DNA of 64,000 bases from Alphaproteobacteria bacterium (GTDB taxonomy: Bacteria; Pseudomonadota; Alphaproteobacteria; GCA-2731375): assembly GCA_965238305.1 (NCBI GenBank), contig CBDEHK010000001.1:893717-957716 (forward strand), written 5' to 3'. Both the position numbers and the translations under genes were made by a program. Within the stretch, counting starts at the first letter, position 1, and each line of letters opens with the position of its first letter. Below are positions 1-64,000 of this stretch, in pieces. The notes under the pieces are model-generated. The model was not told where the DNA came from. It did not search any database and worked only from the letters and a program-made list of their open reading frames with translations.

Positions 1-1804
1 CGCCAACAGCAGATTGATCATCGCCAGCGCCGACTTCATCGATATGGTGAACGAGGAATACTTGCACATATTTGCCGTGACTATTGTATGTGCCTTTGCC
101 CTGGACGCTTTGCGATTCGCATTCCAGCACCGCCATTAAGACGACCCGCCGCAATGCTGCTGCGATGGGATCGGCGATCTCTGACCGGTTGGGTGTCGGA
201 CGACCATCGTATTCTGGCATTTCTTCAACACCGGCGGGTTCCGCGCACACAGCGCCAGTAAACGACATGTTGTCACTGCCATCTCTCCGCCCCGCCGCAA
301 GATCGGCCTCACAAGGCAACATTTGGCCATTTGGGTTTGTGTATGCGTCCCATGCAGATCCACCGGTTGGTAGATTGGGTAAAGGGCCGCCGTTCGATTC
401 TGTTTCCTCAATAGTATCTGTGTCGGGGTCGTACAGGCCAGTGGTCGGAAAGACTGTAACCTGACCAGACGCCAGGAAGGTTAGCCCAAGTTCGTAAAGG
501 TAGGTCTGATAACGGGTCGCACCCGCACCTGAATAGCCCAATAAACCGCCATATGCTTCCAACACATCCGGTACGTGGTTGAAATTAAGGTCAGGATCAT
601 TTTGATCCGCATCGACAAGCAAGACGGGGTCGTTATCCGCCGCATCGTTATCCGGGTTTGCAACACCGGTATCTGGATCAAGTCGATTTAGGATATGCCA
701 ATTTGGATGCTTGGCAAGCCAATAATCAACAACATCGCCAGCCGTGCTCCAGGAAGCGTTCGTCAGCATTTGACGTTCTGCGGTGACTTCATCGATATCT
801 GTGTCATCGGTATAGTTGATGATATTTGAAGCCGTATACCAGTCTGGATGATTACCGGTTAGCGGTTCAACGTCAAATCGGGTATTCACAGCATCGCGAA
901 CTTGGTTAACACTGTTCCCTGGCGCTGTTTCCACGTCTGTGTTCGTGCATTGGTCACCTGAATTTGACATGATAAAATTTGCCAAGGCCGAAGCACCACA
1001 ACCAAATCCTGAATCTTCGGGCGGACAAATCAAACCAAACTGCCCGGGCGCGCCGGCGGCACCGCCGGAAGCATTTTTGACGACCATTTCTCGACCGGCG
1101 TTTTCCCAATCAAAAATGTTATATTCGGTACCATCCGTCCACAATGTCGGGTCTTCATTCGGATCACAGACCATGAACAAAGCGGGCTCACAGACAAAAC
1201 CTGCCGAAGTAGCCGTCGCGCGGGCATTAACACTCACCAGTTCACGCGCCGTCGCGTTGGATATCAAAGCCAGTACCGGCTGTAAAATCAAGGTGACCGG
1301 TTCGCGCTGTAAAATTACTTCAACATATAGTGTGGTCGCATCTTCCGTCGGATCGTCAAGATCATCCATCAAGTTAGCGTCAATTTTGTTTTCAATCGAG
1401 GTCCAAAACCGCACCCCGCCGTTCATACCGTTGCCAAGTTTCACGAAAAAGTACTTATCACCGTCGGATTCATCGATGTCGGTCGTGCTTGCATCATCGG
1501 AAAGCGAAATCCGGTCCGTGGTCAAATTGGAATAATCTTCTATTGCCTCCCGCGCCACCGCATCTGCTTTAACACGCGCACTGGCCAAGCCGTTCAATTT
1601 TAGCGCCGCTGAAAGCGCCGCAGAATCAACCGCGTTTTGCATTTCATTGCGCACGGCTTCAAGTTTACCCAGATCGACGGCCAAGACCCCGCCGCCTAAG
1701 GCTAGCGCGGTTACCAAACTGGCATAAATCGCGACCGAGCCGCGTTTTTCGTCGCTGAACCGCTTGAAGGGTTTCAAAAGCTGTTTAAAGGTTTGCCGCC
1801 ACAT
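1..1804 (-). CDS. TadG-like / Tad-domain Flp pilus-associated protein (runs off window start)
   Basis: Not in the ORF track because there is no stop in the window. Manual translation from ATG 1804 (GAGG upstream): MWRQTFKQLLKPFKRFSDEKRGSVAIYASLVTALALGGGVLAVDLGKLEAVRNEMQNAVDSAALSAA, the typical TadG N-terminus. The frame at the window start matches. Confidence 0.8.
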   Translation of the reverse strand, partial: MWRQTFKQLLKPFKRFSDEKRGSVAIYASLVTALALGGGVLAVDLGKLEAVRNEMQNAVDSAALSAALKLNGLASARVKADAVAREAIEDYSNLTTDRISLSDDASTTDIDESDGDKYFFVKLGNGMNGGVRFWTSIENKIDANLMDDLDDPTEDATTLYVEVILQREPVTLILQPVLALISNATARELVSVNARATATSAGFVCEPALFMVCDPNEDPTLWTDGTEYNIFDWENAGREMVVKNASGGAAGAPGQFGLICPPEDSGFGCGASALANFIMSNSGDQCTNTDVETAPGNSVNQVRDAVNTRFDVEPLTGNHPDWYTASNIINYTDDTDIDEVTAERQMLTNASWSTAGDVVDYWLAKHPNWHILNRLDPDTGVANPDNDAADNDPVLLVDADQNDPDLNFNHVPDVLEAYGGLLGYSGAGATRYQTYLYELGLTFLASGQVTVFPTTGLYDPDTDTIEETESNGGPLPNLPTGGSAWDAYTNPNGQMLPCEADLAAGRRDGSDNMSFTGAVCAEPAGVEEMPEYDGRPTPNRSEIADPIAAALRRVVLMAVLECESQSVQGKGTYNSHGKYVQVFLVHHIDEVGAGDDQSAVG

Positions 1805-2371
1805 TGCCGTTACCTCTGTTTTTCCAAGTGCGTTTTTCCAACTGCCTGCTGCACAAATGTTTACTACATTTATCAGCTCATCGTCTCATATCGGGTCGCA
1901 ACCCGTATCTCGCGTTCTATAATGGCGCGGTTGCGCCGGGAAATCAAAATCACAAACTGGCGATCCTGGCTGGATTTCCGCCATATATGCATAAATGGCA
2001 CATATATCAGAAGACCGACTAAGCTTACGCAACTTACACGCCAATTAACCGACGGCGCCACACATACTAATCTTTCAAGTCAAGATATATCACATTGCCT
2101 ACAAAATATCTACTATTGAAGTAAAAAAATAACTAATATCAGTTCGATATAAACGTTAGTACACCAACAGCCTGATTTTTCTCAGCAAAATGGTGTGTTT
2201 ATTTAACTATAGATCGCTGAATTCTCTAAATATAACAGTAATAGAAAGAATTTTGGTAAATATTTGGCAAAATTTTAACTATCATGAGGTTTGCATGCCG
2301 AGGCCCCTCGACGTGCCGCGGCGGACTATTTAGGATGCCTCAAATGCAACAGTTTTTAGGGAGTTAGGCGA

Positions 2372-3160
2372 ATGGATGTAACGAACTGGTCGGTCATCAT
2401 AACCGGCGGCGGCACCGGCGTCGGGGCGGCGGCGGCGCGGCAATTGGCCGCCATGGGGGCAAATCTGATCGTCAATTATTCCCGCAGTAGCGACGCGGCG
2501 GAAGCGGTGGCGGCGGAATGTCGCGACCTGGGCGTCGATGCGGTCGCGGTGCAGGGGGATGTCGCGCAGCAAGCCGATTGCGATAAACTGGCGCAAGCGG
2601 CGATGGATAAATTCGGCAAGATCGACGGCCTGCTGAGTAATGCCGGGATCACCAATTTTCGTGGCGGCGGCGATTTCAATGAGCTGACGGCGGAAGATTT
2701 CCTGGAAATTTACCGGGTCAATGTGGTCGGCTGTTTCCAGGTGACCCGCGCCGTTGCCCCGCCCATGCGCGCCCAAGGTCAGGGCAGCGTTGTCATGACC
2801 TCGTCTATAGCAGGCGTCATGGGCATCGGTTCTTCGATTGCTTATGCGGCCTCCAAGGGGGCGCTCAATACCATGGTTCTGTCTCTCGCCCGGCAATTGG
2901 CCCCGGCCATCAGGGTCAACGCCATTGCGCCTGGGTTCATCACCGGGCGCTGGTGGCAGGAGAAACTAAGTGACGAGGGCTATGACAAGATGGTCGCCAA
3001 TGTTGCCGCGACAACGCCCTTAGGGCGGGCCGGCACACCGGAAGACATGGCGGAAACCGCGATCTTCCTACTCAGCGGCAGCGCCAACGTCACCGGTCAG
3101 GTGGTGATCAGCGACGCCGGCATGCATCTGGGCCAAGCAACCCCAATCCCGAAGGAATGA
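2372..3160 (+). CDS. SDR family NAD(P)-dependent oxidoreductase
   Basis: TGGGTGVG, SNAG, YAASK and RVNAIAPG motifs. Confidence 0.92.
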   Translation: MDVTNWSVIITGGGTGVGAAAARQLAAMGANLIVNYSRSSDAAEAVAAECRDLGVDAVAVQGDVAQQADCDKLAQAAMDKFGKIDGLLSNAGITNFRGGGDFNELTAEDFLEIYRVNVVGCFQVTRAVAPPMRAQGQGSVVMTSSIAGVMGIGSSIAYAASKGALNTMVLSLARQLAPAIRVNAIAPGFITGRWWQEKLSDEGYDKMVANVAATTPLGRAGTPEDMAETAIFLLSGSANVTGQVVISDAGMHLGQATPIPKE

Positions 3161-3172
3161 AAATATGTTGCG

Positions 3173-3255
3173 GCCTAGTCGGCCCACTCCCCTGCCCAAC
3201 CACCCAGTAATGGTACCCTGTGGGAGGTTGGGCAGGGGGAGTGGGTCGGCTAGGC
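3173..3255. repeat. Long imperfect inverted repeat between convergent genes
   Basis: GCCTAGTCGGCCCACTCCCCTGCCCAACC...GGTTGGGCAGGGGGAGTGGGTCGGCTAGGC. Confidence 0.8.
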
Positions 3256-3272
3256 AATTAGACAATTAACCC

Positions 3273-4496
3273 CTAATCAATAATCGACGAATGGATCAGG
3301 CTGCGCATTTCCGGGCGCAGCGGATAGGTCGAACTGGGCATCAACTGAGTTAGGAAGATCACCGACAGGTCTTCTTCCGGGTTATTCCACCAAACCGTCG
3401 AGGCCATGCCGCCCCAACCATATTCGCCGGGCATGGTATGGTAGGACGCCGTCGCCGGGTCCAGCACGACATGCACGCCGAGGCCGAAACCGACGCCTTC
3501 ATAGGAAACTTCAGAAAATACCGATTGCCCCATCGCCGCCATGTCGCAATTGTTCGGCAGGTGGTTGGTGGACATGAAGTCGACGGTGCGCGGGCTGAGC
3601 AGGCGCTCGCCTTCCAGCTCGCCACCGTTGCTCATCATCTGGGCGAATTTGGCATAGTCACCAATCGTCGACATCAGCCCGCCGCCGCCGGAGAGGATTT
3701 GCGTCGGCCGCGCGAAGCGGCTTTTGCCCGGCGCATCTTGCAACTTCATGCCGCCCTCTTTGGTGGGCAGGTAACAGGCGGCGAAACGATCGACTTTGTC
3801 TTGTGACACGGCAAAGCAAGTGTCAGTCATACCCAAGGGCTCAAAAATCCGCTCTGCCATGAATTGATCCAGGCTTTGGCCGCTGATCACTTCGACCAGA
3901 TGACCCAGGACATCGCTCGCCATGCTGTAATTCCAGGTCGCGCCCGGTTGCGCGATCAGGGGCATCTGGCCCAAGCGGCGACAGAACTCATCCAGGCCAT
4001 AGTCGGCGTTGCCGGTCTTGATCTTGGATTTGTTATACATCTTGTCGACCACGCCGCCGGCTTCGAAACCATAGGTCAGGCCGGCGGTATGGGTCATGAT
4101 TTCGCGGATGGTGTAATCCCGCTCCGCCGCCACGGTTTGCGGATTGTCTACATCACCGCCGATGAAAACGGTCGGGTTGGCGAGCGCCGGGATATATTTA
4201 CTGACCGGATCGCCCAGCTGAAACTTAGCTTCCTCATATAACATCATCGCGGCGACAGAGGTAATCGGTTTGCTCATGGAATAGGCCCGGACAATGGTAT
4301 CTTCACCGATATCCTTACCCGCTTCGACATCCATCTTGCCATACATATGCAGAAAGGCTGGTTGGCCATAGCGGCACACCAGCAGTGTGACGAAAGGCAA
4401 TTTTCCAACGTCGACATAACCATTGAGATGTTTGGCGACGCGGTCTAAACGGTTGGCGGAAAGTCCGACTTCTGCCGGATCGACAATATTGAGCAT
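3273..4496 (-). CDS. Serine hydrolase, beta-lactamase family (esterase-like)
   Basis: SMSK (SxxK), QPGATWNYS, GGGGLMST, YGWGG. Confidence 0.92.
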   Translation of the reverse strand: MLNIVDPAEVGLSANRLDRVAKHLNGYVDVGKLPFVTLLVCRYGQPAFLHMYGKMDVEAGKDIGEDTIVRAYSMSKPITSVAAMMLYEEAKFQLGDPVSKYIPALANPTVFIGGDVDNPQTVAAERDYTIREIMTHTAGLTYGFEAGGVVDKMYNKSKIKTGNADYGLDEFCRRLGQMPLIAQPGATWNYSMASDVLGHLVEVISGQSLDQFMAERIFEPLGMTDTCFAVSQDKVDRFAACYLPTKEGGMKLQDAPGKSRFARPTQILSGGGGLMSTIGDYAKFAQMMSNGGELEGERLLSPRTVDFMSTNHLPNNCDMAAMGQSVFSEVSYEGVGFGLGVHVVLDPATASYHTMPGEYGWGGMASTVWWNNPEEDLSVIFLTQLMPSSTYPLRPEMRSLIHSSIID

Positions 4497-4501
4497 GAAT
4501 T

Positions 4502-5455
4502 CTAATTCCGATATTTACTAAGCGAGCCTGAATGCATGATGCGACCGTTCAGGGTGCGGCCAATGATCTCTTCCGCTAATAAAGCGGCATCGATCAGGGC
4601 GTCAAGGTCAATGCCGGTTTCGATGCCCATTTCGTGGCACAGAAAGACCATATCTTCGGTACAGATATTGCCGGCGGCTTTCTGCGCCCCATGGCCGGCA
4701 AACGGACAACCGCCCAGACCGGCGACGGAACTGTCGAATAAATCGACCCCCATTTCCAATGCGGCGACCACGTTTGCCGCCCCGGCGCCACGGGTGTCGT
4801 GCAGATGCAGACCGATGCGTGCTTCCGGCATGATCTCTTTCACAGCGCCGATGCGACGTTTCATTTCCAACGGCGTCGCCCACCCGACGGTATCGGCGAG
4901 ATAGATATTCGGTAGCGGTTCGGCTTTTTCGGCAAACAAATCCCGTAGCCACAGCGCCCAATCGGTAATCCGTTGAAGCGGTACATCGCCGGTGAAGTTG
5001 CAGCCGAAAGCGACCATCAAATAGGCGTTCGACGGTTTGACGTCATTTTGTCGGTAGAGATCCAGCCACTCGACCTGCCGGTCCCGCATTTCGGCGGCGC
5101 TGCAGCCATTGTTATGCTGGCTGAATTCGTCCGTGGCATAGAATAACAATTGCCCTTTCAGGTCGACTTCCGGCACTTCCAAGGCGTTGAAAAAACCTTT
5201 TTTGTTCAGCCACAAAGCCGTGTACTCAATGCCTGCCTTCTTTTCGATCAAGGAAAACAGCGCTGCCGTATCGGCCATCGTCGGGACCCATTTCGGGCTG
5301 ACGAAAGATCCGACCTGCACTTGTTTCAGGCCGGATGCGGCCAAAGCTTCGATCAGTTTGGCGCGTCGTTCGATGGGATATATTTGTTGTTCGATCTGAA
5401 AACCTTCGCGCGGTCCTTCTTCATGAAATTCAACAAATTTCGGTAGATCGCTCAT
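4502..5455 (-). CDS. Hydroxymethylglutaryl-CoA lyase family
   Basis: EEGPREGFQ, SFVSPKWVP, HLHDTRG, GLGGCPFA. Confidence 0.9.
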   Translation of the reverse strand: MSDLPKFVEFHEEGPREGFQIEQQIYPIERRAKLIEALAASGLKQVQVGSFVSPKWVPTMADTAALFSLIEKKAGIEYTALWLNKKGFFNALEVPEVDLKGQLLFYATDEFSQHNNGCSAAEMRDRQVEWLDLYRQNDVKPSNAYLMVAFGCNFTGDVPLQRITDWALWLRDLFAEKAEPLPNIYLADTVGWATPLEMKRRIGAVKEIMPEARIGLHLHDTRGAGAANVVAALEMGVDLFDSSVAGLGGCPFAGHGAQKAAGNICTEDMVFLCHEMGIETGIDLDALIDAALLAEEIIGRTLNGRIMHSGSLSKYRN

Positions 5456-5464
5456 GACATGGTC

Positions 5465-7435
5465 CTATCCGGCTAAATCCAATTCGACGATAATGGCGCC
5501 GCGTTCGACATTGCCGGCGACCTGGCAATAAATGTTGGTGATGGTTCCAGCGGCCGGTGCGGAAACACGAATTTCCATTTTCATGCTTTCCAAAATCACC
5601 AGGACGTCGCCCTTGTCAACCTGATCGCCAATCACGTTGTTGATCGCAAGTACCTGCCCCATCAAAGGCGCGGCAACCGCGCCATCGACCTCGGCGGCGC
5701 CGGCCAATCTGTCGGTTTCCAGGTAAGGACGGGTATTGATTTTGATTTCGCTATCCCCGGTTTTGAGGGTGATCCAATCGTCGCCCTGCCAGAAGCTGAC
5801 CGTGATGGTTTCATTCATGTTGCGAGCCAGGAATTCACTATTGCCAAGCCTTTCGACGCCGATCCGATACCGTTCTTCGCCAATCCCGACAAGAATGGCG
5901 CCGCTGGCGTCTTGCGGTCCGAAATAAATGTCATGAACTTCGCCCTCAACCAGCATTTGCAGATTTGGCGCCAGCGACAATCCATCGCTGCCATCGCCCA
6001 AGCGCCAACCGAGCTGCCAGCCCAGTCCGCATGTTTCGGATAACCAAATCGCCGCCGCGATCGCCAGTAAATTGAGCGCCGGTTTCTGATCGGCCAATAA
6101 ACTATCGAGTTCACGGTCAATGAAGCCGGTATCGCCGGCACTTTGCCTGATCACGGGATGTGACAATAACGCGGTCAAAAAACCGCTATTGTCGGCAACC
6201 CCGGCAAGCGAAACCTGCGCCAGTCCATTTAACATTTGAGCCATGGCGGTGGCGCGGTCTGCCCCATGGCTGATCAGTTTTGCCACCATCGGATCGTAGT
6301 AAGGAGTAATCGCCATGCCGGCGGCGATCCCTGTGTCGACGCGCAATCCTTTATTAGGTAACGAAAGATGTTCAATCATACCGGCTGACGGCAGGAATTT
6401 CTGCCCCGGGTCTTCGGCATAGAGACGCGCCTCGATGGCGTGTCCGCTGGCGTCGACGTTGGTCTGGCTAAGCGGTATTTTTTCACCAGCGACGACGCGC
6501 AATTGCAATTCGATCAGGTCCAGACCGGTAATCATCTCCGTCACCGGATGCTCGACTTGCAGGCGCGGATTGACTTCCAGGAAATAGGCCCGTTCATCCT
6601 TGACGATGAATTCGACCGTCCCGAGGCCAAGATAATCGACCGATTGGCAGAGCTTGACGGCGCTCGATAAAATTTCCTGCCGCAACACCGGATCAAGGTC
6701 GATTGCTGGGGCCTCTTCGACCACTTTCTGATGGCGGCGTTGTAGGGAGCATTCCCGCTCCAGAAGGTGAATGACCTCACCTTTGCCGTCACCCAATATT
6801 TGCACTTCAATATGGCGAGCTTCCGGCAGAAATTGTTCGACCAACAGGCGTGGATCGCCGAAGCTGCTGGTGGCTTCCCGCATCGCCGCTTCGATTTCCG
6901 TTTTCGCCGCCGGCAAATCTTCGATCACCCGCATGCCCTTCCCGCCACCGCCGCCCGCGGCCTTTAGCAACACTGGCATTTGCATGTCTTCGATCTGCGA
7001 CAGGATGACAGCCGGTTCGCTGCTGGCTTCGTCGCTGCCCGGCACCACCGGCACACCGGCGGCGGTCGCGGCCCATTTGGCCGCTGCCTTGTCACCGAAC
7101 TTGGTCAAGACATCCGCGCTTGGACCGATGAAGACAATATCCGCCGCCGTCGCGGCGCGGGCCAAGTCCGGACTTTCCGATAGGAACCCGTATCCTGGAT
7201 GAATAGCATCGGCGCCGACCTGCCTGGCCGCCTCGATTATCACCTCGATATTCAGATAACTGGCGCTCGCCGGGGCCGGCCCAATAAAGACCGATTGCCC
7301 GATCTGCCGCACATGCAAGGCATCTTGGTCGGCGTCTGAATGCACCGTGGCGCAGGCAATGCCGAGACGGCGGCAGGTCCGCGCGATGCGGCAGGCGATT
7401 TCGCCGCGATTGGCGATGAGGATTTTTTTGAACAT
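5465..7435 (-). CDS. Acyl-CoA (methylcrotonyl-CoA-type) carboxylase alpha subunit with biotinyl domain
   Basis: KILIANRGEIA, GGGGKGM, ERECSLQRRHQK, C-terminal ESMKM. Confidence 0.93.
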   Translation of the reverse strand: MFKKILIANRGEIACRIARTCRRLGIACATVHSDADQDALHVRQIGQSVFIGPAPASASYLNIEVIIEAARQVGADAIHPGYGFLSESPDLARAATAADIVFIGPSADVLTKFGDKAAAKWAATAAGVPVVPGSDEASSEPAVILSQIEDMQMPVLLKAAGGGGGKGMRVIEDLPAAKTEIEAAMREATSSFGDPRLLVEQFLPEARHIEVQILGDGKGEVIHLLERECSLQRRHQKVVEEAPAIDLDPVLRQEILSSAVKLCQSVDYLGLGTVEFIVKDERAYFLEVNPRLQVEHPVTEMITGLDLIELQLRVVAGEKIPLSQTNVDASGHAIEARLYAEDPGQKFLPSAGMIEHLSLPNKGLRVDTGIAAGMAITPYYDPMVAKLISHGADRATAMAQMLNGLAQVSLAGVADNSGFLTALLSHPVIRQSAGDTGFIDRELDSLLADQKPALNLLAIAAAIWLSETCGLGWQLGWRLGDGSDGLSLAPNLQMLVEGEVHDIYFGPQDASGAILVGIGEERYRIGVERLGNSEFLARNMNETITVSFWQGDDWITLKTGDSEIKINTRPYLETDRLAGAAEVDGAVAAPLMGQVLAINNVIGDQVDKGDVLVILESMKMEIRVSAPAAGTITNIYCQVAGNVERGAIIVELDLAG

Positions 7436-7465
7436 TATTTCTGCGCCCGCCTTACATCCGCCCGC

Positions 7466-9058
7466 CTACATCCGAAAGACGCCGAACTTGGTTTCCTCGA
7501 CCGGCGTTCGCGAGGCCACGTCCAACAACAAGCTTAATGCGTTGCGGGTTTCCAGCGGATCGATGACGCCGTCGACCCAAAGATTGCTGGCAAAATTATA
7601 GGATTCGCCGAAAGCTTCATATTCAGCCCGGATCGGGGCTTTGAATTGTTCCTCGTCTTCGGCGCTCCAGTCTTCGCCCTTGGCTTCGAAATTCTGGCGT
7701 TTGACCATGGCCAGGGTATTGGCGGCCTGATCCGGGCCCATGATAGCGATGCGGCTATGGGGCCACATGAAAAGCGCACGGGGGCGAAACTGCCGGCTGC
7801 ACATGGCTAGATAACCGGCACCATAGGCGCCACCGATGACGATGGTGTATTTCGGCACGGCGGCGGAACTCATCGCCGTCACGAACTTGGCGCCGGCTTT
7901 GGCGATGCCGCCGACTTCCGCTTCCCGTCCGACCATAAATCCGGCAACGTCGGACAAAAACAGCAACGGGATATCACGTTTGCAGCAAAGATCGATGAAT
8001 TGCGTGCCTTTCAGGGCGGCTTCAGTGAAGAAGACCCCTTGATTGGCCAGGATACCGATCTGGTAGCCGTTGATGCGGGCGAAACCACAGACCAGGGTAT
8101 CGCCATAAAGCGGTTTGAATTCCTGCAACCGGCTGTCGTCGACCAGACGCCGGACGATTTCCCGATTGTCTGTCGGAATGCGGGCATCACGACTGATCAG
8201 ACCATAGATTTCGCTTGGATCAAGTTTTGGCGGCAATGGTGTCTTCGGCGTCCATCGGCGCGGCGCTTGTTCGCCCAGCTCGCCGACAATGTCCCGGGCG
8301 ATCGCCAGGGCGTGGGCGTCGTCTTCAGCGATATAATCGGTGACACCGCTGACCGCGGAATGTAACTGCGCCCCGCCCAAGCTTTCGCGATCCACTTCTT
8401 CTCCGGTGGCGGCCTTTGTCAATTCCGGCCCGCCCAGATACATAAAGCCTTTACCGCGTACGATCACCACTTCATCGCTGAGCGCGGGGATATAAGCACC
8501 GCCTGCGGTGCAAGGACCCATCACCACGGCAATCTGCGCGATGCCTTCGGCGGACATGCCGACTTGGTTATAGAAGATCGAGCCGAAATGATTTTCGTCG
8601 GGGTGAATATTGGCTTGATCGGGCAGGAAAGCGCCGCCGGAATCGACCAGGGTGATGCACGGGAGTTTATTCTCCCAGGCGATCTTTTGCGCCCGCGTAT
8701 GTTTCTTGACGGTCATGCCAAAATAGGTGCCGCCTTTCACTGTCGAATCGTTCGCCAGGATCATGCAATAGCGGCCCCGCACGCGCCCGATGCCGGTGAT
8801 CATACTGCCGCCGGCGGGGACGCCATCATAAAACCCTTCGCCCGCCAATTCCGCCAACTCCAAAAATGGTGATCCAGGATCCAATAGTGCATCGACGCGG
8901 CCCCGGGGCAGCATACGACCGCGTTTGATATGACGATCGCGGCTGGCTTCAGAGCCGCCGATGCGGGCCGCCTGCCGGCGCTGGTGCAAATCGTCGATAC
9001 GGGCAAGATATGCGTTGTTGTTGAGCGCGAATTCTTCCGGTGACAATGCGTCCATCAA
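7466..9058 (-). CDS. Acyl-CoA (methylcrotonyl-CoA-type) carboxylase beta subunit
   Basis: ANDSTVKGGT, LVDSGGAFLP, CTAGGAY, C-terminal FGVFRM. Confidence 0.93.
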   Translation of the reverse strand: MMDALSPEEFALNNNAYLARIDDLHQRRQAARIGGSEASRDRHIKRGRMLPRGRVDALLDPGSPFLELAELAGEGFYDGVPAGGSMITGIGRVRGRYCMILANDSTVKGGTYFGMTVKKHTRAQKIAWENKLPCITLVDSGGAFLPDQANIHPDENHFGSIFYNQVGMSAEGIAQIAVVMGPCTAGGAYIPALSDEVVIVRGKGFMYLGGPELTKAATGEEVDRESLGGAQLHSAVSGVTDYIAEDDAHALAIARDIVGELGEQAPRRWTPKTPLPPKLDPSEIYGLISRDARIPTDNREIVRRLVDDSRLQEFKPLYGDTLVCGFARINGYQIGILANQGVFFTEAALKGTQFIDLCCKRDIPLLFLSDVAGFMVGREAEVGGIAKAGAKFVTAMSSAAVPKYTIVIGGAYGAGYLAMCSRQFRPRALFMWPHSRIAIMGPDQAANTLAMVKRQNFEAKGEDWSAEDEEQFKAPIRAEYEAFGESYNFASNLWVDGVIDPLETRNALSLLLDVASRTPVEETKFGVFRM

Positions 9059-9082
9059 TCGTCTTTCAAAAGTTTATTCGGG

Positions 9083-9688
9083 CTAAGCGGCGGCTCTGTC
9101 GGCATTGAGGCCCTTTAACGCGATCGCCGTATAGGCTTCCGCCAGTTCCTCGATCGACAGGCGGCCAGAGGCGCGGAACCAGGTGACAATTCCGGTCAGC
9201 ATCGCCAATAATGCATAGGCTGAAACATCCAAATCTTCAAAAGTCCAGCAATCCTGCGCCTTGCCGTCGGCAAGTATCTGGCGCAGGCGATCTTCATATT
9301 GGGTCCGCATGGCGACGATGGCTTTGTAGTTTTCCCGGCTCAGGCTGCGCATCTCCATATTGGAGATAAAGACTTCTTTCCGCCGTTTATTGTTGAAGCG
9401 AATATGATAATCGATAAACGCCTTCAGCTGTGTTTGCGGATCGTCGCTATCCGCCAGGGCGACGTTCAGCCCGTCGTGCAGGTCTTGCATCACCGTCCGC
9501 ATGATTTCATAAAGCAGATCCTGCTTATTGCGAATATGATTATATAACGAACCAGCTTGAATTCCGACATCTGCCGCCAATTGGCGCAGGTTCATCGCTT
9601 CATAACCGCGGTCATGAATTTGTCGAATAGCGGCCTTGCGAATGGCTTTCAGGGTCTTGGCCCCGCTGGAGCCGGCGGTACGCGCCAT
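9083..9688 (-). CDS. TetR/AcrR family regulator
   Basis: HTH LRQLAADVGIQAGSLYNH; likely start MARTAGSS at 9688 with GGGAG RBS. Confidence 0.9.
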   Translation of the reverse strand: MARTAGSSGAKTLKAIRKAAIRQIHDRGYEAMNLRQLAADVGIQAGSLYNHIRNKQDLLYEIMRTVMQDLHDGLNVALADSDDPQTQLKAFIDYHIRFNNKRRKEVFISNMEMRSLSRENYKAIVAMRTQYEDRLRQILADGKAQDCWTFEDLDVSAYALLAMLTGIVTWFRASGRLSIEELAEAYTAIALKGLNADRAAA

Positions 9689-9694
9689 GACACT

Positions 9695-9726
9695 CTCCCA
9701 TAACGAATGTTTGTTTGTTATGGGAG
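9695..9726. promoter_or_regulatory. Inverted repeat overlapping the tetR RBS (operator or RBS-occluding hairpin)
   Basis: CTCCCATAAC-N12-GTTATGGGAG, perfect 10-bp arms. Confidence 0.5.
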
Positions 9727-9796
9727 TCTTAATTGATGGGCACTCTGTGGTCAATGCGAGTACCGAATTGAGTTGTCGGAATTGGCCGTTACGTCG

Positions 9797-11017
9797 TTAT
9801 CCCAAAACCCCTTTTTCGCGTAGACCGTCAATTTCTGCTTGATCGAAACCCAGACCCGTCAGGATATCGTGACAATGTTCACCGAGCGCCGGGGCTTTGC
9901 CGTCGGAACATTTATCTTGCCCACGCAACCAGAGCGGGCTGTCGATGGCATGACTTGTGCCCGGACCCATGGACTGGGTCGGGACCAGAGCGCCGCTGAT
10001 GATCATTTGCTCGTCCTTCGGCAATTCGGCCATGCGTGAAATCGGACCGAAGGTGATGCGATGGTGGTCCAGGATTTTCCGCCATTCCGGCCAGTTCTTT
10101 TGCGGGAACACCTGATCCAGAACTTCGATCAGGGCGACGGAATTGGCATGCCGTTCGGTCTTTTCGGCGAAGCGCGGATCCTGCAATAAATCGGGACGTT
10201 CGATCGCCTGACAGAAACCTTCCCATTGGCGATCTTCATTGACCATCGACAGAATAAACCAATGCCCGTCTTTGCATTGAAAGTGATTGGTCATGGCATT
10301 TGGAAATTTTTCCCGCACCGGCCGGGTCGGCACTTCACTACCGCATAGCGCGGCTTGCGCGTAATAAGCGTTCGACCACAAACCATTGGCCAGAAGCGAG
10401 GTATCGACCTGCATCCCTTCGCCAGTTTTTTCGCGTTGGTAGAGTGCCGTTGCAATCGCCGCAAACAGACTGACCGCCGTCGGATGATCGCCCATACCGG
10501 GGGCCGACCGCGCCGGTGCGCCATCGGGATCGGGGCGGACCAGATCCATCAACCCGCTTCTGGCCCAAAGGGCGGAACTATCAAAGCCCGGTTTGTCGGC
10601 TTCCGGACCCACTTCCCCATACCCGGTAATCACCGCATAGATTATTTTTGGATTTACCGCCCGTACGTCTTGGTAGGCGAGTTTCAGGCGTTGGCGAATA
10701 GCGGGCATGAAATTGGAGACAACGACATCGGTATCGACAAGCAGGCGATCAAGCACAGCGCGGCCTTCGCGCTGTTTGAGGTCCAGGACCAGACCGCGTT
10801 TATTGCGGTTGTCGACCTGCCAATGATAATCGACGTCGGAGCGGGGCATGCCGGGGGCAAATTGCAATTGGCGGTACGGGTCCCCGCCCGGCGCTTCGAT
10901 CTTGATGACGTCAGCGCCGAAATCGCCCAGGATCGTGGCGGCGGCGGGCCCAGCAATAAAACTTGCTAGATCCAAAACCTTCAATCCGGAAAAAACCAAC
11001 CCGCGATCTGACATCAC
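9797..11017 (-). CDS. CaiB/BaiF family III CoA-transferase
   Basis: IAGPAAATILGDFGADVIKIEAPGGDP, NRNKRGL, APALGEH. Confidence 0.93.
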   Translation of the reverse strand: MMSDRGLVFSGLKVLDLASFIAGPAAATILGDFGADVIKIEAPGGDPYRQLQFAPGMPRSDVDYHWQVDNRNKRGLVLDLKQREGRAVLDRLLVDTDVVVSNFMPAIRQRLKLAYQDVRAVNPKIIYAVITGYGEVGPEADKPGFDSSALWARSGLMDLVRPDPDGAPARSAPGMGDHPTAVSLFAAIATALYQREKTGEGMQVDTSLLANGLWSNAYYAQAALCGSEVPTRPVREKFPNAMTNHFQCKDGHWFILSMVNEDRQWEGFCQAIERPDLLQDPRFAEKTERHANSVALIEVLDQVFPQKNWPEWRKILDHHRITFGPISRMAELPKDEQMIISGALVPTQSMGPGTSHAIDSPLWLRGQDKCSDGKAPALGEHCHDILTGLGFDQAEIDGLREKGVLG

Positions 11018-11108
11018 TCATCCCTTCGACATGCATATGATTTAGCCGGCGGGATCCCGCCGGGCGTGAAGCGACATTGTGCCCTGGAATGGAATCGAAA
11101 CGGAAGCC

Positions 11109-11597
11109 TTAATTGTCGGTGCTGCGGCTGACAATTTCCCAGCTGCCATCGGGCTGCCGACAGGCGATGCCATAAGCGTCTTCGGTCTTGCCATCGATCG
11201 TCACCGTGGTTTGGTATTCACGGCAGTAGCGGCCCGATTCCGTTTGACCGTCGCGGGTCGGTGTAACGGTGCCGTGGTGACCGGATTCTGGGTTTTGCCA
11301 ATGAATGGTTTCACCCAGCGGCGCTTTGGTGGCTTCACCTTCAGCTTCGGCCATGGCCAGGCGATCTTGTTCGTCCATGGATTTACCAACCGATTGGCCG
11401 ACCAGGGCGCCGATCATCATCCCCGCCGCCGCCGCCAGCACCTGACCGGAGCCACCACCCACCGTCGCGCCTAAAGTCGCGCCGGCGACGGCGCCGATGA
11501 GCGCTCCTTGATCCTGTTTGCTTGGTGCGGTGGAACAGCCGGCCAGGACCAGCACGCTACTCAATGCACATATTGCAAACGATTTCTGTACCCGCAT
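11109..11597 (-). CDS. Glycine-zipper lipoprotein, 17-kDa surface antigen (RT0821/Lpp0805-like)
   Basis: LAGC lipobox, glycine zipper, WQNPESG...YCREYQ...ACRQPDGSW. Confidence 0.88.
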   Translation of the reverse strand: MRVQKSFAICALSSVLVLAGCSTAPSKQDQGALIGAVAGATLGATVGGGSGQVLAAAAGMMIGALVGQSVGKSMDEQDRLAMAEAEGEATKAPLGETIHWQNPESGHHGTVTPTRDGQTESGRYCREYQTTVTIDGKTEDAYGIACRQPDGSWEIVSRSTDN

Positions 11598-11680
11598 GAA
11601 CGTTTCTCCTCATTCGCGCCATGTATATTTGTTGGCGCCATGTATAACGTTCATTATGGCATGATTATGTCGGCAGCCGT

Positions 11681-12895
11681 TTATGATAGTTCAGCCTTCG
11701 CCTGGGCAGTGATGGCGCCAAGGGTGTCCATGTGGGCGCGGTGAGCGATATTTTCTGCCGCCGTCTCCGCCGCATCCAGGATATCCCGATTGCTGGAAAT
11801 ATTGCGGATGGCATTGGCGATCTCGTCGGCACTTCGATTGTCGGTCCTGGCTTGATGAACACTGGCGCCAAAAGTGAGCAGACCGCGGGCGGTGATAAAA
11901 TGTTCCAAATTTTGCGATAACACAAATTGCGGTGTCCCGGCCAGAAGTCCGGCCAAGGCGGTTCCAAGTCCGGCGTGATGGATTAGCAATTTAGTTTCCG
12001 GCAGCAAGTTTTTGAGGTCGAGCGGCTTATCGTGTAACCGAACGTTTTCACCAGCCCACGACGTAATTTTTTTGGGAGCGCCGGAGATATACACTTCACA
12101 AAGCAGACCGCTGCCGGTCATGCCGCGGATAATATTTTCAAGCTGAGTGTGATTGCCAGGCAAATAGGCGACGACGGGCGGACCGCTACGCCCTTCTACT
12201 TTACCGCCAGACCTGGGAATATCGATATTGAAGGGGAAATGATCCGTTTGCTCACGATAGGCGGCGTAGGGGTCGAATTCATCAATCGAGCACACAAAGG
12301 TTTGATGGCCGGAAAACAAATCGCCAAAATAGTCGATCGCCGGGTCCTTGAATTTCTGCGCCACGCTATTGAAGGCGGCCAAGGCTTCGCCTTCATGTAT
12401 TCGGCTATAGGGCTGAACTTCGCTCACCCAAGGTCGCATCGGCGGCAGCAGTTGGCCGGCTGGCGGCACCGTGTAACCATTGCCGACAACAAGGCGACGG
12501 ACCCTGTCACGGGCCGCCAAGGCGACGGAAGGACTGAAGTCGGATACGATTAAATCCGGTTTCAGGCGATCGATCATCTGGCGCCATTGGGCGATATAAT
12601 CGACTAAGCGGTCGGCCTGATAATAGCCAAATAAATGCAACACGTCGGCGAAGGTGTGGGTCGGAATTTCGCGAATTCGCGGATTATTCGGCGGCTGCCA
12701 AGATCGGGCCTGCAATAGCTGATAGTCGGTACCCGGCTCGGCCAAGGCGGTCAATTCGGCCTGCACTTCCTTTGGATTTGGGGCCGCGATAGCGATCTTG
12801 TGGCCGACTTTTTTCAGCTCCGCAGCAATCGGCAGAAAGCGTCGTAAATGGCCCAGGCCACCGCCGAATTCCCAGGTAAACAATACATTTGCCAT
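11681..12895 (-). CDS. GT-B glycosyltransferase
   Basis: WEFGGGLGH, PDLIVSDF, IHHAGLGT...GTPQ. Confidence 0.82.
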   Translation of the reverse strand: MANVLFTWEFGGGLGHLRRFLPIAAELKKVGHKIAIAAPNPKEVQAELTALAEPGTDYQLLQARSWQPPNNPRIREIPTHTFADVLHLFGYYQADRLVDYIAQWRQMIDRLKPDLIVSDFSPSVALAARDRVRRLVVGNGYTVPPAGQLLPPMRPWVSEVQPYSRIHEGEALAAFNSVAQKFKDPAIDYFGDLFSGHQTFVCSIDEFDPYAAYREQTDHFPFNIDIPRSGGKVEGRSGPPVVAYLPGNHTQLENIIRGMTGSGLLCEVYISGAPKKITSWAGENVRLHDKPLDLKNLLPETKLLIHHAGLGTALAGLLAGTPQFVLSQNLEHFITARGLLTFGASVHQARTDNRSADEIANAIRNISSNRDILDAAETAAENIAHRAHMDTLGAITAQAKAELS

Positions 12896-13038
12896 CTACA
12901 ATAATCCGAACGAAATGCACAATCGCGAGTTCGGCTACCATAACGATAAATTTAACTTGCGCCAATTCATCGCTTGATCTGCTGTGACGACCTGGACATA
13001 TTGCGGACGCAACAATTATGGAAGTGTTTCCGTCACCC

Positions 13039-13905
13039 ATGCGCATACTTTTCACCATCCCGCATTATTATAGCCAAACCGAAAATGGCTTTTATGGCTC
13101 GCTTGCTTCGCCAGCCCAGAAGCGGTTGAATGTATTAAGGACCACCATTGCTTCCCTGTATCAGAATTTCGGTCCACGCCAGGGGCTGACTTTTTCAACG
13201 GAACGGCGGATCACCGGCGCCAATCGGGCACGTGATAACCGGATCGAAATTGTCGTCTGTACAAATGGCGACAATCATCTTCTGAACCATTTACCCAAAG
13301 GGCTGGTAAGCGGGCGTGATACGCCAGGTGATCCGATGTATCTGGGTTATGGTTGCCAGGAAGTGCTGGCTTCTAGGGTTGATGATTTTGACTATTTCTG
13401 TTTTTTGGAAGACGACATTTTTGTTTCCGATCCGGAGTTCTTCGCCAAATTAGCCTGGTTCCAAACCCTGGCCGATGAGGAAAGCCTGTTGCAGCCCAAT
13501 CGCTATGAGCTGCGTCTCGATCAACCGGTACACAAGCTCTATATTGACGGGAATCTAGGAAAACCCGGGATCAGCGAAAGATTTCAAGACATTTCCGTCG
13601 ATCCCAATCTACAGGGTGAACATCTTGGTCGCCGGATCAACTTTCAGCGCGTTAACAATCCCCATTCCGGGTGTTTTTTCCTCAGCCAAGAACAAATGCG
13701 GCGCTGGATGGCGCGCTCCGATTTCCTCGAACGCTCGGATGACTTCTGCGGCCCGTTAGAAAGTGCCGCGACTCTTGGCATCCTGCGTACATTTAAGATT
13801 TACAAAGCTAGTCGCGAGAACGCCGGCTTCCTGGAAGTGCGGCACGGCGATAACCGTTATCTCGGGAATCGCATGCAAATCCCACCGAACTGGCAGCCAG
13901 ACTAA
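13039..13905 (+). CDS. Conserved protein, possibly GT-A-like
   Basis: Long ORF starting MRILFTIPHYY; DYFCFLEDD resembles a GT-A DxD/EDD motif; lies between glycosyltransferases. Confidence 0.55.
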   Translation: MRILFTIPHYYSQTENGFYGSLASPAQKRLNVLRTTIASLYQNFGPRQGLTFSTERRITGANRARDNRIEIVVCTNGDNHLLNHLPKGLVSGRDTPGDPMYLGYGCQEVLASRVDDFDYFCFLEDDIFVSDPEFFAKLAWFQTLADEESLLQPNRYELRLDQPVHKLYIDGNLGKPGISERFQDISVDPNLQGEHLGRRINFQRVNNPHSGCFFLSQEQMRRWMARSDFLERSDDFCGPLESAATLGILRTFKIYKASRENAGFLEVRHGDNRYLGNRMQIPPNWQPD

Positions 13906-13919
13906 GTTGACTGGCCGTT

Positions 13920-15179
13920 CTAGGCGGCGGCGGGTTTTGGAAATTCGTAGGGACCTGGTTTCGGCTTGCGGCCAACTGCCAAGTTGTTCAGCAACTCAAT
14001 TTGTCCAGCCAGACATTCGCGTAGTCGGAACCGGGTTGCCACCGATTCCCGAGCCGCCCGTCGAAGCGCTATCGCCCGCTTCGGATTATTGAGAATTTCG
14101 AGAACCCGGTCAGCGAGTTGCTCAGGATCGTCAAAATCAAATAACAACGCATTCTTGCCGTCTTCGATCACTTCTAGCACCGGTTCGGTAGACGAGGCAG
14201 CGATCGCGCAGCCGACGGCCATGGCTTCCAGGAACGACCAGGACAGCACAAACGGCGTGGTGAGGTAGATATGGGCCGACGAAATTTGCAGCAGCCGCAA
14301 ATACTGACCATAAGGTAATTTGCCGACAAAATGGACGCGGTCGAGATCGAGGTCGACCTGTTGCAACAGTTTTTCGCGCCAGGTGCCGCCTTCCCCCGGC
14401 ATCGCCGAATAGCTGGTTTCGTCGCCGCCAACAACGACGAATTGCGCTTTCGGTCGTTCGCGGCAAAGACGTTCCGCTGCTTGCATGAATTGCGGGAAAC
14501 CGCGAGTCGGCTCGAGATTGCGGGAGACATAGGTGATGACCTCGTCCCCAGCGCTTAATACCTTGTCGTTCGGTAATTTAAACTGAGCTTGCGAATTCGG
14601 CCGGCACATCCCCATGTTGATCCCTTCATGCAGGACCGACATCTTGTTCTTGAATTCGGCGGGAAATTGCTGATATTGCCAAATCGTCGGCGCGACCCCC
14701 CAATCGGCCTCTTTCATACTGAAGAGGCCAAGGATATTCCTTGTCCGTGTCCGATAAACATCGGCCAGCCGCGACGGCTTTCCCGGCTTTGGTTTATTGA
14801 CACCGCGAAAGGGGTGAAAGTGATATTCGCAATAATGCAACTGCGGTACCTCCGGCCAGACGTCGCGCAAATACATGGCTTCGCCCCAGCCCGGATGGAC
14901 GCTGATCACGTCGGGGGTAAAACCTTCTCGTTTTAGCGTCTGGGCGATGGCAGCCGCTTGTTGGCCATGAAAGATATATTCTTCCATTTTGTCGATTTCC
15001 GGCAACGTTGTCGGGGACGCTTCTTCGGTAATTTTGTATTTCAGATGGCGGACATTTTTGATCAGGTCGTCTTCCCGCTTGGAAATCGCCACCACTTCAT
15101 TGGCCGAATCGGCGGCAAGTTGGGCGGCTAGATTTTTGTACTGGCCGGGAAAATTCTGATGAATGAATAGGTAACGCAT
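13920..15179 (-). CDS. Glycosyltransferase family 4
   Basis: HQNFPGQY, HPGWGE, RNLEPTRGF, FVLSWSFLEAMA. Confidence 0.92.
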   Translation of the reverse strand: MRYLFIHQNFPGQYKNLAAQLAADSANEVVAISKREDDLIKNVRHLKYKITEEASPTTLPEIDKMEEYIFHGQQAAAIAQTLKREGFTPDVISVHPGWGEAMYLRDVWPEVPQLHYCEYHFHPFRGVNKPKPGKPSRLADVYRTRTRNILGLFSMKEADWGVAPTIWQYQQFPAEFKNKMSVLHEGINMGMCRPNSQAQFKLPNDKVLSAGDEVITYVSRNLEPTRGFPQFMQAAERLCRERPKAQFVVVGGDETSYSAMPGEGGTWREKLLQQVDLDLDRVHFVGKLPYGQYLRLLQISSAHIYLTTPFVLSWSFLEAMAVGCAIAASSTEPVLEVIEDGKNALLFDFDDPEQLADRVLEILNNPKRAIALRRAARESVATRFRLRECLAGQIELLNNLAVGRKPKPGPYEFPKPAAA

Positions 15180-16076
15180 TTACAGCAGTTCTTTCTGGTC
15201 TGGCCGGTTCGGCTGGTCTGGTGCCAAATGTTGGCTTCTGTCGTATCCCAGTTGGCGATAAAAGTCGTTGCAGTTTTTGAACAAGGCGGTGGTTTCCGCC
15301 GCTTCCAGGTCGGCCGGTTTGACATAGCCTGGGTCGACGAAGTGATGTTGATTGCCACTGGCGACTTTGGGCTGGGTATTGATTTTACGATCCATGACGG
15401 CGCGGTTGATGCGGTCGGTGCCAAGAAAATTTTGCAACTGATCAATATGCCCGTCGGTGTCGGCGACCATGTTTTCATACTTGAAGATGAGTTTATGCTT
15501 CGGCTGCAGCTTGTGGATAGCGTTGATATTCTCCATCCAACGCTGCCCGAAGCGGGTATAGGCGGCCAGGTTCGGGTAATCGCCTGGCCATCTGGCCTTG
15601 GCCGAGCGGGTCACCGGATAAAGATCCCGGTAGATGCATATATAATAAGCTTCCGGCAATAATTTGGTCAGGAAAGCATAACCCTGGGCGTTGAAAATCT
15701 GATGTTTGATGCCCCAGCTCTCAAAACCCAGATCGCGGGAATAATCCGCATAAAACTTGACCAAATGATGAAAACCGGCCCGCACCGCCGCCAAATACTG
15801 AAAGCGATCGGGGAACAAGCTGCTGCCTTCGAAATCGTCGTCGCTGTTGAGGAAAGTTTCCCGCACTGCCTTGGTCGCCTGATGTTTTTGTTCGGCGTCC
15901 ATATGCTGGCCCTGGATCATCGCCGGAAAGCGATCGAACATATAGAAATTCTCACCATAGATGATGTAATCACGGGTCGAATTCAGTAGCCGCTGCAATA
16001 ACGTGGTACCGCAGCGGGTGGTTGGGCCGACAATTATCACCGGCGAATTCGGTCCTGGCGGCATCGTGATCTCCAA
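15180..16076 (-). CDS. Sulfotransferase family protein
   Basis: GPTTRCGTTLL (5'-PSB), WGIK, IYRD...S, FKYE; stop abuts the next ATG. Confidence 0.82.
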   Translation of the reverse strand: MEITMPPGPNSPVIIVGPTTRCGTTLLQRLLNSTRDYIIYGENFYMFDRFPAMIQGQHMDAEQKHQATKAVRETFLNSDDDFEGSSLFPDRFQYLAAVRAGFHHLVKFYADYSRDLGFESWGIKHQIFNAQGYAFLTKLLPEAYYICIYRDLYPVTRSAKARWPGDYPNLAAYTRFGQRWMENINAIHKLQPKHKLIFKYENMVADTDGHIDQLQNFLGTDRINRAVMDRKINTQPKVASGNQHHFVDPGYVKPADLEAAETTALFKNCNDFYRQLGYDRSQHLAPDQPNRPDQKELL

Positions 16077-16243
16077 ACGCTAATATCGATCTGTTTTGCG
16101 AAGATATAGAATTAATTCGTGAACATATATAGGGGCGAACAGATGCCGTCGACAGTAGATTGGATACTAGTTGTTTACTCAGTCAACGCGGCAATTTATA
16201 TACGAGACCAAATCAAATGATCACGCGGAAAAAGACCACATTC

Positions 16244-17047
16244 ATGGCAAGCAAAATTTTCGGCATCGGGCTTTCGCGAACAGGCACCTCCACCTTGATT
16301 AATGCTTTTGGCGTACTTGGGTACAAAGCCATCCATTTTCCGTTTCGCGCGGACGATTTTGACACCCATGAAGCGGCCGCGGACACACCGGTGGCGGCGC
16401 GCTTTGTTGAACTCGACAAAATATATCCGGGCAGCCGATTTGTTTACACCACCCGTGATTTGGAAAGCTGGTTGGCTTCGTGCGAGCGCTTTTGGGCCAA
16501 ACGGCAGGTGATTTTTGATCGCTCTGATTTCGTCAGCGACATGCATCGGTATCTTTACCAGACCACCACCTATGACGCAGATAAATTTGCCGCGGCTTAT
16601 CGACGACACGATAGCCGGATACGCGAATATTTTGCCACTCGACCAGACGATTGGCTGGAGTTTGATATTTGTGGCGGCGCCGCGGAATGGCCTCCACTAT
16701 GCGATTTTCTCGGTCGCGAACGGCCATCCTTGCCGTTTCCATGGTCGAATAGAGGCGATATCATCGATCAAATGTTAATTCGCGCGCTGCACGTTCTGGA
16801 CGATGTGGAACTGGTGGGTCGAATTACCAATGTTTCGCCGGTCCATCTCAAGAAATTGACCAATTCTAATGGTTATGCAGATCACGACGTCAAGACGATT
16901 TTGGCTTATGACGATGGCGCCGAGACGGCCTATTTGGCCACCCGCTTATGCCAAGGCGTAGGCGGTGCGGCGGCGGCGGCGGAGACTTTTGGTTTCGATC
17001 AAGAAAAACTAGAAATCAGTGTTGAATTCGTCAATGCTCGCCACTAA
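16244..17047 (+). CDS. Sulfotransferase family protein
   Basis: KIFGIGLSRTGTSTL, YPGSRFVYTTRD..SW..S, WPPLCDFLG, PFPWSN. Confidence 0.85.
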   Translation: MASKIFGIGLSRTGTSTLINAFGVLGYKAIHFPFRADDFDTHEAAADTPVAARFVELDKIYPGSRFVYTTRDLESWLASCERFWAKRQVIFDRSDFVSDMHRYLYQTTTYDADKFAAAYRRHDSRIREYFATRPDDWLEFDICGGAAEWPPLCDFLGRERPSLPFPWSNRGDIIDQMLIRALHVLDDVELVGRITNVSPVHLKKLTNSNGYADHDVKTILAYDDGAETAYLATRLCQGVGGAAAAAETFGFDQEKLEISVEFVNARH

Positions 17048-17054
17048 TTGGCCG

Positions 17055-17070
17055 TTAACCATCTGTTAAC
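17055..17070. promoter_or_regulatory. CtrA-type box upstream of RTX gene 1
   Basis: TTAA-CCATCTG-TTAAC = TTAA-N7-TTAAC. Confidence 0.6.
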
Positions 17071-17330
17071 TACATAATTTTGTTCACTTTCTTTGGTTTG
17101 TTGCATTATTATCACAAAATACCCACCTATCGCCAAATAATCCCCATTTCGCCTGACAATTGAACTTGCATTATAAAAACGATCAGGTATCTTCCAAGTT
17201 GGCCTTTGGGGGGAGCTCCCGGGCGAAGTGTATTTCGGTTTGGCGGCGCGAGGATCATATCTCTCGCGGGAGCTGAGCCAGGAATACCGAAGTAGATTTT
17301 GAAGCAACTGCAAATTTTGGAGTAAATTTT

Positions 17331-19127
17331 ATGGTTACAACAGTAAACGGCTCAGATCTTTCTGACGCCATTTCGCTATCCGGCGACACCGCTTATGAAG
17401 CCAACGGCATGGGCGGCGACGATACCTTCACAGCAACAGCCGCGAATTTCGGTGCGGCGACGATTAATGGTGGCACTGGCGATGACAGCGTCTATCTGTC
17501 GACGGGTACCTTGCTTGCCTACGGCAATGAAGGCGATGACGATATCTATCTTGCTAACGGTGATGCCGACGTCTATGGCGGTCAGGGTAACGACGACATA
17601 TCTGTAAACAACGGTTCTGGTACCCTTCAGGGTAACAAGGGCGATGATAACATCACCGCCAATAACTGGGCCGGCGCGATTTCCGGCGGCACCGGTGCGG
17701 ACTATATTAATGCTAATGGTACCGGCAATTTTGCGCTCGATGTCGATGGCGGTGCCGGCAACGATACCTTTACGATTGCCGGTGTTGTGGGTCTTAATCT
17801 GACCGGCGGCGCAGGCGATGATAATATCATTGCTGGTGGCACCGGTGGGTCGATTTACGGTAACCAAGGTGACGATATTATCACCGTGAACGATACCGCA
17901 GCCAGCGTATATGGCGGTCAGGGCAACGATGTTATTGCAATTACGGCAAACTTATCTGGCGATCTACAGGGTAATAAGGGCGATGACAATATTGTTGCGA
18001 TCAATGTTGTCGGCGATATTTCGCTGGGCACCGGCGACAATATTCTTTCCGCCGTCAACGTAACCGGCGACATTAGCGGTGCTGAAGGTAATGACGACAT
18101 CACCGTCGCCAAGTTGGTGGGTGATGCCGACCTGGGTGACGGCGACAACACCCTCGCAGCCAATACGTTGACCGGTAATGTCTTGGGCGGTGCTGGTGAC
18201 GATTCGGTTGATATCGCTGCCAACGTGGTTGGCGATATCGATCTAGGTGACGGTGCGAATACGCTGACCGTCGCAGGCAAGATGACCGGCGATGTTGCCG
18301 GCGGTACCGGTGTTGACGCGGTGCAGATTGCGGGCGCTTATTCGGGCGATGCAATGCTCGGCGATGAGGCTGACTTTTTTACCGCCTCCAACGCTTTTGC
18401 CGGTAATCTCCACGCTGGTGCCGGTGATGATAGTTTGAATCTTGGAACGCAAGTCAGCGGTGCTGTCTACGGCAACCAAGGCGACGATACTATAATCGCT
18501 TCGGTGACAGGCACTAATTCGCTTGGGATTTATGGCGGTCAAGGCAACGACGTGATCACGGTGCAAGGTGCCGGCGATGCGGTCGTGCATGGCAACAAAG
18601 GCGACGATGCCATTAATATCGTTGCCGGCAGCCAAGAAGTGCATGGCGGCAGCGGCGCGGATGTCATCGGCGATACCGGTGGCGGCGCCCAAGTCGTTTA
18701 CGGTAACCAAGACGGTGACATGATCTCTCTGGGCTCTGGTGCCGATACGGTCTATGGCGGTCAAGGCGATGACACGATCGTTCACTCCACCGCAGGTGGC
18801 AGCGACGTGCTCTATGGTAACAAGGGCGCTGATTTGTTCTCGGCTGCCGTGGTGACCGTGGCTGATTCAAAAGTCACTGCCGGCGGGGACTTTACGATTG
18901 GCGACTTCTCAACCGAAGACACACTTCTCATTGATGGTGGCGGCACGGGCGCCTCTTTGGTGACCGTGAATATGATCGCGGTGGCCGATGGCGGCTCGAC
19001 CGGGACGGCGGGTGATGTAACCCTCGCCTTTGCGACCGGCACGATTACCCTGGAAGGCATCGGTGATGGCACTTTAACCGACTTGTTCGCGTTGGCGGCA
19101 GCAGGCTACACGATCACGCTTGCCTAA
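17331..19127 (+). CDS. RTX-type Ca-binding beta-roll surface protein, paralog 1 (S-layer candidate, T1SS substrate)
   Basis: GGxGxD nonapeptides throughout, no Sec signal, T1SS downstream, GGAG RBS. Confidence 0.88.
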   Translation: MVTTVNGSDLSDAISLSGDTAYEANGMGGDDTFTATAANFGAATINGGTGDDSVYLSTGTLLAYGNEGDDDIYLANGDADVYGGQGNDDISVNNGSGTLQGNKGDDNITANNWAGAISGGTGADYINANGTGNFALDVDGGAGNDTFTIAGVVGLNLTGGAGDDNIIAGGTGGSIYGNQGDDIITVNDTAASVYGGQGNDVIAITANLSGDLQGNKGDDNIVAINVVGDISLGTGDNILSAVNVTGDISGAEGNDDITVAKLVGDADLGDGDNTLAANTLTGNVLGGAGDDSVDIAANVVGDIDLGDGANTLTVAGKMTGDVAGGTGVDAVQIAGAYSGDAMLGDEADFFTASNAFAGNLHAGAGDDSLNLGTQVSGAVYGNQGDDTIIASVTGTNSLGIYGGQGNDVITVQGAGDAVVHGNKGDDAINIVAGSQEVHGGSGADVIGDTGGGAQVVYGNQDGDMISLGSGADTVYGGQGDDTIVHSTAGGSDVLYGNKGADLFSAAVVTVADSKVTAGGDFTIGDFSTEDTLLIDGGGTGASLVTVNMIAVADGGSTGTAGDVTLAFATGTITLEGIGDGTLTDLFALAAAGYTITLA

Positions 19128-19149
19128 ACCAACGAACGCAGTTGCTTCG

Positions 19150-19179
19150 AAAGGGCCGGGGATTTCCCCGGCCCTTTTT
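19150..19179 (+). terminator. Rho-independent terminator
   Basis: AAAGGGCCGGGG-ATTT-CCCCGGCCCTTTTT. Confidence 0.9.
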
Positions 19180-19200
19180 CTTTGTTCGGACTACATTTTG

Positions 19201-19216
19201 TTAATCTTGCGTTAAC
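19201..19216. promoter_or_regulatory. CtrA-type box upstream of RTX gene 2
   Basis: TTAA-TCTTGCG-TTAAC(CAT). Confidence 0.6.
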
Positions 19217-19286
19217 CATCTCTTTGGGCGATAATTTCGACCGAATCGAATTAGTTGCTGCGGCTTCATAAAACGGGGAAAATTCC

Positions 19287-21095
19287 ATGGTTACCACAGT
19301 TAACGGCTCAGACCTTGACGATTTGATCACATTATCCGGCGATACCGCTTTCGAAGCCAACGGCATGGGCGGCGACGATACTTTTGTTACCACGGCCGGT
19401 AATTACGGCGCCGCGACGATTACCGGCGGCACCGGCGATGATAGCGTCGATATCGGCACCGGCGATTTGTTGTTTTACGGCAACCAGGGCGCCGACGACC
19501 TATATATCGCCAGCGGCAATGTCTCTCTATTCGGCGGGCAGGGTAACGACATCATGGAAGTTCATACTTCCGGTTCGGGCGTCATCTACGGCAACAAGGG
19601 CGATGACGACATCATCGCCATCAATTGGGCTGGCGACGTCTTCGCCGGCACCGGCGACGACAGCGTCACCGTGACCGGGGTCGGTAATTTCGCTGTCCAT
19701 GTCGATCTCGGCGACGGCGACGACACGTTCTTCGCCTCCGATCACGGCAATCTCAACGTCGTCGGCGGCAGCGGCGACGATTCCATCAGCCTCGACAACA
19801 ATGTCGTCAACGCGGTGGTCTATGGCAACCAAGGCCATGACAGCATTTATGCCCTTTCCAACAGCGCCACGACGATCTTTGGCGGTCAGGGCAACGACAC
19901 CATCTTCCTGAGCGGCGGTTCCTTCACCGGCGATTTGCACGGCAATAAGGGCGATGATTCAATTACGGCGGACACCATTGTCGGCAATGTCAATCTGGGG
20001 ACCGGCAATGATACGCTCTACATGACCGGCGACCTGACCGGTGATTTGATGGCCGGCAGCGGCAATGACAGCGTTTACAATAACAACGATTCTATCAATG
20101 GTGATGTCGACCTTGGTGCGGGCGATGACACCTTGAGGGCCGATCATATCAATGGCAATGTTACCGCTGGCGCTGGCAGTGACAGTGTCTGGTCCGACCA
20201 AGGCACGGTCGGCGATGTCGATCTGGGTGACGGCGACAATCTGTATTTCGTCCACAACAACAACCACACCGGCAATATTACCGCCGGTTCCGGCGCCGAC
20301 AGTGTCGGCATTTCAACTGGCTCCATTGTCGGCGATGTCGACCTCGGTGCTGGCAATGATACCTTAAATGTTGGCGCAGGGCTTACCGGCGAAGCGTTTG
20401 GCGGCGAGGGCGAAGACACCCTCCGGGCCGGATTTTTGGACGGCGCCGTCTATGGCAATCAGGGCAACGACAGCATCACCCTGGGGGCCAGCGGCACCGC
20501 CGAGGCGGCAGCCTATGGCGGTCAAGACAACGACATATTTTATCTCTTTGGCACCGGCACCGCCACCGCCTTCGGCAACAAGGGTGATGATTCGATGTTT
20601 CTGGATACCGGCGACCATATCGCCCATGGCGGCAGCGGTGCCGACACTATCCTTGCCGGCAGCGGCGCCAGTCTGATCTACGGCAACCAGGACGGCGATA
20701 GGATCTCCGCCGGTGGCGGCAACGATACCATCTATGGCGGTCAGGGTAATGACACTATCATTCATACTACGACCGGCGGTAATGAAGTGGTCGCCGGCAA
20801 CAAGGGCGCTGATCTGTTCATGGCGTCGTTCAATAATACGGCGGCATCGGTGACCGGTGGCGGGGATCTGACGATTATGGATTTCTCCACCTCGGATACC
20901 CTTAATATCACCGGCACCAGCGGTGGCGGGGTGACGGTGAATATGGTTGTCGTATCGGAAACCGGCACGGTCGTCGGTGGTGATGTTCTGTTGGTTATGG
21001 GCGCGGTGACGATCACGTTGGAAGGCATTGGCGACGGCACCATGAACGATCTGTTCGATCTGGCGGGCGCAGGTTTCACGATCACGCTGGCCTAA
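19287..21095 (+). CDS. RTX-type Ca-binding surface protein, paralog 2
   Basis: Same N-terminus MVTTVNGSDL and C-terminus TITLEGIGDGT...TITLA; RTX repeats. Confidence 0.88.
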   Translation: MVTTVNGSDLDDLITLSGDTAFEANGMGGDDTFVTTAGNYGAATITGGTGDDSVDIGTGDLLFYGNQGADDLYIASGNVSLFGGQGNDIMEVHTSGSGVIYGNKGDDDIIAINWAGDVFAGTGDDSVTVTGVGNFAVHVDLGDGDDTFFASDHGNLNVVGGSGDDSISLDNNVVNAVVYGNQGHDSIYALSNSATTIFGGQGNDTIFLSGGSFTGDLHGNKGDDSITADTIVGNVNLGTGNDTLYMTGDLTGDLMAGSGNDSVYNNNDSINGDVDLGAGDDTLRADHINGNVTAGAGSDSVWSDQGTVGDVDLGDGDNLYFVHNNNHTGNITAGSGADSVGISTGSIVGDVDLGAGNDTLNVGAGLTGEAFGGEGEDTLRAGFLDGAVYGNQGNDSITLGASGTAEAAAYGGQDNDIFYLFGTGTATAFGNKGDDSMFLDTGDHIAHGGSGADTILAGSGASLIYGNQDGDRISAGGGNDTIYGGQGNDTIIHTTTGGNEVVAGNKGADLFMASFNNTAASVTGGGDLTIMDFSTSDTLNITGTSGGGVTVNMVVVSETGTVVGGDVLLVMGAVTITLEGIGDGTMNDLFDLAGAGFTITLA

Positions 21096-21117
21096 AACAA
21101 CGAACGCAGTTGCTTCG

Positions 21118-21149
21118 AAAGGGCTGGGAGAAATCCCGGCCCTTTTTTT
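21118..21149 (+). terminator. Rho-independent terminator
   Basis: AAAGGGCTGGGA-GAAA-TCCCGGCCCTTTTTTT. Confidence 0.9.
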
Positions 21150-21420
21150 GTTTTTTTAGTCATTATGGTTAAACTTCAAACTTCACCAAATCTCAACCTT
21201 ATTACGCATATGAATCAATTTTTACGAGTGTATTTGACGCGTTGCTTTATCCGCACTCATTAGTAAAAAGTAATGTAAAATTAAGCAGTTACAACAATAT
21301 ACGAAATTAAGCTTGATCATTAACCATATCCCGATCATACTGCCAGCGATTCAATTTGTGCTGGTGGATTGGGCGTGTTGCCGTTTCCGCAAAGTTTAAT
21401 AGAAACCGGAGAACAATAAT

Positions 21421-23232
21421 ATGGTTACGACAGTTAACGGCTCAGACCTTGCTGATCTCATTACGCTAGCCGGCGATACGTCTTATGAAGCCAACGGCAT
21501 GGGCGGCGACGATACATTCGTTACGACGGCGGGGAATTTTGGCGCGGCGACGATTACCGGCGGCACCGGCGACGATTCGATTTCTTTGGGGACCGGATCG
21601 GCGCTTATTTATGGTAATGAAGGCGACGCCGATATTTATGTTGATGAAGGCGACGCCGATATTTATGGCGGCCAAGGCAACGACACAATTTCGATATCGA
21701 CCGGTGCCGGCACTCTGCAGGGCAACAACGGCGATGACAGCATCAACGCATGGGTTTGGAATGGCGATATATCTGGTGGCGCTGGCGACGACGTTATTGG
21801 CGCGTCTTCGACCGGCAATTTTTCACTTAATATAAGCGGTGGCGATGGCGCCGATAGTGTCCAAGTCTGGAACGCTGCGGCGGTTGAAGTGACCGGCGGC
21901 ACTGGTGACGACACCATTAAAATCAACAATACAGTCGACGACGCGACGGTTTACGGTAATCAAGGTAATGACACCGTCCTACTGGAAGCCATATCTGCAG
22001 TCGCGGTTTTTGGCGGCCAGGGCAATGACGTAATTGCAGCTACTGGTAAGCTCACCGGCGATATTTTTGGTAACAAAGGTGACGATGATATTGATGTTCT
22101 TGCCGTTGTCGGCAACATCGATTTGGGAACGGGTGACAATTTTCTTACCGCGGTGGGCAATGTAACCGGCGACATAAGCGGTGCTAGCGGTGCCGATTCT
22201 GTCGACGTGCAAGGCAAATTAGTCGGCGATGCCGACCTGGGCGATGGCGACAACACCTTCAGAGCCAATACCATGACCGGTAACATTACGGGCGGTGCTG
22301 GTGCCGATGCGGTTAATATTGACACGGGCAAAATGGTTGGCGATGTCGATCTGGGCGACGGCGCCAATAAGTTGACCGTCGCAGGCGCGATGACCGGCAA
22401 TTATTCCGGCGGTACCGGTGTTGACGCCGTGAAAATCGTGGGCGCTTACGCGGGCGATGTAATGCTGGGTGATGGTGCTGACGTATTTACCGCGAGCAAC
22501 GTTTTTGCCGGTAATCTCCATGGTGGTGCCGGTAACGATGTCCTGAAACTCGGAACGAACGTTAGCGGTGCCGTCTACGGTAACCAAGGCGAAGATATTA
22601 TCACGGGCACGGCGACAGGCACTAATTCGTTAGGAATATATGGCGGTCAAGGCAATGATGACATCGGTGTCGGTGGTGCCGGCAATGTTGTTGTGCATGG
22701 CAATAAAGGTGACGACTTAATCGGAATCTTTAACGGTGACCATGAAGCGCATGGCGGCAGCGGTGCGGACAATATTATCGATGGCAGTGGTGCCGCGCTT
22801 ATCTACGGTAACCAGGACGGCGACATGATTGATGCCGGTGCTGGTAATGACATGATCTTTGGCGGTCAAGGCGACGATACCATCGTTCTCGGCAAGTCAG
22901 ACGGCACCGACATGCTTTATGGTAACAAGGGCGCTGATTTGTTCTCGGTTACCGTGGCGACGACAGGCAATGTAGCAGTTACTGCCGCTGGGAAAATTAC
23001 GATTGGCGATTTCTCAACCGAAGATACGCTTCTGATTGATGGCACCGGCGCGAGCAACGCGTTGGTGACCGTGAATATGATCACAGTCGCCGATAGCGGA
23101 AAGACTACAGCCGTGGGTGATGTAACCCTCAGCTTTGCGACCGGCACCATCACCCTAGAAGGCATTGGTGATGGCACCTTGACCGATCTGTTTGCCCTCG
23201 CTGGGGCGGGCTATACGATTACGCTGGCGTAA
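21421..23232 (+). CDS. RTX-type Ca-binding surface protein, paralog 3
   Basis: Same termini and repeat architecture; GGAG RBS. Confidence 0.88.
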   Translation: MVTTVNGSDLADLITLAGDTSYEANGMGGDDTFVTTAGNFGAATITGGTGDDSISLGTGSALIYGNEGDADIYVDEGDADIYGGQGNDTISISTGAGTLQGNNGDDSINAWVWNGDISGGAGDDVIGASSTGNFSLNISGGDGADSVQVWNAAAVEVTGGTGDDTIKINNTVDDATVYGNQGNDTVLLEAISAVAVFGGQGNDVIAATGKLTGDIFGNKGDDDIDVLAVVGNIDLGTGDNFLTAVGNVTGDISGASGADSVDVQGKLVGDADLGDGDNTFRANTMTGNITGGAGADAVNIDTGKMVGDVDLGDGANKLTVAGAMTGNYSGGTGVDAVKIVGAYAGDVMLGDGADVFTASNVFAGNLHGGAGNDVLKLGTNVSGAVYGNQGEDIITGTATGTNSLGIYGGQGNDDIGVGGAGNVVVHGNKGDDLIGIFNGDHEAHGGSGADNIIDGSGAALIYGNQDGDMIDAGAGNDMIFGGQGDDTIVLGKSDGTDMLYGNKGADLFSVTVATTGNVAVTAAGKITIGDFSTEDTLLIDGTGASNALVTVNMITVADSGKTTAVGDVTLSFATGTITLEGIGDGTLTDLFALAGAGYTITLA

Positions 23233-23271
23233 CCACTGGCGTAAAATGAAGTAATTGCAGTTGCTTCATGG

Positions 23272-23303
23272 AAAGGGCTGGGAGAAATCCCGGCCCTTTT
23301 TTT
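23272..23303 (+). terminator. Rho-independent terminator, identical to that of paralog 2
   Basis: AAAGGGCTGGGAGAAATCCCGGCCCTTTTTTT. Confidence 0.9.
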
Positions 23304-23420
23304 GTTGACGTTCTTTTGCTTGTGTCGACTTGGCAAGAAGCGGTAAATATGTCCGATGTTGAGACGCCGGGACGATGGCCGCCTAGTTGTCTTTGTTGTT
23401 GGTTTGAGGAAAATAAATAG

Positions 23421-25286
23421 ATGGCAAAACGACAGGATGCGGCGCAACTCGTCCGTCAGATTGAACAGAAAATTCAAACCGGCGATCGCGCCAGCGCCCG
23501 CAAACTCTATCGCCAGATCGGCCGCCAGGTGGTCAAAAACCCGAAACTGCTGCAGCAAATCGGCGCCCTGGCGTAACAATGTGACGACTTTCGCCCGGCT
23601 ATTGAATATTGGCGTCAGGCCAGTTTGCTGGCGCCAAAAAACGCCATGCTGTTCAGTCAAATGGGCGTCGCCTGGCGCAAACTTGAACGCTTGGAAGAAG
23701 CCAAACAACAACATTTAAAAGCGGTGGCGCTGGCGCCGGAACAGGCGGTCATTCACAACAATCTTGGCAATACCCTGCGCGATCTGAAAGAAGCCGAAGC
23801 CGCCGAGCGCCATTTCCTCGAAGCAATCCGCCTCAGCCCCGAATACCATCAAGCGCATGCGAACCTGGGCAATATTTTCCTCGATCGGGAAGAATTTGCG
23901 GCAGCGGAGAAACATTATCGCCGGGCCTTGGATCTCGACAAAAGCTATCTCAGCGCTTGGGCCGATCTTGGCAATGTCTATCGCTTGCAGGATAAGTTTC
24001 CCGCCGCCATCCAATGTTTCCGCAAAGCCCTGGCAATCAATCCGAATTATGCCCCGGCCTATCTGAACCTGGCGGCCACTTTGCGACGCACCGGGCGCCT
24101 GGATGGTACCGAAGATATGCATCGCAAGGCCCTTGAGCTTGACCCCGGATTGGCGGAAGCCTGGGTGGCGGTGGCGAACGATATTCAGCAGACCGGCGAC
24201 GACGATGAAGCGGTGCGCTACTTACGCAAAGCAATGGACCTTAATCCGAAGCTGACCTCGCCCTATCTGACTCTGGCCTCGATCCAGCATATTGGCCTCA
24301 GCAAAGACGAAATCGATAGGGCGGAGAACCGCTTGACGGGCGAACAGATGAAGTCCGACGAACGCTCCACCCTGCATTTCGCGTTGGCGCGGGCCTATGA
24401 AGCAGAAAAAGAATATGATGCCGCTTTTCGGCATGCCGCGGCGGCCAACCATATCGACCACGCGTTGGTGGATTATGATGCCGAGGCCAACCGCGCCTTC
24501 ACCCAGCGCACAATGGAAATCTACAATCCGGAATTTTATGCCGCGCGACAGGATTTTGGCGTCGATGACAATCGCCCGATCTTGGTCTTGGGGCTGCCGC
24601 GCTCCGGCACCACCTTGGTGGAGCAGATCCTGGCCAGCCATCCGGAGGTGTTTGGGGCGGGCGAATTGGTGGATTTTCCCGATGCGCAGAAAACCATCGC
24701 CGCAACCTTGGTAAAGCCGAAGACCGGACCGGATTTTGTGTTTGATTTGACGGCGGGAAATGCGGAAGAAATCGCCTTTGAATACCAAAGGTTATTACGG
24801 ACCCGAGATGAAAATTCACCGCGCATCACCGACAAACTACCGTTCAATTTCCGCCAGCTCGGGCTATTTCATCTGTTGTTTCCAAAGGCCAAAATTGTCC
24901 ATTGCCGGCGCGATCCCCGGGACGTGGCGATTTCATGCTATTTCCTGAAATTCACCAAACCGATATCTTTTGCTTACGATCTCAACGATTTCGCAACCTA
25001 TTACGAGCAATATTTACGCTTGATGGAGCATTGGAAAAGCCTATTCCCGGACGCGATTTACGATATTCGCTACGAAGAGCTGGTCGAGAATAAGGAGCAG
25101 AAAACCAGGGAAATGATCGATTTTGTTGGTCTACCTTGGAACGATAGCTGTTTGGACCACCAGAATACCCAACGCGAAATCAAAACGGCAAGCAGCTGGC
25201 AGGTTAGGCAGCCGGTTTACAAAACCTCTGTCGAACGCTGGCGGCGCTATGAAAAACATATTGAACCAATCCTTCATCTGCAATAA
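23421..25286 (+). pseudogene. TPR-repeat sulfotransferase with in-frame TAA at codon 52 (23574-23576); intact downstream ORF 23625..25286
   Basis: GAGG-preceded ATG 23421 is in frame with the ORF; TPRs, GLPRSGTTLVEQIL, DKLPFNF, TASSWQVRQP. Confidence 0.65.
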
Positions 25287-25374
25287 TTAAGGCATCTACA
25301 GCCAAGCGCCGCAACTTTGGTGGCGCTGGGGTATTCGCCGAAAAATCAATCGGCAAGGTTTCTGGAAATTCGTA

Positions 25375-27177
25375 ATGAACCAAGCGCAAACAAAACAAGC
25401 TGATCCCTTTGACGCAAAATTGCAGAAAAATGCGGAACGCTACAAAAACAAGGCCTATCACGAAGGGCTAGCGATTGCCGAGACCCTGGTATCGCAATTT
25501 CCCCGCAAGCCTCAGGCGTGGGATCAAAAGGGCATGTTTCAACGTGCCCTTGGCGACCATCTAGCGGCAAAACAGTCGTTTGAAAAAGCCCGCGATCTTG
25601 ATCCCAAGTCGGCCGACTTTCATGATCACCTGGCAATTGCTCTGCGGGCCTTGGGGAAGCGCGAAGCGGCGGTCGAGAGTTATGAAAAAGCCCTGGCGAT
25701 CGATACCAATCGAGCCATCACCTGGGGCAATATGGGCAATGTGTTGCGCGATCTCAAGCGCGATCAAGAAGCCTTGGATGCGTATGAAAAAGCTGTCGAG
25801 CTGACGCCGAAAGCGGCCAATATGCGGGTCATGTACGCGCAGGCATTGATCGGTATGGACAAGCCTGAGGACGGCTTGAAACAAGCTTTGGAAGCGATCA
25901 AATTAGATCCTGACAATGCTTCTGCCCATTCAGAAATTGGCTGCGCCCATCTACAATTGGGACAGTATGACGATGCCATCGTGGCACTGAACCGATCGAT
26001 CGAATTGAACCCGAACGTGCATGGTGTACACCATAATTTGGCCACTGTGTATCAGCAAACCGGAGTTCTGGATAAAGCCACCGAATGTTACCGTGAGGCG
26101 CTGAAGATCAATCCAAGTTTTGGACCGGCCCAACGCCAGCTTTCATCGATTACCAAATTCGAAGCCGGTGATGCGAAACTGGACGAATTAGAAGCCATGG
26201 CAAAGTCCGTCGGACTGGAGGAAAGCCAGCGCGCCGACGTTTATTTCACTTTGGCCAAGGCTTACGACGATACCAAAGAATTTGACAAAGCCTTCCCCTA
26301 TCTTCAGAACGCCAATCAAATCGTCCGAAAAGACATCGAGTATGACAGCAAGACGAACGCCAATTTCGTCAATCGCATCATCGATACCTACTCAACGGAA
26401 TTTTTCGAAAGCCATCAAGGCCAAGGGGCTTCCAGCCATGTGCCGGTGTTCATTGTCGGCATGCCGCGTTCCGGCACGACGTTGACGGAGCAGATTATTT
26501 CCAGCCATCCGGAGGTTTTTGGGGCCGGTGAGTTGATGAAAATGAGCGAGCTGACCAGCCAAATGCAGAAAGATTTTGGTTTAAAAGGCCGCTATCCGGA
26601 ATGCGCCGGCGAAGCCAGCGAAGGGAATTTGCTGAGTTTTGCCGGGAATTATCTGGACCATCTGCGGGAATTTGACGGCAAAGCCCATCGGGTTACCGAC
26701 AAAATGCCCTTCAATTACCGCATGCTCGGCTTGATATCGGTAATATTTCCGAACGCAAAGATCGTCCATTGCCGCCGCCACCCCTACGACATCATCATTT
26801 CTTGTTATTTCGCACGCTTTAAGGAACAACTGGCGTTCAGTTACAATCTATTGGAAGCGGCCCGATATGTCCGCGACTATGAACGCCTGATGGATCATTG
26901 GCGGCAAACTCTGCCGATCCCAATTTATGAAACCCGCTATGACGAATTGGTTACCGATCAGGAACAAAAAAGTCGCGAGATAATCGAATTTTGTGGTTTG
27001 CAATGGGATGACGCATGTTTGCAATTCCATGAAAACAAGCGACCGGTATTGACCGCGAGCAACTGGCAAGTGCGTCAGCCGATGTATTCGTCCTCTGTTG
27101 AACGTTGGCGGAACTATGAAAAATTCCTGGCCCCATTGCAGACGGTTCTGGGACCACCGGAAGTGATCTATCCGTAA
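25375..27177 (+). CDS. TPR-repeat sulfotransferase
   Basis: TPRs followed by GMPRSGTTLTEQII, DKMPFNY, TASNWQVRQP. Confidence 0.92.
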   Translation: MNQAQTKQADPFDAKLQKNAERYKNKAYHEGLAIAETLVSQFPRKPQAWDQKGMFQRALGDHLAAKQSFEKARDLDPKSADFHDHLAIALRALGKREAAVESYEKALAIDTNRAITWGNMGNVLRDLKRDQEALDAYEKAVELTPKAANMRVMYAQALIGMDKPEDGLKQALEAIKLDPDNASAHSEIGCAHLQLGQYDDAIVALNRSIELNPNVHGVHHNLATVYQQTGVLDKATECYREALKINPSFGPAQRQLSSITKFEAGDAKLDELEAMAKSVGLEESQRADVYFTLAKAYDDTKEFDKAFPYLQNANQIVRKDIEYDSKTNANFVNRIIDTYSTEFFESHQGQGASSHVPVFIVGMPRSGTTLTEQIISSHPEVFGAGELMKMSELTSQMQKDFGLKGRYPECAGEASEGNLLSFAGNYLDHLREFDGKAHRVTDKMPFNYRMLGLISVIFPNAKIVHCRRHPYDIIISCYFARFKEQLAFSYNLLEAARYVRDYERLMDHWRQTLPIPIYETRYDELVTDQEQKSREIIEFCGLQWDDACLQFHENKRPVLTASNWQVRQPMYSSSVERWRNYEKFLAPLQTVLGPPEVIYP

Positions 27178-27292
27178 TCGATGGTACCAAATATCCCTTA
27201 TGATAGGCCAGCAAATGCTTGCTTATTAGCGGGATTTTGTGCATGTTCCGCCAGCATTATCGTATGAACGCCGGCCAACTTTTTAGGTAGAA

Positions 27293-29803
27293 ATGTCGCA
27301 AAATAATCAACAAGAAGTAAGTTCGTTGAAGGCGGATCTGTCGTCCCAGATCGCGCAAGCCAAGTCGCTTCGCGATGCTGGTGAAAATGCTGCGGCTGAA
27401 GTTGAGCTGCGCCGCTAGCTGCGCGAATATCCTGAAGACACTGATATATTACGGGCGATCGGAAAAGTTGCGCAAACCGGGCAACGGTTCGACGAAGCGC
27501 TGGATTTCATGTCGCGCGCCTTGCGGGTCGCGCCAAAGGATGCCGGCACGTTGGCTGATCTTAGTCATCTGCATTTTGTCATGGGCAACCTGCCGCACGC
27601 CGAACATTTTGCCCGCCGCGCCTATCGTGCCGATAACAACTCGGCCCATGCGGTTAAGACTTTGGGCGATGTATTGGCGACCAAAGGCGAGCTTGACGAT
27701 GCGGAAAAGTGTTATCGCCGGGCCATTCGCTTCAATAACGAATATGCCGAAGCGCATAACAATATTGGCAACGTGTTTCGCCAGCAAAACAAAACCAAAT
27801 ATGCGGAACAGGCTTTCCGGCGGGCCATTGAGTTGGATGTTAAACTTGTTCAGGCGCATAGCAATCTCGGCGTCTTGATGATCGAAGCGGAGAAGCCGGA
27901 AGAGGCGTTGGTCCATTTCCAGAAATCTATCGAAGTCGGCGCCGGCACCCAGACAATCTATCGCAACATGGCAAAAGCGTTTGTCGGTTTGGACCGGGTC
28001 GACGACGCCATTGACTTGCTTCGATCGAACCTGTCGAACCTCGTCGGTGATGTTCCCAATCTTATTCAAATCGCTGAATTGGAAATCACCAAAGAAGAGT
28101 TCGAACAGGCAGCCGAGACCCTTAATCAAGTGTTGGAACTGGACCCGGCGGTGAACCAACCGCATATCCTGTTATGTAGCCTTTACCGCAAGACCGGCGA
28201 ATTTGAGCAATCGATCCAGCATGGCCGGCAGGCGGTGGAAATTGAGCCGGATAATGGCGATACCCATGTCGGCCTCGCGCGTGTCCTGGCGGAAACCGGT
28301 GCGATCGACGATGCGGAAATTCATTTCCTGCGTGCCCTGGCCTTGGACGAAGATAATATTGTCGCCCATATCGGGATCGCGGCGATCGAAGAAAGCAAAG
28401 AAAACAACAAGGAAGCGGAAGAGCATTATCAAAATGCCCTCAAGCTTGATCCAGACAATGTTTTTGCCGCCGTTAGTCTTAGTCATTTTTATACCAAGCT
28501 CGGACGCTACGCCAAAGCCCGCGACCTGCTCGAACCGATGCTTGAAAGTCAGGTCGATTCTGAACGCGTACATTTGAATTACGCCAGCGTCATGCTGGAA
28601 CTGAACGAATATGAAAAAGCCCGGGTTCATATCGACCGCGCCCTTGAAATCAAACCCGAATACCCTGAAGCGCAGGTTAATTTGGGTATCTGGCATCAGC
28701 AAATGGGCAATTTGGACGCTGCCAACAGCGCCTATCTGGAGGCGCTGGAAATCCGACCGGAATTTCCTGAAGCCCTTTTTGCCCTTTGTTATTTGAGCGC
28801 TGATCTGCCGAGCGATGAATTGATTGAAAGTATGAAGACTTTGGCGGCGCGGGAAAGTCTGGCCGAACATCATCTAAGTACGCTTTCTTTTGCGATCGGG
28901 ACGTCGCTCGATCGCCGGGGCGAAACGAAAGAAGCGTTTGAATATTTGGCTAAAGGAAACGCCATTGAGCATGGCAAAGCAAAATTCGACTTGCCGGCCT
29001 TTGTGAAGAGCATCGATCAGACGATTGAAACCTTTACGCCCGAGTTCCACAGCCAGCGCGAAGGTTTTGGCAGCAGCTCGAAGATTCCAATTTTTGTCAT
29101 CGGGCTGCCGCGATCTGGTACCACCTTGGTGGAACAGATCATTTCCAGCCATCCGAATGTGTTCGGCGCTGGCGAACTGGCCCAGGTGGCTGAAATTGCC
29201 CGCCGCGTTCCGGAAATCAATCAATCCAAACGAAGTTTTCCGGAAGGGGCTGTAGATCTGAATGAAGCCGACATCCTTAGACTGGCCGGGGGATATCTTC
29301 GATATTTGCGCGGCATCAGTGGTGGTAGCGAACGTGTAACCGACAAAATGCCGTTCAATTATACTCGCGTCGGGCTGATAAAATTATTGTTCCCGGAAGC
29401 TAAAATAATCTGTTGTGATCGGGATCCGAAAGATATTTTCATTTCCGGCTACGGTTTGAAATTCAAAACTCCGATTGCGTTTACCAGCAATCAGGAAGAA
29501 TTCGCCGGTGTTTACAAGCAATTCCGGCGTTTGATGCAGCATTGGGACGATTTATTTCCGAATGCTATTCAGTATATTCAATACGAAAAATTGGTGCAGA
29601 ACCAGGAAGCCGTCAGTCGCGAGATATTGGCACACTGTAATCTTGAATGGGATGATAGTTGCCTCGAATTCTACAATTCCAAGCGCCCTGTAAAAACCGG
29701 CAGTAACGTGTCTGTCCGCAAACCGATGTCGGAGCAGTCGATCGGTCGTTGGCAACGCTACGAGGAATTCCTCGGACCGCTGGTCGCAGAATTGGCGAAA
29801 TAG
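27293..29803 (+). pseudogene. TPR-repeat sulfotransferase with in-frame TAG at codon 42 (27416-27418); intact downstream ORF 27509..29803
   Basis: ATG 27293 is in frame with the ORF and TPR-like sequence continues across the stop (ELRR*LREYPEDTDILRAIG); GLPRSGTTLVEQII. Confidence 0.62.
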
Positions 29804-29874
29804 ATCGCCGTTCTGTTGTCGCCAATTGTATATGTTAACGACCCAAGTGTCGTTGAAAAGAAAGTCGAATTAAC

Positions 29875-31671
29875 ATGAGCGAAGCTTCGATGACCCTAGG
29901 CGCTGCGATACGTACGGGGCGAACGGAATTTTGGGTTGCTTTTGTGCTCAGCTTTTTCATCAATATGCTAATGCTGACAATGCCGCTTTATATGATCCAG
30001 ATTTTCAGCCGGGTGTTGATGAGCAACAGTAAGGAAACCCTTTTTGTCCTGACTGTTGCGGCTCTCGGTGCCCTGGTCTTGATGGGTGTGTTGACGTCGC
30101 TGCGCGGCCGCTTATTGGCGCGCTGGAGCGCTAAGGTGGATACCCATCTGGGCGAACGGGTCCATGCGGCACTGGTTCAGCGTGCCTTGTTGAACCATTC
30201 CGGCCGCAATGTGCAGTCGCTGCGGGATCTGTCGCAAATTCGCAATATGATTGCCGGCAGCGATGTGCAGACCCTGTTGGACTTGCCCTGGATGCCGATC
30301 TTCCTCTGGGTGATTTGGCTGCTGCATCCCCTGATGGGCATGGTCGCGATCGCTGGCGCCTTGGTGCTGCTCGGTTTCGCCGTCTTGAACGATGTCTTGA
30401 CCCGGAAACCATTGGAAGAAGCCAATGGCGCCGCCACCAAAGCTTACGGCGCGGCGATGATGAATGTCCGCAATGCGGAAGTCATCCAAGGCATGGGCAT
30501 GTTGCAAAATGCCTTGCAAAGCTGGCGTGGATATAATGCGCAAGTGCTGGATAACCAATCGAAGGCGATGGACACGGCCGGCAATATCGCGGCGATGACA
30601 AAATCCGCTCGCCTGATGGTGCAGGTGTTGATTTTTGGCACTGGCGCCTATCTGGTGTTGAACCAGGAAATGACCGCCGGCCTGATGATCGCGGGTGTGT
30701 TTATTCTAGGCCGCGCCCTGGCGCCGGTCGAAATGTCGGTGCGGACCTGGAAGAATATGGTCTCCAGTATCTCGGCTTACCAACGTCTGACGACTTTGTT
30801 GAATAATGTGCCGGAGCAGGCGGAAACCATGACCTTGCCGGCACCAAAAGGAAAGCTGCAGGCACAGCATCTGCTTTTTATGCCCTTTGGCGCCGACAAA
30901 GCGACGGTACAGCGGGTGACATTTGTTCTCGAACCGGGCGAATCTCTTGGCGTGATCGGTCCCAGTGGCTCCGGCAAATCGACCCTGGCGAAGTTGCTGG
31001 TCGGCGTCTGGGTGCCGACCCGTGGCCATGCCCGACTTGATGGCGCCGATGTTTCAAGTTGGGACCCGAATGACTTGGGCCAATATGTCGGTTATCTGCC
31101 GCAGGACGTCGAACTATTCGAAACCAGTGTGCGTGAAAACATCTCCCGCCTGTCAGATGCGGAATCGGAGGAGATCGTTGCGGCGGCAAAAGCGGCGGGT
31201 GTCCACGAGATGATCCTGCGCCTGCCGGAAGGATACGAGACCAATATTGGTGACAGCGGCAGTCTGCTGTCCGGCGGCATGCGGCAGCGCGTCGGCTTGG
31301 CGCGGGCATTGTTCGGCAACCCGAAACTGATGATCTTGGACGAGCCGAATTCCAATCTTGATCGAGAAGGCGAGATTGCATTGATGAAAGCCCTGGCCAA
31401 CGCCAAGGCGCGCGGCTGTACCTGTGTCATCATTGCCCATCGCCCGTCGATCCTGACGAATGTCGATAAGATCATGGTGATGAATAACGGTCAGATGGAG
31501 ATGTTTGGCGATCGCGCCGACATCTTGGCAAAACTGGGCCCGCAACAATGGCGCCCGCAAGTGGTCGGTCGTAAACCCGGACAGCAAGGGGCGATCGCCG
31601 ATGACAGCGATGGACAAAAACAGCAAAAACCAGCACAGACGCCGCCAAAAGCACCGCAACAAGGCCAATAG
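29875..31671 (+). CDS. Type I secretion ABC permease/ATPase (PrtD/RsaD family)
   Basis: PLYMIQIFSRV, LLDLPW, GRALAPVE, GPSGSGKST, LSGG, LDEPNSNLD. Confidence 0.95.
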   Translation: MSEASMTLGAAIRTGRTEFWVAFVLSFFINMLMLTMPLYMIQIFSRVLMSNSKETLFVLTVAALGALVLMGVLTSLRGRLLARWSAKVDTHLGERVHAALVQRALLNHSGRNVQSLRDLSQIRNMIAGSDVQTLLDLPWMPIFLWVIWLLHPLMGMVAIAGALVLLGFAVLNDVLTRKPLEEANGAATKAYGAAMMNVRNAEVIQGMGMLQNALQSWRGYNAQVLDNQSKAMDTAGNIAAMTKSARLMVQVLIFGTGAYLVLNQEMTAGLMIAGVFILGRALAPVEMSVRTWKNMVSSISAYQRLTTLLNNVPEQAETMTLPAPKGKLQAQHLLFMPFGADKATVQRVTFVLEPGESLGVIGPSGSGKSTLAKLLVGVWVPTRGHARLDGADVSSWDPNDLGQYVGYLPQDVELFETSVRENISRLSDAESEEIVAAAKAAGVHEMILRLPEGYETNIGDSGSLLSGGMRQRVGLARALFGNPKLMILDEPNSNLDREGEIALMKALANAKARGCTCVIIAHRPSILTNVDKIMVMNNGQMEMFGDRADILAKLGPQQWRPQVVGRKPGQQGAIADDSDGQKQQKPAQTPPKAPQQGQ

Positions 31672-31683
31672 GCGAAAGTAGTA

Positions 31684-33015
31684 TTGATGGCAAAATTATC
31701 GATCGAACCAAACGAACGAATTGCCCAGCTTAATCGCAGCACCCGGCGCGTGATCTGGACCAGTATACTGACGGTCGTAGTGATCTTCGGGCTCGGCGGT
31801 TATTGGGTTGCGACGGCCAAACTAGACAGCGCGGCGATCGCCAACGGCGTGATCATCGTAAAAAGCGAGCGTAAAACGATTCAGCATTTGGAAGGCGGGA
31901 TCGTCCATAAAATATTGGTCGCTGCGGGGGACAAAGTTGCTGCTAACCAGGTGATGATACAATTAGATGCAACCAGCGCTGAAGCCAATAAAGAACTATT
32001 GCAGGGCCGCCTGTTTACGGCGACCGCCTTGGAAAATCGCCTGCTGGCCGAGCGCGACGGACATGACCAGATCAATTTTTCGGACAGTTTATTGAACAAT
32101 GATCACGACCCGGACGTCGTCGAAGCGATGTCCGGCGAAACCCATATCTTTGTTGCCCGCCGGGAAGCTTTGGCCGGTCAAACAGCGATATTGCAGCAAA
32201 AAATTGCCCAGTTAAAAGAAGAAATTCGGGGCTTGGATGCACAACAGAAAGCCGAGCAGCGACAAGTGGTCCTCATTCTCGAAGAAATCCGGGACCAGGA
32301 TTCGCTGGTCAAAAAAGGTCTGGCGCGGAAAACCCGGGTGTTGGCGTTGCAACGGCATCTGGCCGAATTGGAAGGGCAACGTGGCGAATATCTGGCCTCC
32401 ATTGCGCGGGCCAAACAGCAAATTGGCGAAGCCAAGTTGAGCATGATCGACTTGAAAAACCGGCAAATGAGCGAGGTCGTCACGACCTTGCGGGAAGTCC
32501 AAGCACGGATAGACGATACCGAAGAACGTTTGCGCGCTTCGATCGATGTATTGCGGCGAACTGAAATCAGAGCCCCGCAAGCGGGCACCGTTGCGGACTT
32601 GCAGATACACACCACCGGCGGCGTCATTCGCCCAGGCGAACGGATTATGGACCTGGTTCCGAAGGACGACGAATTGGTCATCGAAGCCGATTTGCGCCCA
32701 GAAGATATTGATGTGGTTCACATTGGCCTGCGGGCGCAAATTCGCCTGACGGCGTTTAATCGACGCTCCACACCACCGGTCGACGGTCGCGTGACCTTCG
32801 TTTCCCCGGATCGCCTGATCAACAGCGAGACCGGTTTGCCTTATTATAAGGTTGTCGTCGAAGTCTTGCCCGAGTCGTTGGAAAAATTACATGACATCGA
32901 ATTGTACCCCGGCATGGGCGCGGTGGCGTTCATTGCCACGGGTTCACGGACCGCGTTGGACTATCTGATATCTCCGATCGCCGACAGTTTTGAACGCGCG
33001 ATGCGTGAAGATTGA
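31684..33015 (+). CDS. Type I secretion membrane fusion protein (HlyD/PrtE family)
   Basis: IQHLEGGIV, IRAPQAGTV, GGVIRPGE, LYPGM, C-terminal AMRE. Confidence 0.95.
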   Translation: MMAKLSIEPNERIAQLNRSTRRVIWTSILTVVVIFGLGGYWVATAKLDSAAIANGVIIVKSERKTIQHLEGGIVHKILVAAGDKVAANQVMIQLDATSAEANKELLQGRLFTATALENRLLAERDGHDQINFSDSLLNNDHDPDVVEAMSGETHIFVARREALAGQTAILQQKIAQLKEEIRGLDAQQKAEQRQVVLILEEIRDQDSLVKKGLARKTRVLALQRHLAELEGQRGEYLASIARAKQQIGEAKLSMIDLKNRQMSEVVTTLREVQARIDDTEERLRASIDVLRRTEIRAPQAGTVADLQIHTTGGVIRPGERIMDLVPKDDELVIEADLRPEDIDVVHIGLRAQIRLTAFNRRSTPPVDGRVTFVSPDRLINSETGLPYYKVVVEVLPESLEKLHDIELYPGMGAVAFIATGSRTALDYLISPIADSFERAMRED

Positions 33016-33037
33016 TGGCGAACCGCAATTACCTGGG

Positions 33038-34315
33038 TTAAGCGATCGAACGCACGGGCTGGCCCGGCGGTACAACCGCGTTGGGATCCGTTGCCTGCGG
33101 TCGCCGACGGTTCGCCAAGGTTTGTAATAGACGCAATTGCGCCGGCAGACATTTTTCCAGATCATACCGCTCGAGTACTGTTAGCCGGGCATTTTCGCGA
33201 ATTTCGGTCATGCGCGCCTGCCCGTCCAATGCTTCGATGACCCGATTGGCAACGTCATCTGAAGAGAAAAAGTCGACCAGCAAGCCGTTCCATCCATCCT
33301 CGATCACTTCGGTTACCGGACCGGTATTTGAGCCGATCACGAGACAGCCCGCGGCCATCGATTCCAGCATCGACCAAGACAGGACAAACGGTTTGGTCAA
33401 ATATATGTGGGCGGCTGATACTTGCAGGACTTTTAGATACTGGGCGTAGGGCAGCGTGCCGAGGAAATGCACCCGGTCGTGATCGATATCGACTTCCTTT
33501 AACATTTGTTCTTTGTGGGTTTCTCCCTGCGGCAGTTTGCGGCCATACCCGGCTTTGTTCCCGCCAACCAAAAGAAAGTGGCAGTTTGGGCGTTCTTTGC
33601 AAAGCCGTTCGATCGCTCGCATCACCGTTGGAAAACCACGATAGGGATCCATATCGCGGGCCACGTAGCTTACCACTTCATCACCAGGGCGGATGACGCT
33701 GCCATCGGGCAGGGTGACTTGTGCGTTGGCATCGGGACGCACGATCTGGGTGTTCACGCCTTCGTGGATGACGCTGATTTTCGACTTGTACAGATCAGGT
33801 TGTTGATTGAACTGCCAATAGGTCGGGGTTAGTCCCCAATCGGCGCTGTCCAGGGCCATTAAATTGATTGAGTTCTTGGTGCGAATGCGTAGCAAATTGT
33901 CCCATTCCGGCTTTTCCACCGGATCAAAATGCACATCGGCGCCAAAGGCATGATAGTAGAATTCGAAATAATTCAACAAAGGCACATCGGCCAGGACATC
34001 TTTGACATACATCGCCTCACCCCAACCAGGATGGGCAACGACAATGTCCGGTGTAAAACCTTCTTTGCGTAGATTGTTGACCGTCTGCGCCACCGGCTGA
34101 CCGTGGCAAATGCCATTTTGTAGGCCCTGAATATAGTGATGGGTGCCGGGCGGCTTTTGGGCTCGCGGCTTATATTCGACTTTGCGGACACCCTGCAGTT
34201 CTTTTTTCGTCGCTTTGGTAATAAACACGACTTCGTTGTCCGGACTGCGCGCTATGTGGCGCGCCATGTGGACAAACTGGCCAGGCATGTTCTGGTGAAT
34301 AAAAAGTGCTTTCAT
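33038..34315 (-). CDS. Glycosyltransferase family 4 (paralog of 13920..15179)
   Basis: HQNMPGQF, HPGWGE, PYRGF, FVLSWSMLESMA. Confidence 0.92.
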   Translation of the reverse strand: MKALFIHQNMPGQFVHMARHIARSPDNEVVFITKATKKELQGVRKVEYKPRAQKPPGTHHYIQGLQNGICHGQPVAQTVNNLRKEGFTPDIVVAHPGWGEAMYVKDVLADVPLLNYFEFYYHAFGADVHFDPVEKPEWDNLLRIRTKNSINLMALDSADWGLTPTYWQFNQQPDLYKSKISVIHEGVNTQIVRPDANAQVTLPDGSVIRPGDEVVSYVARDMDPYRGFPTVMRAIERLCKERPNCHFLLVGGNKAGYGRKLPQGETHKEQMLKEVDIDHDRVHFLGTLPYAQYLKVLQVSAAHIYLTKPFVLSWSMLESMAAGCLVIGSNTGPVTEVIEDGWNGLLVDFFSSDDVANRVIEALDGQARMTEIRENARLTVLERYDLEKCLPAQLRLLQTLANRRRPQATDPNAVVPPGQPVRSIA

Positions 34316-34429
34316 CGCAACTTCAAGGCTCACGTGACGGTTGAACAAAATGAAGCCCCGGTCAGGCTGTCGGGGTCGAGCGGAGTTTAATCAACTCGGC
34401 TGCGGCAATCAATTGGACAAATATTAATA

Positions 34430-34456
34430 TCGACGGAAATTCAAGCCAAGTCCGTT
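34430..34456 (+). promoter_or_regulatory. Putative ECF sigma promoter
   Basis: TCGACGGAAAT-N12-CGTT, repeated with identical spacing at 36449-36475. Confidence 0.55.
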
Positions 34457-34505
34457 CAATAGCCATCATTCATTCACACATACGACCACTATAGAAGAGG
34501 CAGAA

Positions 34506-34940
34506 ATGACAAAACGAGACTTGGTAAAATTGTTGACGATCCTGGCGGCCACTGGTGCGATCGCGGGCACCGCAATGGCGACGGGCGGGGATTGGCAGGC
34601 GCGTTTCGACAAATTGGACGTCAATGGAGACGGTAAAGTCACGCAAAGCGAAATCGATCTACAGCGTGCCGCGCGATATAAAGAAATCGATAAAAACGGC
34701 GATGGCGTCATTGACCAAGGCGAATACAAATCTCACGTGATCTCAAAAATGGAACCGCGCATCGAAAAACGCTATCAGAAAATGGATAGCGATAACGACG
34801 GCAAGGTCACGGTAGCTGAATTTCAAGCCCAAAAACACGGTCGCCATTTCAAACGCATGGATGCCGATGGCGATGGCGTCATCAGCAAAGAAGAAGCTGC
34901 CAAGGCGGCCAAGAAACGCGAAATGAGGAAACGTCACTAA
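34506..34940 (+). CDS. Secreted EF-hand calcium-binding protein
   Basis: Signal peptide plus four EF-hand loops (DVNGDGKV, DKNGDGVI, DSDNDGKV, DADGDGVI). Confidence 0.9.
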   Translation: MTKRDLVKLLTILAATGAIAGTAMATGGDWQARFDKLDVNGDGKVTQSEIDLQRAARYKEIDKNGDGVIDQGEYKSHVISKMEPRIEKRYQKMDSDNDGKVTVAEFQAQKHGRHFKRMDADGDGVISKEEAAKAAKKREMRKRH

Positions 34941-35001
34941 CAAATTCGACTGGACTTCACCAAATCGCTAGGTCCGCGTAAGTTGATGGTGAGGAATAAC
35001 G

Positions 35002-35571
35002 TTGTTGATGGAAAGCGACAGAATAAAGGACGCGAATTTGATGACGCAGGTGGCGGCGGGTGACCGCCGCGCCCAGCGTCAGCTTGTCGACGCCCATCTG
35101 GGACCGATATTCGCTTTGGCCAGGCGGATGTTAAATAACACCGCACAAGCCGAAGACAACTGCCAGGAAGCCTTTTTACGGCTATGGCAAGTCGCCCCGC
35201 GTTGGCAACCGGACGCCAAAATCGGTACCTGGCTTTATCGGATTACCTATAATCTTTGTATCGACGAATTGCGCCGCCAGCGCCGTTTGTCGGACGAAGA
35301 GGCGCCGGAGCAGGCCGACCCGGCGCCCAATGCGATGGAGCAACAGCACCGCCGGGAAGTTCTTGCAACCCTGGAGGGGGAGATGGAAAAACTACCGCTC
35401 AGGCAGCGGACGGCAATCACCCTGGTGCATCATCAAGAGTTGAGTAACATCGATGCGGCAGACATTATGGAGATCAGTGTCGATGCCTTGGAATCACTGC
35501 TGGCCCGGGGGCGGCGAAAATTGCGGCTGGCCTTGCTTGCACAGAAAGAAGAGCTGATAGGAGCGCTATGA
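35002..35571 (+). CDS. ECF sigma-70 factor
   Basis: AEDNCQEAFLRLW, TWLYRITYNLCID, region 4 LPLRQRTAI...ESLLARGRRKL. Confidence 0.93.
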   Translation: MLMESDRIKDANLMTQVAAGDRRAQRQLVDAHLGPIFALARRMLNNTAQAEDNCQEAFLRLWQVAPRWQPDAKIGTWLYRITYNLCIDELRRQRRLSDEEAPEQADPAPNAMEQQHRREVLATLEGEMEKLPLRQRTAITLVHHQELSNIDAADIMEISVDALESLLARGRRKLRLALLAQKEELIGAL

Positions 35572-35981
35572 TGACAGAACAGCGAAGGGAAGATATGCAG
35601 CGTCTACACGCGGTTATTGATGCCTATGGAAGCGTACCCCGACGCTGGCCGGAAGGTGAACGCGCGGCGCTGAAAGCTTTATTGTCGGAAAGCGCCGAAG
35701 CCCAGGCCGCCTTGACAATGGCAGCGGAATTGGACCAGGCGCTGGATAATATGGCGCCGCCGCAAGCCTCGCCAGAACTGATGGCGAATATCCTCTACGT
35801 GCCGCCAAAAGCGGATTGGCACCAAACCTTGGCGCAATTCTGGCCGTTTGGGGCGCTTTGGAAACCGGCAAGTGGATTAGTATTAGCCGCCGCATTGAGC
35901 GTATTTGTTGCCCTTTCGGTGCCTTTGCCGGGAGCCGAAATGGACCTGGTTGAAGAAATAGAGACGGAGATATTGGGATAA
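35568..35981 (+). CDS. Putative membrane anti-sigma factor
   Basis: Overlaps the sigma stop codon; DAYG..RRWP motif, one TM helix. Confidence 0.7.
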   Translation: MMTEQRREDMQRLHAVIDAYGSVPRRWPEGERAALKALLSESAEAQAALTMAAELDQALDNMAPPQASPELMANILYVPPKADWHQTLAQFWPFGALWKPASGLVLAAALSVFVALSVPLPGAEMDLVEEIETEILG

Positions 35982-35985
35982 GATA

Positions 35986-36444
35986 ATGCGGACACAAAAA
36001 CGCCTTTCAATTGCGCTGTTTGTTTCGGTCGCGGTAAGTTTGTTTTTAGCCGGGATGCTGGCGACATTGCTTGTTCGCGGCGACGGCGACGGTCGACATC
36101 AACGCTTTTCCCGCTTTGATCGGGAGGCGGCGGTCGCCACCTTGAGCACCGACGGCCAGCAAATTGTTCGGGAAATTTGGCAAAAACGCGCGGAAACAAT
36201 CCGTGATGCAGCCAAAACCAGACGTGCCTTACGCCGTGAAATGCGCGAATTACTATTAGCGGATGCATTCGATTCTACGCGTTATGCAGCATTAAGCGAG
36301 GAATTTCATCGCAGTTCGGCTGTCATGTACCGATCTTTGCGCGCCGCGATCGGAGAAACAGCGGCGGCACTAACGTCGGCAGATCGAAAGAAGTATTTCA
36401 CCAGTGGCTTCAAAAAACGCCATCGTAAGAAAAAGAAGGACTAA
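35986..36444 (+). CDS. Periplasmic heavy-metal-sensor / Spy-CpxP-like protein
   Basis: N-terminal TM SVAVSLFLAG, helical body, position after the anti-sigma gene. Confidence 0.72.
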   Translation: MRTQKRLSIALFVSVAVSLFLAGMLATLLVRGDGDGRHQRFSRFDREAAVATLSTDGQQIVREIWQKRAETIRDAAKTRRALRREMRELLLADAFDSTRYAALSEEFHRSSAVMYRSLRAAIGETAAALTSADRKKYFTSGFKKRHRKKKKD

Positions 36445-36448
36445 TTTT

Positions 36449-36475
36449 TCGACGGAAATCTTTCCGTGCGACGTT
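36449..36475 (+). promoter_or_regulatory. Putative ECF sigma promoter
   Basis: TCGACGGAAAT-N12-CGTT. Confidence 0.55.
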
Positions 36476-36523
36476 TGAAGATGTGTTGGAGGGGTCATGA
36501 CCGACAAAACGGGAGTAGACAAA

Positions 36524-36970
36524 ATGACTCGTACAAAAAAACTGACAGTTTCTCTTATCGCCATGGTGTTGGCAGGCGGTGTATTCGCAAGCGGTGCGTC
36601 CGCGCATGGCAAGAACAAACATTCAAAGCCGGCCTACAACAAGCATGCGGCGCCGTATCATAATGGAAATTCAAATGGTTATCGCCATAATGGTCGCGGT
36701 CGGGGCAATAACAACTGGTATCCTGGCCATTCTAATCAGGTAAAGTTGTATGGCTGGCCTCCGGTCGGGCAGGGCTACAAACGAGGTTATGGGCACAAAA
36801 AAGGATATGGCTACGGCCATAATAATCACCATGGTCGCCAAAGCCACAAACATTATGGCGGTTATAGCTATCATCGCGTCCACCGCGACGCATTTAAATG
36901 GGCGGCGATTACCGCCATCACGCTAGGTGTGATCAATCATATCGGCCATACGCATCAACATAGCCGATAA
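36524..36970 (+). CDS. Secreted His/Gly/Tyr-rich hypothetical protein
   Basis: GGGAG RBS, signal peptide ending ASA, low-complexity H/G/Y/N body. Confidence 0.7.
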   Translation: MTRTKKLTVSLIAMVLAGGVFASGASAHGKNKHSKPAYNKHAAPYHNGNSNGYRHNGRGRGNNNWYPGHSNQVKLYGWPPVGQGYKRGYGHKKGYGYGHNNHHGRQSHKHYGGYSYHRVHRDAFKWAAITAITLGVINHIGHTHQHSR

Positions 36971-36997
36971 AATTTTCGCGGACTTCTCAACTTAAGC

Positions 36998-37492
36998 CTA
37001 GTCCTTTGTTGGCGCTGCGTGGCCGGATTGATGATCTTTCATCGGGCCTGCGGCGCCGATTTTCATGATTTTGACCATCACCGGAATTTTACCGGCATTC
37101 TCAAAAACCAAAGGCATGGGGAACATCTCCCCTTCCTTTAACGGGGACTTCAGCTTCATCAACATGACGTGCAGGCCGCCAGGTTTGAAAGTGACTTTGC
37201 CGCCGCTCGCAATTTCGATGGGTCCGGCCGGACGCATTTTCATGACCCCACTTTCATGTTTGTGCATATGCACTTCGGCCCGCGCGGATATGTTTGTTTC
37301 GATCCCTATCAGGTGGTCGCTTGCGCCCTGATTAGCAATCGTCACATAGGCCGCGCCATTTGGTGAATTACCCGGCGTTGCCCGGGCCCAGGCTGTTTCT
37401 ACAATCAAGCTGCCAGCGTCGGCTGTCGTGACCAGGAATAGAACCGCTGTGACCAATAGTGGCGCAAAACAACGGCATAGTTTATTGAACAT
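36998..37492 (-). CDS. Copper chaperone PCu(A)C
   Basis: WARAT, AAYVTI, EVHM...GVMKM, FKPGGLHVML. Confidence 0.9.
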   Translation of the reverse strand: MFNKLCRCFAPLLVTAVLFLVTTADAGSLIVETAWARATPGNSPNGAAYVTIANQGASDHLIGIETNISARAEVHMHKHESGVMKMRPAGPIEIASGGKVTFKPGGLHVMLMKLKSPLKEGEMFPMPLVFENAGKIPVMVKIMKIGAAGPMKDHQSGHAAPTKD

Positions 37493-37619
37493 TTTGGGTC
37501 TCCGACCGGCTGGCAATAATGGCGAATAAAACTGGGATGTCTTTTGTTTGAATGATCGAGAGACTATAAACGATATTTGAATTCGTACCCAGAAGCAGAA
37601 TGTCGCAGGGGGAAACATT

Positions 37620-38081
37620 ATGGCGCCACTTGTGAAAATCTTTGTCCCCCAAACCGCGGCCGAGTTGGTGTCGGTGCAAGAGCTGTTTGCGGACTATGTG
37701 GCCTCTCTTACCATTGATCTGGAATTCCAAAACTATCAGGCAGAAAAGGTGGGGTTTCCGCATGTTTACAAGCTTCTTCTTGCGGCGTCTGTTGATGGTG
37801 AGATCGAGGCGGCGGTGGCGATGAAACAGCTCAATCTCGAAATATGTGAGATGAAACGACTTTATTGCCGGCCGGAATGTCGCAGCCTCGGCCTCGGTCG
37901 TCGCCTGGCCGCAGCCTTGATCGTCAAAGCCCGCCAGATGGGTTTCCGTCAGATGTATCTCGATACCTTCGACGATATGGCAGCAGCTCTGGCGTTATAC
38001 CGCAAACTTGGTTTTGCAGAAATACCGGCTTATTACGACAATCCTCATCCAGGCGCCCATTTCATGGCATTGACCTTATAA
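37620..38081 (+). CDS. GNAT N-acetyltransferase
   Basis: CEMKRLY, RSLGLGR, MYLDT, ALALYRKLGF. Confidence 0.9.
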   Translation: MAPLVKIFVPQTAAELVSVQELFADYVASLTIDLEFQNYQAEKVGFPHVYKLLLAASVDGEIEAAVAMKQLNLEICEMKRLYCRPECRSLGLGRRLAAALIVKARQMGFRQMYLDTFDDMAAALALYRKLGFAEIPAYYDNPHPGAHFMALTL

Positions 38082-38104
38082 CGATCAGCGGGTATTCGGC
38101 GCGT

Positions 38105-39814
38105 CTAGTCCTCATCCACCCGTTCAATCAGGCCCATTTTCAGCAACCAACCGATCGTCCGATAAATCTTCGACGGCGCTGGATTGCCGCTAATGGTGGT
38201 TAATAACGCCACGACGCTCAGCGGCCCTTGGTCGGCCACCGTCGTCAGCATCTGTTGGCATTCCTCTTCACTAACAAGGCCGTTATTGCCGAGACTGGTG
38301 AGTTTGTGCTGTCGCAATGTTGCCAGATCAGGCACCACCTCGAGGCGACCAACACGGAGCCGCAGGTTATTGTTCAGTCGGGCTGTCGGATAGGTGTCAA
38401 AAAGCTGGAAAGGATCGGGGCGCGATGGATGGCCTTGTAAGGCCGGATTGGCATCAATCGCCGGCCCGTCCCGGTGGCGGCGATCACTCATTTCCTGCCA
38501 CAGATTTTGATAGCTTGCGATCACATGTCGCCAATCAAAGATATCGCGCGCCCGTTGTTTGCCAGCGGCGCCCATTTTTCGACGTAGAGCCGGATTTTCA
38601 ATTAAGGCGACAAGGGCATCTCTGGTTTTGGCAATATCAACCGCCGTGCTGATCGATGCGTGGCCGATATAATGGTCGTAGTTCATGACATCCAGCGCAT
38701 GTTGCTGGGCCAGAACCTGGCCGCTGCCGTCTGGTGGTGTCAGCGTTGGGATCGCGAAGCCGTCGACGCCTTGACGCATGGTGTCGCGATAGCCATCCCA
38801 ATCGCTCACCACGAGCGGTAATCCGGCGGCCATTGCTTCGATTGGCGTGAGGCCGAAAGTTTCCTGCACATTGTCGACCAGGGAACAGAAAATATCGGCT
38901 GCCGCCCAACTGCAGGCGCGGCTATTTTCTAGTTTGCCATCCGCAAAGATGACGTTAACCGAAGGGGCAAAATCCCGTGCCCCGTCTTTAAAGGCCTGTT
39001 CGATACCGTCGGTACTGAACCAACCGGTCTGCACCAGATGAATGTTTTTGCCGGTTTGCCGGCTGGCTTGCTCGAGCGCCAAATACATCGGATAGGGGTT
39101 GGCTTTGGCATGGAAACTTAGCCGGCCTAGAAACAAGACGACGATGTCGTCGTCGCCGATATTGTGCTGGCGGCGGAAATCTTGTCTTTGCTGGGCCCGT
39201 TTTTTGGTGTCGGCGAAGGCGTCGCAATCGACCCCTAAAGGGATCACCGGCAGCATCGGTTTGGGCACTTTTGTCGCCCCCAGGCGTTCCGCCAAATAGG
39301 GCGTCCAGCGGTCGTATATATTTTCCACCGTTTGTTTCACGCAAATGGAGGTGCAGATCAAAGCGTCCCAGGGATAAACGGGCGCCAGTGGCAAGGCGCC
39401 AAAACTATCCATTACAGAATGGGAAGCGGTAGTGTGGGTGATGCCGCAGATGCTGAATGAACTGGCGCCAAAAAACTGGCGCTGCCAGGCCCATTTTGGT
39501 AGCCCCGGATCATACGTCATCAAACAGCCAGGTTCGCTGACTTGATCCAAACGATGGGGCCGAATCCAATTGACTTTAACTTGATCGGCATTGCCGCGGG
39601 CTTGGGATAATTGCTTGCCGAATTCCTGAGCCGCTTCGCGGGACGGGGAGAGTGCGAAATAACGTTCGATTTCGCCATGGCGCCCTAAAGCTTTGACAAA
39701 TGCCTCGCCCGCCGACTGCCGGCCCATCAATTTGCCGCGTTCGCGGCTAAATTCCGTTGGCAGGTAATAGATCGCCGCGTTGTTTTTTGTTCGATCTTCA
39801 GCGGTCATCATCAA
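38105..39814 (-). CDS. Glycosyltransferase family 4
   Basis: VIPLGVD, GRLSFHAK, QETFGLTPIEAMAAGLP. Confidence 0.9.
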   Translation of the reverse strand: MMMTAEDRTKNNAAIYYLPTEFSRERGKLMGRQSAGEAFVKALGRHGEIERYFALSPSREAAQEFGKQLSQARGNADQVKVNWIRPHRLDQVSEPGCLMTYDPGLPKWAWQRQFFGASSFSICGITHTTASHSVMDSFGALPLAPVYPWDALICTSICVKQTVENIYDRWTPYLAERLGATKVPKPMLPVIPLGVDCDAFADTKKRAQQRQDFRRQHNIGDDDIVVLFLGRLSFHAKANPYPMYLALEQASRQTGKNIHLVQTGWFSTDGIEQAFKDGARDFAPSVNVIFADGKLENSRACSWAAADIFCSLVDNVQETFGLTPIEAMAAGLPLVVSDWDGYRDTMRQGVDGFAIPTLTPPDGSGQVLAQQHALDVMNYDHYIGHASISTAVDIAKTRDALVALIENPALRRKMGAAGKQRARDIFDWRHVIASYQNLWQEMSDRRHRDGPAIDANPALQGHPSRPDPFQLFDTYPTARLNNNLRLRVGRLEVVPDLATLRQHKLTSLGNNGLVSEEECQQMLTTVADQGPLSVVALLTTISGNPAPSKIYRTIGWLLKMGLIERVDED

Positions 39815-39886
39815 GCCTGTGTCCTCTACGCCCTACGTGCTAGACACAGATAATTCATTCCGCTTCTAAAATCACGGGATTTTCAA

Positions 39887-41011
39887 TCAGCGCCGACTAA
39901 CGGCTTCGCCATCCAGGAAAAACAGCGTCTTCTTGCCGAAACCCTTGATGTCATAGTCGCCACGTTCGGTAAAAATAAAATCATCGCGCAACAGATCACG
40001 GGTTTCTTCCGTCAGGGTGATCTGCATCGGTTCGGAATGAAACTCCATCCGTGCCGCTAGGTTCACGCCCGGGCCAAAAATATCATAGACATATTTCTGT
40101 ACACCCACGATCGACCCGATCATCGACCCGGTATTGATGCCGATGCGGCACTGCCAGGGTTCCGGATGCGCGATGTTGCGACGCTCAATATAGCGTTTCA
40201 TACGTAGGGCTACTTTTGCCACATTGTGGGCATGGTCCGGTGTCGGCTCCGGCAAGCCTGAGACAGCGATATATGCATCGCCAATGGTCTTGATCCGCTC
40301 ACAGCCGAATAGTTCGACAATCCGGTCAAAAGCCGAGAATATATCATTCAATTCGGCGACCAGGGTGCTGGGGTCGCGGGCGACCGACATTTCCGTGAAA
40401 TTCACGAAATCCAACATCACCACGGAAGCAGATTCGACCCGGGTTGGCGTCGTGGTGCCAAAATCCTTCATCTCTTCATAAACCGATTTTGGCATGACGT
40501 TGAGCAGCAGGCGTTCGACACGCTCCTTCTCTCGTTCCAACTCACGGGTGTGTTTTTCGGACATGCTGGCATAGGACTGCAGCATATATTCCGCTTCCTT
40601 GATTTTAGTGATGTCAAAACATTCGACCAGTATCATGGTGACATCGCCGAGCGTTAGATTACGCATTTCGACGCGAATTGGGGTCGAGCGCGCGCCGTCT
40701 TTGATTTCGCGTTCAAATTTGTAAGGCCGGTTTTTACTCAGTCGATCTATCGCCCGCATATCTTCAAACTTGCTGATCCGCCGATCCAAGATTTCGTCCT
40801 GATCCGACAGGGTCGGGAACCATTGAAAGAACTTGCCGTTTTCGCTGATTATCTTCCAGGTTTCAGGTTCAACAATAGCCACCCCGACATTCAGGCTTTG
40901 CAGGACCTGTACTGACTGCAGATCGCTACCGGGGGCTTCTGTTTCGCTATCCATGTCTACTACGTCCGTCATCACTGCCTCTTCCATACCGTAAGCTGTT
41001 GCGCCGCGCAT
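39887..41011 (-). CDS. Adenylate/guanylate cyclase (class III) with N-terminal PAS-like region
   Basis: LDFVNFT, IKTIGDAY, RIGINTG, YDIFG..VNLAARME; start may be 40987 or 40972. Confidence 0.9.
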   Translation of the reverse strand: MRGATAYGMEEAVMTDVVDMDSETEAPGSDLQSVQVLQSLNVGVAIVEPETWKIISENGKFFQWFPTLSDQDEILDRRISKFEDMRAIDRLSKNRPYKFEREIKDGARSTPIRVEMRNLTLGDVTMILVECFDITKIKEAEYMLQSYASMSEKHTRELEREKERVERLLLNVMPKSVYEEMKDFGTTTPTRVESASVVMLDFVNFTEMSVARDPSTLVAELNDIFSAFDRIVELFGCERIKTIGDAYIAVSGLPEPTPDHAHNVAKVALRMKRYIERRNIAHPEPWQCRIGINTGSMIGSIVGVQKYVYDIFGPGVNLAARMEFHSEPMQITLTEETRDLLRDDFIFTERGDYDIKGFGKKTLFFLDGEAVSRR

Positions 41012-41020
41012 TGTTGCCGA

Positions 41021-41380
41021 TTATTGCGAGATTACATAGCGGCTTCGTGCAACTAGTTCTTGTTCAACAGCCCGGATGTCATCTTCGTCGAAATCGAAGT
41101 CTTCCAAAGTTTCGCGGAATAGCTCCGCCATTTCGGAAAATGCGTTTTCGTCAATATTTAGCTGCGCATGCACGCGCTTCAATTCCGCGTCTGAATAACT
41201 CGCTGGACCGCCCATCAAAGAAGCAATGAACTTGGTTTGATGGTCGATGACGCGCTGCATATTGGCGGTTGCAAAATAGGGCGATAAAATATCCGAATCC
41301 AATGCTTTGTCATAGAAGGCGGAGACCACCCGACTAACGCTGACAAAGCCTCCGTATCTTTCAAACATGCTTGCATTCAT
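41021..41380 (-). CDS. Group 1 truncated hemoglobin
   Basis: FERYGG...VSAFY, HQTKF...MGGP..Y, VHAQLNI. Confidence 0.9.
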   Translation of the reverse strand: MNASMFERYGGFVSVSRVVSAFYDKALDSDILSPYFATANMQRVIDHQTKFIASLMGGPASYSDAELKRVHAQLNIDENAFSEMAELFRETLEDFDFDEDDIRAVEQELVARSRYVISQ

Positions 41381-41572
41381 AGTGTTCTCCAACTCGGGTT
41401 ATATTTAATAAAAAAGCGGGCCCGGGACAGTCGTTCAATCGACAAGACCGTTGGCAACCAAATAGATCGCGAACGCCAAGCATTCGGGTCCACCGGAATT
41501 GCTTTTCGCGACTGCCCCAGGCACCGTCATTTTGCTGAATATCTTTGCCCTTCTTCACGTGACTTACGATAT

Positions 41573-42556
41573 TTAGCAAAAATCTATAGAAACTTCTTCG
41601 ATTTTCTCGATCCCCTTCGGATCCAGCATGGCGACGGTCGCCAAAAAATTTTCATGTGTCATCCCAGCGCCTAAAAATGCCCACCGGCTGGCCTGTGTCT
41701 GTACCGCCATCAACTCTTTTCGCTCATGATTGGGGAGCTGCCGCCGGGATATGTTTTCCAGTGTCTGAATGTCCAGCTCGACCTGGCGCACCAAGACCGC
41801 GTCGAAATGTCGAATGAGGCCAAGATATTCGTCGATGGCATGGGTAATTTCCGATTTCGTACAATGTTTTGCCAATGTCTCAATAATCAAAGTGTCTAGT
41901 TTGGCATGCTGCGCTTCTTCAAGCCAATGCGCCTTCAGCATTTCTTTGAACACCGGATCCATCTGATTTTCGTCGCGGACGCTTTCGGTGTAGTGGGTTT
42001 GTGATAACCACTCGATGTGCAGGATCGTCAGACAAACCGCCAGCGGATGATGTGTGAGGACAAGCAAGCGCAATTCTTCGGCCGAGACGGCGAGCGAAAA
42101 CGAGACAGGAAAAGCCTTTTCAATTACGGCTTGGAAGGTATTGAATAGCTGAATATGTTTAGCTTCGTTATTGGCGAAAGCTAAAATCGCGCGGGTTCGG
42201 TTATCGTCACCGGTCAAGCGACTTCTTGCGTGATCGAGGATGAATGGCAGGATAAATTCTTCGACCATGGCGAAGTAGCTGACATAAGCGTACCCTCGAA
42301 TTTGGTTCAGCCAACGTTTTTCCTGATCGTTCAAGCAAGAGACGATGTCGGTCCGGACCAAGATTTCGGGCAGAAACGGTCGATCGAAATCAAGCTGTTT
42401 TTTGCCACCGATCAAATCTTCAATTTTCCAGGCCACTTGCACCGACCCGGAAAGAGCTGATTCATAGGAATAATTGTGATCGCCGGGTGAAGTGTTCAAC
42501 TGCAGCATAAGGGCTGTCCGATCGTCTTGGTATGTTGTTCGTTGTCTGCAATTCAA
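41573..42556 (-). CDS. Ferritin-like diiron oxygenase (AurF-like)
   Basis: VEEFI, EAKH, HIE, HWLEEAQH. Confidence 0.78.
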   Translation of the reverse strand: MNCRQRTTYQDDRTALMLQLNTSPGDHNYSYESALSGSVQVAWKIEDLIGGKKQLDFDRPFLPEILVRTDIVSCLNDQEKRWLNQIRGYAYVSYFAMVEEFILPFILDHARSRLTGDDNRTRAILAFANNEAKHIQLFNTFQAVIEKAFPVSFSLAVSAEELRLLVLTHHPLAVCLTILHIEWLSQTHYTESVRDENQMDPVFKEMLKAHWLEEAQHAKLDTLIIETLAKHCTKSEITHAIDEYLGLIRHFDAVLVRQVELDIQTLENISRRQLPNHERKELMAVQTQASRWAFLGAGMTHENFLATVAMLDPKGIEKIEEVSIDFC

Positions 42557-42784
42557 TATGGGGAGGCATCATGTAATACAGCGTTTGATTTTGCGTGGAA
42601 ATTACGCCTTTAGCGTGGAATTTGTTCTTTGACCGGCGGAATGCACCTAGACAAATTTGCCTAGAGTCGAGTTTGCCTAGCAAGACTTATAGGAAACGTT
42701 AAATAATTTCAAAGCCTTACGAGGAATTTCACGCTGGCATCGTCTTTGCTTGTTGAATTGAGTGATTAATTTTATGAAAAATCC

Positions 42785-43033
42785 GTGAGGCCGCCCTTGA
42801 CACAATCATCATCGATATTGGATCCGGACTGTTTAGAGCAGACGGCAAATTTGCTTTTCCAGTTTTTTGGCAATCAGGCCCCGGTCTTAGCCCGGCGCTG
42901 CGCCAGCGATCTTCGTCGCAAAGGACAGGACGAAGTTGCGAATGAATGGGAACTGGTTTCCCTAAGAGCGTTGGCATTGATCGAAACACCCGATCACTGG
43001 GCTTATTGTCAGAACTCTGGGGAGTTTAATTGA
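42785..43033 (+). CDS. Small hypothetical protein
   Basis: 82-aa ORF filling an intergenic gap; no motif recognised. Confidence 0.35.
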   Translation: MRPPLTQSSSILDPDCLEQTANLLFQFFGNQAPVLARRCASDLRRKGQDEVANEWELVSLRALALIETPDHWAYCQNSGEFN

Positions 43034-43059
43034 CCGCTAATCGGGCCAATCCGACCTCA

Positions 43060-44388
43060 TCAAAGATTGGCCATGGCCCGATCGATCATTTTTTCCGACA
43101 TCTCAAATTCAACGTCGTTGAACCGACTTAGTGTTTCCACCTGATTGACAATCCATTTCGGTTGAAAGCGTGCGGCTTCGGCTATTCCGGCATCGAAATA
43201 AGTCGTATATAGGTAGTCGATTATGCCGCGAATTTGTTCTTCATTGTAGCTGGGAAGTTCCTTCGACAGGATAAACTCGAACTCTTCACGATCCGGGGGA
43301 CCGAAGGTGATTTTATAGCGTATCCGTCGTCTAGTTGCGGCATCGAACAATTGATCGGTATCGAGATTAGTCGAAAACACCACAAATGCATCAAATGGTA
43401 CCTGGAAGGTGCCGCCAGTTGCCAGACTAAGATAATCGTGACCTTCTTCCAACGGGATAATCCAACGATTGAGAATTTCTTCCGGCCGGATAGACTGGCG
43501 GCCGAAATCGTCAATCACAATAATGCCGCTGTTTGCTTTCAATTGGTGCGAAGCATTGTAAGTGCGGGCCATAGAATTATAGGTCAGATCCAGCATTTCA
43601 AGACTAAGCTCGCCGCCCGTAACAACGATTGGCCGGTGGCAAGCAACCCAACGTTCATCGGTGATGTCGCCGCGTTTGCCGTTCGCTTCCTCCGTCGTAC
43701 TGCCAAGATCGACCATTCGATGGACGGTTGGATCGTATACCCGAATGATTTCTTCCCCGACCGTCATCGCGTAAGGGACATAAATTGTATCGTTGTACAT
43801 TTCGACGATTGACCTAGCGACCAACGACTTGCCGTTTCCCGGTGGTCCAAAAAACAGACAGGAATGGCCTTCGACGATCGCCGGTCCGATGGCGTCCAGC
43901 ATGCCGTCCGAAATTGAAAGATGTTCCAGGCCGCCGCGAATTCGATTGATATCGAGATCTTCATTGCGCAAGGATTGGTGGCCAATTTGGTTACGATAAT
44001 CGGTCAAACAAACCGGCGCCGGGCCGATATAGCGGTCGAGTTCCAATTCGTCTGCTGCCGCTCTGCGGCCTATATGGCTTAACTTATAGCGCATGGTCCC
44101 GGTCGTATTACCTTCACTGCCCAGTTTATCGACATAATCCAAGTCTTCGATAAAGCGCATCGCGCGGGCCAGGACAAGCGGCGGCAATTTTAGGAACTGC
44201 GAAATATCCGGCAGCGTTTCGTGGCCAAAGGCATTCATCGTTTTCAAAATTAAGCCGGTGACCTGGCGCAGCGAAAGACCGGTACTTTCGAAGGTCCTTG
44301 GCGCCAGGGGTATATCACTACTCTCAACCGCTTCTACGATTGTTTGCCGTTCTGGTTCGACGCCAGATTTAGGTCCAATGCTTCTCAT
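43060..44388 (-). CDS. AAA+ ATPase
   Basis: FGPPGNGKS, GGEL, IDDFGRQ, LNRWIIPLE, FSTNL, RRIRYKI. Confidence 0.85.
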   Translation of the reverse strand: MRSIGPKSGVEPERQTIVEAVESSDIPLAPRTFESTGLSLRQVTGLILKTMNAFGHETLPDISQFLKLPPLVLARAMRFIEDLDYVDKLGSEGNTTGTMRYKLSHIGRRAAADELELDRYIGPAPVCLTDYRNQIGHQSLRNEDLDINRIRGGLEHLSISDGMLDAIGPAIVEGHSCLFFGPPGNGKSLVARSIVEMYNDTIYVPYAMTVGEEIIRVYDPTVHRMVDLGSTTEEANGKRGDITDERWVACHRPIVVTGGELSLEMLDLTYNSMARTYNASHQLKANSGIIVIDDFGRQSIRPEEILNRWIIPLEEGHDYLSLATGGTFQVPFDAFVVFSTNLDTDQLFDAATRRRIRYKITFGPPDREEFEFILSKELPSYNEEQIRGIIDYLYTTYFDAGIAEAARFQPKWIVNQVETLSRFNDVEFEMSEKMIDRAMANL

Positions 44389-44495
44389 GCCACATTATGC
44401 CCAATCAAAATTGCAACTACTAATGTTTTAATCGGCGAATAGCCCGCAATCAACATCTATTCCGAAATAAGAACAATTGGCTGATGCAGCAACGC

Positions 44496-45269
44496 CTAAT
44501 AATCGACAAACTGATCAACCGCTTCGCGATTATATCCTTCGCTAGCTAATAGTAATTGTTGCGTATATCCTTCTTTTGTTTGCCCTTGACGCAAGTTATC
44601 ACGGCTCATTTCCTCGACAAAAAGCCCTCTATTCATAACCGCAATACGTTCGCAAAGATGGCCGACGACAGCCAAATCATGACTAACCATGATATAGGTG
44701 AGGCCATGTTCCAGCCGCAGTCGTTTCAGCAAATTAAGAATTTCTGCCTGCACCGATACATCAAGGGCGCTGGTCGGTTCATCCAACAAAACAATCCGTG
44801 GTTCTAGGATCAGGACCCGCGCAATGGCGATGCGCTGGCGTTGGCCGCCGGATAATTGATGCGGATAGCGGAAGCGGAACGCCGGCCCCAGGCCAACTTC
44901 TTCCAGCGCTTTCAAAATACGCGTTTCTTTATTGTCGAGACGATGAATGATCAACGGCTCTTTCAGAATGTCGTTGACGGTATGACGGGGATGAAGGGAG
45001 CCATATGGATCTTGAAACACCATTTGGACCCGGCGATAAAATGCCGCATTGCGTTTTTGGCCTAAAACTTCTCCGGCTACCACCATCTCACCGGTCCAAG
45101 TTTTTGTTAATCCGGATATAGCGCGCAAAACGGTCGATTTCCCGGATCCGGATTCGCCCACCAATCCGAAACTTTCGCCTTCTTGGACCTGAAAAGAGAC
45201 CCCGCGCACCGCATGAACGGCCCGCTTAGCAAGGCCGAAAGTGACGGTCAAATTGTTAATCCGGATCAT
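44496..45269 (-). CDS. Dpp/Opp ABC transporter ATP-binding protein
   Basis: GESGSGKST, YPHQLSGGQRQR, DEPTSALD. Confidence 0.93.
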   Translation of the reverse strand: MIRINNLTVTFGLAKRAVHAVRGVSFQVQEGESFGLVGESGSGKSTVLRAISGLTKTWTGEMVVAGEVLGQKRNAAFYRRVQMVFQDPYGSLHPRHTVNDILKEPLIIHRLDNKETRILKALEEVGLGPAFRFRYPHQLSGGQRQRIAIARVLILEPRIVLLDEPTSALDVSVQAEILNLLKRLRLEHGLTYIMVSHDLAVVGHLCERIAVMNRGLFVEEMSRDNLRQGQTKEGYTQQLLLASEGYNREAVDQFVDY

Positions 45270-46132
45270 ATCGCTTGGTCCCTCACGTCCAACCAGGCAG
45301 GATCTCGTTGCATGACCGCTAAATCTTCCTCTCCGCCATCCAGCCGTGGCAAGCATGACATCAATCCTTGCGTATAGGGATGTTGGGCTTCGGATAGTTT
45401 GTTGGCATCAAGGGTTTCCATCACTTGTCCGCCATACATGACAACGACCCGGTCGCAAAAACTGGCGACCAGATTAAGGTCGTGGCTGATGAAGATCAGG
45501 CCCATCCCCTGCTCGCGCACCATGTCGTCTAGGATCGCCAGGACTTGCAATTGAATTGTGACGTCTAACGCGCTGGTCGGCTCATCGGCGATGATCAGGT
45601 CGGGTTCGGGGATCAGCATCATCGCAATCATGATGCGTTGTCCCATGCCGCCGGAAACTTCGTGCGGATACAGGCGATATACTTTTTCTGGCTCGCGAAT
45701 ACGGACCCGGTACAGCATTTCGATCGCCCGTTCGCGCGCTTCCGCGCGCCTGGCGCGCGTGTGGACCATGTAAGCTTCGGCAATTTGATGTCCGACCGTC
45801 ATCACCGGATTGAGCGAATATCGCGGATCCTGCATGATCATCGAAATGCGATCGCCGCGAATCGCACGCATGGTGCGTCGGCTAGCTTTCTTTAGGTCAA
45901 TGCCGTCGAAATCCAATTTGTCGGCAGTAATTTTTGCATTGTGGCCATTGAGATCGAGAATGGCGCGTCCGGTCTGCGACTTGCCGGAACCGGATTCCCC
46001 GACGATGCCAAGGCGCTCCTGACCGACATCGAAACTAACCCCGCGCACCGCTTCGACAACGCCCTGCGGGGTGGTAAATGAGACCGATAAATTACGGATT
46101 GAGAGCAGCGGATCGTTCGGCGCCATGGTCAT
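45266..46132 (-). CDS. Dpp/Opp ABC transporter ATP-binding protein
   Basis: GESGSGKS, YPHEVSGGMGQR, HPYT. Confidence 0.93.
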   Translation of the reverse strand: MTMAPNDPLLSIRNLSVSFTTPQGVVEAVRGVSFDVGQERLGIVGESGSGKSQTGRAILDLNGHNAKITADKLDFDGIDLKKASRRTMRAIRGDRISMIMQDPRYSLNPVMTVGHQIAEAYMVHTRARRAEARERAIEMLYRVRIREPEKVYRLYPHEVSGGMGQRIMIAMMLIPEPDLIIADEPTSALDVTIQLQVLAILDDMVREQGMGLIFISHDLNLVASFCDRVVVMYGGQVMETLDANKLSEAQHPYTQGLMSCLPRLDGGEEDLAVMQRDPAWLDVRDQAI

Positions 46133-47055
46133 TTCCCGCTTCTGGGGTCAAGGACGTCGCGCAGGCCATCGCCTAACAAGTTGAAGCCCATGGACACAGT
46201 CAAAATAGCCAAGCCCGGAAACGCGGCGACCCACCATTGATCCAACATGTATTGCCGGCCGGTGGAAATCATCACCCCCCATTCCGGCAATGGCGGTTGC
46301 GCGCCCAGGCCCAGGAAACCGAGACCGGCAGCGATCAAGATGATGCCCGCCATATCCAGAGTCAGGCGCACGATCACGCTGGAGATACATAAAGGGACAA
46401 TATGATAGACCAGGATACGACTGGTCGATGCCGCCTGCACACGGGCCGCCAGAATATGTTCCGAATTGCGGATCGTCAGGGTTTCCGCCCGGGCAATTCT
46501 GGCAAAAGGCGACCAGGTCGTAATAGCAATCGCCAGCACCGCATTTTCCAACCCCGGGCCCAAAGCTGAAACAAACGCCAAGGCCAGGATCAAACGTGGA
46601 AACGCCAGAAATATATCGGTGAAGCGCATCAGCACTGTGTCGACCCAACCGCCGACATAACCGGCGACGGTGCCGATCAACAACCCGATGGGCACGACCG
46701 TGATGCCGACCAGGCCAACAATATAGAGGGTGATGCGGGAGCCCCAGATAATCCGGTCAAAAATGTCCCGGCCTAATTCGTCGGTGCCGAACCAGTGCGC
46801 CATACTTGGCGGCTGCAGTCTACCGGGCAGATCTTGCGTTGTCCCGTCGCCGCTGGTGACAATCGGTGCCAGGACCGCCAAGACAAGCAAAACGGCAATG
46901 ATAATCAGTCCAATCATGGCGATAGGATTGGCGGAAAAACTTAGCCAGGCCAGGTAAAGCCGCTGGCAGCGCGCTTGCCATATCGATGCGGGCGTTTCCG
47001 AAAGCAACCAGGCGCGCAGGCCGTCTTTGTTATTCTTGTTGGGCGTTGTGGTCAT
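46129..47055 (-). CDS. Dpp/Opp ABC transporter permease (DppC-like)
   Basis: HWFGTDELGRD, LGFLGLGAQPPLPEWG, GDGLRDVLDP. Confidence 0.93.
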   Translation of the reverse strand: MTTTPNKNNKDGLRAWLLSETPASIWQARCQRLYLAWLSFSANPIAMIGLIIIAVLLVLAVLAPIVTSGDGTTQDLPGRLQPPSMAHWFGTDELGRDIFDRIIWGSRITLYIVGLVGITVVPIGLLIGTVAGYVGGWVDTVLMRFTDIFLAFPRLILALAFVSALGPGLENAVLAIAITTWSPFARIARAETLTIRNSEHILAARVQAASTSRILVYHIVPLCISSVIVRLTLDMAGIILIAAGLGFLGLGAQPPLPEWGVMISTGRQYMLDQWWVAAFPGLAILTVSMGFNLLGDGLRDVLDPRSGK

Positions 47056-48131
47056 GCACGCGCCCTTGGATCGGCGAAACGATAAAGGATGTCAGATAAC
47101 ATATTGATGCCGACAAAACAGATGCCGACAACCACGGTACCGCCGATGACGGCATTCATATCTGCGTTGAATAGGGAGGCGGTAATGTATTGGCCAATGC
47201 CCGGCCAGGCGAAAATGGTCTCTGTCAGGACCGAGCCTTCCAGCAACGAAGCGTACGTCAGGCCGATGATCGTTATCAGCTGCACCAGCACATTCTTAAA
47301 GGCGTGGCGCCAAATAACGCTGAATTCAGACAAGCCCTTGACCCGGGCGGTCAGGACGAATTCCTGACTTAACTGATCGAGCATGAAACTGCGGGTCATG
47401 CGGGCGATATAGGCAAGGGCGAAGGTGGCTAGAACCGCCGAGGGCAGCACCAGATGCGCCGCCGCGTTCTTGAAGATTTCCCATTCGCCTTGCAAGGCGC
47501 TATCCAATAGGATGATACCGCTTCGATGTTCGACAATGCCATCATAATACACATCGATACGGCCTGGTCCCGGGAACCAATCGAGGCGGGCGTAAAATAC
47601 CAGCAGCGCCATCAGGCCAAGCCAGAAGATCGGCACCGAATAACCAAAAAGGCCGACGATCCGCACCAGATGATCAATCCAGCGGCCTTGATTGACGGCG
47701 GCCAAGACACCCATCGGCACGCCCAGAAATAGCCCGATAATTGTCGCAATTGTCGCCAGTTCAAGGGTTGCCGGGAAAAACCGGATAATATCGTCCAGCA
47801 CATCTCGCGATGTCATGATCGACTTGCCCAGATCTCCTTGTAAAACTTGGCCAAGATAGATGAAATATTGCTGTATTATCGGTTTATCGAGACCGAGTTG
47901 GTGATAAACCAGATCATAGGTTTCCTGATTGGCGCGGTCGCCGACAATGGCGAGGACCGGATCAGCCGGCATCACCCGGCCAATAATGAAGGTGATGGCG
48001 GTTAATCCGATAAACGTTAAAGCGATGGTTAGGAAGAAGTTCGCGGTTTTTTTGACGGCAACCGGTATGGCCGGAGAAGAAGGGGACGGACTATTGTCCG
48101 CCCCCTCAGCTTTGGTGGTTTTATTCGTCAC
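47052..48131 (-). CDS. Dpp/Opp ABC transporter permease (DppB-like)
   Basis: GDLGKS, FPATLEL, TARVKGL, ETIFAWPGIG. Confidence 0.93.
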   Translation of the reverse strand: MTNKTTKAEGADNSPSPSSPAIPVAVKKTANFFLTIALTFIGLTAITFIIGRVMPADPVLAIVGDRANQETYDLVYHQLGLDKPIIQQYFIYLGQVLQGDLGKSIMTSRDVLDDIIRFFPATLELATIATIIGLFLGVPMGVLAAVNQGRWIDHLVRIVGLFGYSVPIFWLGLMALLVFYARLDWFPGPGRIDVYYDGIVEHRSGIILLDSALQGEWEIFKNAAAHLVLPSAVLATFALAYIARMTRSFMLDQLSQEFVLTARVKGLSEFSVIWRHAFKNVLVQLITIIGLTYASLLEGSVLTETIFAWPGIGQYITASLFNADMNAVIGGTVVVGICFVGINMLSDILYRFADPRARA

Positions 48132-48146
48132 TTTATATATCGTCTG

Positions 48147-49760
48147 TTATTTGCTCACATTGCGATAGAAGACCAAATCGAAATTGGCCCCGCTGACATA
48201 ACCTTTGACATTTTTACGAAGTGCCGTCTGTTGGGTTTTTTGGAACATCATGACAAAGTTCGAATTCGTTTGAACCTCGTGTTGCAGATCCAAGTACATC
48301 TGTTTGCGCTTCACCAAGTCCAGTTCCGCCGCCGCCGCTTCAGTTGCAGCGGTGACTTTTTTGTCAAAGTAACCAGTGCGCCAAGCTGGCTTTCCGGTCA
48401 ACTTCGCTTCGTCGCGATTATCTGGATTGTGGGCGAAAGCATCCGCATTGGAATGCGGATCTACATAGTCCGGAGACCAATAGGCAATAATCATATCATG
48501 CTTGCGCGCCCGGTACATCGGCCAAAGCGTTTTGCCTTCCGACAAAACAATCTCCGTGTCGATGCCAATTTTTGACAGCGACTGCTGAATAGATTGGGCG
48601 ATATCCGAAAAAGGTGGATTTGTTAGTGTCGCAATCTGTAGTTTTGTGCCCGATGCACCAGCACTGTCGACCAAGCCTTTTGCTTTGTCCAGATCGAGAG
48701 AGAAGTGGTTTTTTTCATACGCACCCCATAATCCTGCGGGCCAAAACGACTGATGTACCTTGTATTGTCCGGCCAGGAATGAATTTTCCATCCCTTTGTA
48801 GTCGATCGCATAACGGATCGCCTCTTTGACTTGAGGTTTTGCGAGTGCTGGGTTTTTGCTATTGAGCGCGATATAGTATAGCGACGCCTTCGGGTAATTT
48901 CCGACCACAACATCGCTGTTGCCAGCCAATCCCTTAATCTGATCTGGCGTTAAATCACGGGCCAAATCGACGTCGCCTTTTTCAATCAATAGGCGTTGCG
49001 CCGACGGTTCCGCGACGTGGCGCAGAATGACACGCTTCATTTTAGGTTCGCCATGGCGATAAACGCTGTTGGCTTCCATCATGATCAACTCGTTGGCTTT
49101 CCATGTCTTCAGGCTATAGGCGCCGGACGCCGCGGAATGGTTTTTTAACCAAGCGTACCCCATATCGCCGTCTTTGGCGTTTGCTTCGACGGTTTTCATG
49201 TCGACGACGGAGCCTACGCCTGCCGACAAAGCGTTCAACAACAGACCTGGCGAGAAAGCCGAATTAATGGTGACCGCTACTGTATCGGGGCCGGTCGCCT
49301 TGATCATAGTGTCGACATTGTCTTTATCCCAACCGAATTGGGTAAAGATAAAGGACGGGGTTTTTTTCAGTTTGATCACCCGCTGCAGCGAATACGCCAC
49401 ATCTTGCGCCGTCACATCGTTGCCGGAATGGAATTTCTGCCCGGCGCGAATTTTGAAGGTGACGGTTTTGCCATCATCCGAGACGCTAAAACTTTCCGCC
49501 ACGCCACCAACCAATTCGGTCAGATTTTCGGGCTCGAACATCATCACCCGATCATAGATATTGGCAATCACTTCGCCACCGGTAAACTCAAACACTTCTG
49601 CCGGATCAAGGGTAATCGTGTCGGAAATATTCTTCGCGTGCACCAGCACGTCATTTGGCGTGCCGGCATTGGCGGACATCGCCCCTGCGGCAATCATGGC
49701 GGCAACCGCGACGCCTGCCAGAAGCGGCGTGGTTGTCAATGAACACTTTCTAAGCTTCAT
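48147..49760 (-). CDS. ABC transporter substrate-binding protein, family 5
   Basis: Signal peptide, TLDPA, KFHSGNDVTAQDVAYSLQR. Confidence 0.93.
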   Translation of the reverse strand: MKLRKCSLTTTPLLAGVAVAAMIAAGAMSANAGTPNDVLVHAKNISDTITLDPAEVFEFTGGEVIANIYDRVMMFEPENLTELVGGVAESFSVSDDGKTVTFKIRAGQKFHSGNDVTAQDVAYSLQRVIKLKKTPSFIFTQFGWDKDNVDTMIKATGPDTVAVTINSAFSPGLLLNALSAGVGSVVDMKTVEANAKDGDMGYAWLKNHSAASGAYSLKTWKANELIMMEANSVYRHGEPKMKRVILRHVAEPSAQRLLIEKGDVDLARDLTPDQIKGLAGNSDVVVGNYPKASLYYIALNSKNPALAKPQVKEAIRYAIDYKGMENSFLAGQYKVHQSFWPAGLWGAYEKNHFSLDLDKAKGLVDSAGASGTKLQIATLTNPPFSDIAQSIQQSLSKIGIDTEIVLSEGKTLWPMYRARKHDMIIAYWSPDYVDPHSNADAFAHNPDNRDEAKLTGKPAWRTGYFDKKVTAATEAAAAELDLVKRKQMYLDLQHEVQTNSNFVMMFQKTQQTALRKNVKGYVSGANFDLVFYRNVSK

Positions 49761-49920
49761 CTCGTCCTCCCTTTTCGGATTTTTAAGTTGGTCAGAGTTT
49801 GGGCCGCTATATTTTTCTTGCTTTGCCCATTTGGTAAACTCAAACTCTACGCTTGGCTTTAGCCAACGGCAAGACCTGAAATATTTTGGCCAGAAAATTC
49901 AATCTGCGTGGAGACGGGAA

Positions 49921-50229
49921 ATGAACAATATCATTTATCTGAATTTTGGCTTTAACAAGACCTGTTTTCGCACCGGTGCGGATGGCCGGCTCACATATCA
50001 TCCCTGGGCCCATTCCGGACCCGGATATCCGATTGACGATCCTCAGACCGAGGTGGAGTTGCGGTGGAAAATCGGCCTGTTGAACGCTTTTTCGCTGTTT
50101 GTAATCCTGCCGCTGATATTTCTGATGTCGTTTATTCTAGGACCGCAGATATGCTTGGTGATGCTGGTTCTGGGCATGGTTGGGGTGTGGTATTATACGC
50201 GTCAGCTTGTGTCCGATTTGCAGCAATGA
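49921..50229 (+). CDS. Small two-TM membrane protein
   Basis: ATG 49921 with purine-rich upstream sequence; two hydrophobic helices. Confidence 0.55.
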   Translation: MNNIIYLNFGFNKTCFRTGADGRLTYHPWAHSGPGYPIDDPQTEVELRWKIGLLNAFSLFVILPLIFLMSFILGPQICLVMLVLGMVGVWYYTRQLVSDLQQ

Positions 50230-50283
50230 CGGTGGAATATTCATAGCGGCAATTATAACTAGTTTGTTGACGAAGGAGCCGGA

Positions 50284-51912
50284 ATGAACGACCAAGTTGC
50301 GGAAAATATAGGTATTTATGATTACATTATCATTGGTGCCGGCTCGGCCGGCTGTGTCCTCGCCAATCGGTTAAGTGCCGACCCCGATAAACGCGTTTTA
50401 TTGCTCGAAGCCGGCGGCAAGGACAATTACTTCTGGATTCACGTGCCGGTCGGTTATCTCTATACCATGAATAATCCGCGCACCGACTGGATGATGTCGA
50501 CAGAGGAGGAAACCGGCTTAAATGGCCGCTCCTTGAGTTATCCGCGAGGCAAGGTATTGGGCGGATGTTCGTCCATCAATGGCATGATCTATATGCGCGG
50601 CCAGGCGCGGGATTATGAACAATGGCGTCAATCGGGTAATCCCGGCTGGGGTTGGGATGATATTTTGCCCTATTTCACGAAATCCGAGGACTATCACAAA
50701 GGCGCCAGCGCCGCCCATGGCAGCGGCGGCGAATGGCGGGTTGAAGCACCGCGCATATCCTGGCCTATTTTGGATGCATTCCGTGAAGCCGCCGGTGAAG
50801 TCGGCATCCCGAAAACCGATGATTTTAATCAGGGCAATAATGAAGGAGCGGGGTATTTCGAAGTCAATCAACGCACCGGCGTCAGGTGGAGCACCGCGAA
50901 GGCTTTCCTGAAACCAGTACGCCGCCGCGAAAATTTACGGGTCTTGACCTACGCCCATAGTTCACACCTTTTGTTGGATGGCAAACGTGTCACGGGCGTT
51001 GCCTTTAATTGGAAAGGGCGCCAAGCCAAAGCGTCGGCCGGCGGTGAAGTTATTCTGGCGGCTGGCGCCGTCGCATCGCCGCAATTGCTGGAATTGTCCG
51101 GCATCGGTCGCCCGGCAGTATTGGCAAAACACGGCATCGACGTCATCCACCCGCTGCAAGGCGTCGGTGAAAATCTGCAGGATCATTTGCAAATACGGAC
51201 CGTTTTCAAGGTCCAAAACGCAATCACTCTGAACCAGATCGCCAACAGCAATTGGGGCAAAGCAAAAATGGCGGCGCAGTATTTGTTTTTTAGGCGCGGC
51301 CCCTTGACCATGGCGCCCAGTCAACTGGGTCTGTTTGCGAAAAGTGATCCGGCCAAAGAAACGCCGGACTTGGAATATCATATTCAGCCGCTCAGCACCG
51401 ACAGGCTTGGCGACCCCTTACACCCATATCCTGCAATTACCGCTTCCGTCTGTAACCTACGGCCGGAGAGCCGGGGCCGAATTCACATCGCCAGCGCGGA
51501 TTTTCGCCAACAGCCGTCGATACGGCCGAACTATCTAACCACCGATAACGATCGCTTTATCGCCGCCAAATCGATCCGCTTGACCCGCCAGATCATGCAA
51601 GCGCCGGCGGTGCAAAAATTCCAGCCGGAAGAAATCTTACCGGGACCGGAGGTGCAATCTGACGAAGAGCTCGCCTTGGCAGCCGGCGACATCGCCACGA
51701 CAATCTTCCATCCCGTCGGCACCTGCAAAATGGGCATCGATGATGACGCCGTGGTCGATCCGCGGCTCAAGGTTTATGGTCTTGAAGGTCTACGGGTAGT
51801 CGATGCGTCTGTGATGCCGACCATCACTTCCGGCAACACCAATTCGCCGGTTATTATGATTGCCGAAAAAGCTGCCGACATGATCAAAGCAGACGCCCGC
51901 AGCGCAAATTAG
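50284..51912 (+). CDS. GMC oxidoreductase (choline dehydrogenase-like)
   Basis: GAGSAGCVLANRLS, GGCSSING, GENLQDH, FHPVGTCKMG, SGNTN. Confidence 0.93.
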   Translation: MNDQVAENIGIYDYIIIGAGSAGCVLANRLSADPDKRVLLLEAGGKDNYFWIHVPVGYLYTMNNPRTDWMMSTEEETGLNGRSLSYPRGKVLGGCSSINGMIYMRGQARDYEQWRQSGNPGWGWDDILPYFTKSEDYHKGASAAHGSGGEWRVEAPRISWPILDAFREAAGEVGIPKTDDFNQGNNEGAGYFEVNQRTGVRWSTAKAFLKPVRRRENLRVLTYAHSSHLLLDGKRVTGVAFNWKGRQAKASAGGEVILAAGAVASPQLLELSGIGRPAVLAKHGIDVIHPLQGVGENLQDHLQIRTVFKVQNAITLNQIANSNWGKAKMAAQYLFFRRGPLTMAPSQLGLFAKSDPAKETPDLEYHIQPLSTDRLGDPLHPYPAITASVCNLRPESRGRIHIASADFRQQPSIRPNYLTTDNDRFIAAKSIRLTRQIMQAPAVQKFQPEEILPGPEVQSDEELALAAGDIATTIFHPVGTCKMGIDDDAVVDPRLKVYGLEGLRVVDASVMPTITSGNTNSPVIMIAEKAADMIKADARSAN

Positions 51913-52020
51913 CTGAAAATACGCTTTAAACAGCCATTTCAACATTCGAGCATGTGCTTCTGGAACATCCTTGATTACTTCTGCCGAGTTGCGTATTGCT
52001 CGAAAACTGACGCTTCTCTA

Positions 52021-52049
52021 CTAGCATTCTTCGTCCACTTGTCCTACAT
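52021..52049 (+). promoter_or_regulatory. Possible RpoH promoter of grpE
   Basis: CTAGCA-N16-CCTACAT resembles the alphaproteobacterial CTTGAA-N16-CCTATAT consensus. Confidence 0.4.
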
Positions 52050-52086
52050 GATAGCCAACAGGAATTGAGCGTTGGAAGAGGTAGGA

Positions 52087-52797
52087 ATGTCCGGCGAAAA
52101 ACGAGATGAGGAAGAGATCGATTTGGCCGAAGGGGCGGCGCCAAACGCGGCGGACCAAGGTCATGAAGTTACTTATGACGCTGGGCTGGAAAATACCCCG
52201 GAGCCTATGGGCGAAATCGCCGATGAAGGCGAATTGGGTGATCTCGGTGATCTGGGTGACCCGTCGGAATTGGCGGCTCAACTGGAGAAATCCCAATTGG
52301 AAGCGGCCGATTTTAGGGACAAATTGCTGCGCGCCATGGCCGAGCTGGAGAATGTCCGCAGGCGGGCCGAGCGCGACAAAGTTGATGGGCGGAAATACGC
52401 GGTAGCGGAATTTGCCCGCAATATCTTAACCGTGCCGGACAATTTGCGCCGAGCCTTGGATGCCACGCCGGCGGAGGGCCATGATGCGGGCACGCCGCTA
52501 GCAAAGTTTGTCGAAGGGGTCGAGCTGACGGAACGCGAATTATTGTCGGTTCTTGAACGACATGACATCCAGCAGATCAATCCGGTCGGCGAAAAACTTG
52601 ATCCCAACCTGCACCAGGCGATGGTTCAGGTCGATCATCCAGAGGCGCCGGCGGGCACCATCATCGACGTTCTGCAAGTTGGTTATGTCCTGCATGATCG
52701 GTTGTTGCGTCCGGCAATGGTCGCGGTGGCGAAAGGACCGGATGGCGGCAACGGCGATAGCCTTGACGCCGGCCAGACCATCGATACCACGGCCTGA
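52087..52797 (+). CDS. grpE: Nucleotide exchange factor GrpE
   Basis: LRAMAELENVRRR, DNLRRAL, LDPNLHQAM, QVGYVLHDRLLRPAMVAV. Confidence 0.97.
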   Translation: MSGEKRDEEEIDLAEGAAPNAADQGHEVTYDAGLENTPEPMGEIADEGELGDLGDLGDPSELAAQLEKSQLEAADFRDKLLRAMAELENVRRRAERDKVDGRKYAVAEFARNILTVPDNLRRALDATPAEGHDAGTPLAKFVEGVELTERELLSVLERHDIQQINPVGEKLDPNLHQAMVQVDHPEAPAGTIIDVLQVGYVLHDRLLRPAMVAVAKGPDGGNGDSLDAGQTIDTTA

Positions 52798-53553
52798 AGC
52801 GCTCGCCGTGTTTGCTGAACTTCAGAAAGGCTTCTTTTACTAATCGCGAAATTTGAATATATATAGCTTCAGTTATCGTCGTTTTTGGGACTGAATTATA
52901 TGGCGGCGCAGGTTTCCACAGTCGCATTCCACAGCATTAATCAACCCTCTGATTTTTCTACTATTAACATAAATTCATCATAATTAATACAACTTGTCTG
53001 CATATCTCCTTCAATATTACCCGCTAGTCCTGTTTTTGTATATTTTGCTAGATCTTGATCAAACTCGATTTGATGTTTTACAGACCTGAGTGGGGGCTCC
53101 AACAAAGCGCAGGTACTCGGCGACACCGGTGATTATTCTCGCGACACCGAGCTTGATCTTGATACTGGCCGTGCGGGCCAGCACGTAGTTGCTATAGTAA
53201 TGCATATCACTCCGCATGATTCAGCTATCGCCTCTAACCATCTCGGCAGAGTTATTGGATTTCCACCACTATTTGCAGTAACTGATACTCGGACTGCTTT
53301 TCGCGACTGGCGGTCCAGAAGCTATTGATGGTGTCGGAAATACCTGTAAGCGTGCCTAACATGACGAAAGTTATTTCATACTGGGTCTCATTGACGAGGA
53401 ACCGGATCGGGAAATGAGAGGCAAAGATGACGGCTTATAACTATTTACCTGATATAAAACTTGTATTGCGATCGGTCGCGCGTCCCGGCCGTAAATTGTC
53501 CAATCGGCCAGTCTGAAGAGGGAAGTCAGGAGGCTTGCCTAGTCGAGAGCCAT

Positions 53554-54009
53554 TCAAGTTGGCCTATCATTGTCGACATACTCGATTTCGAGTTCGCCGG
53601 CCTGTGCCTCGTCGATGACCATTGGGTATAGCTTTTGATAGGCGAGCCGGCTAGACGTCACGCGTAGTTCGCCGTCATCGACCGAAGCGTTCAACCCAAC
53701 CAGCAGGCACCCGGCGGTATCCTCGTCGGAATTACCAATGTGAATAAGGATAAATTCGAATTCAGGAACATTAAGAACTTGCAGCATCCCGCGATGCATT
53801 GCGGGAAATTTTTGGCTGTAGCGCCCATGGAAACCACCTTCTTGGCGTACACCTATTTTATAACGGCCGCTGGGAATGCGCGTTTCTTTGGCAACCTTAT
53901 TGTCCCGGTATTCATCTTCCAGGCCGAAACAGACGAACTGCCCGTCGACATTCACCTTGCTTATCGTTGCGTCCGCGTCGCTCTGAAACCGGTCGACTGT
54001 GATCATCAT
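53554..54009 (-). CDS. DUF5675-like protein
   Basis: FVCFGLED, TRIPSGRY, VPEFEFILIHIGN...DTAGCLLVG (recognised from memory). Confidence 0.72.
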   Translation of the reverse strand: MMITVDRFQSDADATISKVNVDGQFVCFGLEDEYRDNKVAKETRIPSGRYKIGVRQEGGFHGRYSQKFPAMHRGMLQVLNVPEFEFILIHIGNSDEDTAGCLLVGLNASVDDGELRVTSSRLAYQKLYPMVIDEAQAGELEIEYVDNDRPT

Positions 54010-54213
54010 AACGTCATCCCTCCTCTAAACGATTTGCAATACTTCGCGCCATTCGCTGGATCAGAGTGTCGGCACTGGACCGGCAAGAATTGTCTGCTCA
54101 TGCAGTTTAATCATCGCATACCCGTCTGATTGTAAGCGCTTGGCCAATGACTGTTTGCTGTTGCTCTCTTGTGATTATTTCAATTGGATCAATGTTAGAA
54201 TGAGAATTTTCGA

Positions 54214-55229
54214 CTAAATGATAAGCGTTTCGTCTTTTGCGGGTGCTAGTCGCTTTGATTTCGCGGTAATCTCCTCGTTGTTTGGTCCGAGAAGGCGCAG
54301 GATATATGGATCTGGAGGTAAGCTTATAGGAACGGTTTGGCCAGGTTTTACGTCGCTAAATCTTTTGACCTCCTTGCCACTCCGCTCCTCAACAATGAGA
54401 GTCAGAGGTGATTTTTTTTGACCAGCTGAAATAGTTACGTCCAGCAAAACGGCTTCTGTTTTGAGCTTTTCTTGTTCTTCCTTCTTGAGCAATTCTTTTG
54501 CCGCTTCTGTCTCCCGCTTGAACGCATCCTCGGCAACCTTTTTCGCCTCTTCCGTCGTTGTTTCGATCTTCTGTCGTAAGATCGTCATGGCTGACTCTTG
54601 ATTTTGGCTCCAGCTTTCGGTCTCCGCTTGTATTTCCTTTTCCACGGCTTGGAAACTTTCGGTGGCCATGATTCTCGCGTTGTTGAACATATCTACATAA
54701 TTCTCGCGTTGTTGAACACATCTAGGGTTATTTGGTCTTCTTGCTTTGTGCCGTATTTACTAAGAAACGCGATCTCGAAAGCTGTCCGCATGATGCGAAT
54801 TTTATATTCAGTTACGCGCCATCGAGCATATCGCGCAGTTATTTGGAAAACCAAATCCAATAGCAGAATGCCGCCGGCTATTATAGCAATCATAACTGCA
54901 AAAGCCGTTAATTCGTTAAAATTGAGGCCAAAGAACGACAGTAGGGTATCATATGGGGTGCCAGACCCCGGGGCAGAGCTAAACGCGCGAGCGTTTATGA
55001 AGACGAGGCTAATTGTTACGAGGATGACGGCGAGCAGCCGCACGGTGCCGGACCACCAGCGCCTTCTGCTCGCATGTGTGTCGTACCAAGTGATTTCCGC
55101 GTCGTAGCGCACAAGCAATTTTGTATAAACGTGGTTGAGACTATCTTTCTTTTTTGTTTTGCAGAATTGAAGGTTATCGAATTCCGTCTCTGCGTCTGCG
55201 CGTTTGTGCTTGTACGTTCTGGTCAACAT
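54214..55229 (-). pseudogene. SLATT-like 2-TM protein split by a 29-bp duplication (ORFs 54693..55229 and 54214..54690)
   Basis: EITWY...RRWWS...TM...TM...WR pattern; FNNARIM ends ORF1 and begins ORF2. Confidence 0.55.
54667..54724. repeat. 29-bp tandem duplication (27/29 identical)
   Basis: CATGATTCTCGCGTTGTTGAACATATCTA / CATAATTCTCGCGTTGTTGAACACATCTA. Confidence 0.95.
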
Positions 55230-55825
55230 TGTAAATCCCTTTTTGCCGCTAAAATGTCGAGTCAGGCGTGAGCTTTTTTACATTACCGGATTGATTCACA
55301 ACGATGAGCTGGTATCGTTTCAACTCGCCAAGCAGTTGTTTTTTCGAATCTTTGTGTAATTTTCGATGCAATACGCCCTTGCGATAACCCCGGCATAAGC
55401 GTCAGCTACCCGTTTGCCGAGCTGTAAAAGCGATTTTTCTGAGTTCTTTATTGCTTCGGCAAAATCGCTGATGGGTTTTTTTGTAATCGCTGATTGAACA
55501 TAAAAGTACTACGAGAGACGTGACTAGCAGACGCCTTAACTTTTGGTTCATTGTTTTTCTCTCAGTACGAGCTGAGATAGCATAGAAGCGTAGATTAATC
55601 AACAGATTCTATTCGATTTAGTTGAAAATTTGAACTATCTTTAATGATTAATCTGGTTTGTTGGCGTGTCTAATACATATTCTACATGTGTTGGTCGCGG
55701 TGTAACCGGACTACAGGTCGATCATTGCCCACGCCAAAAAAACGCTCGAACAACAATGGAGCGTTCCGATCATTACGGAAACACACTGTCAGTAGCATAA
55801 AGAGATACGCAAATCCTCGATTGAC

Positions 55826-56103
55826 GCTTACGGAACGCGAATTATTATTGGTTCTCGAACGACATGACATCCAGCAGATCAATCCGGTCGGCGAAAAACT
55901 TGATCCCAATCTGCACCAAGCGATGGTGCAGGTCGATCATCCAGAGGCGCCGGCGGGCACCATCATCGATGTTCTTCAAGTTGGTTATGTTCTGCATGAC
56001 CGGTTGTTGCGTCCGGCGATGGTCGCCGTGGCAAAAGGGCCCGAGGGCGGCAATGGCGATAGCCTTGACGCCGGCCAGACCATCGATACCACGGCCTGAA
56101 GCG
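55826..56103 (+). repeat. 278-bp direct repeat of the grpE 3' end (copy of 52524..52801); partial grpE
   Basis: Ungapped at offset 3302, about 18 mismatches by eye. Confidence 0.95.
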
Positions 56104-56136
56104 GGCACGGTTTGATTTTGTGGTCGGAACCTAGGC
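56104..56136 (+). repeat. 33-bp direct repeat of the dioxygenase 3' end (59117..59149)
   Basis: GGCACGGTTTGATTTTGTGGTC(GG/AA)AACCTAGGC, 31/33. Confidence 0.9.
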
Positions 56137-56251
56137 AGTACCCAGTTTGTTATAACTATGTGGACTTCAATAGTATCAGGAGATTCTGAGAGGCGGGGTG
56201 CTGCTGTTGTTGCTTTCAACGCTCGCAGGGTCAAAACATCGCGGCAATCGG

Positions 56252-57421
56252 CTATCCAAACAACTTGTGACCAGCGATAGTGGCTCCTTCGGCGAGGGCA
56301 CGAAGTTTAGCCCAAGCGATTTCCTCGACGACAAATGATACCCCTGTTGATGTTTCGAAGCCGCAGTCGGTGCCCGCCATAATCCGACTTGGATCGCCGA
56401 CGGCACCTGCCGCCAACATCAGTCGGTCCGCAACCGCCAATGGATGTTCCACATAATTTGTTGTGGTGTCGATGGCGCCGACAATCAACGACATGTCATC
56501 GGGCAATTTTTGTGTCTCAAAGCAATGATACTCATGGGCGTGTCGCGGGTTGGCCATCGACAACATCAAGGCACCGGCCCGCGTTTTAATCAATTCCGCA
56601 TAAATATCGCTAAGCGCGACGTCGTGATCATGGGGTCCTTCGTAATTTCCCCAACAGACATGAAGGCGCACACGATCTCGCGGCACGTCCCGCAAGGCAT
56701 CGTTTATGGCGGTAATCACCATGGCGATAAACTCAATGAAATCGCTGAGTGGTTTGTCAGCGAAAGAGGTATGGCGCTCCAGCGCCAAATCAGGCGCATC
56801 GATTTGCAGCATAAAACCGGCGCGATGAATTGCATCATACTCCGTCTTGAGCGCCGCTGCCAAAGCCGACACATAAGATTGTTGATCGGGGTAATAGTCG
56901 TTGTTCATCGCCGCCGCAATAATGCCGGGTGAAGGCGCCGACATGAAGCCGTCGGTAAAACTGGCGCCGGCTGCGATCTGAAGATCATAGTAGTGACGGA
57001 ATTGCTGACACTCCGCTTCGATAACCTTCGGCCTGGTGTAGCGAATTTCAGCCAGCGCCCGTGGTGCGGCGAGCAAATTTACCGCTTTTTCGTCTCTTGA
57101 TGTTTTGACCATTCGCTCGCGATAGCCGGGATAGGCGACGGTGTCGCGCATGACAGCCCGCTCGCTGACGCCGCCAAAGCCGCTCATTCGATGCTGAATA
57201 TAAGTAAAGAAACTTTCTCGACCCTGTTCGCCGTTATTGACGATGTCGATGCCCGTGACGCGTTGTTTCTGAAGAGCGTCGGCAGTTGCCTGCGCCACGG
57301 CTTCATCCAGTTCGTGGACAGATACGTCTTCACCAACAAACGCTGAAGTTAGCAACGCCTTCACTTTCGCCGGACGTGGCAGACTGCCTGCATGGGTGCA
57401 CAAAATTCGATTGTCGGGCAT
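56252..57421 (-). CDS. Cobalamin-independent methionine synthase II family protein
   Basis: THAGSLPRP, LQIDAPDL, RLHVCWGNYEGPH, AGTDCGF. Confidence 0.9.
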   Translation of the reverse strand: MPDNRILCTHAGSLPRPAKVKALLTSAFVGEDVSVHELDEAVAQATADALQKQRVTGIDIVNNGEQGRESFFTYIQHRMSGFGGVSERAVMRDTVAYPGYRERMVKTSRDEKAVNLLAAPRALAEIRYTRPKVIEAECQQFRHYYDLQIAAGASFTDGFMSAPSPGIIAAAMNNDYYPDQQSYVSALAAALKTEYDAIHRAGFMLQIDAPDLALERHTSFADKPLSDFIEFIAMVITAINDALRDVPRDRVRLHVCWGNYEGPHDHDVALSDIYAELIKTRAGALMLSMANPRHAHEYHCFETQKLPDDMSLIVGAIDTTTNYVEHPLAVADRLMLAAGAVGDPSRIMAGTDCGFETSTGVSFVVEEIAWAKLRALAEGATIAGHKLFG

Positions 57422-57756
57422 CGGTCTCCCTACCTCATGAGGAACTCTCGGCTTGGCCAATTATCAAATCAACTTCGATAGGCATTGTCGAGGAATGAAA
57501 TCAAATGAAGTCGGGTGCAAAAGTGGCAATCCAATATCCAGCGTCGAACTTGCGAGACGACTTCACGGTTGAATCTCTTTCAGTTCAACTAAATTTCCCG
57601 TAACATCCAATTTGCTTCGAGGGTTGAATTTATTTGGTTCGACGACGCCAGCAAAAATAATAGACAAACAGCCTTTAATTCCGAAGCACCAGTTTGAGTA
57701 CTGATATTGATCATGCGTTCGTTCGTGCAGGCGTCAACCAGCATGGGGATTTGACT

Positions 57757-58434
57757 ATGAAACTTCACGTCATCAAGCCAAGTGTAAACAATATGACCGC
57801 GCGCATTTTTGTCCGCGCCGCCGGGATCGAAATTGAGGAAGTGGATGCTTATGAGCAAACGCGAACAGATGCGTTTCTGCAGCTTTGCCCGGCCCACCTC
57901 ACACCTCTCATGGAGGCTTCCAGCCTGGTCAACGGCGCACTATGGGAAAGTTGCGCCATCATGCAGTTTCTTTGCAACAAGCATGGCCTGGCCCAGTTCT
58001 ATGCTGAAAACCCGGAAGAACGGGCAAAACAAGACAGTGCGATGTTTTATATGTCCGGCAGCCTCTATCCGTTGGTCGCACGTGCTGCCTATCCACGGCT
58101 CGGTTTTCCTCTTTATCCGGGGGAAGTCGGTGCTAGCGACGCCGATGATGGGACTAAAGAGGTCGCTCGCCAGGCCGCCGAAGATGGACTTGCGGAAATA
58201 ATCGAAGTTATTCATGGCTTTTTCCTGAACGGAAATACATTCATCGGCGGCGAGAAGCCATCCATTGCCGATATGCGATTTGCCGCAACCGTAGAATTTC
58301 TTCGCATTACCGATTTTACGTTCCCCGATTGGCTCGAAAGCTATATGTCGCGGATAGCGTCGGTGCTTGGTGACGCTTATGACGAACCGGCCGCCGATGT
58401 ACGGGGCTATATCGAATATGTTCGCTCGCAATAA
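57757..58434 (+). CDS. Glutathione S-transferase family protein
   Basis: CPAHLTP, LWESCAIMQFL, FIGGEKPSIAD. Confidence 0.85.
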   Translation: MKLHVIKPSVNNMTARIFVRAAGIEIEEVDAYEQTRTDAFLQLCPAHLTPLMEASSLVNGALWESCAIMQFLCNKHGLAQFYAENPEERAKQDSAMFYMSGSLYPLVARAAYPRLGFPLYPGEVGASDADDGTKEVARQAAEDGLAEIIEVIHGFFLNGNTFIGGEKPSIADMRFAATVEFLRITDFTFPDWLESYMSRIASVLGDAYDEPAADVRGYIEYVRSQ

Positions 58435-58541
58435 GTCGATTGGCATCGTCCAGCGGGAAAATGATTAGCTAAGGGGCTGCGTCACACGTCTTCGTGAGAG
58501 CCCCTTTCATTCGATAGGGTTTGGCTGCATGCTCTTGAAGA

Positions 58542-59147
58542 ATGGAGGATGAATTGGCCGACAACAAAGTGACCCGGCGCCAGTTGTTGAAATCCGGCAT
58601 GGCACTCACGTTGACAACTTCTGCTAGTGCTGCATTCGCCGAAACAAAAAAAATGCCACTGACGCCCTCCTGTGGTGGGGATCCGGAACTTACGCAGGCG
58701 CAAACGCCGGGCCCGTATTTTACCCCTGATACACCGGCGAAGAATGATTTTCGCGGTGATGGCGTGGGCGGTAAAGAAATGTCGCTCCGCGGACTTGTTT
58801 TAGATCAGCAATGCCATCCTGTCGCCAGCGCACATGTCGAACTTTGGCATGCGGGTCCCGATGGCCGATACGATAATCAAGGCTTTCGCTTTCGCGGGCA
58901 CCTATTCACCGATCAAAACGGACGGTATGATTTCATCACTCTTATGCCTGGCCTCTATCCCGGTCGCACGCGGCATTTCCACGTTAAAATCCGTCCCCTC
59001 AACGGCCCCTGGCTGACTTCACAGCTCTATTTTCCAGATGAAAAAAGCAATCGCTCTGACTTTATTTTTGACAAGCGCCTTATCATGACAATGCAATCCG
59101 GCGCAGCTGGGTTGCAGGCACGGTTTGATTTTGTGGTCAAAACCTAG
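58542..59147 (+). CDS. Tat-exported intradiol ring-cleavage dioxygenase-like protein
   Basis: TRRQLL Tat motif, GPYF, VELWHA..GRYD, PGLYPGRTRHFHVK, SQLYF. Confidence 0.88.
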   Translation: MEDELADNKVTRRQLLKSGMALTLTTSASAAFAETKKMPLTPSCGGDPELTQAQTPGPYFTPDTPAKNDFRGDGVGGKEMSLRGLVLDQQCHPVASAHVELWHAGPDGRYDNQGFRFRGHLFTDQNGRYDFITLMPGLYPGRTRHFHVKIRPLNGPWLTSQLYFPDEKSNRSDFIFDKRLIMTMQSGAAGLQARFDFVVKT

Positions 59148-59184
59148 GCGTTAAACCGAAACTCAGTCGCAAGGGACCTAACCG

Positions 59185-59703
59185 GTGAAATTGACATTCC
59201 GATTTATGGGGGCCGCTATTGCGCTCGTGGCAATAACCTTTTCCACTGACGCCAGCGTTGCCGAGGGGCCGCAAGTAAACGCCGGTAATGTGGGGTGGAT
59301 TGCACCGCCGAAAAATTATGCTGGTGCGGCGTTTGCCAAGGCGTTTAGATACAAAACACTTGTCGGCGGTCAAAATTCTCCTGTTCAAGGTAAAAATGTA
59401 TTTTTCGGTGAGGCGGAATTCGCGCCCGGTGCGATATATGTTGGGCACAACCACCCTGCACCGGAAATCTATTACGTTGTCAGTGGCGAAGCGGAATGGA
59501 CTGTCGATGGCAAAACCTTCAAAGCGACCCCAGGGACGGTAATTTACGCCAAGCCCTATGCCGTCCATCGCATGGTAAATGTAGGTGAAGGCATCCTGAA
59601 AACGGTATGGATGTGGTGGGGTGAACCGGAAGTGACCGGTCACTTTCCAAAAGTGGTGGAACCGATCGTGAACCAACCAGCCGGCGCAATATTTACCGAT
59701 TAG
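59185..59703 (+). CDS. Secreted cupin (DMSP-lyase-like cupin motif)
   Basis: Signal peptide; YVGHNHPAPEIYYVVSGEAEW...PYAVH. Confidence 0.75.
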   Translation: MKLTFRFMGAAIALVAITFSTDASVAEGPQVNAGNVGWIAPPKNYAGAAFAKAFRYKTLVGGQNSPVQGKNVFFGEAEFAPGAIYVGHNHPAPEIYYVVSGEAEWTVDGKTFKATPGTVIYAKPYAVHRMVNVGEGILKTVWMWWGEPEVTGHFPKVVEPIVNQPAGAIFTD

Positions 59704-59766
59704 GTCACTGCCGTAGGGTCATTGAGGTGTGGATAAAATGCCCGCCAAGCGCCGTTCTATCCGGTT

Positions 59767-59881
59767 CGAAGTCTACGCCGGATCACGAAAAGAAGTTTCT
59801 GTTACAAAGACAACGGTCAGCTGTGCCTCCTGCTTCGGACCAATGCGATCTAGGCCATGTTGTCCGTGAAGTGCCAAAAGC
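59767..59881 (+). repeat. ~115-bp intergenic repeat element, copy A
   Basis: Aligns to 62216..62330 at offset 2449: GAAGTTYCTGTTACAAAGACAA...TTCGGAC...AATGCGATYTAGGCCA...GTCCG...TGCCAAAAGC. Confidence 0.85.
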
Positions 59882-60022
59882 GACATAGGACTGCTTAACC
59901 AAGTTGATCTCTTGATAACCATGCGGTTGGTTTTTTCCAGGAACGGCAAACCGCAACCGATGGCTCTTTTGTGAAGCAGAAAAGACCCACCGGTGGCGTT
60001 ATCACCTGCTGCCGCGAAAACA

Positions 60023-60454
60023 CTAAGCCCAGCCTAGGGCCTTCAATGAGTATCCGTCGTTCCAAATTTTGGTCATATGGCGGATTTTTCCGTCGTCGAA
60101 ACTCATCACATAGACATAATCCGCGGCCACAGTATTGCCGGTTGCCGGCACCGGTCCGCCGTCAGCCGTATGAGTGCCATGAAATATTGCCGCCGCGACG
60201 ACCGTATTGCGCTCTTCATCACTTGCAAAAGCCGTTAATTCGTAATGCCCGTTAGCAATCGGGCCAAGCAGACCTTGCATCCAATCCGCATATCCCGACA
60301 CCGTGGTCACATCGGCTAGCGCATCAGATTGACATGAAAATGTCGCCCCATCGTGACAATATTTCGCGCAACCGTCCGACCCCTTACCGGTCTCACAGGC
60401 TTCGAAGAAATCGCGGGCGCTATTGGAAATAGTCATCGTGTTTTGCTCCTTCAT
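60023..60454 (-). CDS. SnoaL-like / ester cyclase (NTF2 fold)
   Basis: FFEACETGKG, FHGTHT, DYVYVMSFDDGKIRHMTKIWND. Confidence 0.85.
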   Translation of the reverse strand: MKEQNTMTISNSARDFFEACETGKGSDGCAKYCHDGATFSCQSDALADVTTVSGYADWMQGLLGPIANGHYELTAFASDEERNTVVAAAIFHGTHTADGGPVPATGNTVAADYVYVMSFDDGKIRHMTKIWNDGYSLKALGWA

Positions 60455-60658
60455 AATCGTGAAATTTGTTTGGACTCATAAATACCTAGGCTAATCGCAA
60501 CGGTTTTCAGCGAGTATCCAGCAGATGATGTATTTTGATACAGCATATGACTTAATTGCCGAATGCATCCATGGTATGTTTTTCTGGCAGCCTGAAATAC
60601 TTGGTAACCGGAAGCGCTCGCCTCCGTTGCCCTGGGGAAAACAGTCGAGACGACGTTT

Positions 60659-62185
60659 ATGCGCGAAAGCCGGTTAAGTGATAGAGAAACTGAAATTGCG
60701 CAAGCTTATGCGAACGGAGACAATTATCGCCAAATCGCCGAGGCTTTGTACATTGCGCCGTCGACGGTCCGCACCCACATAACGACGATTTACCGAAAAC
60801 TAAGTGTCTCCTCAAAGCTGGGGCTTCATAAAGCACTTGCAGACTTCGAACTGGAAACCCGGCAAAGTCGACAAGAAGGGCGGGCAGTAACAGATTCTGA
60901 ACAGGATTTCCGTTCATCAGAAGTGAGCGGTTCGACAAGCAACACTGGTGGTTTACAAACGCCGCAACAGGATTGGCATTCTTCGATCGTCGTGTTGCCC
61001 TTCACCAACATTTCTGGCAATCCGCATCAGACGTCATTCGTCGATGGCTTGACCGAAGACATAACATCAAACCTGTCGCGCATTCACGGGTTGCTGGTGA
61101 TCGCGCGTAATTCCGCATTTTTCTATAAGGATGCGCCCACAAACATTCATATAATCGCAAAGGAATTAAATGTCCGCTATGTGCTGGAAGGCAGTGCCCG
61201 AATGTCCGGCTCACGCGTGAGAGTGATCGCACATTTGGTCGACGCGGACAATTCTCAACAAATTTGGTCCGAGACATATGACAAGAATCTAGACGACTTG
61301 TTTGATGTTCAAGACGAGATCACCAGGGCGGTTGCCTCTTCCACGCAAACCCAGGTCGTCTTGAACGAGGGCGACCGAAGACGCGCCCAAGTAGATACCG
61401 ATTTTCAGGATTTGCGCGATATTTCGAAAATAGGTTGGCGCTATGTTTACGATCTTAAGGCAGAATCCTTTGCCCAGGCTCTGATTCTGGCGGAGAAGGC
61501 ACAACAGATCAATCCAGAGCATCCATGCAGTCATCAATTGCGGGCGGCGGCACTTTATCACAGGGCATTGCAAGGTTATTCGCAAGATGCTGCGAGTGAT
61601 TTGTTCGCGGCCAGAGAAGCGATACGGGCGGCGATAAATCTCGACGATCAAGACGAGTTCTCCCATTGGATTTTGGGATTGACCGCATTTCACGGGCAAC
61701 GCGATGTGGCGCTTGCGATCAACGAGCTGAAACGGGCCATAGAATTAAATCCAAATTTCTCCCTCGCTCACGCCGCCTCTGGGACGGTTTATGCCTATGC
61801 CGGCATGTTCGAGGAAGCCTTGGCCAGCTGCGAATTGGCCCTTCGCCTCAACCCCCGCGACCCGAGTAATTTTTTCAGATATTCAGCCATGTTGGTCGCT
61901 CATTTCACAATTGGAAAATATGGCGAAGCACAGGCGCTGGCCGAGCAATCACTGCGCAGTGGGCCGAGTTGGCGAGTAGCCCATATCATCAGGATTGCCA
62001 GTTTGGTTTTGCTGGGTGATATGCAGAAAGCGGAACGAAGCGTCTCCAACTTCCTAACCCATTGGCCGGCGGAAACCGTGGCATGTGCGTCAACGTTGCC
62101 GTTCATAGACCCAAAACACAATGATCTGGTTGCGGATTGTTTGGGAAAAACGGGCCTGCAAGACGCATTGCGAATCGTCGAGTAG
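60659..62185 (+). CDS. LuxR-HTH / TolB-like / TPR regulator
   Basis: LSDRETEI...IAEALYIAPSTVRTH, SIVVLPFTN...DGLTEDI...VRYVLEGS, TPRs. Confidence 0.88.
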   Translation: MRESRLSDRETEIAQAYANGDNYRQIAEALYIAPSTVRTHITTIYRKLSVSSKLGLHKALADFELETRQSRQEGRAVTDSEQDFRSSEVSGSTSNTGGLQTPQQDWHSSIVVLPFTNISGNPHQTSFVDGLTEDITSNLSRIHGLLVIARNSAFFYKDAPTNIHIIAKELNVRYVLEGSARMSGSRVRVIAHLVDADNSQQIWSETYDKNLDDLFDVQDEITRAVASSTQTQVVLNEGDRRRAQVDTDFQDLRDISKIGWRYVYDLKAESFAQALILAEKAQQINPEHPCSHQLRAAALYHRALQGYSQDAASDLFAAREAIRAAINLDDQDEFSHWILGLTAFHGQRDVALAINELKRAIELNPNFSLAHAASGTVYAYAGMFEEALASCELALRLNPRDPSNFFRYSAMLVAHFTIGKYGEAQALAEQSLRSGPSWRVAHIIRIASLVLLGDMQKAERSVSNFLTHWPAETVACASTLPFIDPKHNDLVADCLGKTGLQDALRIVE

Positions 62186-62215
62186 GTCATTTTCCCAAGC
62201 AGTCAGCGCGGAACG

Positions 62216-62330
62216 CGATGACTGCCCCGAATTGCGAAATGAAGTTCCTGTTACAAAGACAAAGCTCTGTTATGCCGTCAATTTCGGACTAAATGCGATT
62301 TAGGCCAAGTGGTCCGGATATGCCAAAAGC
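62216..62330 (+). repeat. ~115-bp intergenic repeat element, copy B
   Basis: Roughly 75% identical to copy A by eye. Confidence 0.85.
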
Positions 62331-62487
62331 CGCCGTTCAATCGGTCATTGACGGTTGAAATCAGAGCTTGCGGAGAAATTTGGTTGTGCGGATCTTGCCA
62401 AAACGAAAAGGCCGATTTTTGGCCATTCGTGAAGATGAATTACGATATGATAGCGTAGAACTGAAATATTTGATTTAGATAGGACAG

Positions 62488-63282
62488 ATGACACAATCTC
62501 AACCGATGAAACTCTATTATCACGTCGCCAGCAGTGCTTCGATGAGGGTAACACTATACTTGGCTTGTCGAAAGGTGCCGCTGCAAATCGTGCAGTTGGT
62601 CAGCACCGGGCTGAAAACCGATCATCGTGGCATCATGGTTTTTACCTTGCCTGATGGTGATGCTGTGACGGTTGAATTAGGCACGAATGACTTAACGGCG
62701 TTTAATCCCGAGGGACGAATACCAATTCTACTGTTGCCCGACGGTCGTAAAATGACCCAGTCGGGCGCAATCATTGATTATATCGAAAGTGTAACACCAG
62801 CCACGGATGGCATGCATTTGGTGCCTTCGGATCCATGGGCAAAGGCGGAGATGCAGCGGATCATGTACATCATCGCAGCTGATGTACAGCCCTATCAGAA
62901 CATCCCCTTTATCATCCAGGCCATGGGAGAATGGGGTATGGTGAAGGCGCCGCCGACGGTGCATCCTTTGCGGATACACTTCATCCGCCGAGAATTTTCT
63001 GCTTTGGATAAAATTCTGGCGGTAAGCGCAGGGCAATTTGCTGTTGGTGACGAGATTAGTTTGGCGGATTGTTTCCTGGTGCCTCAGATCCGCAACGCCT
63101 TGTTAGCCGAGATTGATTTGGCCGCGGAGTTCCCTCATATGGCCCGCATTTGGGACAATATGCTGGCCGTGCCGGAAGTGGACAAGGTTGTCCAAGCCGC
63201 TGGTGGCAAGGTGCAGCCCCTGGCCTTTGACGCAGAGAAATTTGAGATTTATGCCACAAGGCCAAAAACCCATCTAAGCTGA
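62488..63282 (+). CDS. Zeta-class GST / maleylacetoacetate isomerase-like protein
   Basis: SSASMRV, NPEGRIP, TQSGAIIDY, ADVQPYQN, SLADCFLVPQ. Confidence 0.8.
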   Translation: MTQSQPMKLYYHVASSASMRVTLYLACRKVPLQIVQLVSTGLKTDHRGIMVFTLPDGDAVTVELGTNDLTAFNPEGRIPILLLPDGRKMTQSGAIIDYIESVTPATDGMHLVPSDPWAKAEMQRIMYIIAADVQPYQNIPFIIQAMGEWGMVKAPPTVHPLRIHFIRREFSALDKILAVSAGQFAVGDEISLADCFLVPQIRNALLAEIDLAAEFPHMARIWDNMLAVPEVDKVVQAAGGKVQPLAFDAEKFEIYATRPKTHLS

Positions 63283-63382
63283 TATGGTTTTTCAGGCTTT
63301 AGGGTTTTAATCACATTGATGGTCGGACGCCCCCATATTTTCTGAGTGCTGCTTTCAGCGGTTTGGATCAAGAAATCAACTG

Positions 63383-63502
63383 ATGGCCGCCCGGGTCAAC
63401 TGCGGTCGACTTGGCGCGCCCTAGACGACGACTGCTTTACTTGCAACAACGGACGTTATTTGTTGAATGCAGTGACGGCAGCTAAGTGCCAGGAGCAGTC
63501 AC
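63383..63502 (+). repeat. Degenerate tripartite palindromic (REP/MITE-like) element
   Basis: GGCCGC-CCGGGTCAACT-GCGGTC ... GACTGCTTTAC...AACGGAC ... GGCAGCTAAGTGCCAGGAGCAGTC. Confidence 0.45.
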
Positions 63503-64000
63503 TTTTCGGCTCGCATTGGGCCAACGTAAAGCTAAGGGGCGGGTAAAAACGCTTTCGTCCCACTTGAGCACAATGTTATCCAGGTGAAGATGCGCTTTCA
63601 GCCTGAACGGCAACAAATAATTTGCCATATCCCATACCTTCCCGGTTACTTATTTCAAGCAAATGATTGTAAGTATCGCTTTGGCCAGCAGGAATAATTT
63701 CTTTTAGTGGTTCCAGACGTTTGTCTTTATCAAATAGGGTTTCAAACACCCAACCAACTAATTATACGGCAGATGGGCACCCTTCGTCGAAGTGATGCCA
63801 TATCTCAATAGATAATATCATATCGGTAGACGACATGGCACAATAATGCCGAAACGCAAGGGAAGGCTGCCGCGATGCAAACGGTACTTTATTATTTGAA
63901 TAGGGGATTTGGAATTGAGAACCCGGACGATCTTACGTTCTTAGCCGCAGTATCGTTGGGCATATTAGCGGCTATTGCGGTGCTGGTTTATATCATTTCT

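Follow-up and report, generated by a model that had tools for sequence, protein, structure and literature searches.

An RTX protein, TPR-sulfotransferase and type I secretion locus in an alphaproteobacterium as a candidate export-and-modification core for acidic beta-roll proteins

Gene content of the locus

In the window, the whole 64,000-nucleotide stretch of alphaproteobacterial DNA that was analyzed, all the genes that a first-pass annotation had listed are present at or near their expected positions. As presented in Table 1, we confirmed three tandem RTX genes encoding about 600 residues each, three TPR-sulfotransferases, two stand-alone small sulfotransferases, GT-B and GT-A glycosyltransferases and a PrtD/HlyD pair. 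Each of the three RTX proteins scores above the 23-bit cut-off of PF00353. Both type I secretion system (T1SS) genes exceed their cut-offs, with 696 bits against 510 for PrtD (TIGR01842) and 393 bits against 209 for HlyD (TIGR01843). This PrtD is the only exporter of its type in the genome, the next match being a 755-aa ABC protein at 29% identity, and the two TolC-like genes of the genome (PF02321; C1:266 kb and C1:3038 kb) lie outside the window. The T1SS is the sole exporter at the locus, as it is at L015, one of the loci compared here (designated by L numbers).

Table 1. Features of the locus, with positions in the window.
Feature	Positions	Strand	Evidence
GT-B glycosyltransferase, GT1/EryCIII-like C-terminal domain, 404 aa	11681..12895	-	PF06722, E 3e-13
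GT-A-fold glycosyltransferase (predicted), unnamed family, 295 aa	13018..13905	+	Model and Foldseek; EDD invariant, residues 131-133
GT4 (GT-B) with PF12000 N-terminal domain, 419 aa	13920..15179	-	PF12000, E 1.3e-47
Stand-alone small sulfotransferase, 298 aa	15180..16076	-	PF13469, E 9e-21
Stand-alone small sulfotransferase, 295 aa	16160..17047	+	PF17784, E 1.9e-29
RTX1, 598 aa	17331..19178 (gene 17331-19127; terminator hairpin 19149-19178)	+	PF00353, 24.7 bits
RTX2, 602 aa	19287..21146 (gene 19287-21095; terminator hairpin 21117-21146)	+	PF00353, 46.7 bits
RTX3, 603 aa	21421..23300 (gene 21421-23232; terminator hairpin 23271-23300)	+	PF00353, 32.7 bits
TPR-sulfotransferase A, orthogroup 1	23421..25286 (full frame, 621 codons; open ORF from TTG 23625, 553 aa)	+	TPR and PF13469
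TPR-sulfotransferase B, orthogroup 2, intact, 600 aa	25375..27177	+	TPR and PF13469
TPR-sulfotransferase C, orthogroup 3	27293..29803 (frame from ATG 27293; open ORF from ATG 27509, 764 aa)	+	TPR and PF13469
T1SS ABC exporter, PrtD type, no N-terminal peptidase domain, 598 aa	29875..31671	+	TIGR01842
T1SS membrane-fusion protein, HlyD family, 443 aa	31684..33015	+	TIGR01843
Second GT4 (GT-B) with PF12000 domain, 436 aa	33038..34348	-	PF12000, E 2.4e-60
EF-hand calcium-binding protein, 144 aa	34506..34940	+	EF-hand families, E 2e-21
Large GT-B (fourth GT-B), 569 aa, beyond the limits first drawn for the locus	38105..39814	-	PF00534, E 3e-16

The 295-aa ORF at 13018 has no Pfam or NCBIfam match. 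Its AF2 model (pLDDT 71) points to a GT-A fold, and Foldseek matched it to 304 PDB chains at E ≤ 1e-3, the top ones being COLGALT1 and polypeptide GalNAc-transferases; orthologs were found at L015, L095, L103 and L130. The two GT4 enzymes are paralogs (46% identical). For the small sulfotransferase at 15180, the PDB holds no sequence relative, and the nearest solved relatives of the one at 16160 are small-molecule sulfotransferases (SgdX2 and oxamniquine sulfotransferase).

A family of RTX proteins with conserved termini

RTX1 shares 54% identity with RTX2 and 68% with RTX3. Alignment bore out the earlier description of near-identical termini (about 55 N-terminal and 35 C-terminal residues) around diverged cores. 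The claim that each gene has its own terminator also held: hairpins with a 13-bp stem and T-runs lie 3' of RTX1 and RTX2, and RTX3 is followed by an identical hairpin sequence, which was read directly as it was absent from the list of the hairpin scan.

These three genes belong to a family of 14 intact and two broken paralogs in the genome. Eleven intact copies lie outside the window, and 11 of all 16 copies form one array about 62 kb before its start. The paralogs are 49-85% identical in pairs, and in the alignment of the 14 intact ones identity is 83% over the first 40 columns and 88% over the last 34. At four-fold-degenerate sites, identity was 0.54-0.57 at the conserved termini versus 0.46-0.54 in most of the core, so that no homogenization of the ends by recombination is seen at the DNA level. 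Since synonymous sites are equally diverged throughout, the termini are kept by selection on the protein.

The proteins consist of 590-604 residues of repeats with no other domain, and carry 14-18 GGxGxD-type motifs each. They are very acidic (pI about 4, 12-15% Asp), and cysteine is absent from 13 of the 14. Their Gly/Asp-rich nonapeptide repeats and conserved C-terminus, a candidate uncleaved secretion signal, are features of the RTX class as judged from sequence. Codon adaptation of the RTX genes falls between the 79th and 98th percentiles, in a genome where codon bias is weak. The family is limited to few genomes, and no member was found at E ≤ 1e-20 in 40 relatives, one of which is an 87% complete genome from the same genus.

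The AF2 model of RTX3 (pLDDT 87) is one continuous beta-roll with strands from residue 2 to about residue 510, the last 90 or so residues being of low confidence. RsaA, the comparison suggested by the first-pass annotation, showed only a generic RTX likeness to this single beta-roll rod in Foldseek (6p5t, E 9e-4, TM 0.17-0.20; 5n8p, E 0.047), and the CyaA RTX domain and an antifreeze beta-helix ranked as high or above. We therefore rejected an RsaA-type fold beyond the shared repeats, the RsaA match being no better than that of other RTX domains, and an S-layer role of the RTX proteins is hypothetical.

The paralogs had also been read as switchable, alternative coats, of which a cell would express one at a time, as with sapA in Campylobacter fetus. 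Many paralogs with conserved ends and variable middles would suit such a system. While a 5' leader is common to nine of the 14 paralogs, RTX2 included, the upstream region of at least five is unlike the shared one, making differential regulation possible, and the large array contains a BTAD/SARP-type regulator and is flanked by histidine kinases. S-layer variation in C. fetus uses promoterless homologs in opposed orientations and one movable promoter. This is not matched here: all 16 copies lie on the + strand, each a unit with its own upstream region and terminator, and we noticed no invertible segment or recombinase gene among the neighbors of the array. The conserved 5' ends are as diverged at synonymous sites as the rest, unlike cassettes maintained by recombination, and the copies gave no sign of silent cassettes or recombination-driven exchange. 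Overall, we consider switching very improbable.

The TPR-sulfotransferase trio and its conserved surroundings

The PRSGTT PAPS loop is invariant in all three TPR-sulfotransferases. Among solved structures, the best matches of the catalytic domain were TPST2 and TPST1 (E 5e-9 to 5e-7); for TPR-sulfotransferase B they cover about 197 residues (query 18-214) at E 5.3e-9 and 3e-7, respectively, and polyketide sulfotransferases of the CurM type match the same domain at E 4e-8. A PAPS-binding 5'-PSB loop and a catalytic domain resembling protein-tyrosine sulfotransferases of the TPST/RaxST kind can thus be assigned by homology. For the TPR part, the best natural matches were OGT (E 7e-43) and SPINDLY (E 5e-28), two engineered consensus TPR proteins scoring higher. 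The genome also has an APS kinase gene.

Two of the three genes are interrupted. TPR-sulfotransferase A has an in-frame TAA at 23574-23576, where its 622-aa ortholog at L015 has Phe, and positions 23277-25300 are identical in contigs of two runs of one sample (X1 and X2). TPR-sulfotransferase C has an in-frame TAG at 27416-27418, and the alignment with its 836-aa L015 ortholog (47% identity) spans the stop. With these early stops, the system may be undergoing partial decay in this strain.

In a tree, the trio separates into three ancient orthogroups (supports 93/85, 83/95 and 99/96); it is an old, collinear set. It is present at L015, L017 and L019 besides the window. L015 shares with the window the order GT1, GT-A, GT4, small sulfotransferase, RTX, three TPR-sulfotransferases, PrtD, HlyD, GT4 and EF-hand gene, with identities of 77% for PrtD, 61% for HlyD and 69% for the GT4 behind it. 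At the same places, we found the GT1-type GT-B (56%) and the EF-hand protein (49%); the first GT4 (64%) and the small sulfotransferase at 15180 (53%) also have L015 orthologs, and no counterpart of the sulfotransferase at 16160 was found there. The large GT-B also belongs to the conserved gene set, going by its orthologs (37-47% identity), which adjoin a PF12000 GT4 at eight of 40 loci and at L017.

The first-pass annotation had matched three TPR-sulfotransferases to three RTX genes. Since L015 has the trio with a single RTX gene, and the present genome has 14 intact paralogs, this match is a coincidence. The genome (a MAG) that holds L015 has a second RTX array of three intact copies and one split copy, in which the termini are again MVTT... 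and ...TITLEG[VI]GDG...GY..T[LF]A. What stands of the earlier interpretation is the linkage of RTX, TPR-sulfotransferase and T1SS genes, which form one conserved unit; the three-to-three match and the switching do not stand. The order of an RTX-like gene followed by the trio recurs at L015 and L017, so that sulfotransferases and RTX homologs do occur together in other genomes.

This order also bears on a reading of the RTX proteins as unmodified soluble exoproteins, for calcium binding, adhesion or competition, that would form no coat, the transferases being mere neighbors with an unrelated product. We find this improbable. An RTX-like, all-beta-roll gene lies directly 5' of the collinear trio at all three loci with visible upstream DNA (window, L015 and L017, the last with a 443-aa acidic beta-roll gene), and T1SS genes with a PrtD lacking the peptidase domain lie directly 3' of it in the window, L015 and L019. 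The repeat-only architecture of the RTX proteins and their restriction to few genomes are in favor of such exoproteins, as is the lack of conserved neighbors for TPR-sulfotransferases in general. One genome scan returned at least 519 relatives; the commonest neighbor family occurred at 12 of 76 loci. A T1SS lay nearby at only five of 76 genome loci and none of 78 metagenome loci, which speaks against the export-and-modification function proposed below.

Proposed function and comparison with known systems

We propose that the locus is the export-and-modification core for lineage-specific, acidic, all-beta-roll RTX proteins, which would acquire their modifications in the cytoplasm, leave the cell through the T1SS and be deployed as an anionic coat or fibrils; we put the probability of this reading at roughly 45%. 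The RTX proteins would be made in the calcium-poor cytoplasm, where their repeats stay unfolded, and be modified there by the enzymes encoded around them. The cytoplasmic trio would sulfate them with PAPS, the acceptor being either tyrosine or a sugar that the glycosyltransferases of the locus have attached. In RTX3, seven of the 12 tyrosines lie in h-Y-G-[GN]-x-G-x-D contexts; some paralogs and orthologs have Phe in place of Y22 and Y598, and such candidate tyrosines may be purely structural. We infer that the one PrtD/HlyD pump, together with a TolC-like channel encoded elsewhere, would export all paralogs through their common C-terminal signal. Outside the cell, calcium would fold them into rods about 500 residues long that coat it as a polyanionic layer or fibrils, and the conserved N-terminus could serve anchoring, assembly or enzyme docking. 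With a conserved TPST-like trio inside the export locus of a 14-member RTX family, sulfation of these surface proteins may precede their export.

The main competing reading is a sulfated glycan that serves as an anchor, such as an LPS O-antigen or a capsule-like polymer, to which unmodified RTX proteins would bind as RsaA binds O-antigen. In Caulobacter, rsaDE are followed by O-antigen genes. Of 400 other genomes from the class, 53 have orthologs of the second GT4, with a PrtD-like gene within about 9 kb at 13 of 40 fetched loci. At L092 and L094, the PF12000 GT4 and large GT-B lie beside a WecA-type transferase and nucleotide-sugar genes (epimerases, ManC), a setting more in keeping with lipid-linked glycan synthesis than with protein glycosylation. 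L044 and L030 combine a TPR-sulfotransferase, a T1SS ABC gene, Wzm/Wzt and small sulfotransferases, with an RTX gene at L044, and at C1:2.07 Mb of the present genome a sulfotransferase adjoins Wzt. However, neither the window locus nor L015 contains a sugar-carrier initiating transferase, a flippase, a polymerase or a glycan exporter (Wzm/Wzt), and among solved structures the trio resembles protein-tyrosine rather than carbohydrate sulfotransferases. None of the 40 GT4 loci has a TPR-sulfotransferase, which places the trio outside the general GT4-T1SS glycan set, and none of six multi-copy TPR-sulfotransferase arrays lay in a polysaccharide cluster. We therefore regard the sulfated glycan as a doubtful explanation.

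Within the proposed export-and-modification core, a more specific and more tentative possibility is a new bacterial modification system, in which the trio and cytoplasmic glycosyltransferases decorate the disordered RTX proteins before secretion; once folded by calcium, a 14-member family of sulfated rods similar to mucins or proteoglycans would then clothe the cell. If so, no structural sulfoproteins would have been known from bacteria before, and TPR-sulfotransferase arrays beside other exported proteins, such as the PEP-CTERM protein adjoining the array at L168, would work on a related plan.

Like the RsaA/RsaD/RsaE system of Caulobacter crescentus, the locus has an acidic RTX gene beside a PrtD/HlyD-type pump with glycosyltransferase genes, and its candidate outer-membrane channel genes are unlinked. 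It differs in its 14 paralogs versus one gene, in a modeled rod that starts at residue 2 without a separate N-terminal domain, and in the trio lying between substrate and pump genes. With SapA/sapCDEF of C. fetus it shares several homologous candidate surface-protein genes with a conserved end, a variable rest and putative T1SS export, and a SapC-family gene is present at the related locus L091. Here, however, all copies lie on one strand, every one with a separate upstream region and terminator, and no homogenization of the ends is seen at the DNA level.

Oscillin of Phormidium uncinatum and SwmA of Synechococcus are glycosylated RTX surface proteins. The available text on oscillin (PMC3034196) describes a highly glycosylated protein that forms surface fibrils, a rod of about 600-650 residues with RTX repeats throughout. 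Our RTX proteins, known from their genes, match this description in repeat length, rod model and adjoining glycosyltransferase genes; sulfotransferases, present at our locus, are not reported for oscillin in that text.

According to the available text of three sources, Xanthomonas RaxX is a tyrosine-sulfated peptide exported by a T1SS-type transporter (PMC6637879, PMC11554876, PMC4646787). As described for RaxX-RaxSTAB, a TPST-like sulfotransferase gene here adjoins a presumed substrate and ABC/adaptor genes. In contrast to the 60-residue RaxX, the candidate substrate is a structural RTX protein of 600 aa; the place of RaxST is taken by three enzymes that all have a long TPR domain, and the exporter is of the PrtD type without a peptidase domain. 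Acylation of T1SS substrates is known; to our knowledge, the RaxX peptide is the sole bacterial example of protein sulfation, and we know of no T1SS substrates sulfated or glycosylated by dedicated neighboring enzymes. Sulfation of RTX surface proteins before export would, if true, be new for bacteria. The trio locus hints at what the TPR-sulfotransferases of bacteria, a large and unstudied family, may do, and the 14 rod-like paralogs with selected termini are a tractable model for RTX recognition, export and surface assembly. Taken together, the conserved three-enzyme set between an RTX substrate gene and its putative pump is a directly testable candidate for a sulfation pathway.

Gene content and conservation of the locus

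All the genes that the first-pass annotation had placed between 11681 and 34348 were recovered by ORF listing and family scans. As presented in the table, they comprise glycosyltransferases (GT), two small sulfotransferases, three RTX genes, a trio of TPR-sulfotransferase genes (A, B and C) and the type I secretion (T1SS) pair PrtD/HlyD.

Features of the locus and RTX paralogs elsewhere in the genome (plain coordinates refer to the window, those with the prefix C1 to the genome contig)
Feature	Coordinates	Strand	Basis or remark
GT-B, GT1/EryCIII-like	11681-12895	-	family scan
295-aa ORF, no family match	13018-13905	+	ORF listing, family scans
GT4 with PF12000 N-domain	13920-15179	-	family scan
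Small sulfotransferase, PF13469	15180-16076	-	family scan
Small sulfotransferase, PF17784	16160-17047	+	family scan
RTX1	17331-19127	+	family scan
RTX2	19287-21095	+	family scan
RTX3	21421-23232	+	family scan
TPR + PF13469 sulfotransferase A	23625-25286		family scan
TPR + PF13469 sulfotransferase B	25375-27177		family scan
TPR + PF13469 sulfotransferase C	27509-29803		family scan
PrtD	29875-31671		TIGR01842, 696 bits (cut-off 510)
HlyD	31684-33015		TIGR01843, 393 bits (cut-off 209)
Second GT4 with PF12000	33038-34348	-	family scan
Large GT-B	38105-39814		orthologs adjoin a PF12000 GT4 in 8 of 40 loci and in locus L017 of another genome
RTX array, 11 copies (10 intact, 1 frameshifted)	C1:809469-831274	+	about 62 kb before the window start
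Single RTX copies	C1:221868 and C1:3823139	+	
Broken RTX copy	C1:3828298-3829860	+	

The sequence over 16100-25300 agrees with contigs of the sequencing runs (one sample) that cover this stretch. No match in the window reached an Rfam gathering score, and those found ahead of the RTX genes were at chance level. Between an EF-hand gene and the large GT-B (35002-37618) lie an ECF sigma factor, a 137-aa family-less ORF (possibly an anti-sigma factor), a CpxP/Spy-like PF13801 protein, a 157-aa ORF and a PCuAC copper chaperone; an adenylate/guanylate cyclase gene (39887-41011, minus strand) adjoins the large GT-B. The lowest GC of the window (0.45) was observed at 53554-55229 (minus strand), in a DUF5675 gene and two small family-less ORFs.

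Concerning the 295-aa ORF, an AlphaFold-type model adopts a GT-A fold (pLDDT 71) and matched 304 PDB chains in Foldseek at E<=1e-3, with collagen galactosyltransferase and polypeptide GalNAc-transferases at the top; its EDD motif is invariant in five orthologs. In a protein atlas, the product groups with clusters of 290-330-aa proteins without Pfam family, commonest in Cyanobacteriota and automatically named 'calcium-binding protein', which hints at a link between GT-A-fold proteins and RTX loci in that phylum.

The whole locus is repeated in L015, a locus of an alphaproteobacterial MAG: two GT1, a TylF-like methyltransferase, a GT-A, a GT4, a small sulfotransferase, one 624-aa RTX gene, the trio (622, 599 and 836 aa), PrtD, HlyD, a GT4 and an EF-hand gene, with identities to the window of 77% for PrtD, 61% for HlyD and 69% for the GT4. 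Co-occurrence of an RTX gene, the trio and PrtD/HlyD in another genome thus bears out the proposed association, and the genes of the locus are a real, conserved functional unit. Three TPR-sulfotransferases in a row were also observed in L017 and L019. Directly before the trio, L017 has a 443-aa acidic beta-roll gene scoring 89.8 bits against the paralog profile, with a high composition-bias term (52.6 bits); a 449-aa ORF, antisense to this RTX-like gene, was dropped as a gene. The L019 contig begins at the first trio gene. In a maximum-likelihood tree of the catalytic domains from the four loci, the first, second and third genes formed three separate groups (supports 93/85, 83/95 and 99/96), and the trio is therefore old, with three distinct enzymes whose order has stayed fixed. 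The earlier pairing of three sulfotransferases with three RTX genes is consequently a coincidence of number.

Two of the trio genes in the window carry early in-frame stops: a TAA at codon 52 of A (23574-23576), where L015 has a phenylalanine, and a TAG at codon 42 of C (27416-27418), across which the L015 protein aligns at 47% identity. The remainder of both frames is open with motifs intact, and in-frame starts lie 17 (A) and 30 (C) codons past the stops. Either translation begins at internal starts and yields shorter proteins, or the genes are at the onset of decay; since both stops lie within the first 10% of their genes, the shorter proteins seem favored.

Using an alignment of the three enzymes on one genome per species, we detected at least 519 relatives and examined 76 loci. 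A PrtD-like gene lay within 10 kb in five of these, the closest relatives included; 70 of the 76 loci have 120 TPR-sulfotransferase copies in total, and neighbours included TonB-type receptors (12/76) and 2OG-Fe(II) oxygenases (7/76). A metagenome scan with enzyme B gave 78 loci, 17 of them with two or more TPR-sulfotransferases and none with T1SS, RTX or GT4 neighbours; one close ortholog of B was found, on a 3.9-kb contig. Overall, outside this clade TPR-sulfotransferases are often in tandem, in varied surroundings. Other arrangements were also encountered. In L168 a PEP-CTERM protein (L168:521-1612) adjoins an array of three copies and a 2OG-Fe(II) oxygenase; TPR, 2OG-Fe(II) oxygenase, TPR and sulfotransferase are fused in L021:8429-11404; and a 2029-aa ORF has several sulfotransferase units (L142:6914-13003).

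The RTX family and the question of switching

The 4.93-Mb genome contains 14 intact and two broken RTX paralogs, three copies in the window and every copy on the plus strand. Paralog pairs are 49-85% identical (54% for RTX1 and RTX2, 68% for RTX1 and RTX3, the ends being almost the same), and identity reaches 83% over the first 40 alignment columns and 88% over the last 34, against 42-60% in the core. The proteins are acidic (pI near 4, 12-15% Asp), and Cys is absent from 13 of the 14 intact paralogs, the other having a single one. Their codon adaptation lies at the 79th-98th percentile, in a genome of weak bias (reference mean 0.755, genome median 0.723). Only one PrtD-type pump was found in the genome, the next-best ABC protein being a 755-aa HlyB-like protein at 29% identity; TolC-like genes lie elsewhere. 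Since the C-terminal signal is common to all paralogs and the pump is single, the export core serving the entire RTX family most likely lies in the window.

Few relatives of this family were detected. A large protein search with RTX3, in which the 8000 candidates sharing most words were scored, returned no close relative (best match 33% identity); 40 related genomes, among them an 87%-complete genome from the same genus, had no RTX-family match at E<=1e-20; and the 100 pattern matches of a metagenome scan with the RTX alignment included no relatives. The L015 MAG has a second RTX array of three intact copies and one split copy with the same characteristic ends, and the L019 genome has ten RTX-like matches on small contigs. 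From these searches, the family is so far confined to this genome and the L015 MAG; the look-alikes of the L017 and L019 genomes are more distant. Some 7 kb ahead of the large RTX array, another group of modification genes (C1:795083-802865, L001:83-7865) encodes a WsaF-like GT, a methyltransferase, a TOD1/MUCI70-like protein, a GT2, a small PF13469 sulfotransferase, a 372-aa family-less protein and a 543-aa TPR protein whose C-terminal part is unassigned. An adenylate/guanylate cyclase gene (L007:14702-15907, minus strand) lies between the single RTX copy C1:3823139 and the broken copy C1:3828298.

The AlphaFold model of RTX3 (14 sequences; pLDDT 87, pTM 0.80) is a single unbroken beta-roll from residue 2 to about residue 510, followed by about 90 low-confidence residues at the secretion-signal end. 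Foldseek returned RTX and beta-helix proteins only, with modest scores: 1.6e-4 for the CyaA RTX, 5e-4 for a calcium-dependent antifreeze beta-helix and 9e-4 for RsaA (TM about 0.2). The likeness to RsaA, suggested as a check of the S-layer reading, is thus no greater than that of any RTX protein, and the S-layer label is a reasonable guess. Modeled rods with ends under family-wide selection and variable middles would suit envelope anchoring or end-to-end assembly.

The RTX genes had also been read as switchable copies, which our observations argue against: they are self-contained units on one strand, diverged at four-fold sites throughout. Among the paralogs no opposed orientations and no silent copies were seen, and no recombinase gene was noticed among the neighbours of the array. 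At four-fold-degenerate third positions, identity is about 0.5 gene-wide, with 0.54 and 0.57 at the ends against 0.46-0.54 in most of the core; as these sites are equally diverged at the ends, the ends are kept by selection on the protein rather than by recent gene conversion. Behind RTX1 and RTX2 stand strong hairpins with T-runs; this hairpin recurs behind RTX3 (23271-23300), and variants of this common terminator were observed after most paralogs. A 5' leader directly before the ATG is conserved in 9 of the 14 paralogs, and several of these share a TTGTCT-17-CATACT element further upstream. Since a plain sigma-70 consensus scan was not enriched (15 sites against 14.3 expected), the putative RTX promoter was deduced from the conservation of this upstream sequence. 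Differential regulation of the paralogs is possible; nothing supports a switch. A BTAD/SARP-type regulator with TPRs (C1:817233-819212, L002:2233-4212, minus strand) interrupts the 11-copy array, which a hybrid PAS histidine kinase precedes and a histidine kinase follows.

Candidate substrates of the three sulfotransferases

Inspection of the N-termini of the trio enzymes showed no signal peptide, which places their action in the cytoplasm, where PAPS is available; the genome has an APS kinase. Compared with solved structures, the catalytic domain matched protein-tyrosine sulfotransferases best (TPST2, E 5e-9; TPST1, 3e-7; about 197 residues), followed by CurM-type polyketide sulfotransferases, and the PRSGTT loop is invariant in the trio. 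Among natural proteins, the TPRs of OGT and SPINDLY were the best match to the TPR part; two engineered consensus TPR proteins scored higher, and the likeness may simply reflect consensus-like repeats. In the conserved locus, the T1SS is the only exporter and the RTX protein the only exported product. When calcium is absent, RTX repeats have no ordered structure; the peptides bound by TPST-type enzymes are extended and acidic. Of the 12 tyrosines of RTX3, 7 stand in Asp- and Gly-rich contexts of the form h-Y-G-[GN]-x-G-x-D. The RTX polypeptide would then be modified by the trio in the cytoplasm and subsequently exported by the T1SS. Some of the candidate tyrosines alternate with Phe, which counts against this model.

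A serious rival is that the enzymes contribute to a sulfated glycan, which would anchor the RTX proteins or accompany them. In two other loci (L092 and L094), the PF12000 GT4 and the large GT-B adjoin WecA-type and nucleotide-sugar genes, a TPR-sulfotransferase is joined to Wzm/Wzt in two more (L044 and L030), and this genome has a Wzt-sulfotransferase pair at 2.07 Mb, far from the locus. The conserved locus itself has no initiating sugar-phosphate transferase, flippase, polymerase or glycan ABC exporter, and none of six multi-copy TPR-sulfotransferase arrays examined lies in a polysaccharide cluster. Orthologs of the PF12000 GT4 were found in 53 of 400 other genomes from this class; the 40 fetched loci include PrtD-like neighbours in 13, HlyD-like neighbours in 12 and a TPR-sulfotransferase in none, so that the link between GT4 and T1SS is wider than the trio. 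A related alphaproteobacterial locus (L091, G337:C36:252300-272200) carries a 727-aa RTX gene, a methyltransferase, a SapC-family gene, PrtD/HlyD, a PF12000 GT4 and a second RTX gene.

Comparison with described systems

In the literature, we found no account combining sulfotransferase, type I secretion, RTX and glycosyltransferase, none of tyrosine sulfation with type I secretion and RTX, and none of bacterial TPR and sulfotransferase with O-antigen and S-layer. The most interesting element is the conserved collinear TPST-like trio, placed between the gene of an RTX substrate and the pump genes, for which no description was found. Hydroxylation-sulfation of secreted proteins has been predicted in bacteria (PMC2938197), in an article that does not describe this locus. 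By architecture, as judged from its description, the nearest described protein to the RTX proteins of the window is oscillin, presented in PMC3034196 as a 646-residue rod-shaped, highly glycosylated RTX repeat protein that forms surface fibrils. The proposed model, modification of the RTX protein by the trio followed by its export, is coherent and would be analogous to raxX-raxSTAB.

Follow-up and report, generated by a model that had tools for sequence, protein, structure and literature searches.

Complementarity of RTX gene 3' ends to the translation start region of a family member beside type I secretion genes

Pairing between message ends in other bacteria

To our knowledge, pairing between a 3' UTR and a 5' UTR in bacteria is known for only a handful of single genes. 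Among small RNAs, the enterobacterial CpxQ and SroC derive from 3' UTRs and have a conserved pairing region just upstream of the terminator of the parent gene, which is aimed at the start of the target. Seeds of this type are usually single-stranded, and the fragments themselves have been detected.

Four published cases are relevant here. In the icaR mRNA of Staphylococcus aureus, a 3' UTR motif is complementary to the translation start region, and it was proposed that the pairing blocks initiation and gives RNase III a double-stranded substrate (PMC3868564). In Bacillus subtilis, the highly expressed hbs mRNA has a contact between its 5' and 3' UTRs that is linked to stability and translation (PMC5737220). 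In Listeria monocytogenes, an mRNA-mRNA interaction is reported to couple the expression of a virulence factor and its chaperone (PMC8722363). Finally, work on long-range anti-Shine-Dalgarno folding shows that a ribosome binding site can be paired in vivo with sequences hundreds of nucleotides distant, which lowers expression (PMC12697547).

Here we show that the 3' ends of most genes in an RTX family are complementary in sequence to the translation start region of one member, that this complementarity is conserved in a second species, and that the predicted binding energies are favourable.

The RTX genes and a two-block complement

The window (the whole stretch of DNA that was analysed, 64,000 nucleotides) encodes three RTX proteins and a type I secretion exporter:

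17331..19127, + strand: gene 1, 598-aa RTX repeat protein, ATG at 17331
19287..21095, + strand: gene 2, 602-aa RTX repeat protein
21421..23232, + strand: gene 3, 603-aa RTX repeat protein, 68% identity to gene 1
29875-31671, + strand: type I secretion ABC permease/ATPase
31684-33015, + strand: HlyD adaptor (with the ABC gene, 29875..33015, the context that defines the locus)

Calcium-binding nonapeptide repeats are found in genes 1, 2, and 3 (PF00353 at 24.7, 46.7, and 32.7 bits, respectively; cut-off 23), and the exporter and the membrane fusion protein score well above their cut-offs (TIGR01842, 696 bits against 510; TIGR01843, 393 bits against 209). The whole source genome (G000) has 16 RTX paralogs, and by synteny gene 1 is the one of them that occupies the type I secretion locus.

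A sequence-only reading of this DNA had claimed that a motif in the gene 1 leader is complemented by a motif just before the terminator of all three genes. The four sites (leader 17297-17313; trailers 19138-19152, 21106-21120, and 23255-23268) do read that way. The match was described as a single block; that block stands, but the match is bipartite, with a second block at 17326-17338 that pairs with 23229-23247 of trailer 3. The elements are:

17297..17313, + strand: leader block 1, 5 nt before GGAG; contains the 13-mer GAAGCAACTGCAA (17301-17313) and complements the trailer motifs
17319..17322, + strand: GGAG, the gene 1 Shine-Dalgarno, unpaired in an internal loop between the blocks
17326..17338, + strand: leader block 2, made up of ATTTTA and TGGTTAC and including the ATG at 17331; complements a segment at and just past the stop in gene-3-type and long trailers
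19133..19178, + strand: trailer 1; weak hairpin 19133-19149 holding the motif (19138-19152), terminator hairpin 19149-19178, then a T run
19251..19269, + strand: look-alike in the gene 2 leader, same-sense, of the common family leader type
21101..21146, + strand: trailer 2; weak hairpin like that of trailer 1, motif 21106-21120, terminator 21117-21146
23229..23247, + strand: anti-start segment in trailer 3, composed of GTAACCA (which shares bases with the TAA stop), a bulge of 6 nt, and TAAAAT; complements 17326-17338
23246..23269, + strand: hairpin A of trailer 3; 10-bp stem and UGCA loop, with the motif (23255-23268) as loop and 3' arm
23270..23303, + strand: intrinsic terminator of gene 3; 14-bp GC-rich hairpin, then a U run

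The blocks are colinear between the leader and the trailers. When the gene 1 leader was aligned locally with reverse-complemented trailers, the scores were 30 for gene 3 and 29 for the 819461 type (0 of 500 shuffles as good). Its own trailer, with 15 bp including one G-U, scored 25 (1 of 500 shuffles as good), and gene 1 alone among 263 genomic terminator/ORF pairs has a genuine own-gene complement of at least 11 nt, at −30 from the ATG. GGAG lies in an internal loop in every predicted duplex, so that the Shine-Dalgarno is left uncovered. The leader segment 17290-17345 is unstructured (z +0.59). As the sequence-only reading held, the leaders of genes 2 and 3 have no antisense copy of the motif; the gene 2 look-alike is in the same sense, and the gene 3 leader lacks even that.

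In 8 of the 10 trailers that carry the motif (trailer 3 and those of 7 other paralogs), a hairpin of 9-10 bp has the motif as its loop and 3' arm; trailers 1 and 2 of the window hold it only in a weak 6-bp hairpin. Trailer 3 folds at −36.1 kcal/mol (z −5.5), and because hairpin A contains two U-G pairs, it should be stable on the sense RNA only.

Distribution, conservation, and predicted binding

The 11-mer GCAGTTGCTTC, with up to one mismatch allowed, has four matches in the window, all of them exact and all at the four sites above. Shuffled windows have a mean of 1.35 matches, and 4 of 100 shuffles reach four. In the whole genome the 11-mer occurs 12 times (10 forward and 2 reverse), against 4 for a backwards control. 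All 10 forward copies are in the trailers of RTX paralogs, just 5' of the terminator. Of the 2 reverse copies, one is that of the gene 1 leader and the other falls in sequence that can be read as an open, TPR-like frame. With the copies so accounted for, the motif is specific to the family, which rules out a common genome-wide repeat. The motif is present in 10 of the 16 RTX trailers and absent from 6. These 10 are of 2 or 3 sequence types, homogenised in appearance, and so have low independence. The suggestion that genes 2 and 3 might pair with gene 1 in trans agrees with trans complementarity in both species (see below), but the set of partners is wider: the better 14-nt match to the gene 1 leader is also found in 7 more trailers, which belong to an array at a distance of 80 kb.

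A lone 14-mer match is weak evidence. About 13 exact 14-mers of the 298-nt gene 1 leader recur at unrelated sites of the genome, and the two nearest the Shine-Dalgarno both match within coding frames. It is the position and the conservation of the leader/trailer match that mark it as non-random, and at the level of sequence the complementarity exceeds chance expectation. Rfam 15 has no match in the window at the gathering score; within 16900-23500, the sub-threshold matches are far below the cut-off and lie over terminators only.

Only two related genomes and one distant gene support the pattern. The one relative with the family, G001, is of the same genus and has an identical locus order (amino acid identity of 74% for ABC, 61% for HlyD, and 66% for the ECF sigma factor), and complementarity is conserved there, as the sequence-only reading would require. 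Its single syntenic RTX gene (C40) retains 13 of 13 bases of GAAGCAACTGCAA at an unchanged distance from GGAG, while the remainder of the ~300-nt upstream region cannot be aligned with that of gene 1. Three of the five G001 trailers (C41_1, C41_3, and C41_4, from the paralog array of that genome) complement the C40 leader and start codon; the match is interrupted at the Shine-Dalgarno by a gap of 7 nt, exactly the nucleotides holding GGAG. Their alignment scores are 27, 30, and 22 (0, 0, and 2 of 500 shuffles as good), and the near-continuous match is 28 of 30. The 13-mer begins at its 5' end with GAA, which is partnerless in the known G001 trailers, where only about 10 of the 13 bases are paired. 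By eye, there are two apparent compensatory differences: the start ATGGTTAC with trailer GTAACCA in G000 corresponds to ATGGTCAC with GTGACCA in G001, and TAAAAT/ATTTTA in G000 corresponds to TAAC/GTTA in G001.

Binding energies were predicted with RNAcofold, with competing self-structure included, and the predicted binding of motif-bearing trailers to the gene 1 leader is strong even when the opening of local structure is paid for. With the gene 1 leader, the 10 motif trailers give −14.5 to −22.4 kcal/mol and the 6 motif-less trailers give −4.4 to −10.9 kcal/mol. Shuffled gene 1 leaders average −3.9 to −6.0 and reach −11.7 at best; 5 trailers were tested in this way, and for every one of them 0 of 60 shuffles did as well as the real leader. 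We also used 263 real trailers as a control, 253 from outside the family and 10 from RTX genes. The unrelated trailers have a mean of −6.3 (sd 2.2, best −15.5), and RTX trailers hold 9 of the top 11 ranks; the weaker RTX values (−14.5 to −16.3) are unexceptional alone because 2 of the 253 unrelated trailers reach −15.5 and −14.7 kcal/mol. In G001, the C40 leader binds C41_1, C41_3, and C41_4 at −23.4, −25.3, and −23.7 kcal/mol (0 of 60 shuffles as good). The cross-species control was unclean, as the C40 leader with the G000 809469 trailer gives −27.0. Gene 1 (row mean −13.7) and C40 (row mean −18.3) are the best-bound leaders of their genomes.

The idea that mRNA 1 closes on itself fares differently in the two genomes. 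In G000 the gene 1 leader has a complement in its own trailer, with −16.9 kcal/mol and 0 of 60 shuffles as good. But the C40 leader does not complement the trailer of its gene: the energy is −4.5 kcal/mol, and 36 of 60 shuffles do as well. In sequence and in predicted binding, only the trans version holds in both species. Among 12 distant RTX genes, 11 have no complement between their own trailer and start region. The exception is an alphaproteobacterial gene (L048) whose start region is complemented by 13 nt of its trailer (−15.0 kcal/mol, 0 of 60 shuffles as good), which hints that tail-to-head pairing may be a recurring trait of type I secreted surface proteins.

A proposed role for the trailers and its alternatives

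We propose, as the most likely explanation, that the family's 3' UTRs pair with the translation start region of the secretion-locus paralog, in trans and, for gene 1, in cis as well; we put this at a little under an even chance. Two features count against it: the Shine-Dalgarno itself lies outside the paired blocks, and in 8 of the 10 motif trailers the partner of block 1 is locked in hairpin A. The segment from stop to terminator of most family genes would be an RNA antisense element against the gene 1 start region, acting within the full-length mRNA or as a 3' fragment protected by the terminator. It would make two contacts, one just 5' of the Shine-Dalgarno and one over the start codon, which would clamp the landing site of the ribosome and lower translation, or create a double-stranded target for RNase III. 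In the trailers where block 1's complement is held in a hairpin, pairing would start at the loop (UUGCAG against CUGCAA, a core common to both species) and displace the 5' arm, which in 8 trailers is a weaker, wobble-paired copy of the leader motif. Gene 1 could also pair with its own trailer, through block 1 only. Stronger pairing is predicted for the gene 3 trailer and for those of the array 80 kb away, so gene 1 output would fall as the other paralogs are transcribed. What we infer is co-transcription of the two regions with their genes, contact between them in the cell, and the direction of the effect.

This arrangement would be like icaR in that gene 1 has a 3' UTR complementary to its own start region, although here the pairing is predicted from sequence. 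It would be unlike icaR in that icaR pairing covers the Shine-Dalgarno, whereas that of gene 1 would be looped out between the two blocks; and icaR is one gene acting on itself, whereas here the 3' UTRs would mainly belong to other paralogs, and G001 does not share the cis form. hbs, too, is a single gene in cis, and no paralog family or start-codon block is described in the available text (PMC5737220). As in the Listeria case, an untranslated region of one mRNA would pair in trans with another mRNA; two unrelated genes are reported to be coupled there, whereas here a paralog family would face one of its members. Those anti-Shine-Dalgarno elements are pyrimidine-rich mimics of the anti-Shine-Dalgarno sequence that are selected against, while the RTX pairing would spare the Shine-Dalgarno and its complement is conserved (PMC12697547). 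As in CpxQ and SroC, the RTX pairing region lies just 5' of the parent terminator and is complementary to the target start, a feature of 10 of the 16 G000 trailers and of 3 of the 5 from G001. Unlike them, most RTX trailer seeds are inside a hairpin, and the 3' fragment is putative.

A second possibility, which we consider unlikely, is that the leader motif and the trailer hairpin are independent elements built on a near-palindromic core, GCARYTGC, and that their complementarity is incidental. The hairpin would protect or shape the 3' end of the mRNA, and the leader element would do something else, for example as a standby site or a site for a protein. A single base separates the 8-nt core from the palindrome GCAGCTGC, which about 10 common-type leaders carry in sense orientation, so some of the match could simply follow from an element held in common. 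Also, hairpin A is a stable sense-strand structure adjoining the terminator, its two U-G pairs suit an RNA hairpin, and the full 13-mer is kept in G001 even though about 10 bases have partners there. However, a shared core does not explain block 2 at the start codon, the colinearity of the two blocks, the further 6 bases that match on the flanks of the core in G000, or the G001 match with its gap exactly at the Shine-Dalgarno.

Third, and again improbably, the trailers could be a functionless relic: the leader and 5' end would once have been duplicated in inverted orientation, then copied with each gene unit and homogenised by gene conversion. A reverse-complemented trailer is colinear with the leader and first codons, as a duplication would give; the array trailers are near-identical, yet the proteins have only 54-68% identity to gene 1; and, by eye, the anti-start segment partly overlaps a duplicated end of the coding region. 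But neighbouring proteins in G000 and G001 are 48-74% identical and the leader is otherwise unalignable, yet both partners have kept their complementarity, with lineage-specific differences on both sides. A neutral remnant should have decayed like its surroundings.

Finally, sites for recombination or inversion, or paired sites for one DNA-binding protein, that switch or shuffle the paralogs seem the least probable: multi-copy surface protein families often vary by recombination (the sap genes of Campylobacter fetus are an example), and exact 14-bp inverted repeats bracket genes 1 to 3 (17300-17313 and 23255-23268) as well as the 80 kb to the other array, but the repeats are short, gapped, and thus ill suited to homologous recombination, hairpin A has U-G pairs that would be mismatches in DNA, the G001 leader and trailer partners are on separate contigs, an inversion would presumably set the promoter before antisense DNA and give no new product, and no recombinase or invertase family was found by Pfam among 50 window proteins (13 + 37; ORFs of at least 150 aa). 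Assembled contigs from two runs of one sample list no strand-changing joint, though contigs drop rare variants. Inversion sites thus keep the lesser place that the sequence-only reading gave them. Its "coat switch" is unsupported, as nothing shows that these proteins form a coat or that their expression is exclusive.

Returning to pairing in trans, the tail-to-head pairing of messages may tune which surface protein is made. A broader version, about which we are doubtful, is that the 3' ends of the 16-member family form an RNA network, each mirroring the leader of the secretion-side copy minus its Shine-Dalgarno, so that transcription of the array would clamp the start and give exclusion or dosage balance without DNA rearrangement or a protein regulator. 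The locus offers a clean test system, with two short blocks, a natural comparison of two species, and 10 element-bearing against 6 element-free trailers. If the proposal is true, this would be a family-wide form of such pairing, with the 3' ends of many paralogs aimed at one member, and it would open a new way of selecting or balancing variable surface proteins.

The RTX family and its trailer motif

Three RTX genes are arranged in tandem in the window. Glycosyl- and sulfotransferase genes lie 5' of them, and 3' of them are three TPR-sulfotransferase fusion genes, followed by genes for a PrtD-type type I secretion ABC protein and an HlyD adaptor. By tblastn, the 4.93-Mb genome (G000) contains 16 paralogs of the RTX gene: 10 form a tandem array ~80 kb upstream (809-831 kb), 3 lie in the window, and 3 are singletons.

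RTX genes and trailer features (window coordinates unless G000 is given)
17331-19127: RTX repeat protein gene 1, ~600 aa
19287-21095: RTX repeat protein gene 2, ~600 aa
21421-23232: RTX repeat protein gene 3, ~600 aa
23246-23269: hairpin A of trailer 3
23270-23303: terminator of trailer 3
G000:C1:809469-831274: ten-gene RTX array, outside the window
G000, start coordinates 221868, 3823139 and 3828298: singleton RTX paralogs

Within the ten-gene array, the intergenic trailers (stop codon to terminator), promoter-like regions, and leaders are nearly identical, and the proteins are only ~54-59% identical to gene 1. Two paralogs are interrupted: the array copy at 827451-829270 by a split near 827804, and the one at 3828298 by an internal TAA. 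By eye, a promoter-like pair (TTGTCT-17 nt-CATACT) lies 5' of most array genes, with a common-type leader example at 19210-19286, so each paralog looks like its own transcription unit. Gene 3 has a similar pair (TTGATC-17 nt-CATACT, ~21313-21345, also by eye). These pairs were not among the matches of our consensus promoter scan.

The sequence-only reading had described a motif in all three window trailers that is antisense to the gene 1 leader, and its four leader and trailer sites read exactly as it gave them. With one mismatch allowed, the window contains the 11-mer GCAGTTGCTTC four times, always exactly and always at these sites (shuffled windows: mean 1.35; 4 of 100 reach four). Genome-wide there are 12 occurrences, versus 4 for a backwards control. 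Each of the ten forward copies falls in the segment from stop codon to terminator of an RTX paralog, and in eight the match extends to the full 14-mer TTGCAGTTGCTTCA. Of the two reverse copies, one is in the gene 1 leader and the other is at a site that can be read as an open TPR-like frame. Because of this distribution, we consider the motif to be a feature of the family and not a dispersed genome repeat, which had been one concern. Match length alone proves little, as about 13 exact 14-mers of the 298-nt gene 1 leader recur at unrelated sites in the genome (of these, the two that lie closest to its Shine-Dalgarno sequence are both within coding frames).

In predicted folds of eight trailers, the motif supplies both the loop and the 3' arm of a hairpin directly adjoining the terminator hairpin (for trailer 3, −36.1 kcal/mol, z −5.5). 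Pairing of the 5' arm of hairpin A involves two U-G wobbles, so the hairpin is a good one on the sense RNA only. In window trailers 1 and 2 this arm is lost, and just a weak 6-bp hairpin remains. By eye, the last codons and stop of the gene seem to be present a second time, in decayed form, in the long trailers of five array genes (819461, 823454, 825445, 827451, and 829478, G000:C1), whose anti-start segment GGTAACCAT corresponds to the GCG-TAA-CCAC end of gene-3-type genes.

Bipartite complementarity to the gene 1 leader

The reverse complement of the trailer is colinear with the gene 1 leader: the 14-mer (within block 1, 17297-17313) is followed by ~18 nt of poor match that hold the Shine-Dalgarno GGAG (17319-17322), and then by the region of the start codon. 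This second block (17326-17338) reads ATTTTA + TGGTTAC. Its partner in trailer 3 is 23229-23247, which overlaps the stop codon, and it also matches the GGTAACCAT segment in the five long array trailers. Local alignments of the gene 1 leader to trailers scored 30 and 29, and none of 500 shuffles did as well. Gene 1's own trailer matches block 1 only (score 25, 1/500 shuffles as good). The same test gave nothing unusual for gene 2 (score 16, 68/500) or gene 3 (score 13, 300/500). In gene 2 and most other paralogs, the leader is of a common type and contains a same-sense look-alike that is based on the palindrome GCAGCTGC.

Among 263 terminator/ORF pairs genome-wide, just two had an own-gene complement of at least 11 nt. 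One was gene 1, at −30 from the ATG; the other, an 11-mer, was rejected as an artefact because the real gene there is on the opposite strand.

We computed binding energies with RNAcofold, which allows each RNA to keep its own structure. (RNAduplex-style energies were discarded because they ignore self-structure and gave unrealistically long duplexes, although they did point to the second block.) The gene 1 leader bound the ten trailers with the motif at −14.5 to −22.4 kcal/mol and the six without it at −4.4 to −10.9 kcal/mol. Shuffled leaders had means of −3.9 to −6.0 and a best of −11.7, with 0/60 as good for each of five trailers tested. As a control with real trailers, we used 263 from the genome, 10 from RTX genes and 253 unrelated to the family. 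The unrelated trailers averaged −6.3 against the gene 1 leader (sd 2.2, best −15.5), and RTX trailers held 9 of the top 11 ranks, with two unrelated trailers at −15.5 and −14.7. The leader segment is predicted to be unstructured (z +0.59). Some common-type leaders also bind trailers moderately, down to −17 kcal/mol, but the best-bound leader in this genome is that of gene 1.

Conservation in a second genome of the genus

Only one other searched genome (G001, same genus, 87% complete) contains this RTX family. One of its contigs, C40, has the gene order of the window, except that one RTX gene stands where the window has genes 1-3; neighboring proteins are 48-74% identical. The conserved block (window 13018-34348 and 35002-35571) includes two GT4 glycosyltransferases, three stand-alone sulfotransferases, three TPR-sulfotransferase fusions, the type I secretion pair, and an ECF sigma factor; all of it is syntenic in G001 except for the sulfotransferase at 16160-17047. 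This gene content suggests that a sulfated glycan may be made together with the secreted RTX proteins.

The gene 1 and C40 leaders can be aligned only at GAAGCAACTGCAA (13/13), GGAGT, and ATGGT. Elsewhere among 33 genomes of the family, the exact 13-mer occurs only at two sites in coding frames (G010 and G019), and with up to one mismatch it is at background level in these genomes. (Most of the 14 one-mismatch matches in G000 are in open frames; a few may be intergenic, with nothing notable.) A second contig of G001, C41, carries a four-gene RTX array. The C40 leader is complementary to three trailers of this array over a stretch that extends from the core of the motif across the start codon and is interrupted for 7 nt, precisely where the Shine-Dalgarno sequence lies (scores 27, 30, and 22; 0, 0, and 2 of 500 shuffles as good). 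The predicted energies are −23.4, −25.3, and −23.7 kcal/mol for C41_1, C41_3, and C41_4 (0/60 shuffles as good), and C40 is the best-bound leader in G001. By eye, two differences between the genomes fall on both partners: start ATGGTTAC with trailer GTAACCA in G000 versus start ATGGTCAC with GTGACCA in G001, and TAAAAT/ATTTTA versus TAAC/GTTA. These look compensatory, with n = 2 only.

The sequence-only reading had proposed pairing in cis or by small RNAs. The comparison with G001 lends sequence support to the trans part, in that the complementarity is kept there, but the C40 leader has no complementarity to its own trailer (−4.5 kcal/mol, 36/60 shuffles as good).

We found no conserved local fold in the gene 1 or G001 leaders and no Rfam match. 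Searches for further relatives added little. A metagenome scan with protein alignment found no closer relatives, species-representative genomes gave only relatives of at most 37% identity, and of 401 genomes of the class searched with the bipartite leader pattern, the window's own was the only one to match (the list of genomes drawn did not include G001). A metagenome scan for the trailer pattern gave a single match, inside a coding frame, which we took as chance.

We also compared 12 distant RTX genes from other genomes with their own trailers. One of them (L048, 2072-4840, encoding a 900-aa RTX protein of an uncultured alphaproteobacterium) has, between its stop codon and terminator, a 13-nt exact complement of its start region that begins at the TG of the ATG and runs onward (−15.0 kcal/mol; 0/300 and 0/60 shuffles as good). 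The other 11 showed nothing. L048 also has a similar 8-nt target directly 5' of its Shine-Dalgarno sequence. In the leader of the first gene of the C41 array, CGCTGCAA and TTGTAGCG are the arms of a local 8-bp hairpin, and TCGCTGCAA is a 9-nt complement of its own trailer (19/500 shuffles as good, not significant alone).

The consensus promoter scan, which overall did no better than on shuffles, gave one plus-strand candidate upstream of gene 1 (17083-17112). An 11-mer, GTTGCATTATT, lies at 17100-17110, ~230 nt upstream of the gene 1 ATG, and recurs exactly in front of the syntenic gene of G001, ~190 nt upstream; a hand estimate puts the chance of this at ~0.02 for two 300-nt regions. As it overlaps the promoter-like match, it may represent a promoter or the site of a regulator, in which case the 5' UTR of gene 1 would be ~200 nt.

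Proposed antisense pairing and its alternatives

Our tentative preference, somewhat short of an even bet, is that the trailers work as antisense RNA elements directed at the start region of the secretion-locus paralog, acting in trans in both species and, for gene 1, in cis as well. What the analysis shows is the complementarity, its conservation, and the favorable predicted energies. Leader and trailer would each be cotranscribed with their own gene, the two RNAs would meet in the cell, and the outcome of pairing would presumably be repressive. Several observations speak against this: the pairing spares the Shine-Dalgarno sequence, most block 1 complements are held in a hairpin, the motif core is near-palindromic, three bases of the conserved 13-mer lack a partner in the known G001 trailers, the cross-species control was unclean (the C40 leader with a G000 trailer gave −27.0 kcal/mol), and the independent sample is small.

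It seems unlikely that the leader and trailer motifs are two independent elements with a shared core. About equally improbable is that the trailers are a functionless relic of an inverted duplication, kept alike by gene conversion; against it, everything around the motif has decayed between the two species. A DNA-level site is less probable still, as no recombinase was found among 50 window proteins scanned, inversion would give an unproductive product, and the partners are on different contigs in G001. Assembled contigs of two DNA runs from one sample listed no strand-changing joints, though contigs cannot reveal rare inversions. These contigs break at the repeats, and one joint that "goes back" was taken to be the other array's trailer, which is similar and lies at the far end of a contig of 80 kb.

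If the antisense reading holds, it has relatives. Small RNAs derived from 3' UTRs are a known class that the RTX trailers resemble, although the putative RTX seed is mostly structured. The proposed RTX pairing would work much like the pairing of the icaR 5' and 3' UTRs (PMC3868564), in which the Shine-Dalgarno sequence is covered as a defining feature; the RTX pairing lacks this coverage and would be mainly intermolecular. Other parallels are the hbs case (PMC5737220) and an mRNA-mRNA pairing reported from Listeria (PMC8722363). A 2025 preprint (PMC12697547) shows in vivo pairing of ribosome binding sites with sequences far away from them, which makes a long-range contact between leader and trailer plausible. 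In a narrow literature search, no such element turned up for RTX or S-layer gene families, and one may exist in print. If true, the RTX pairing would be a new variation on known UTR pairing.
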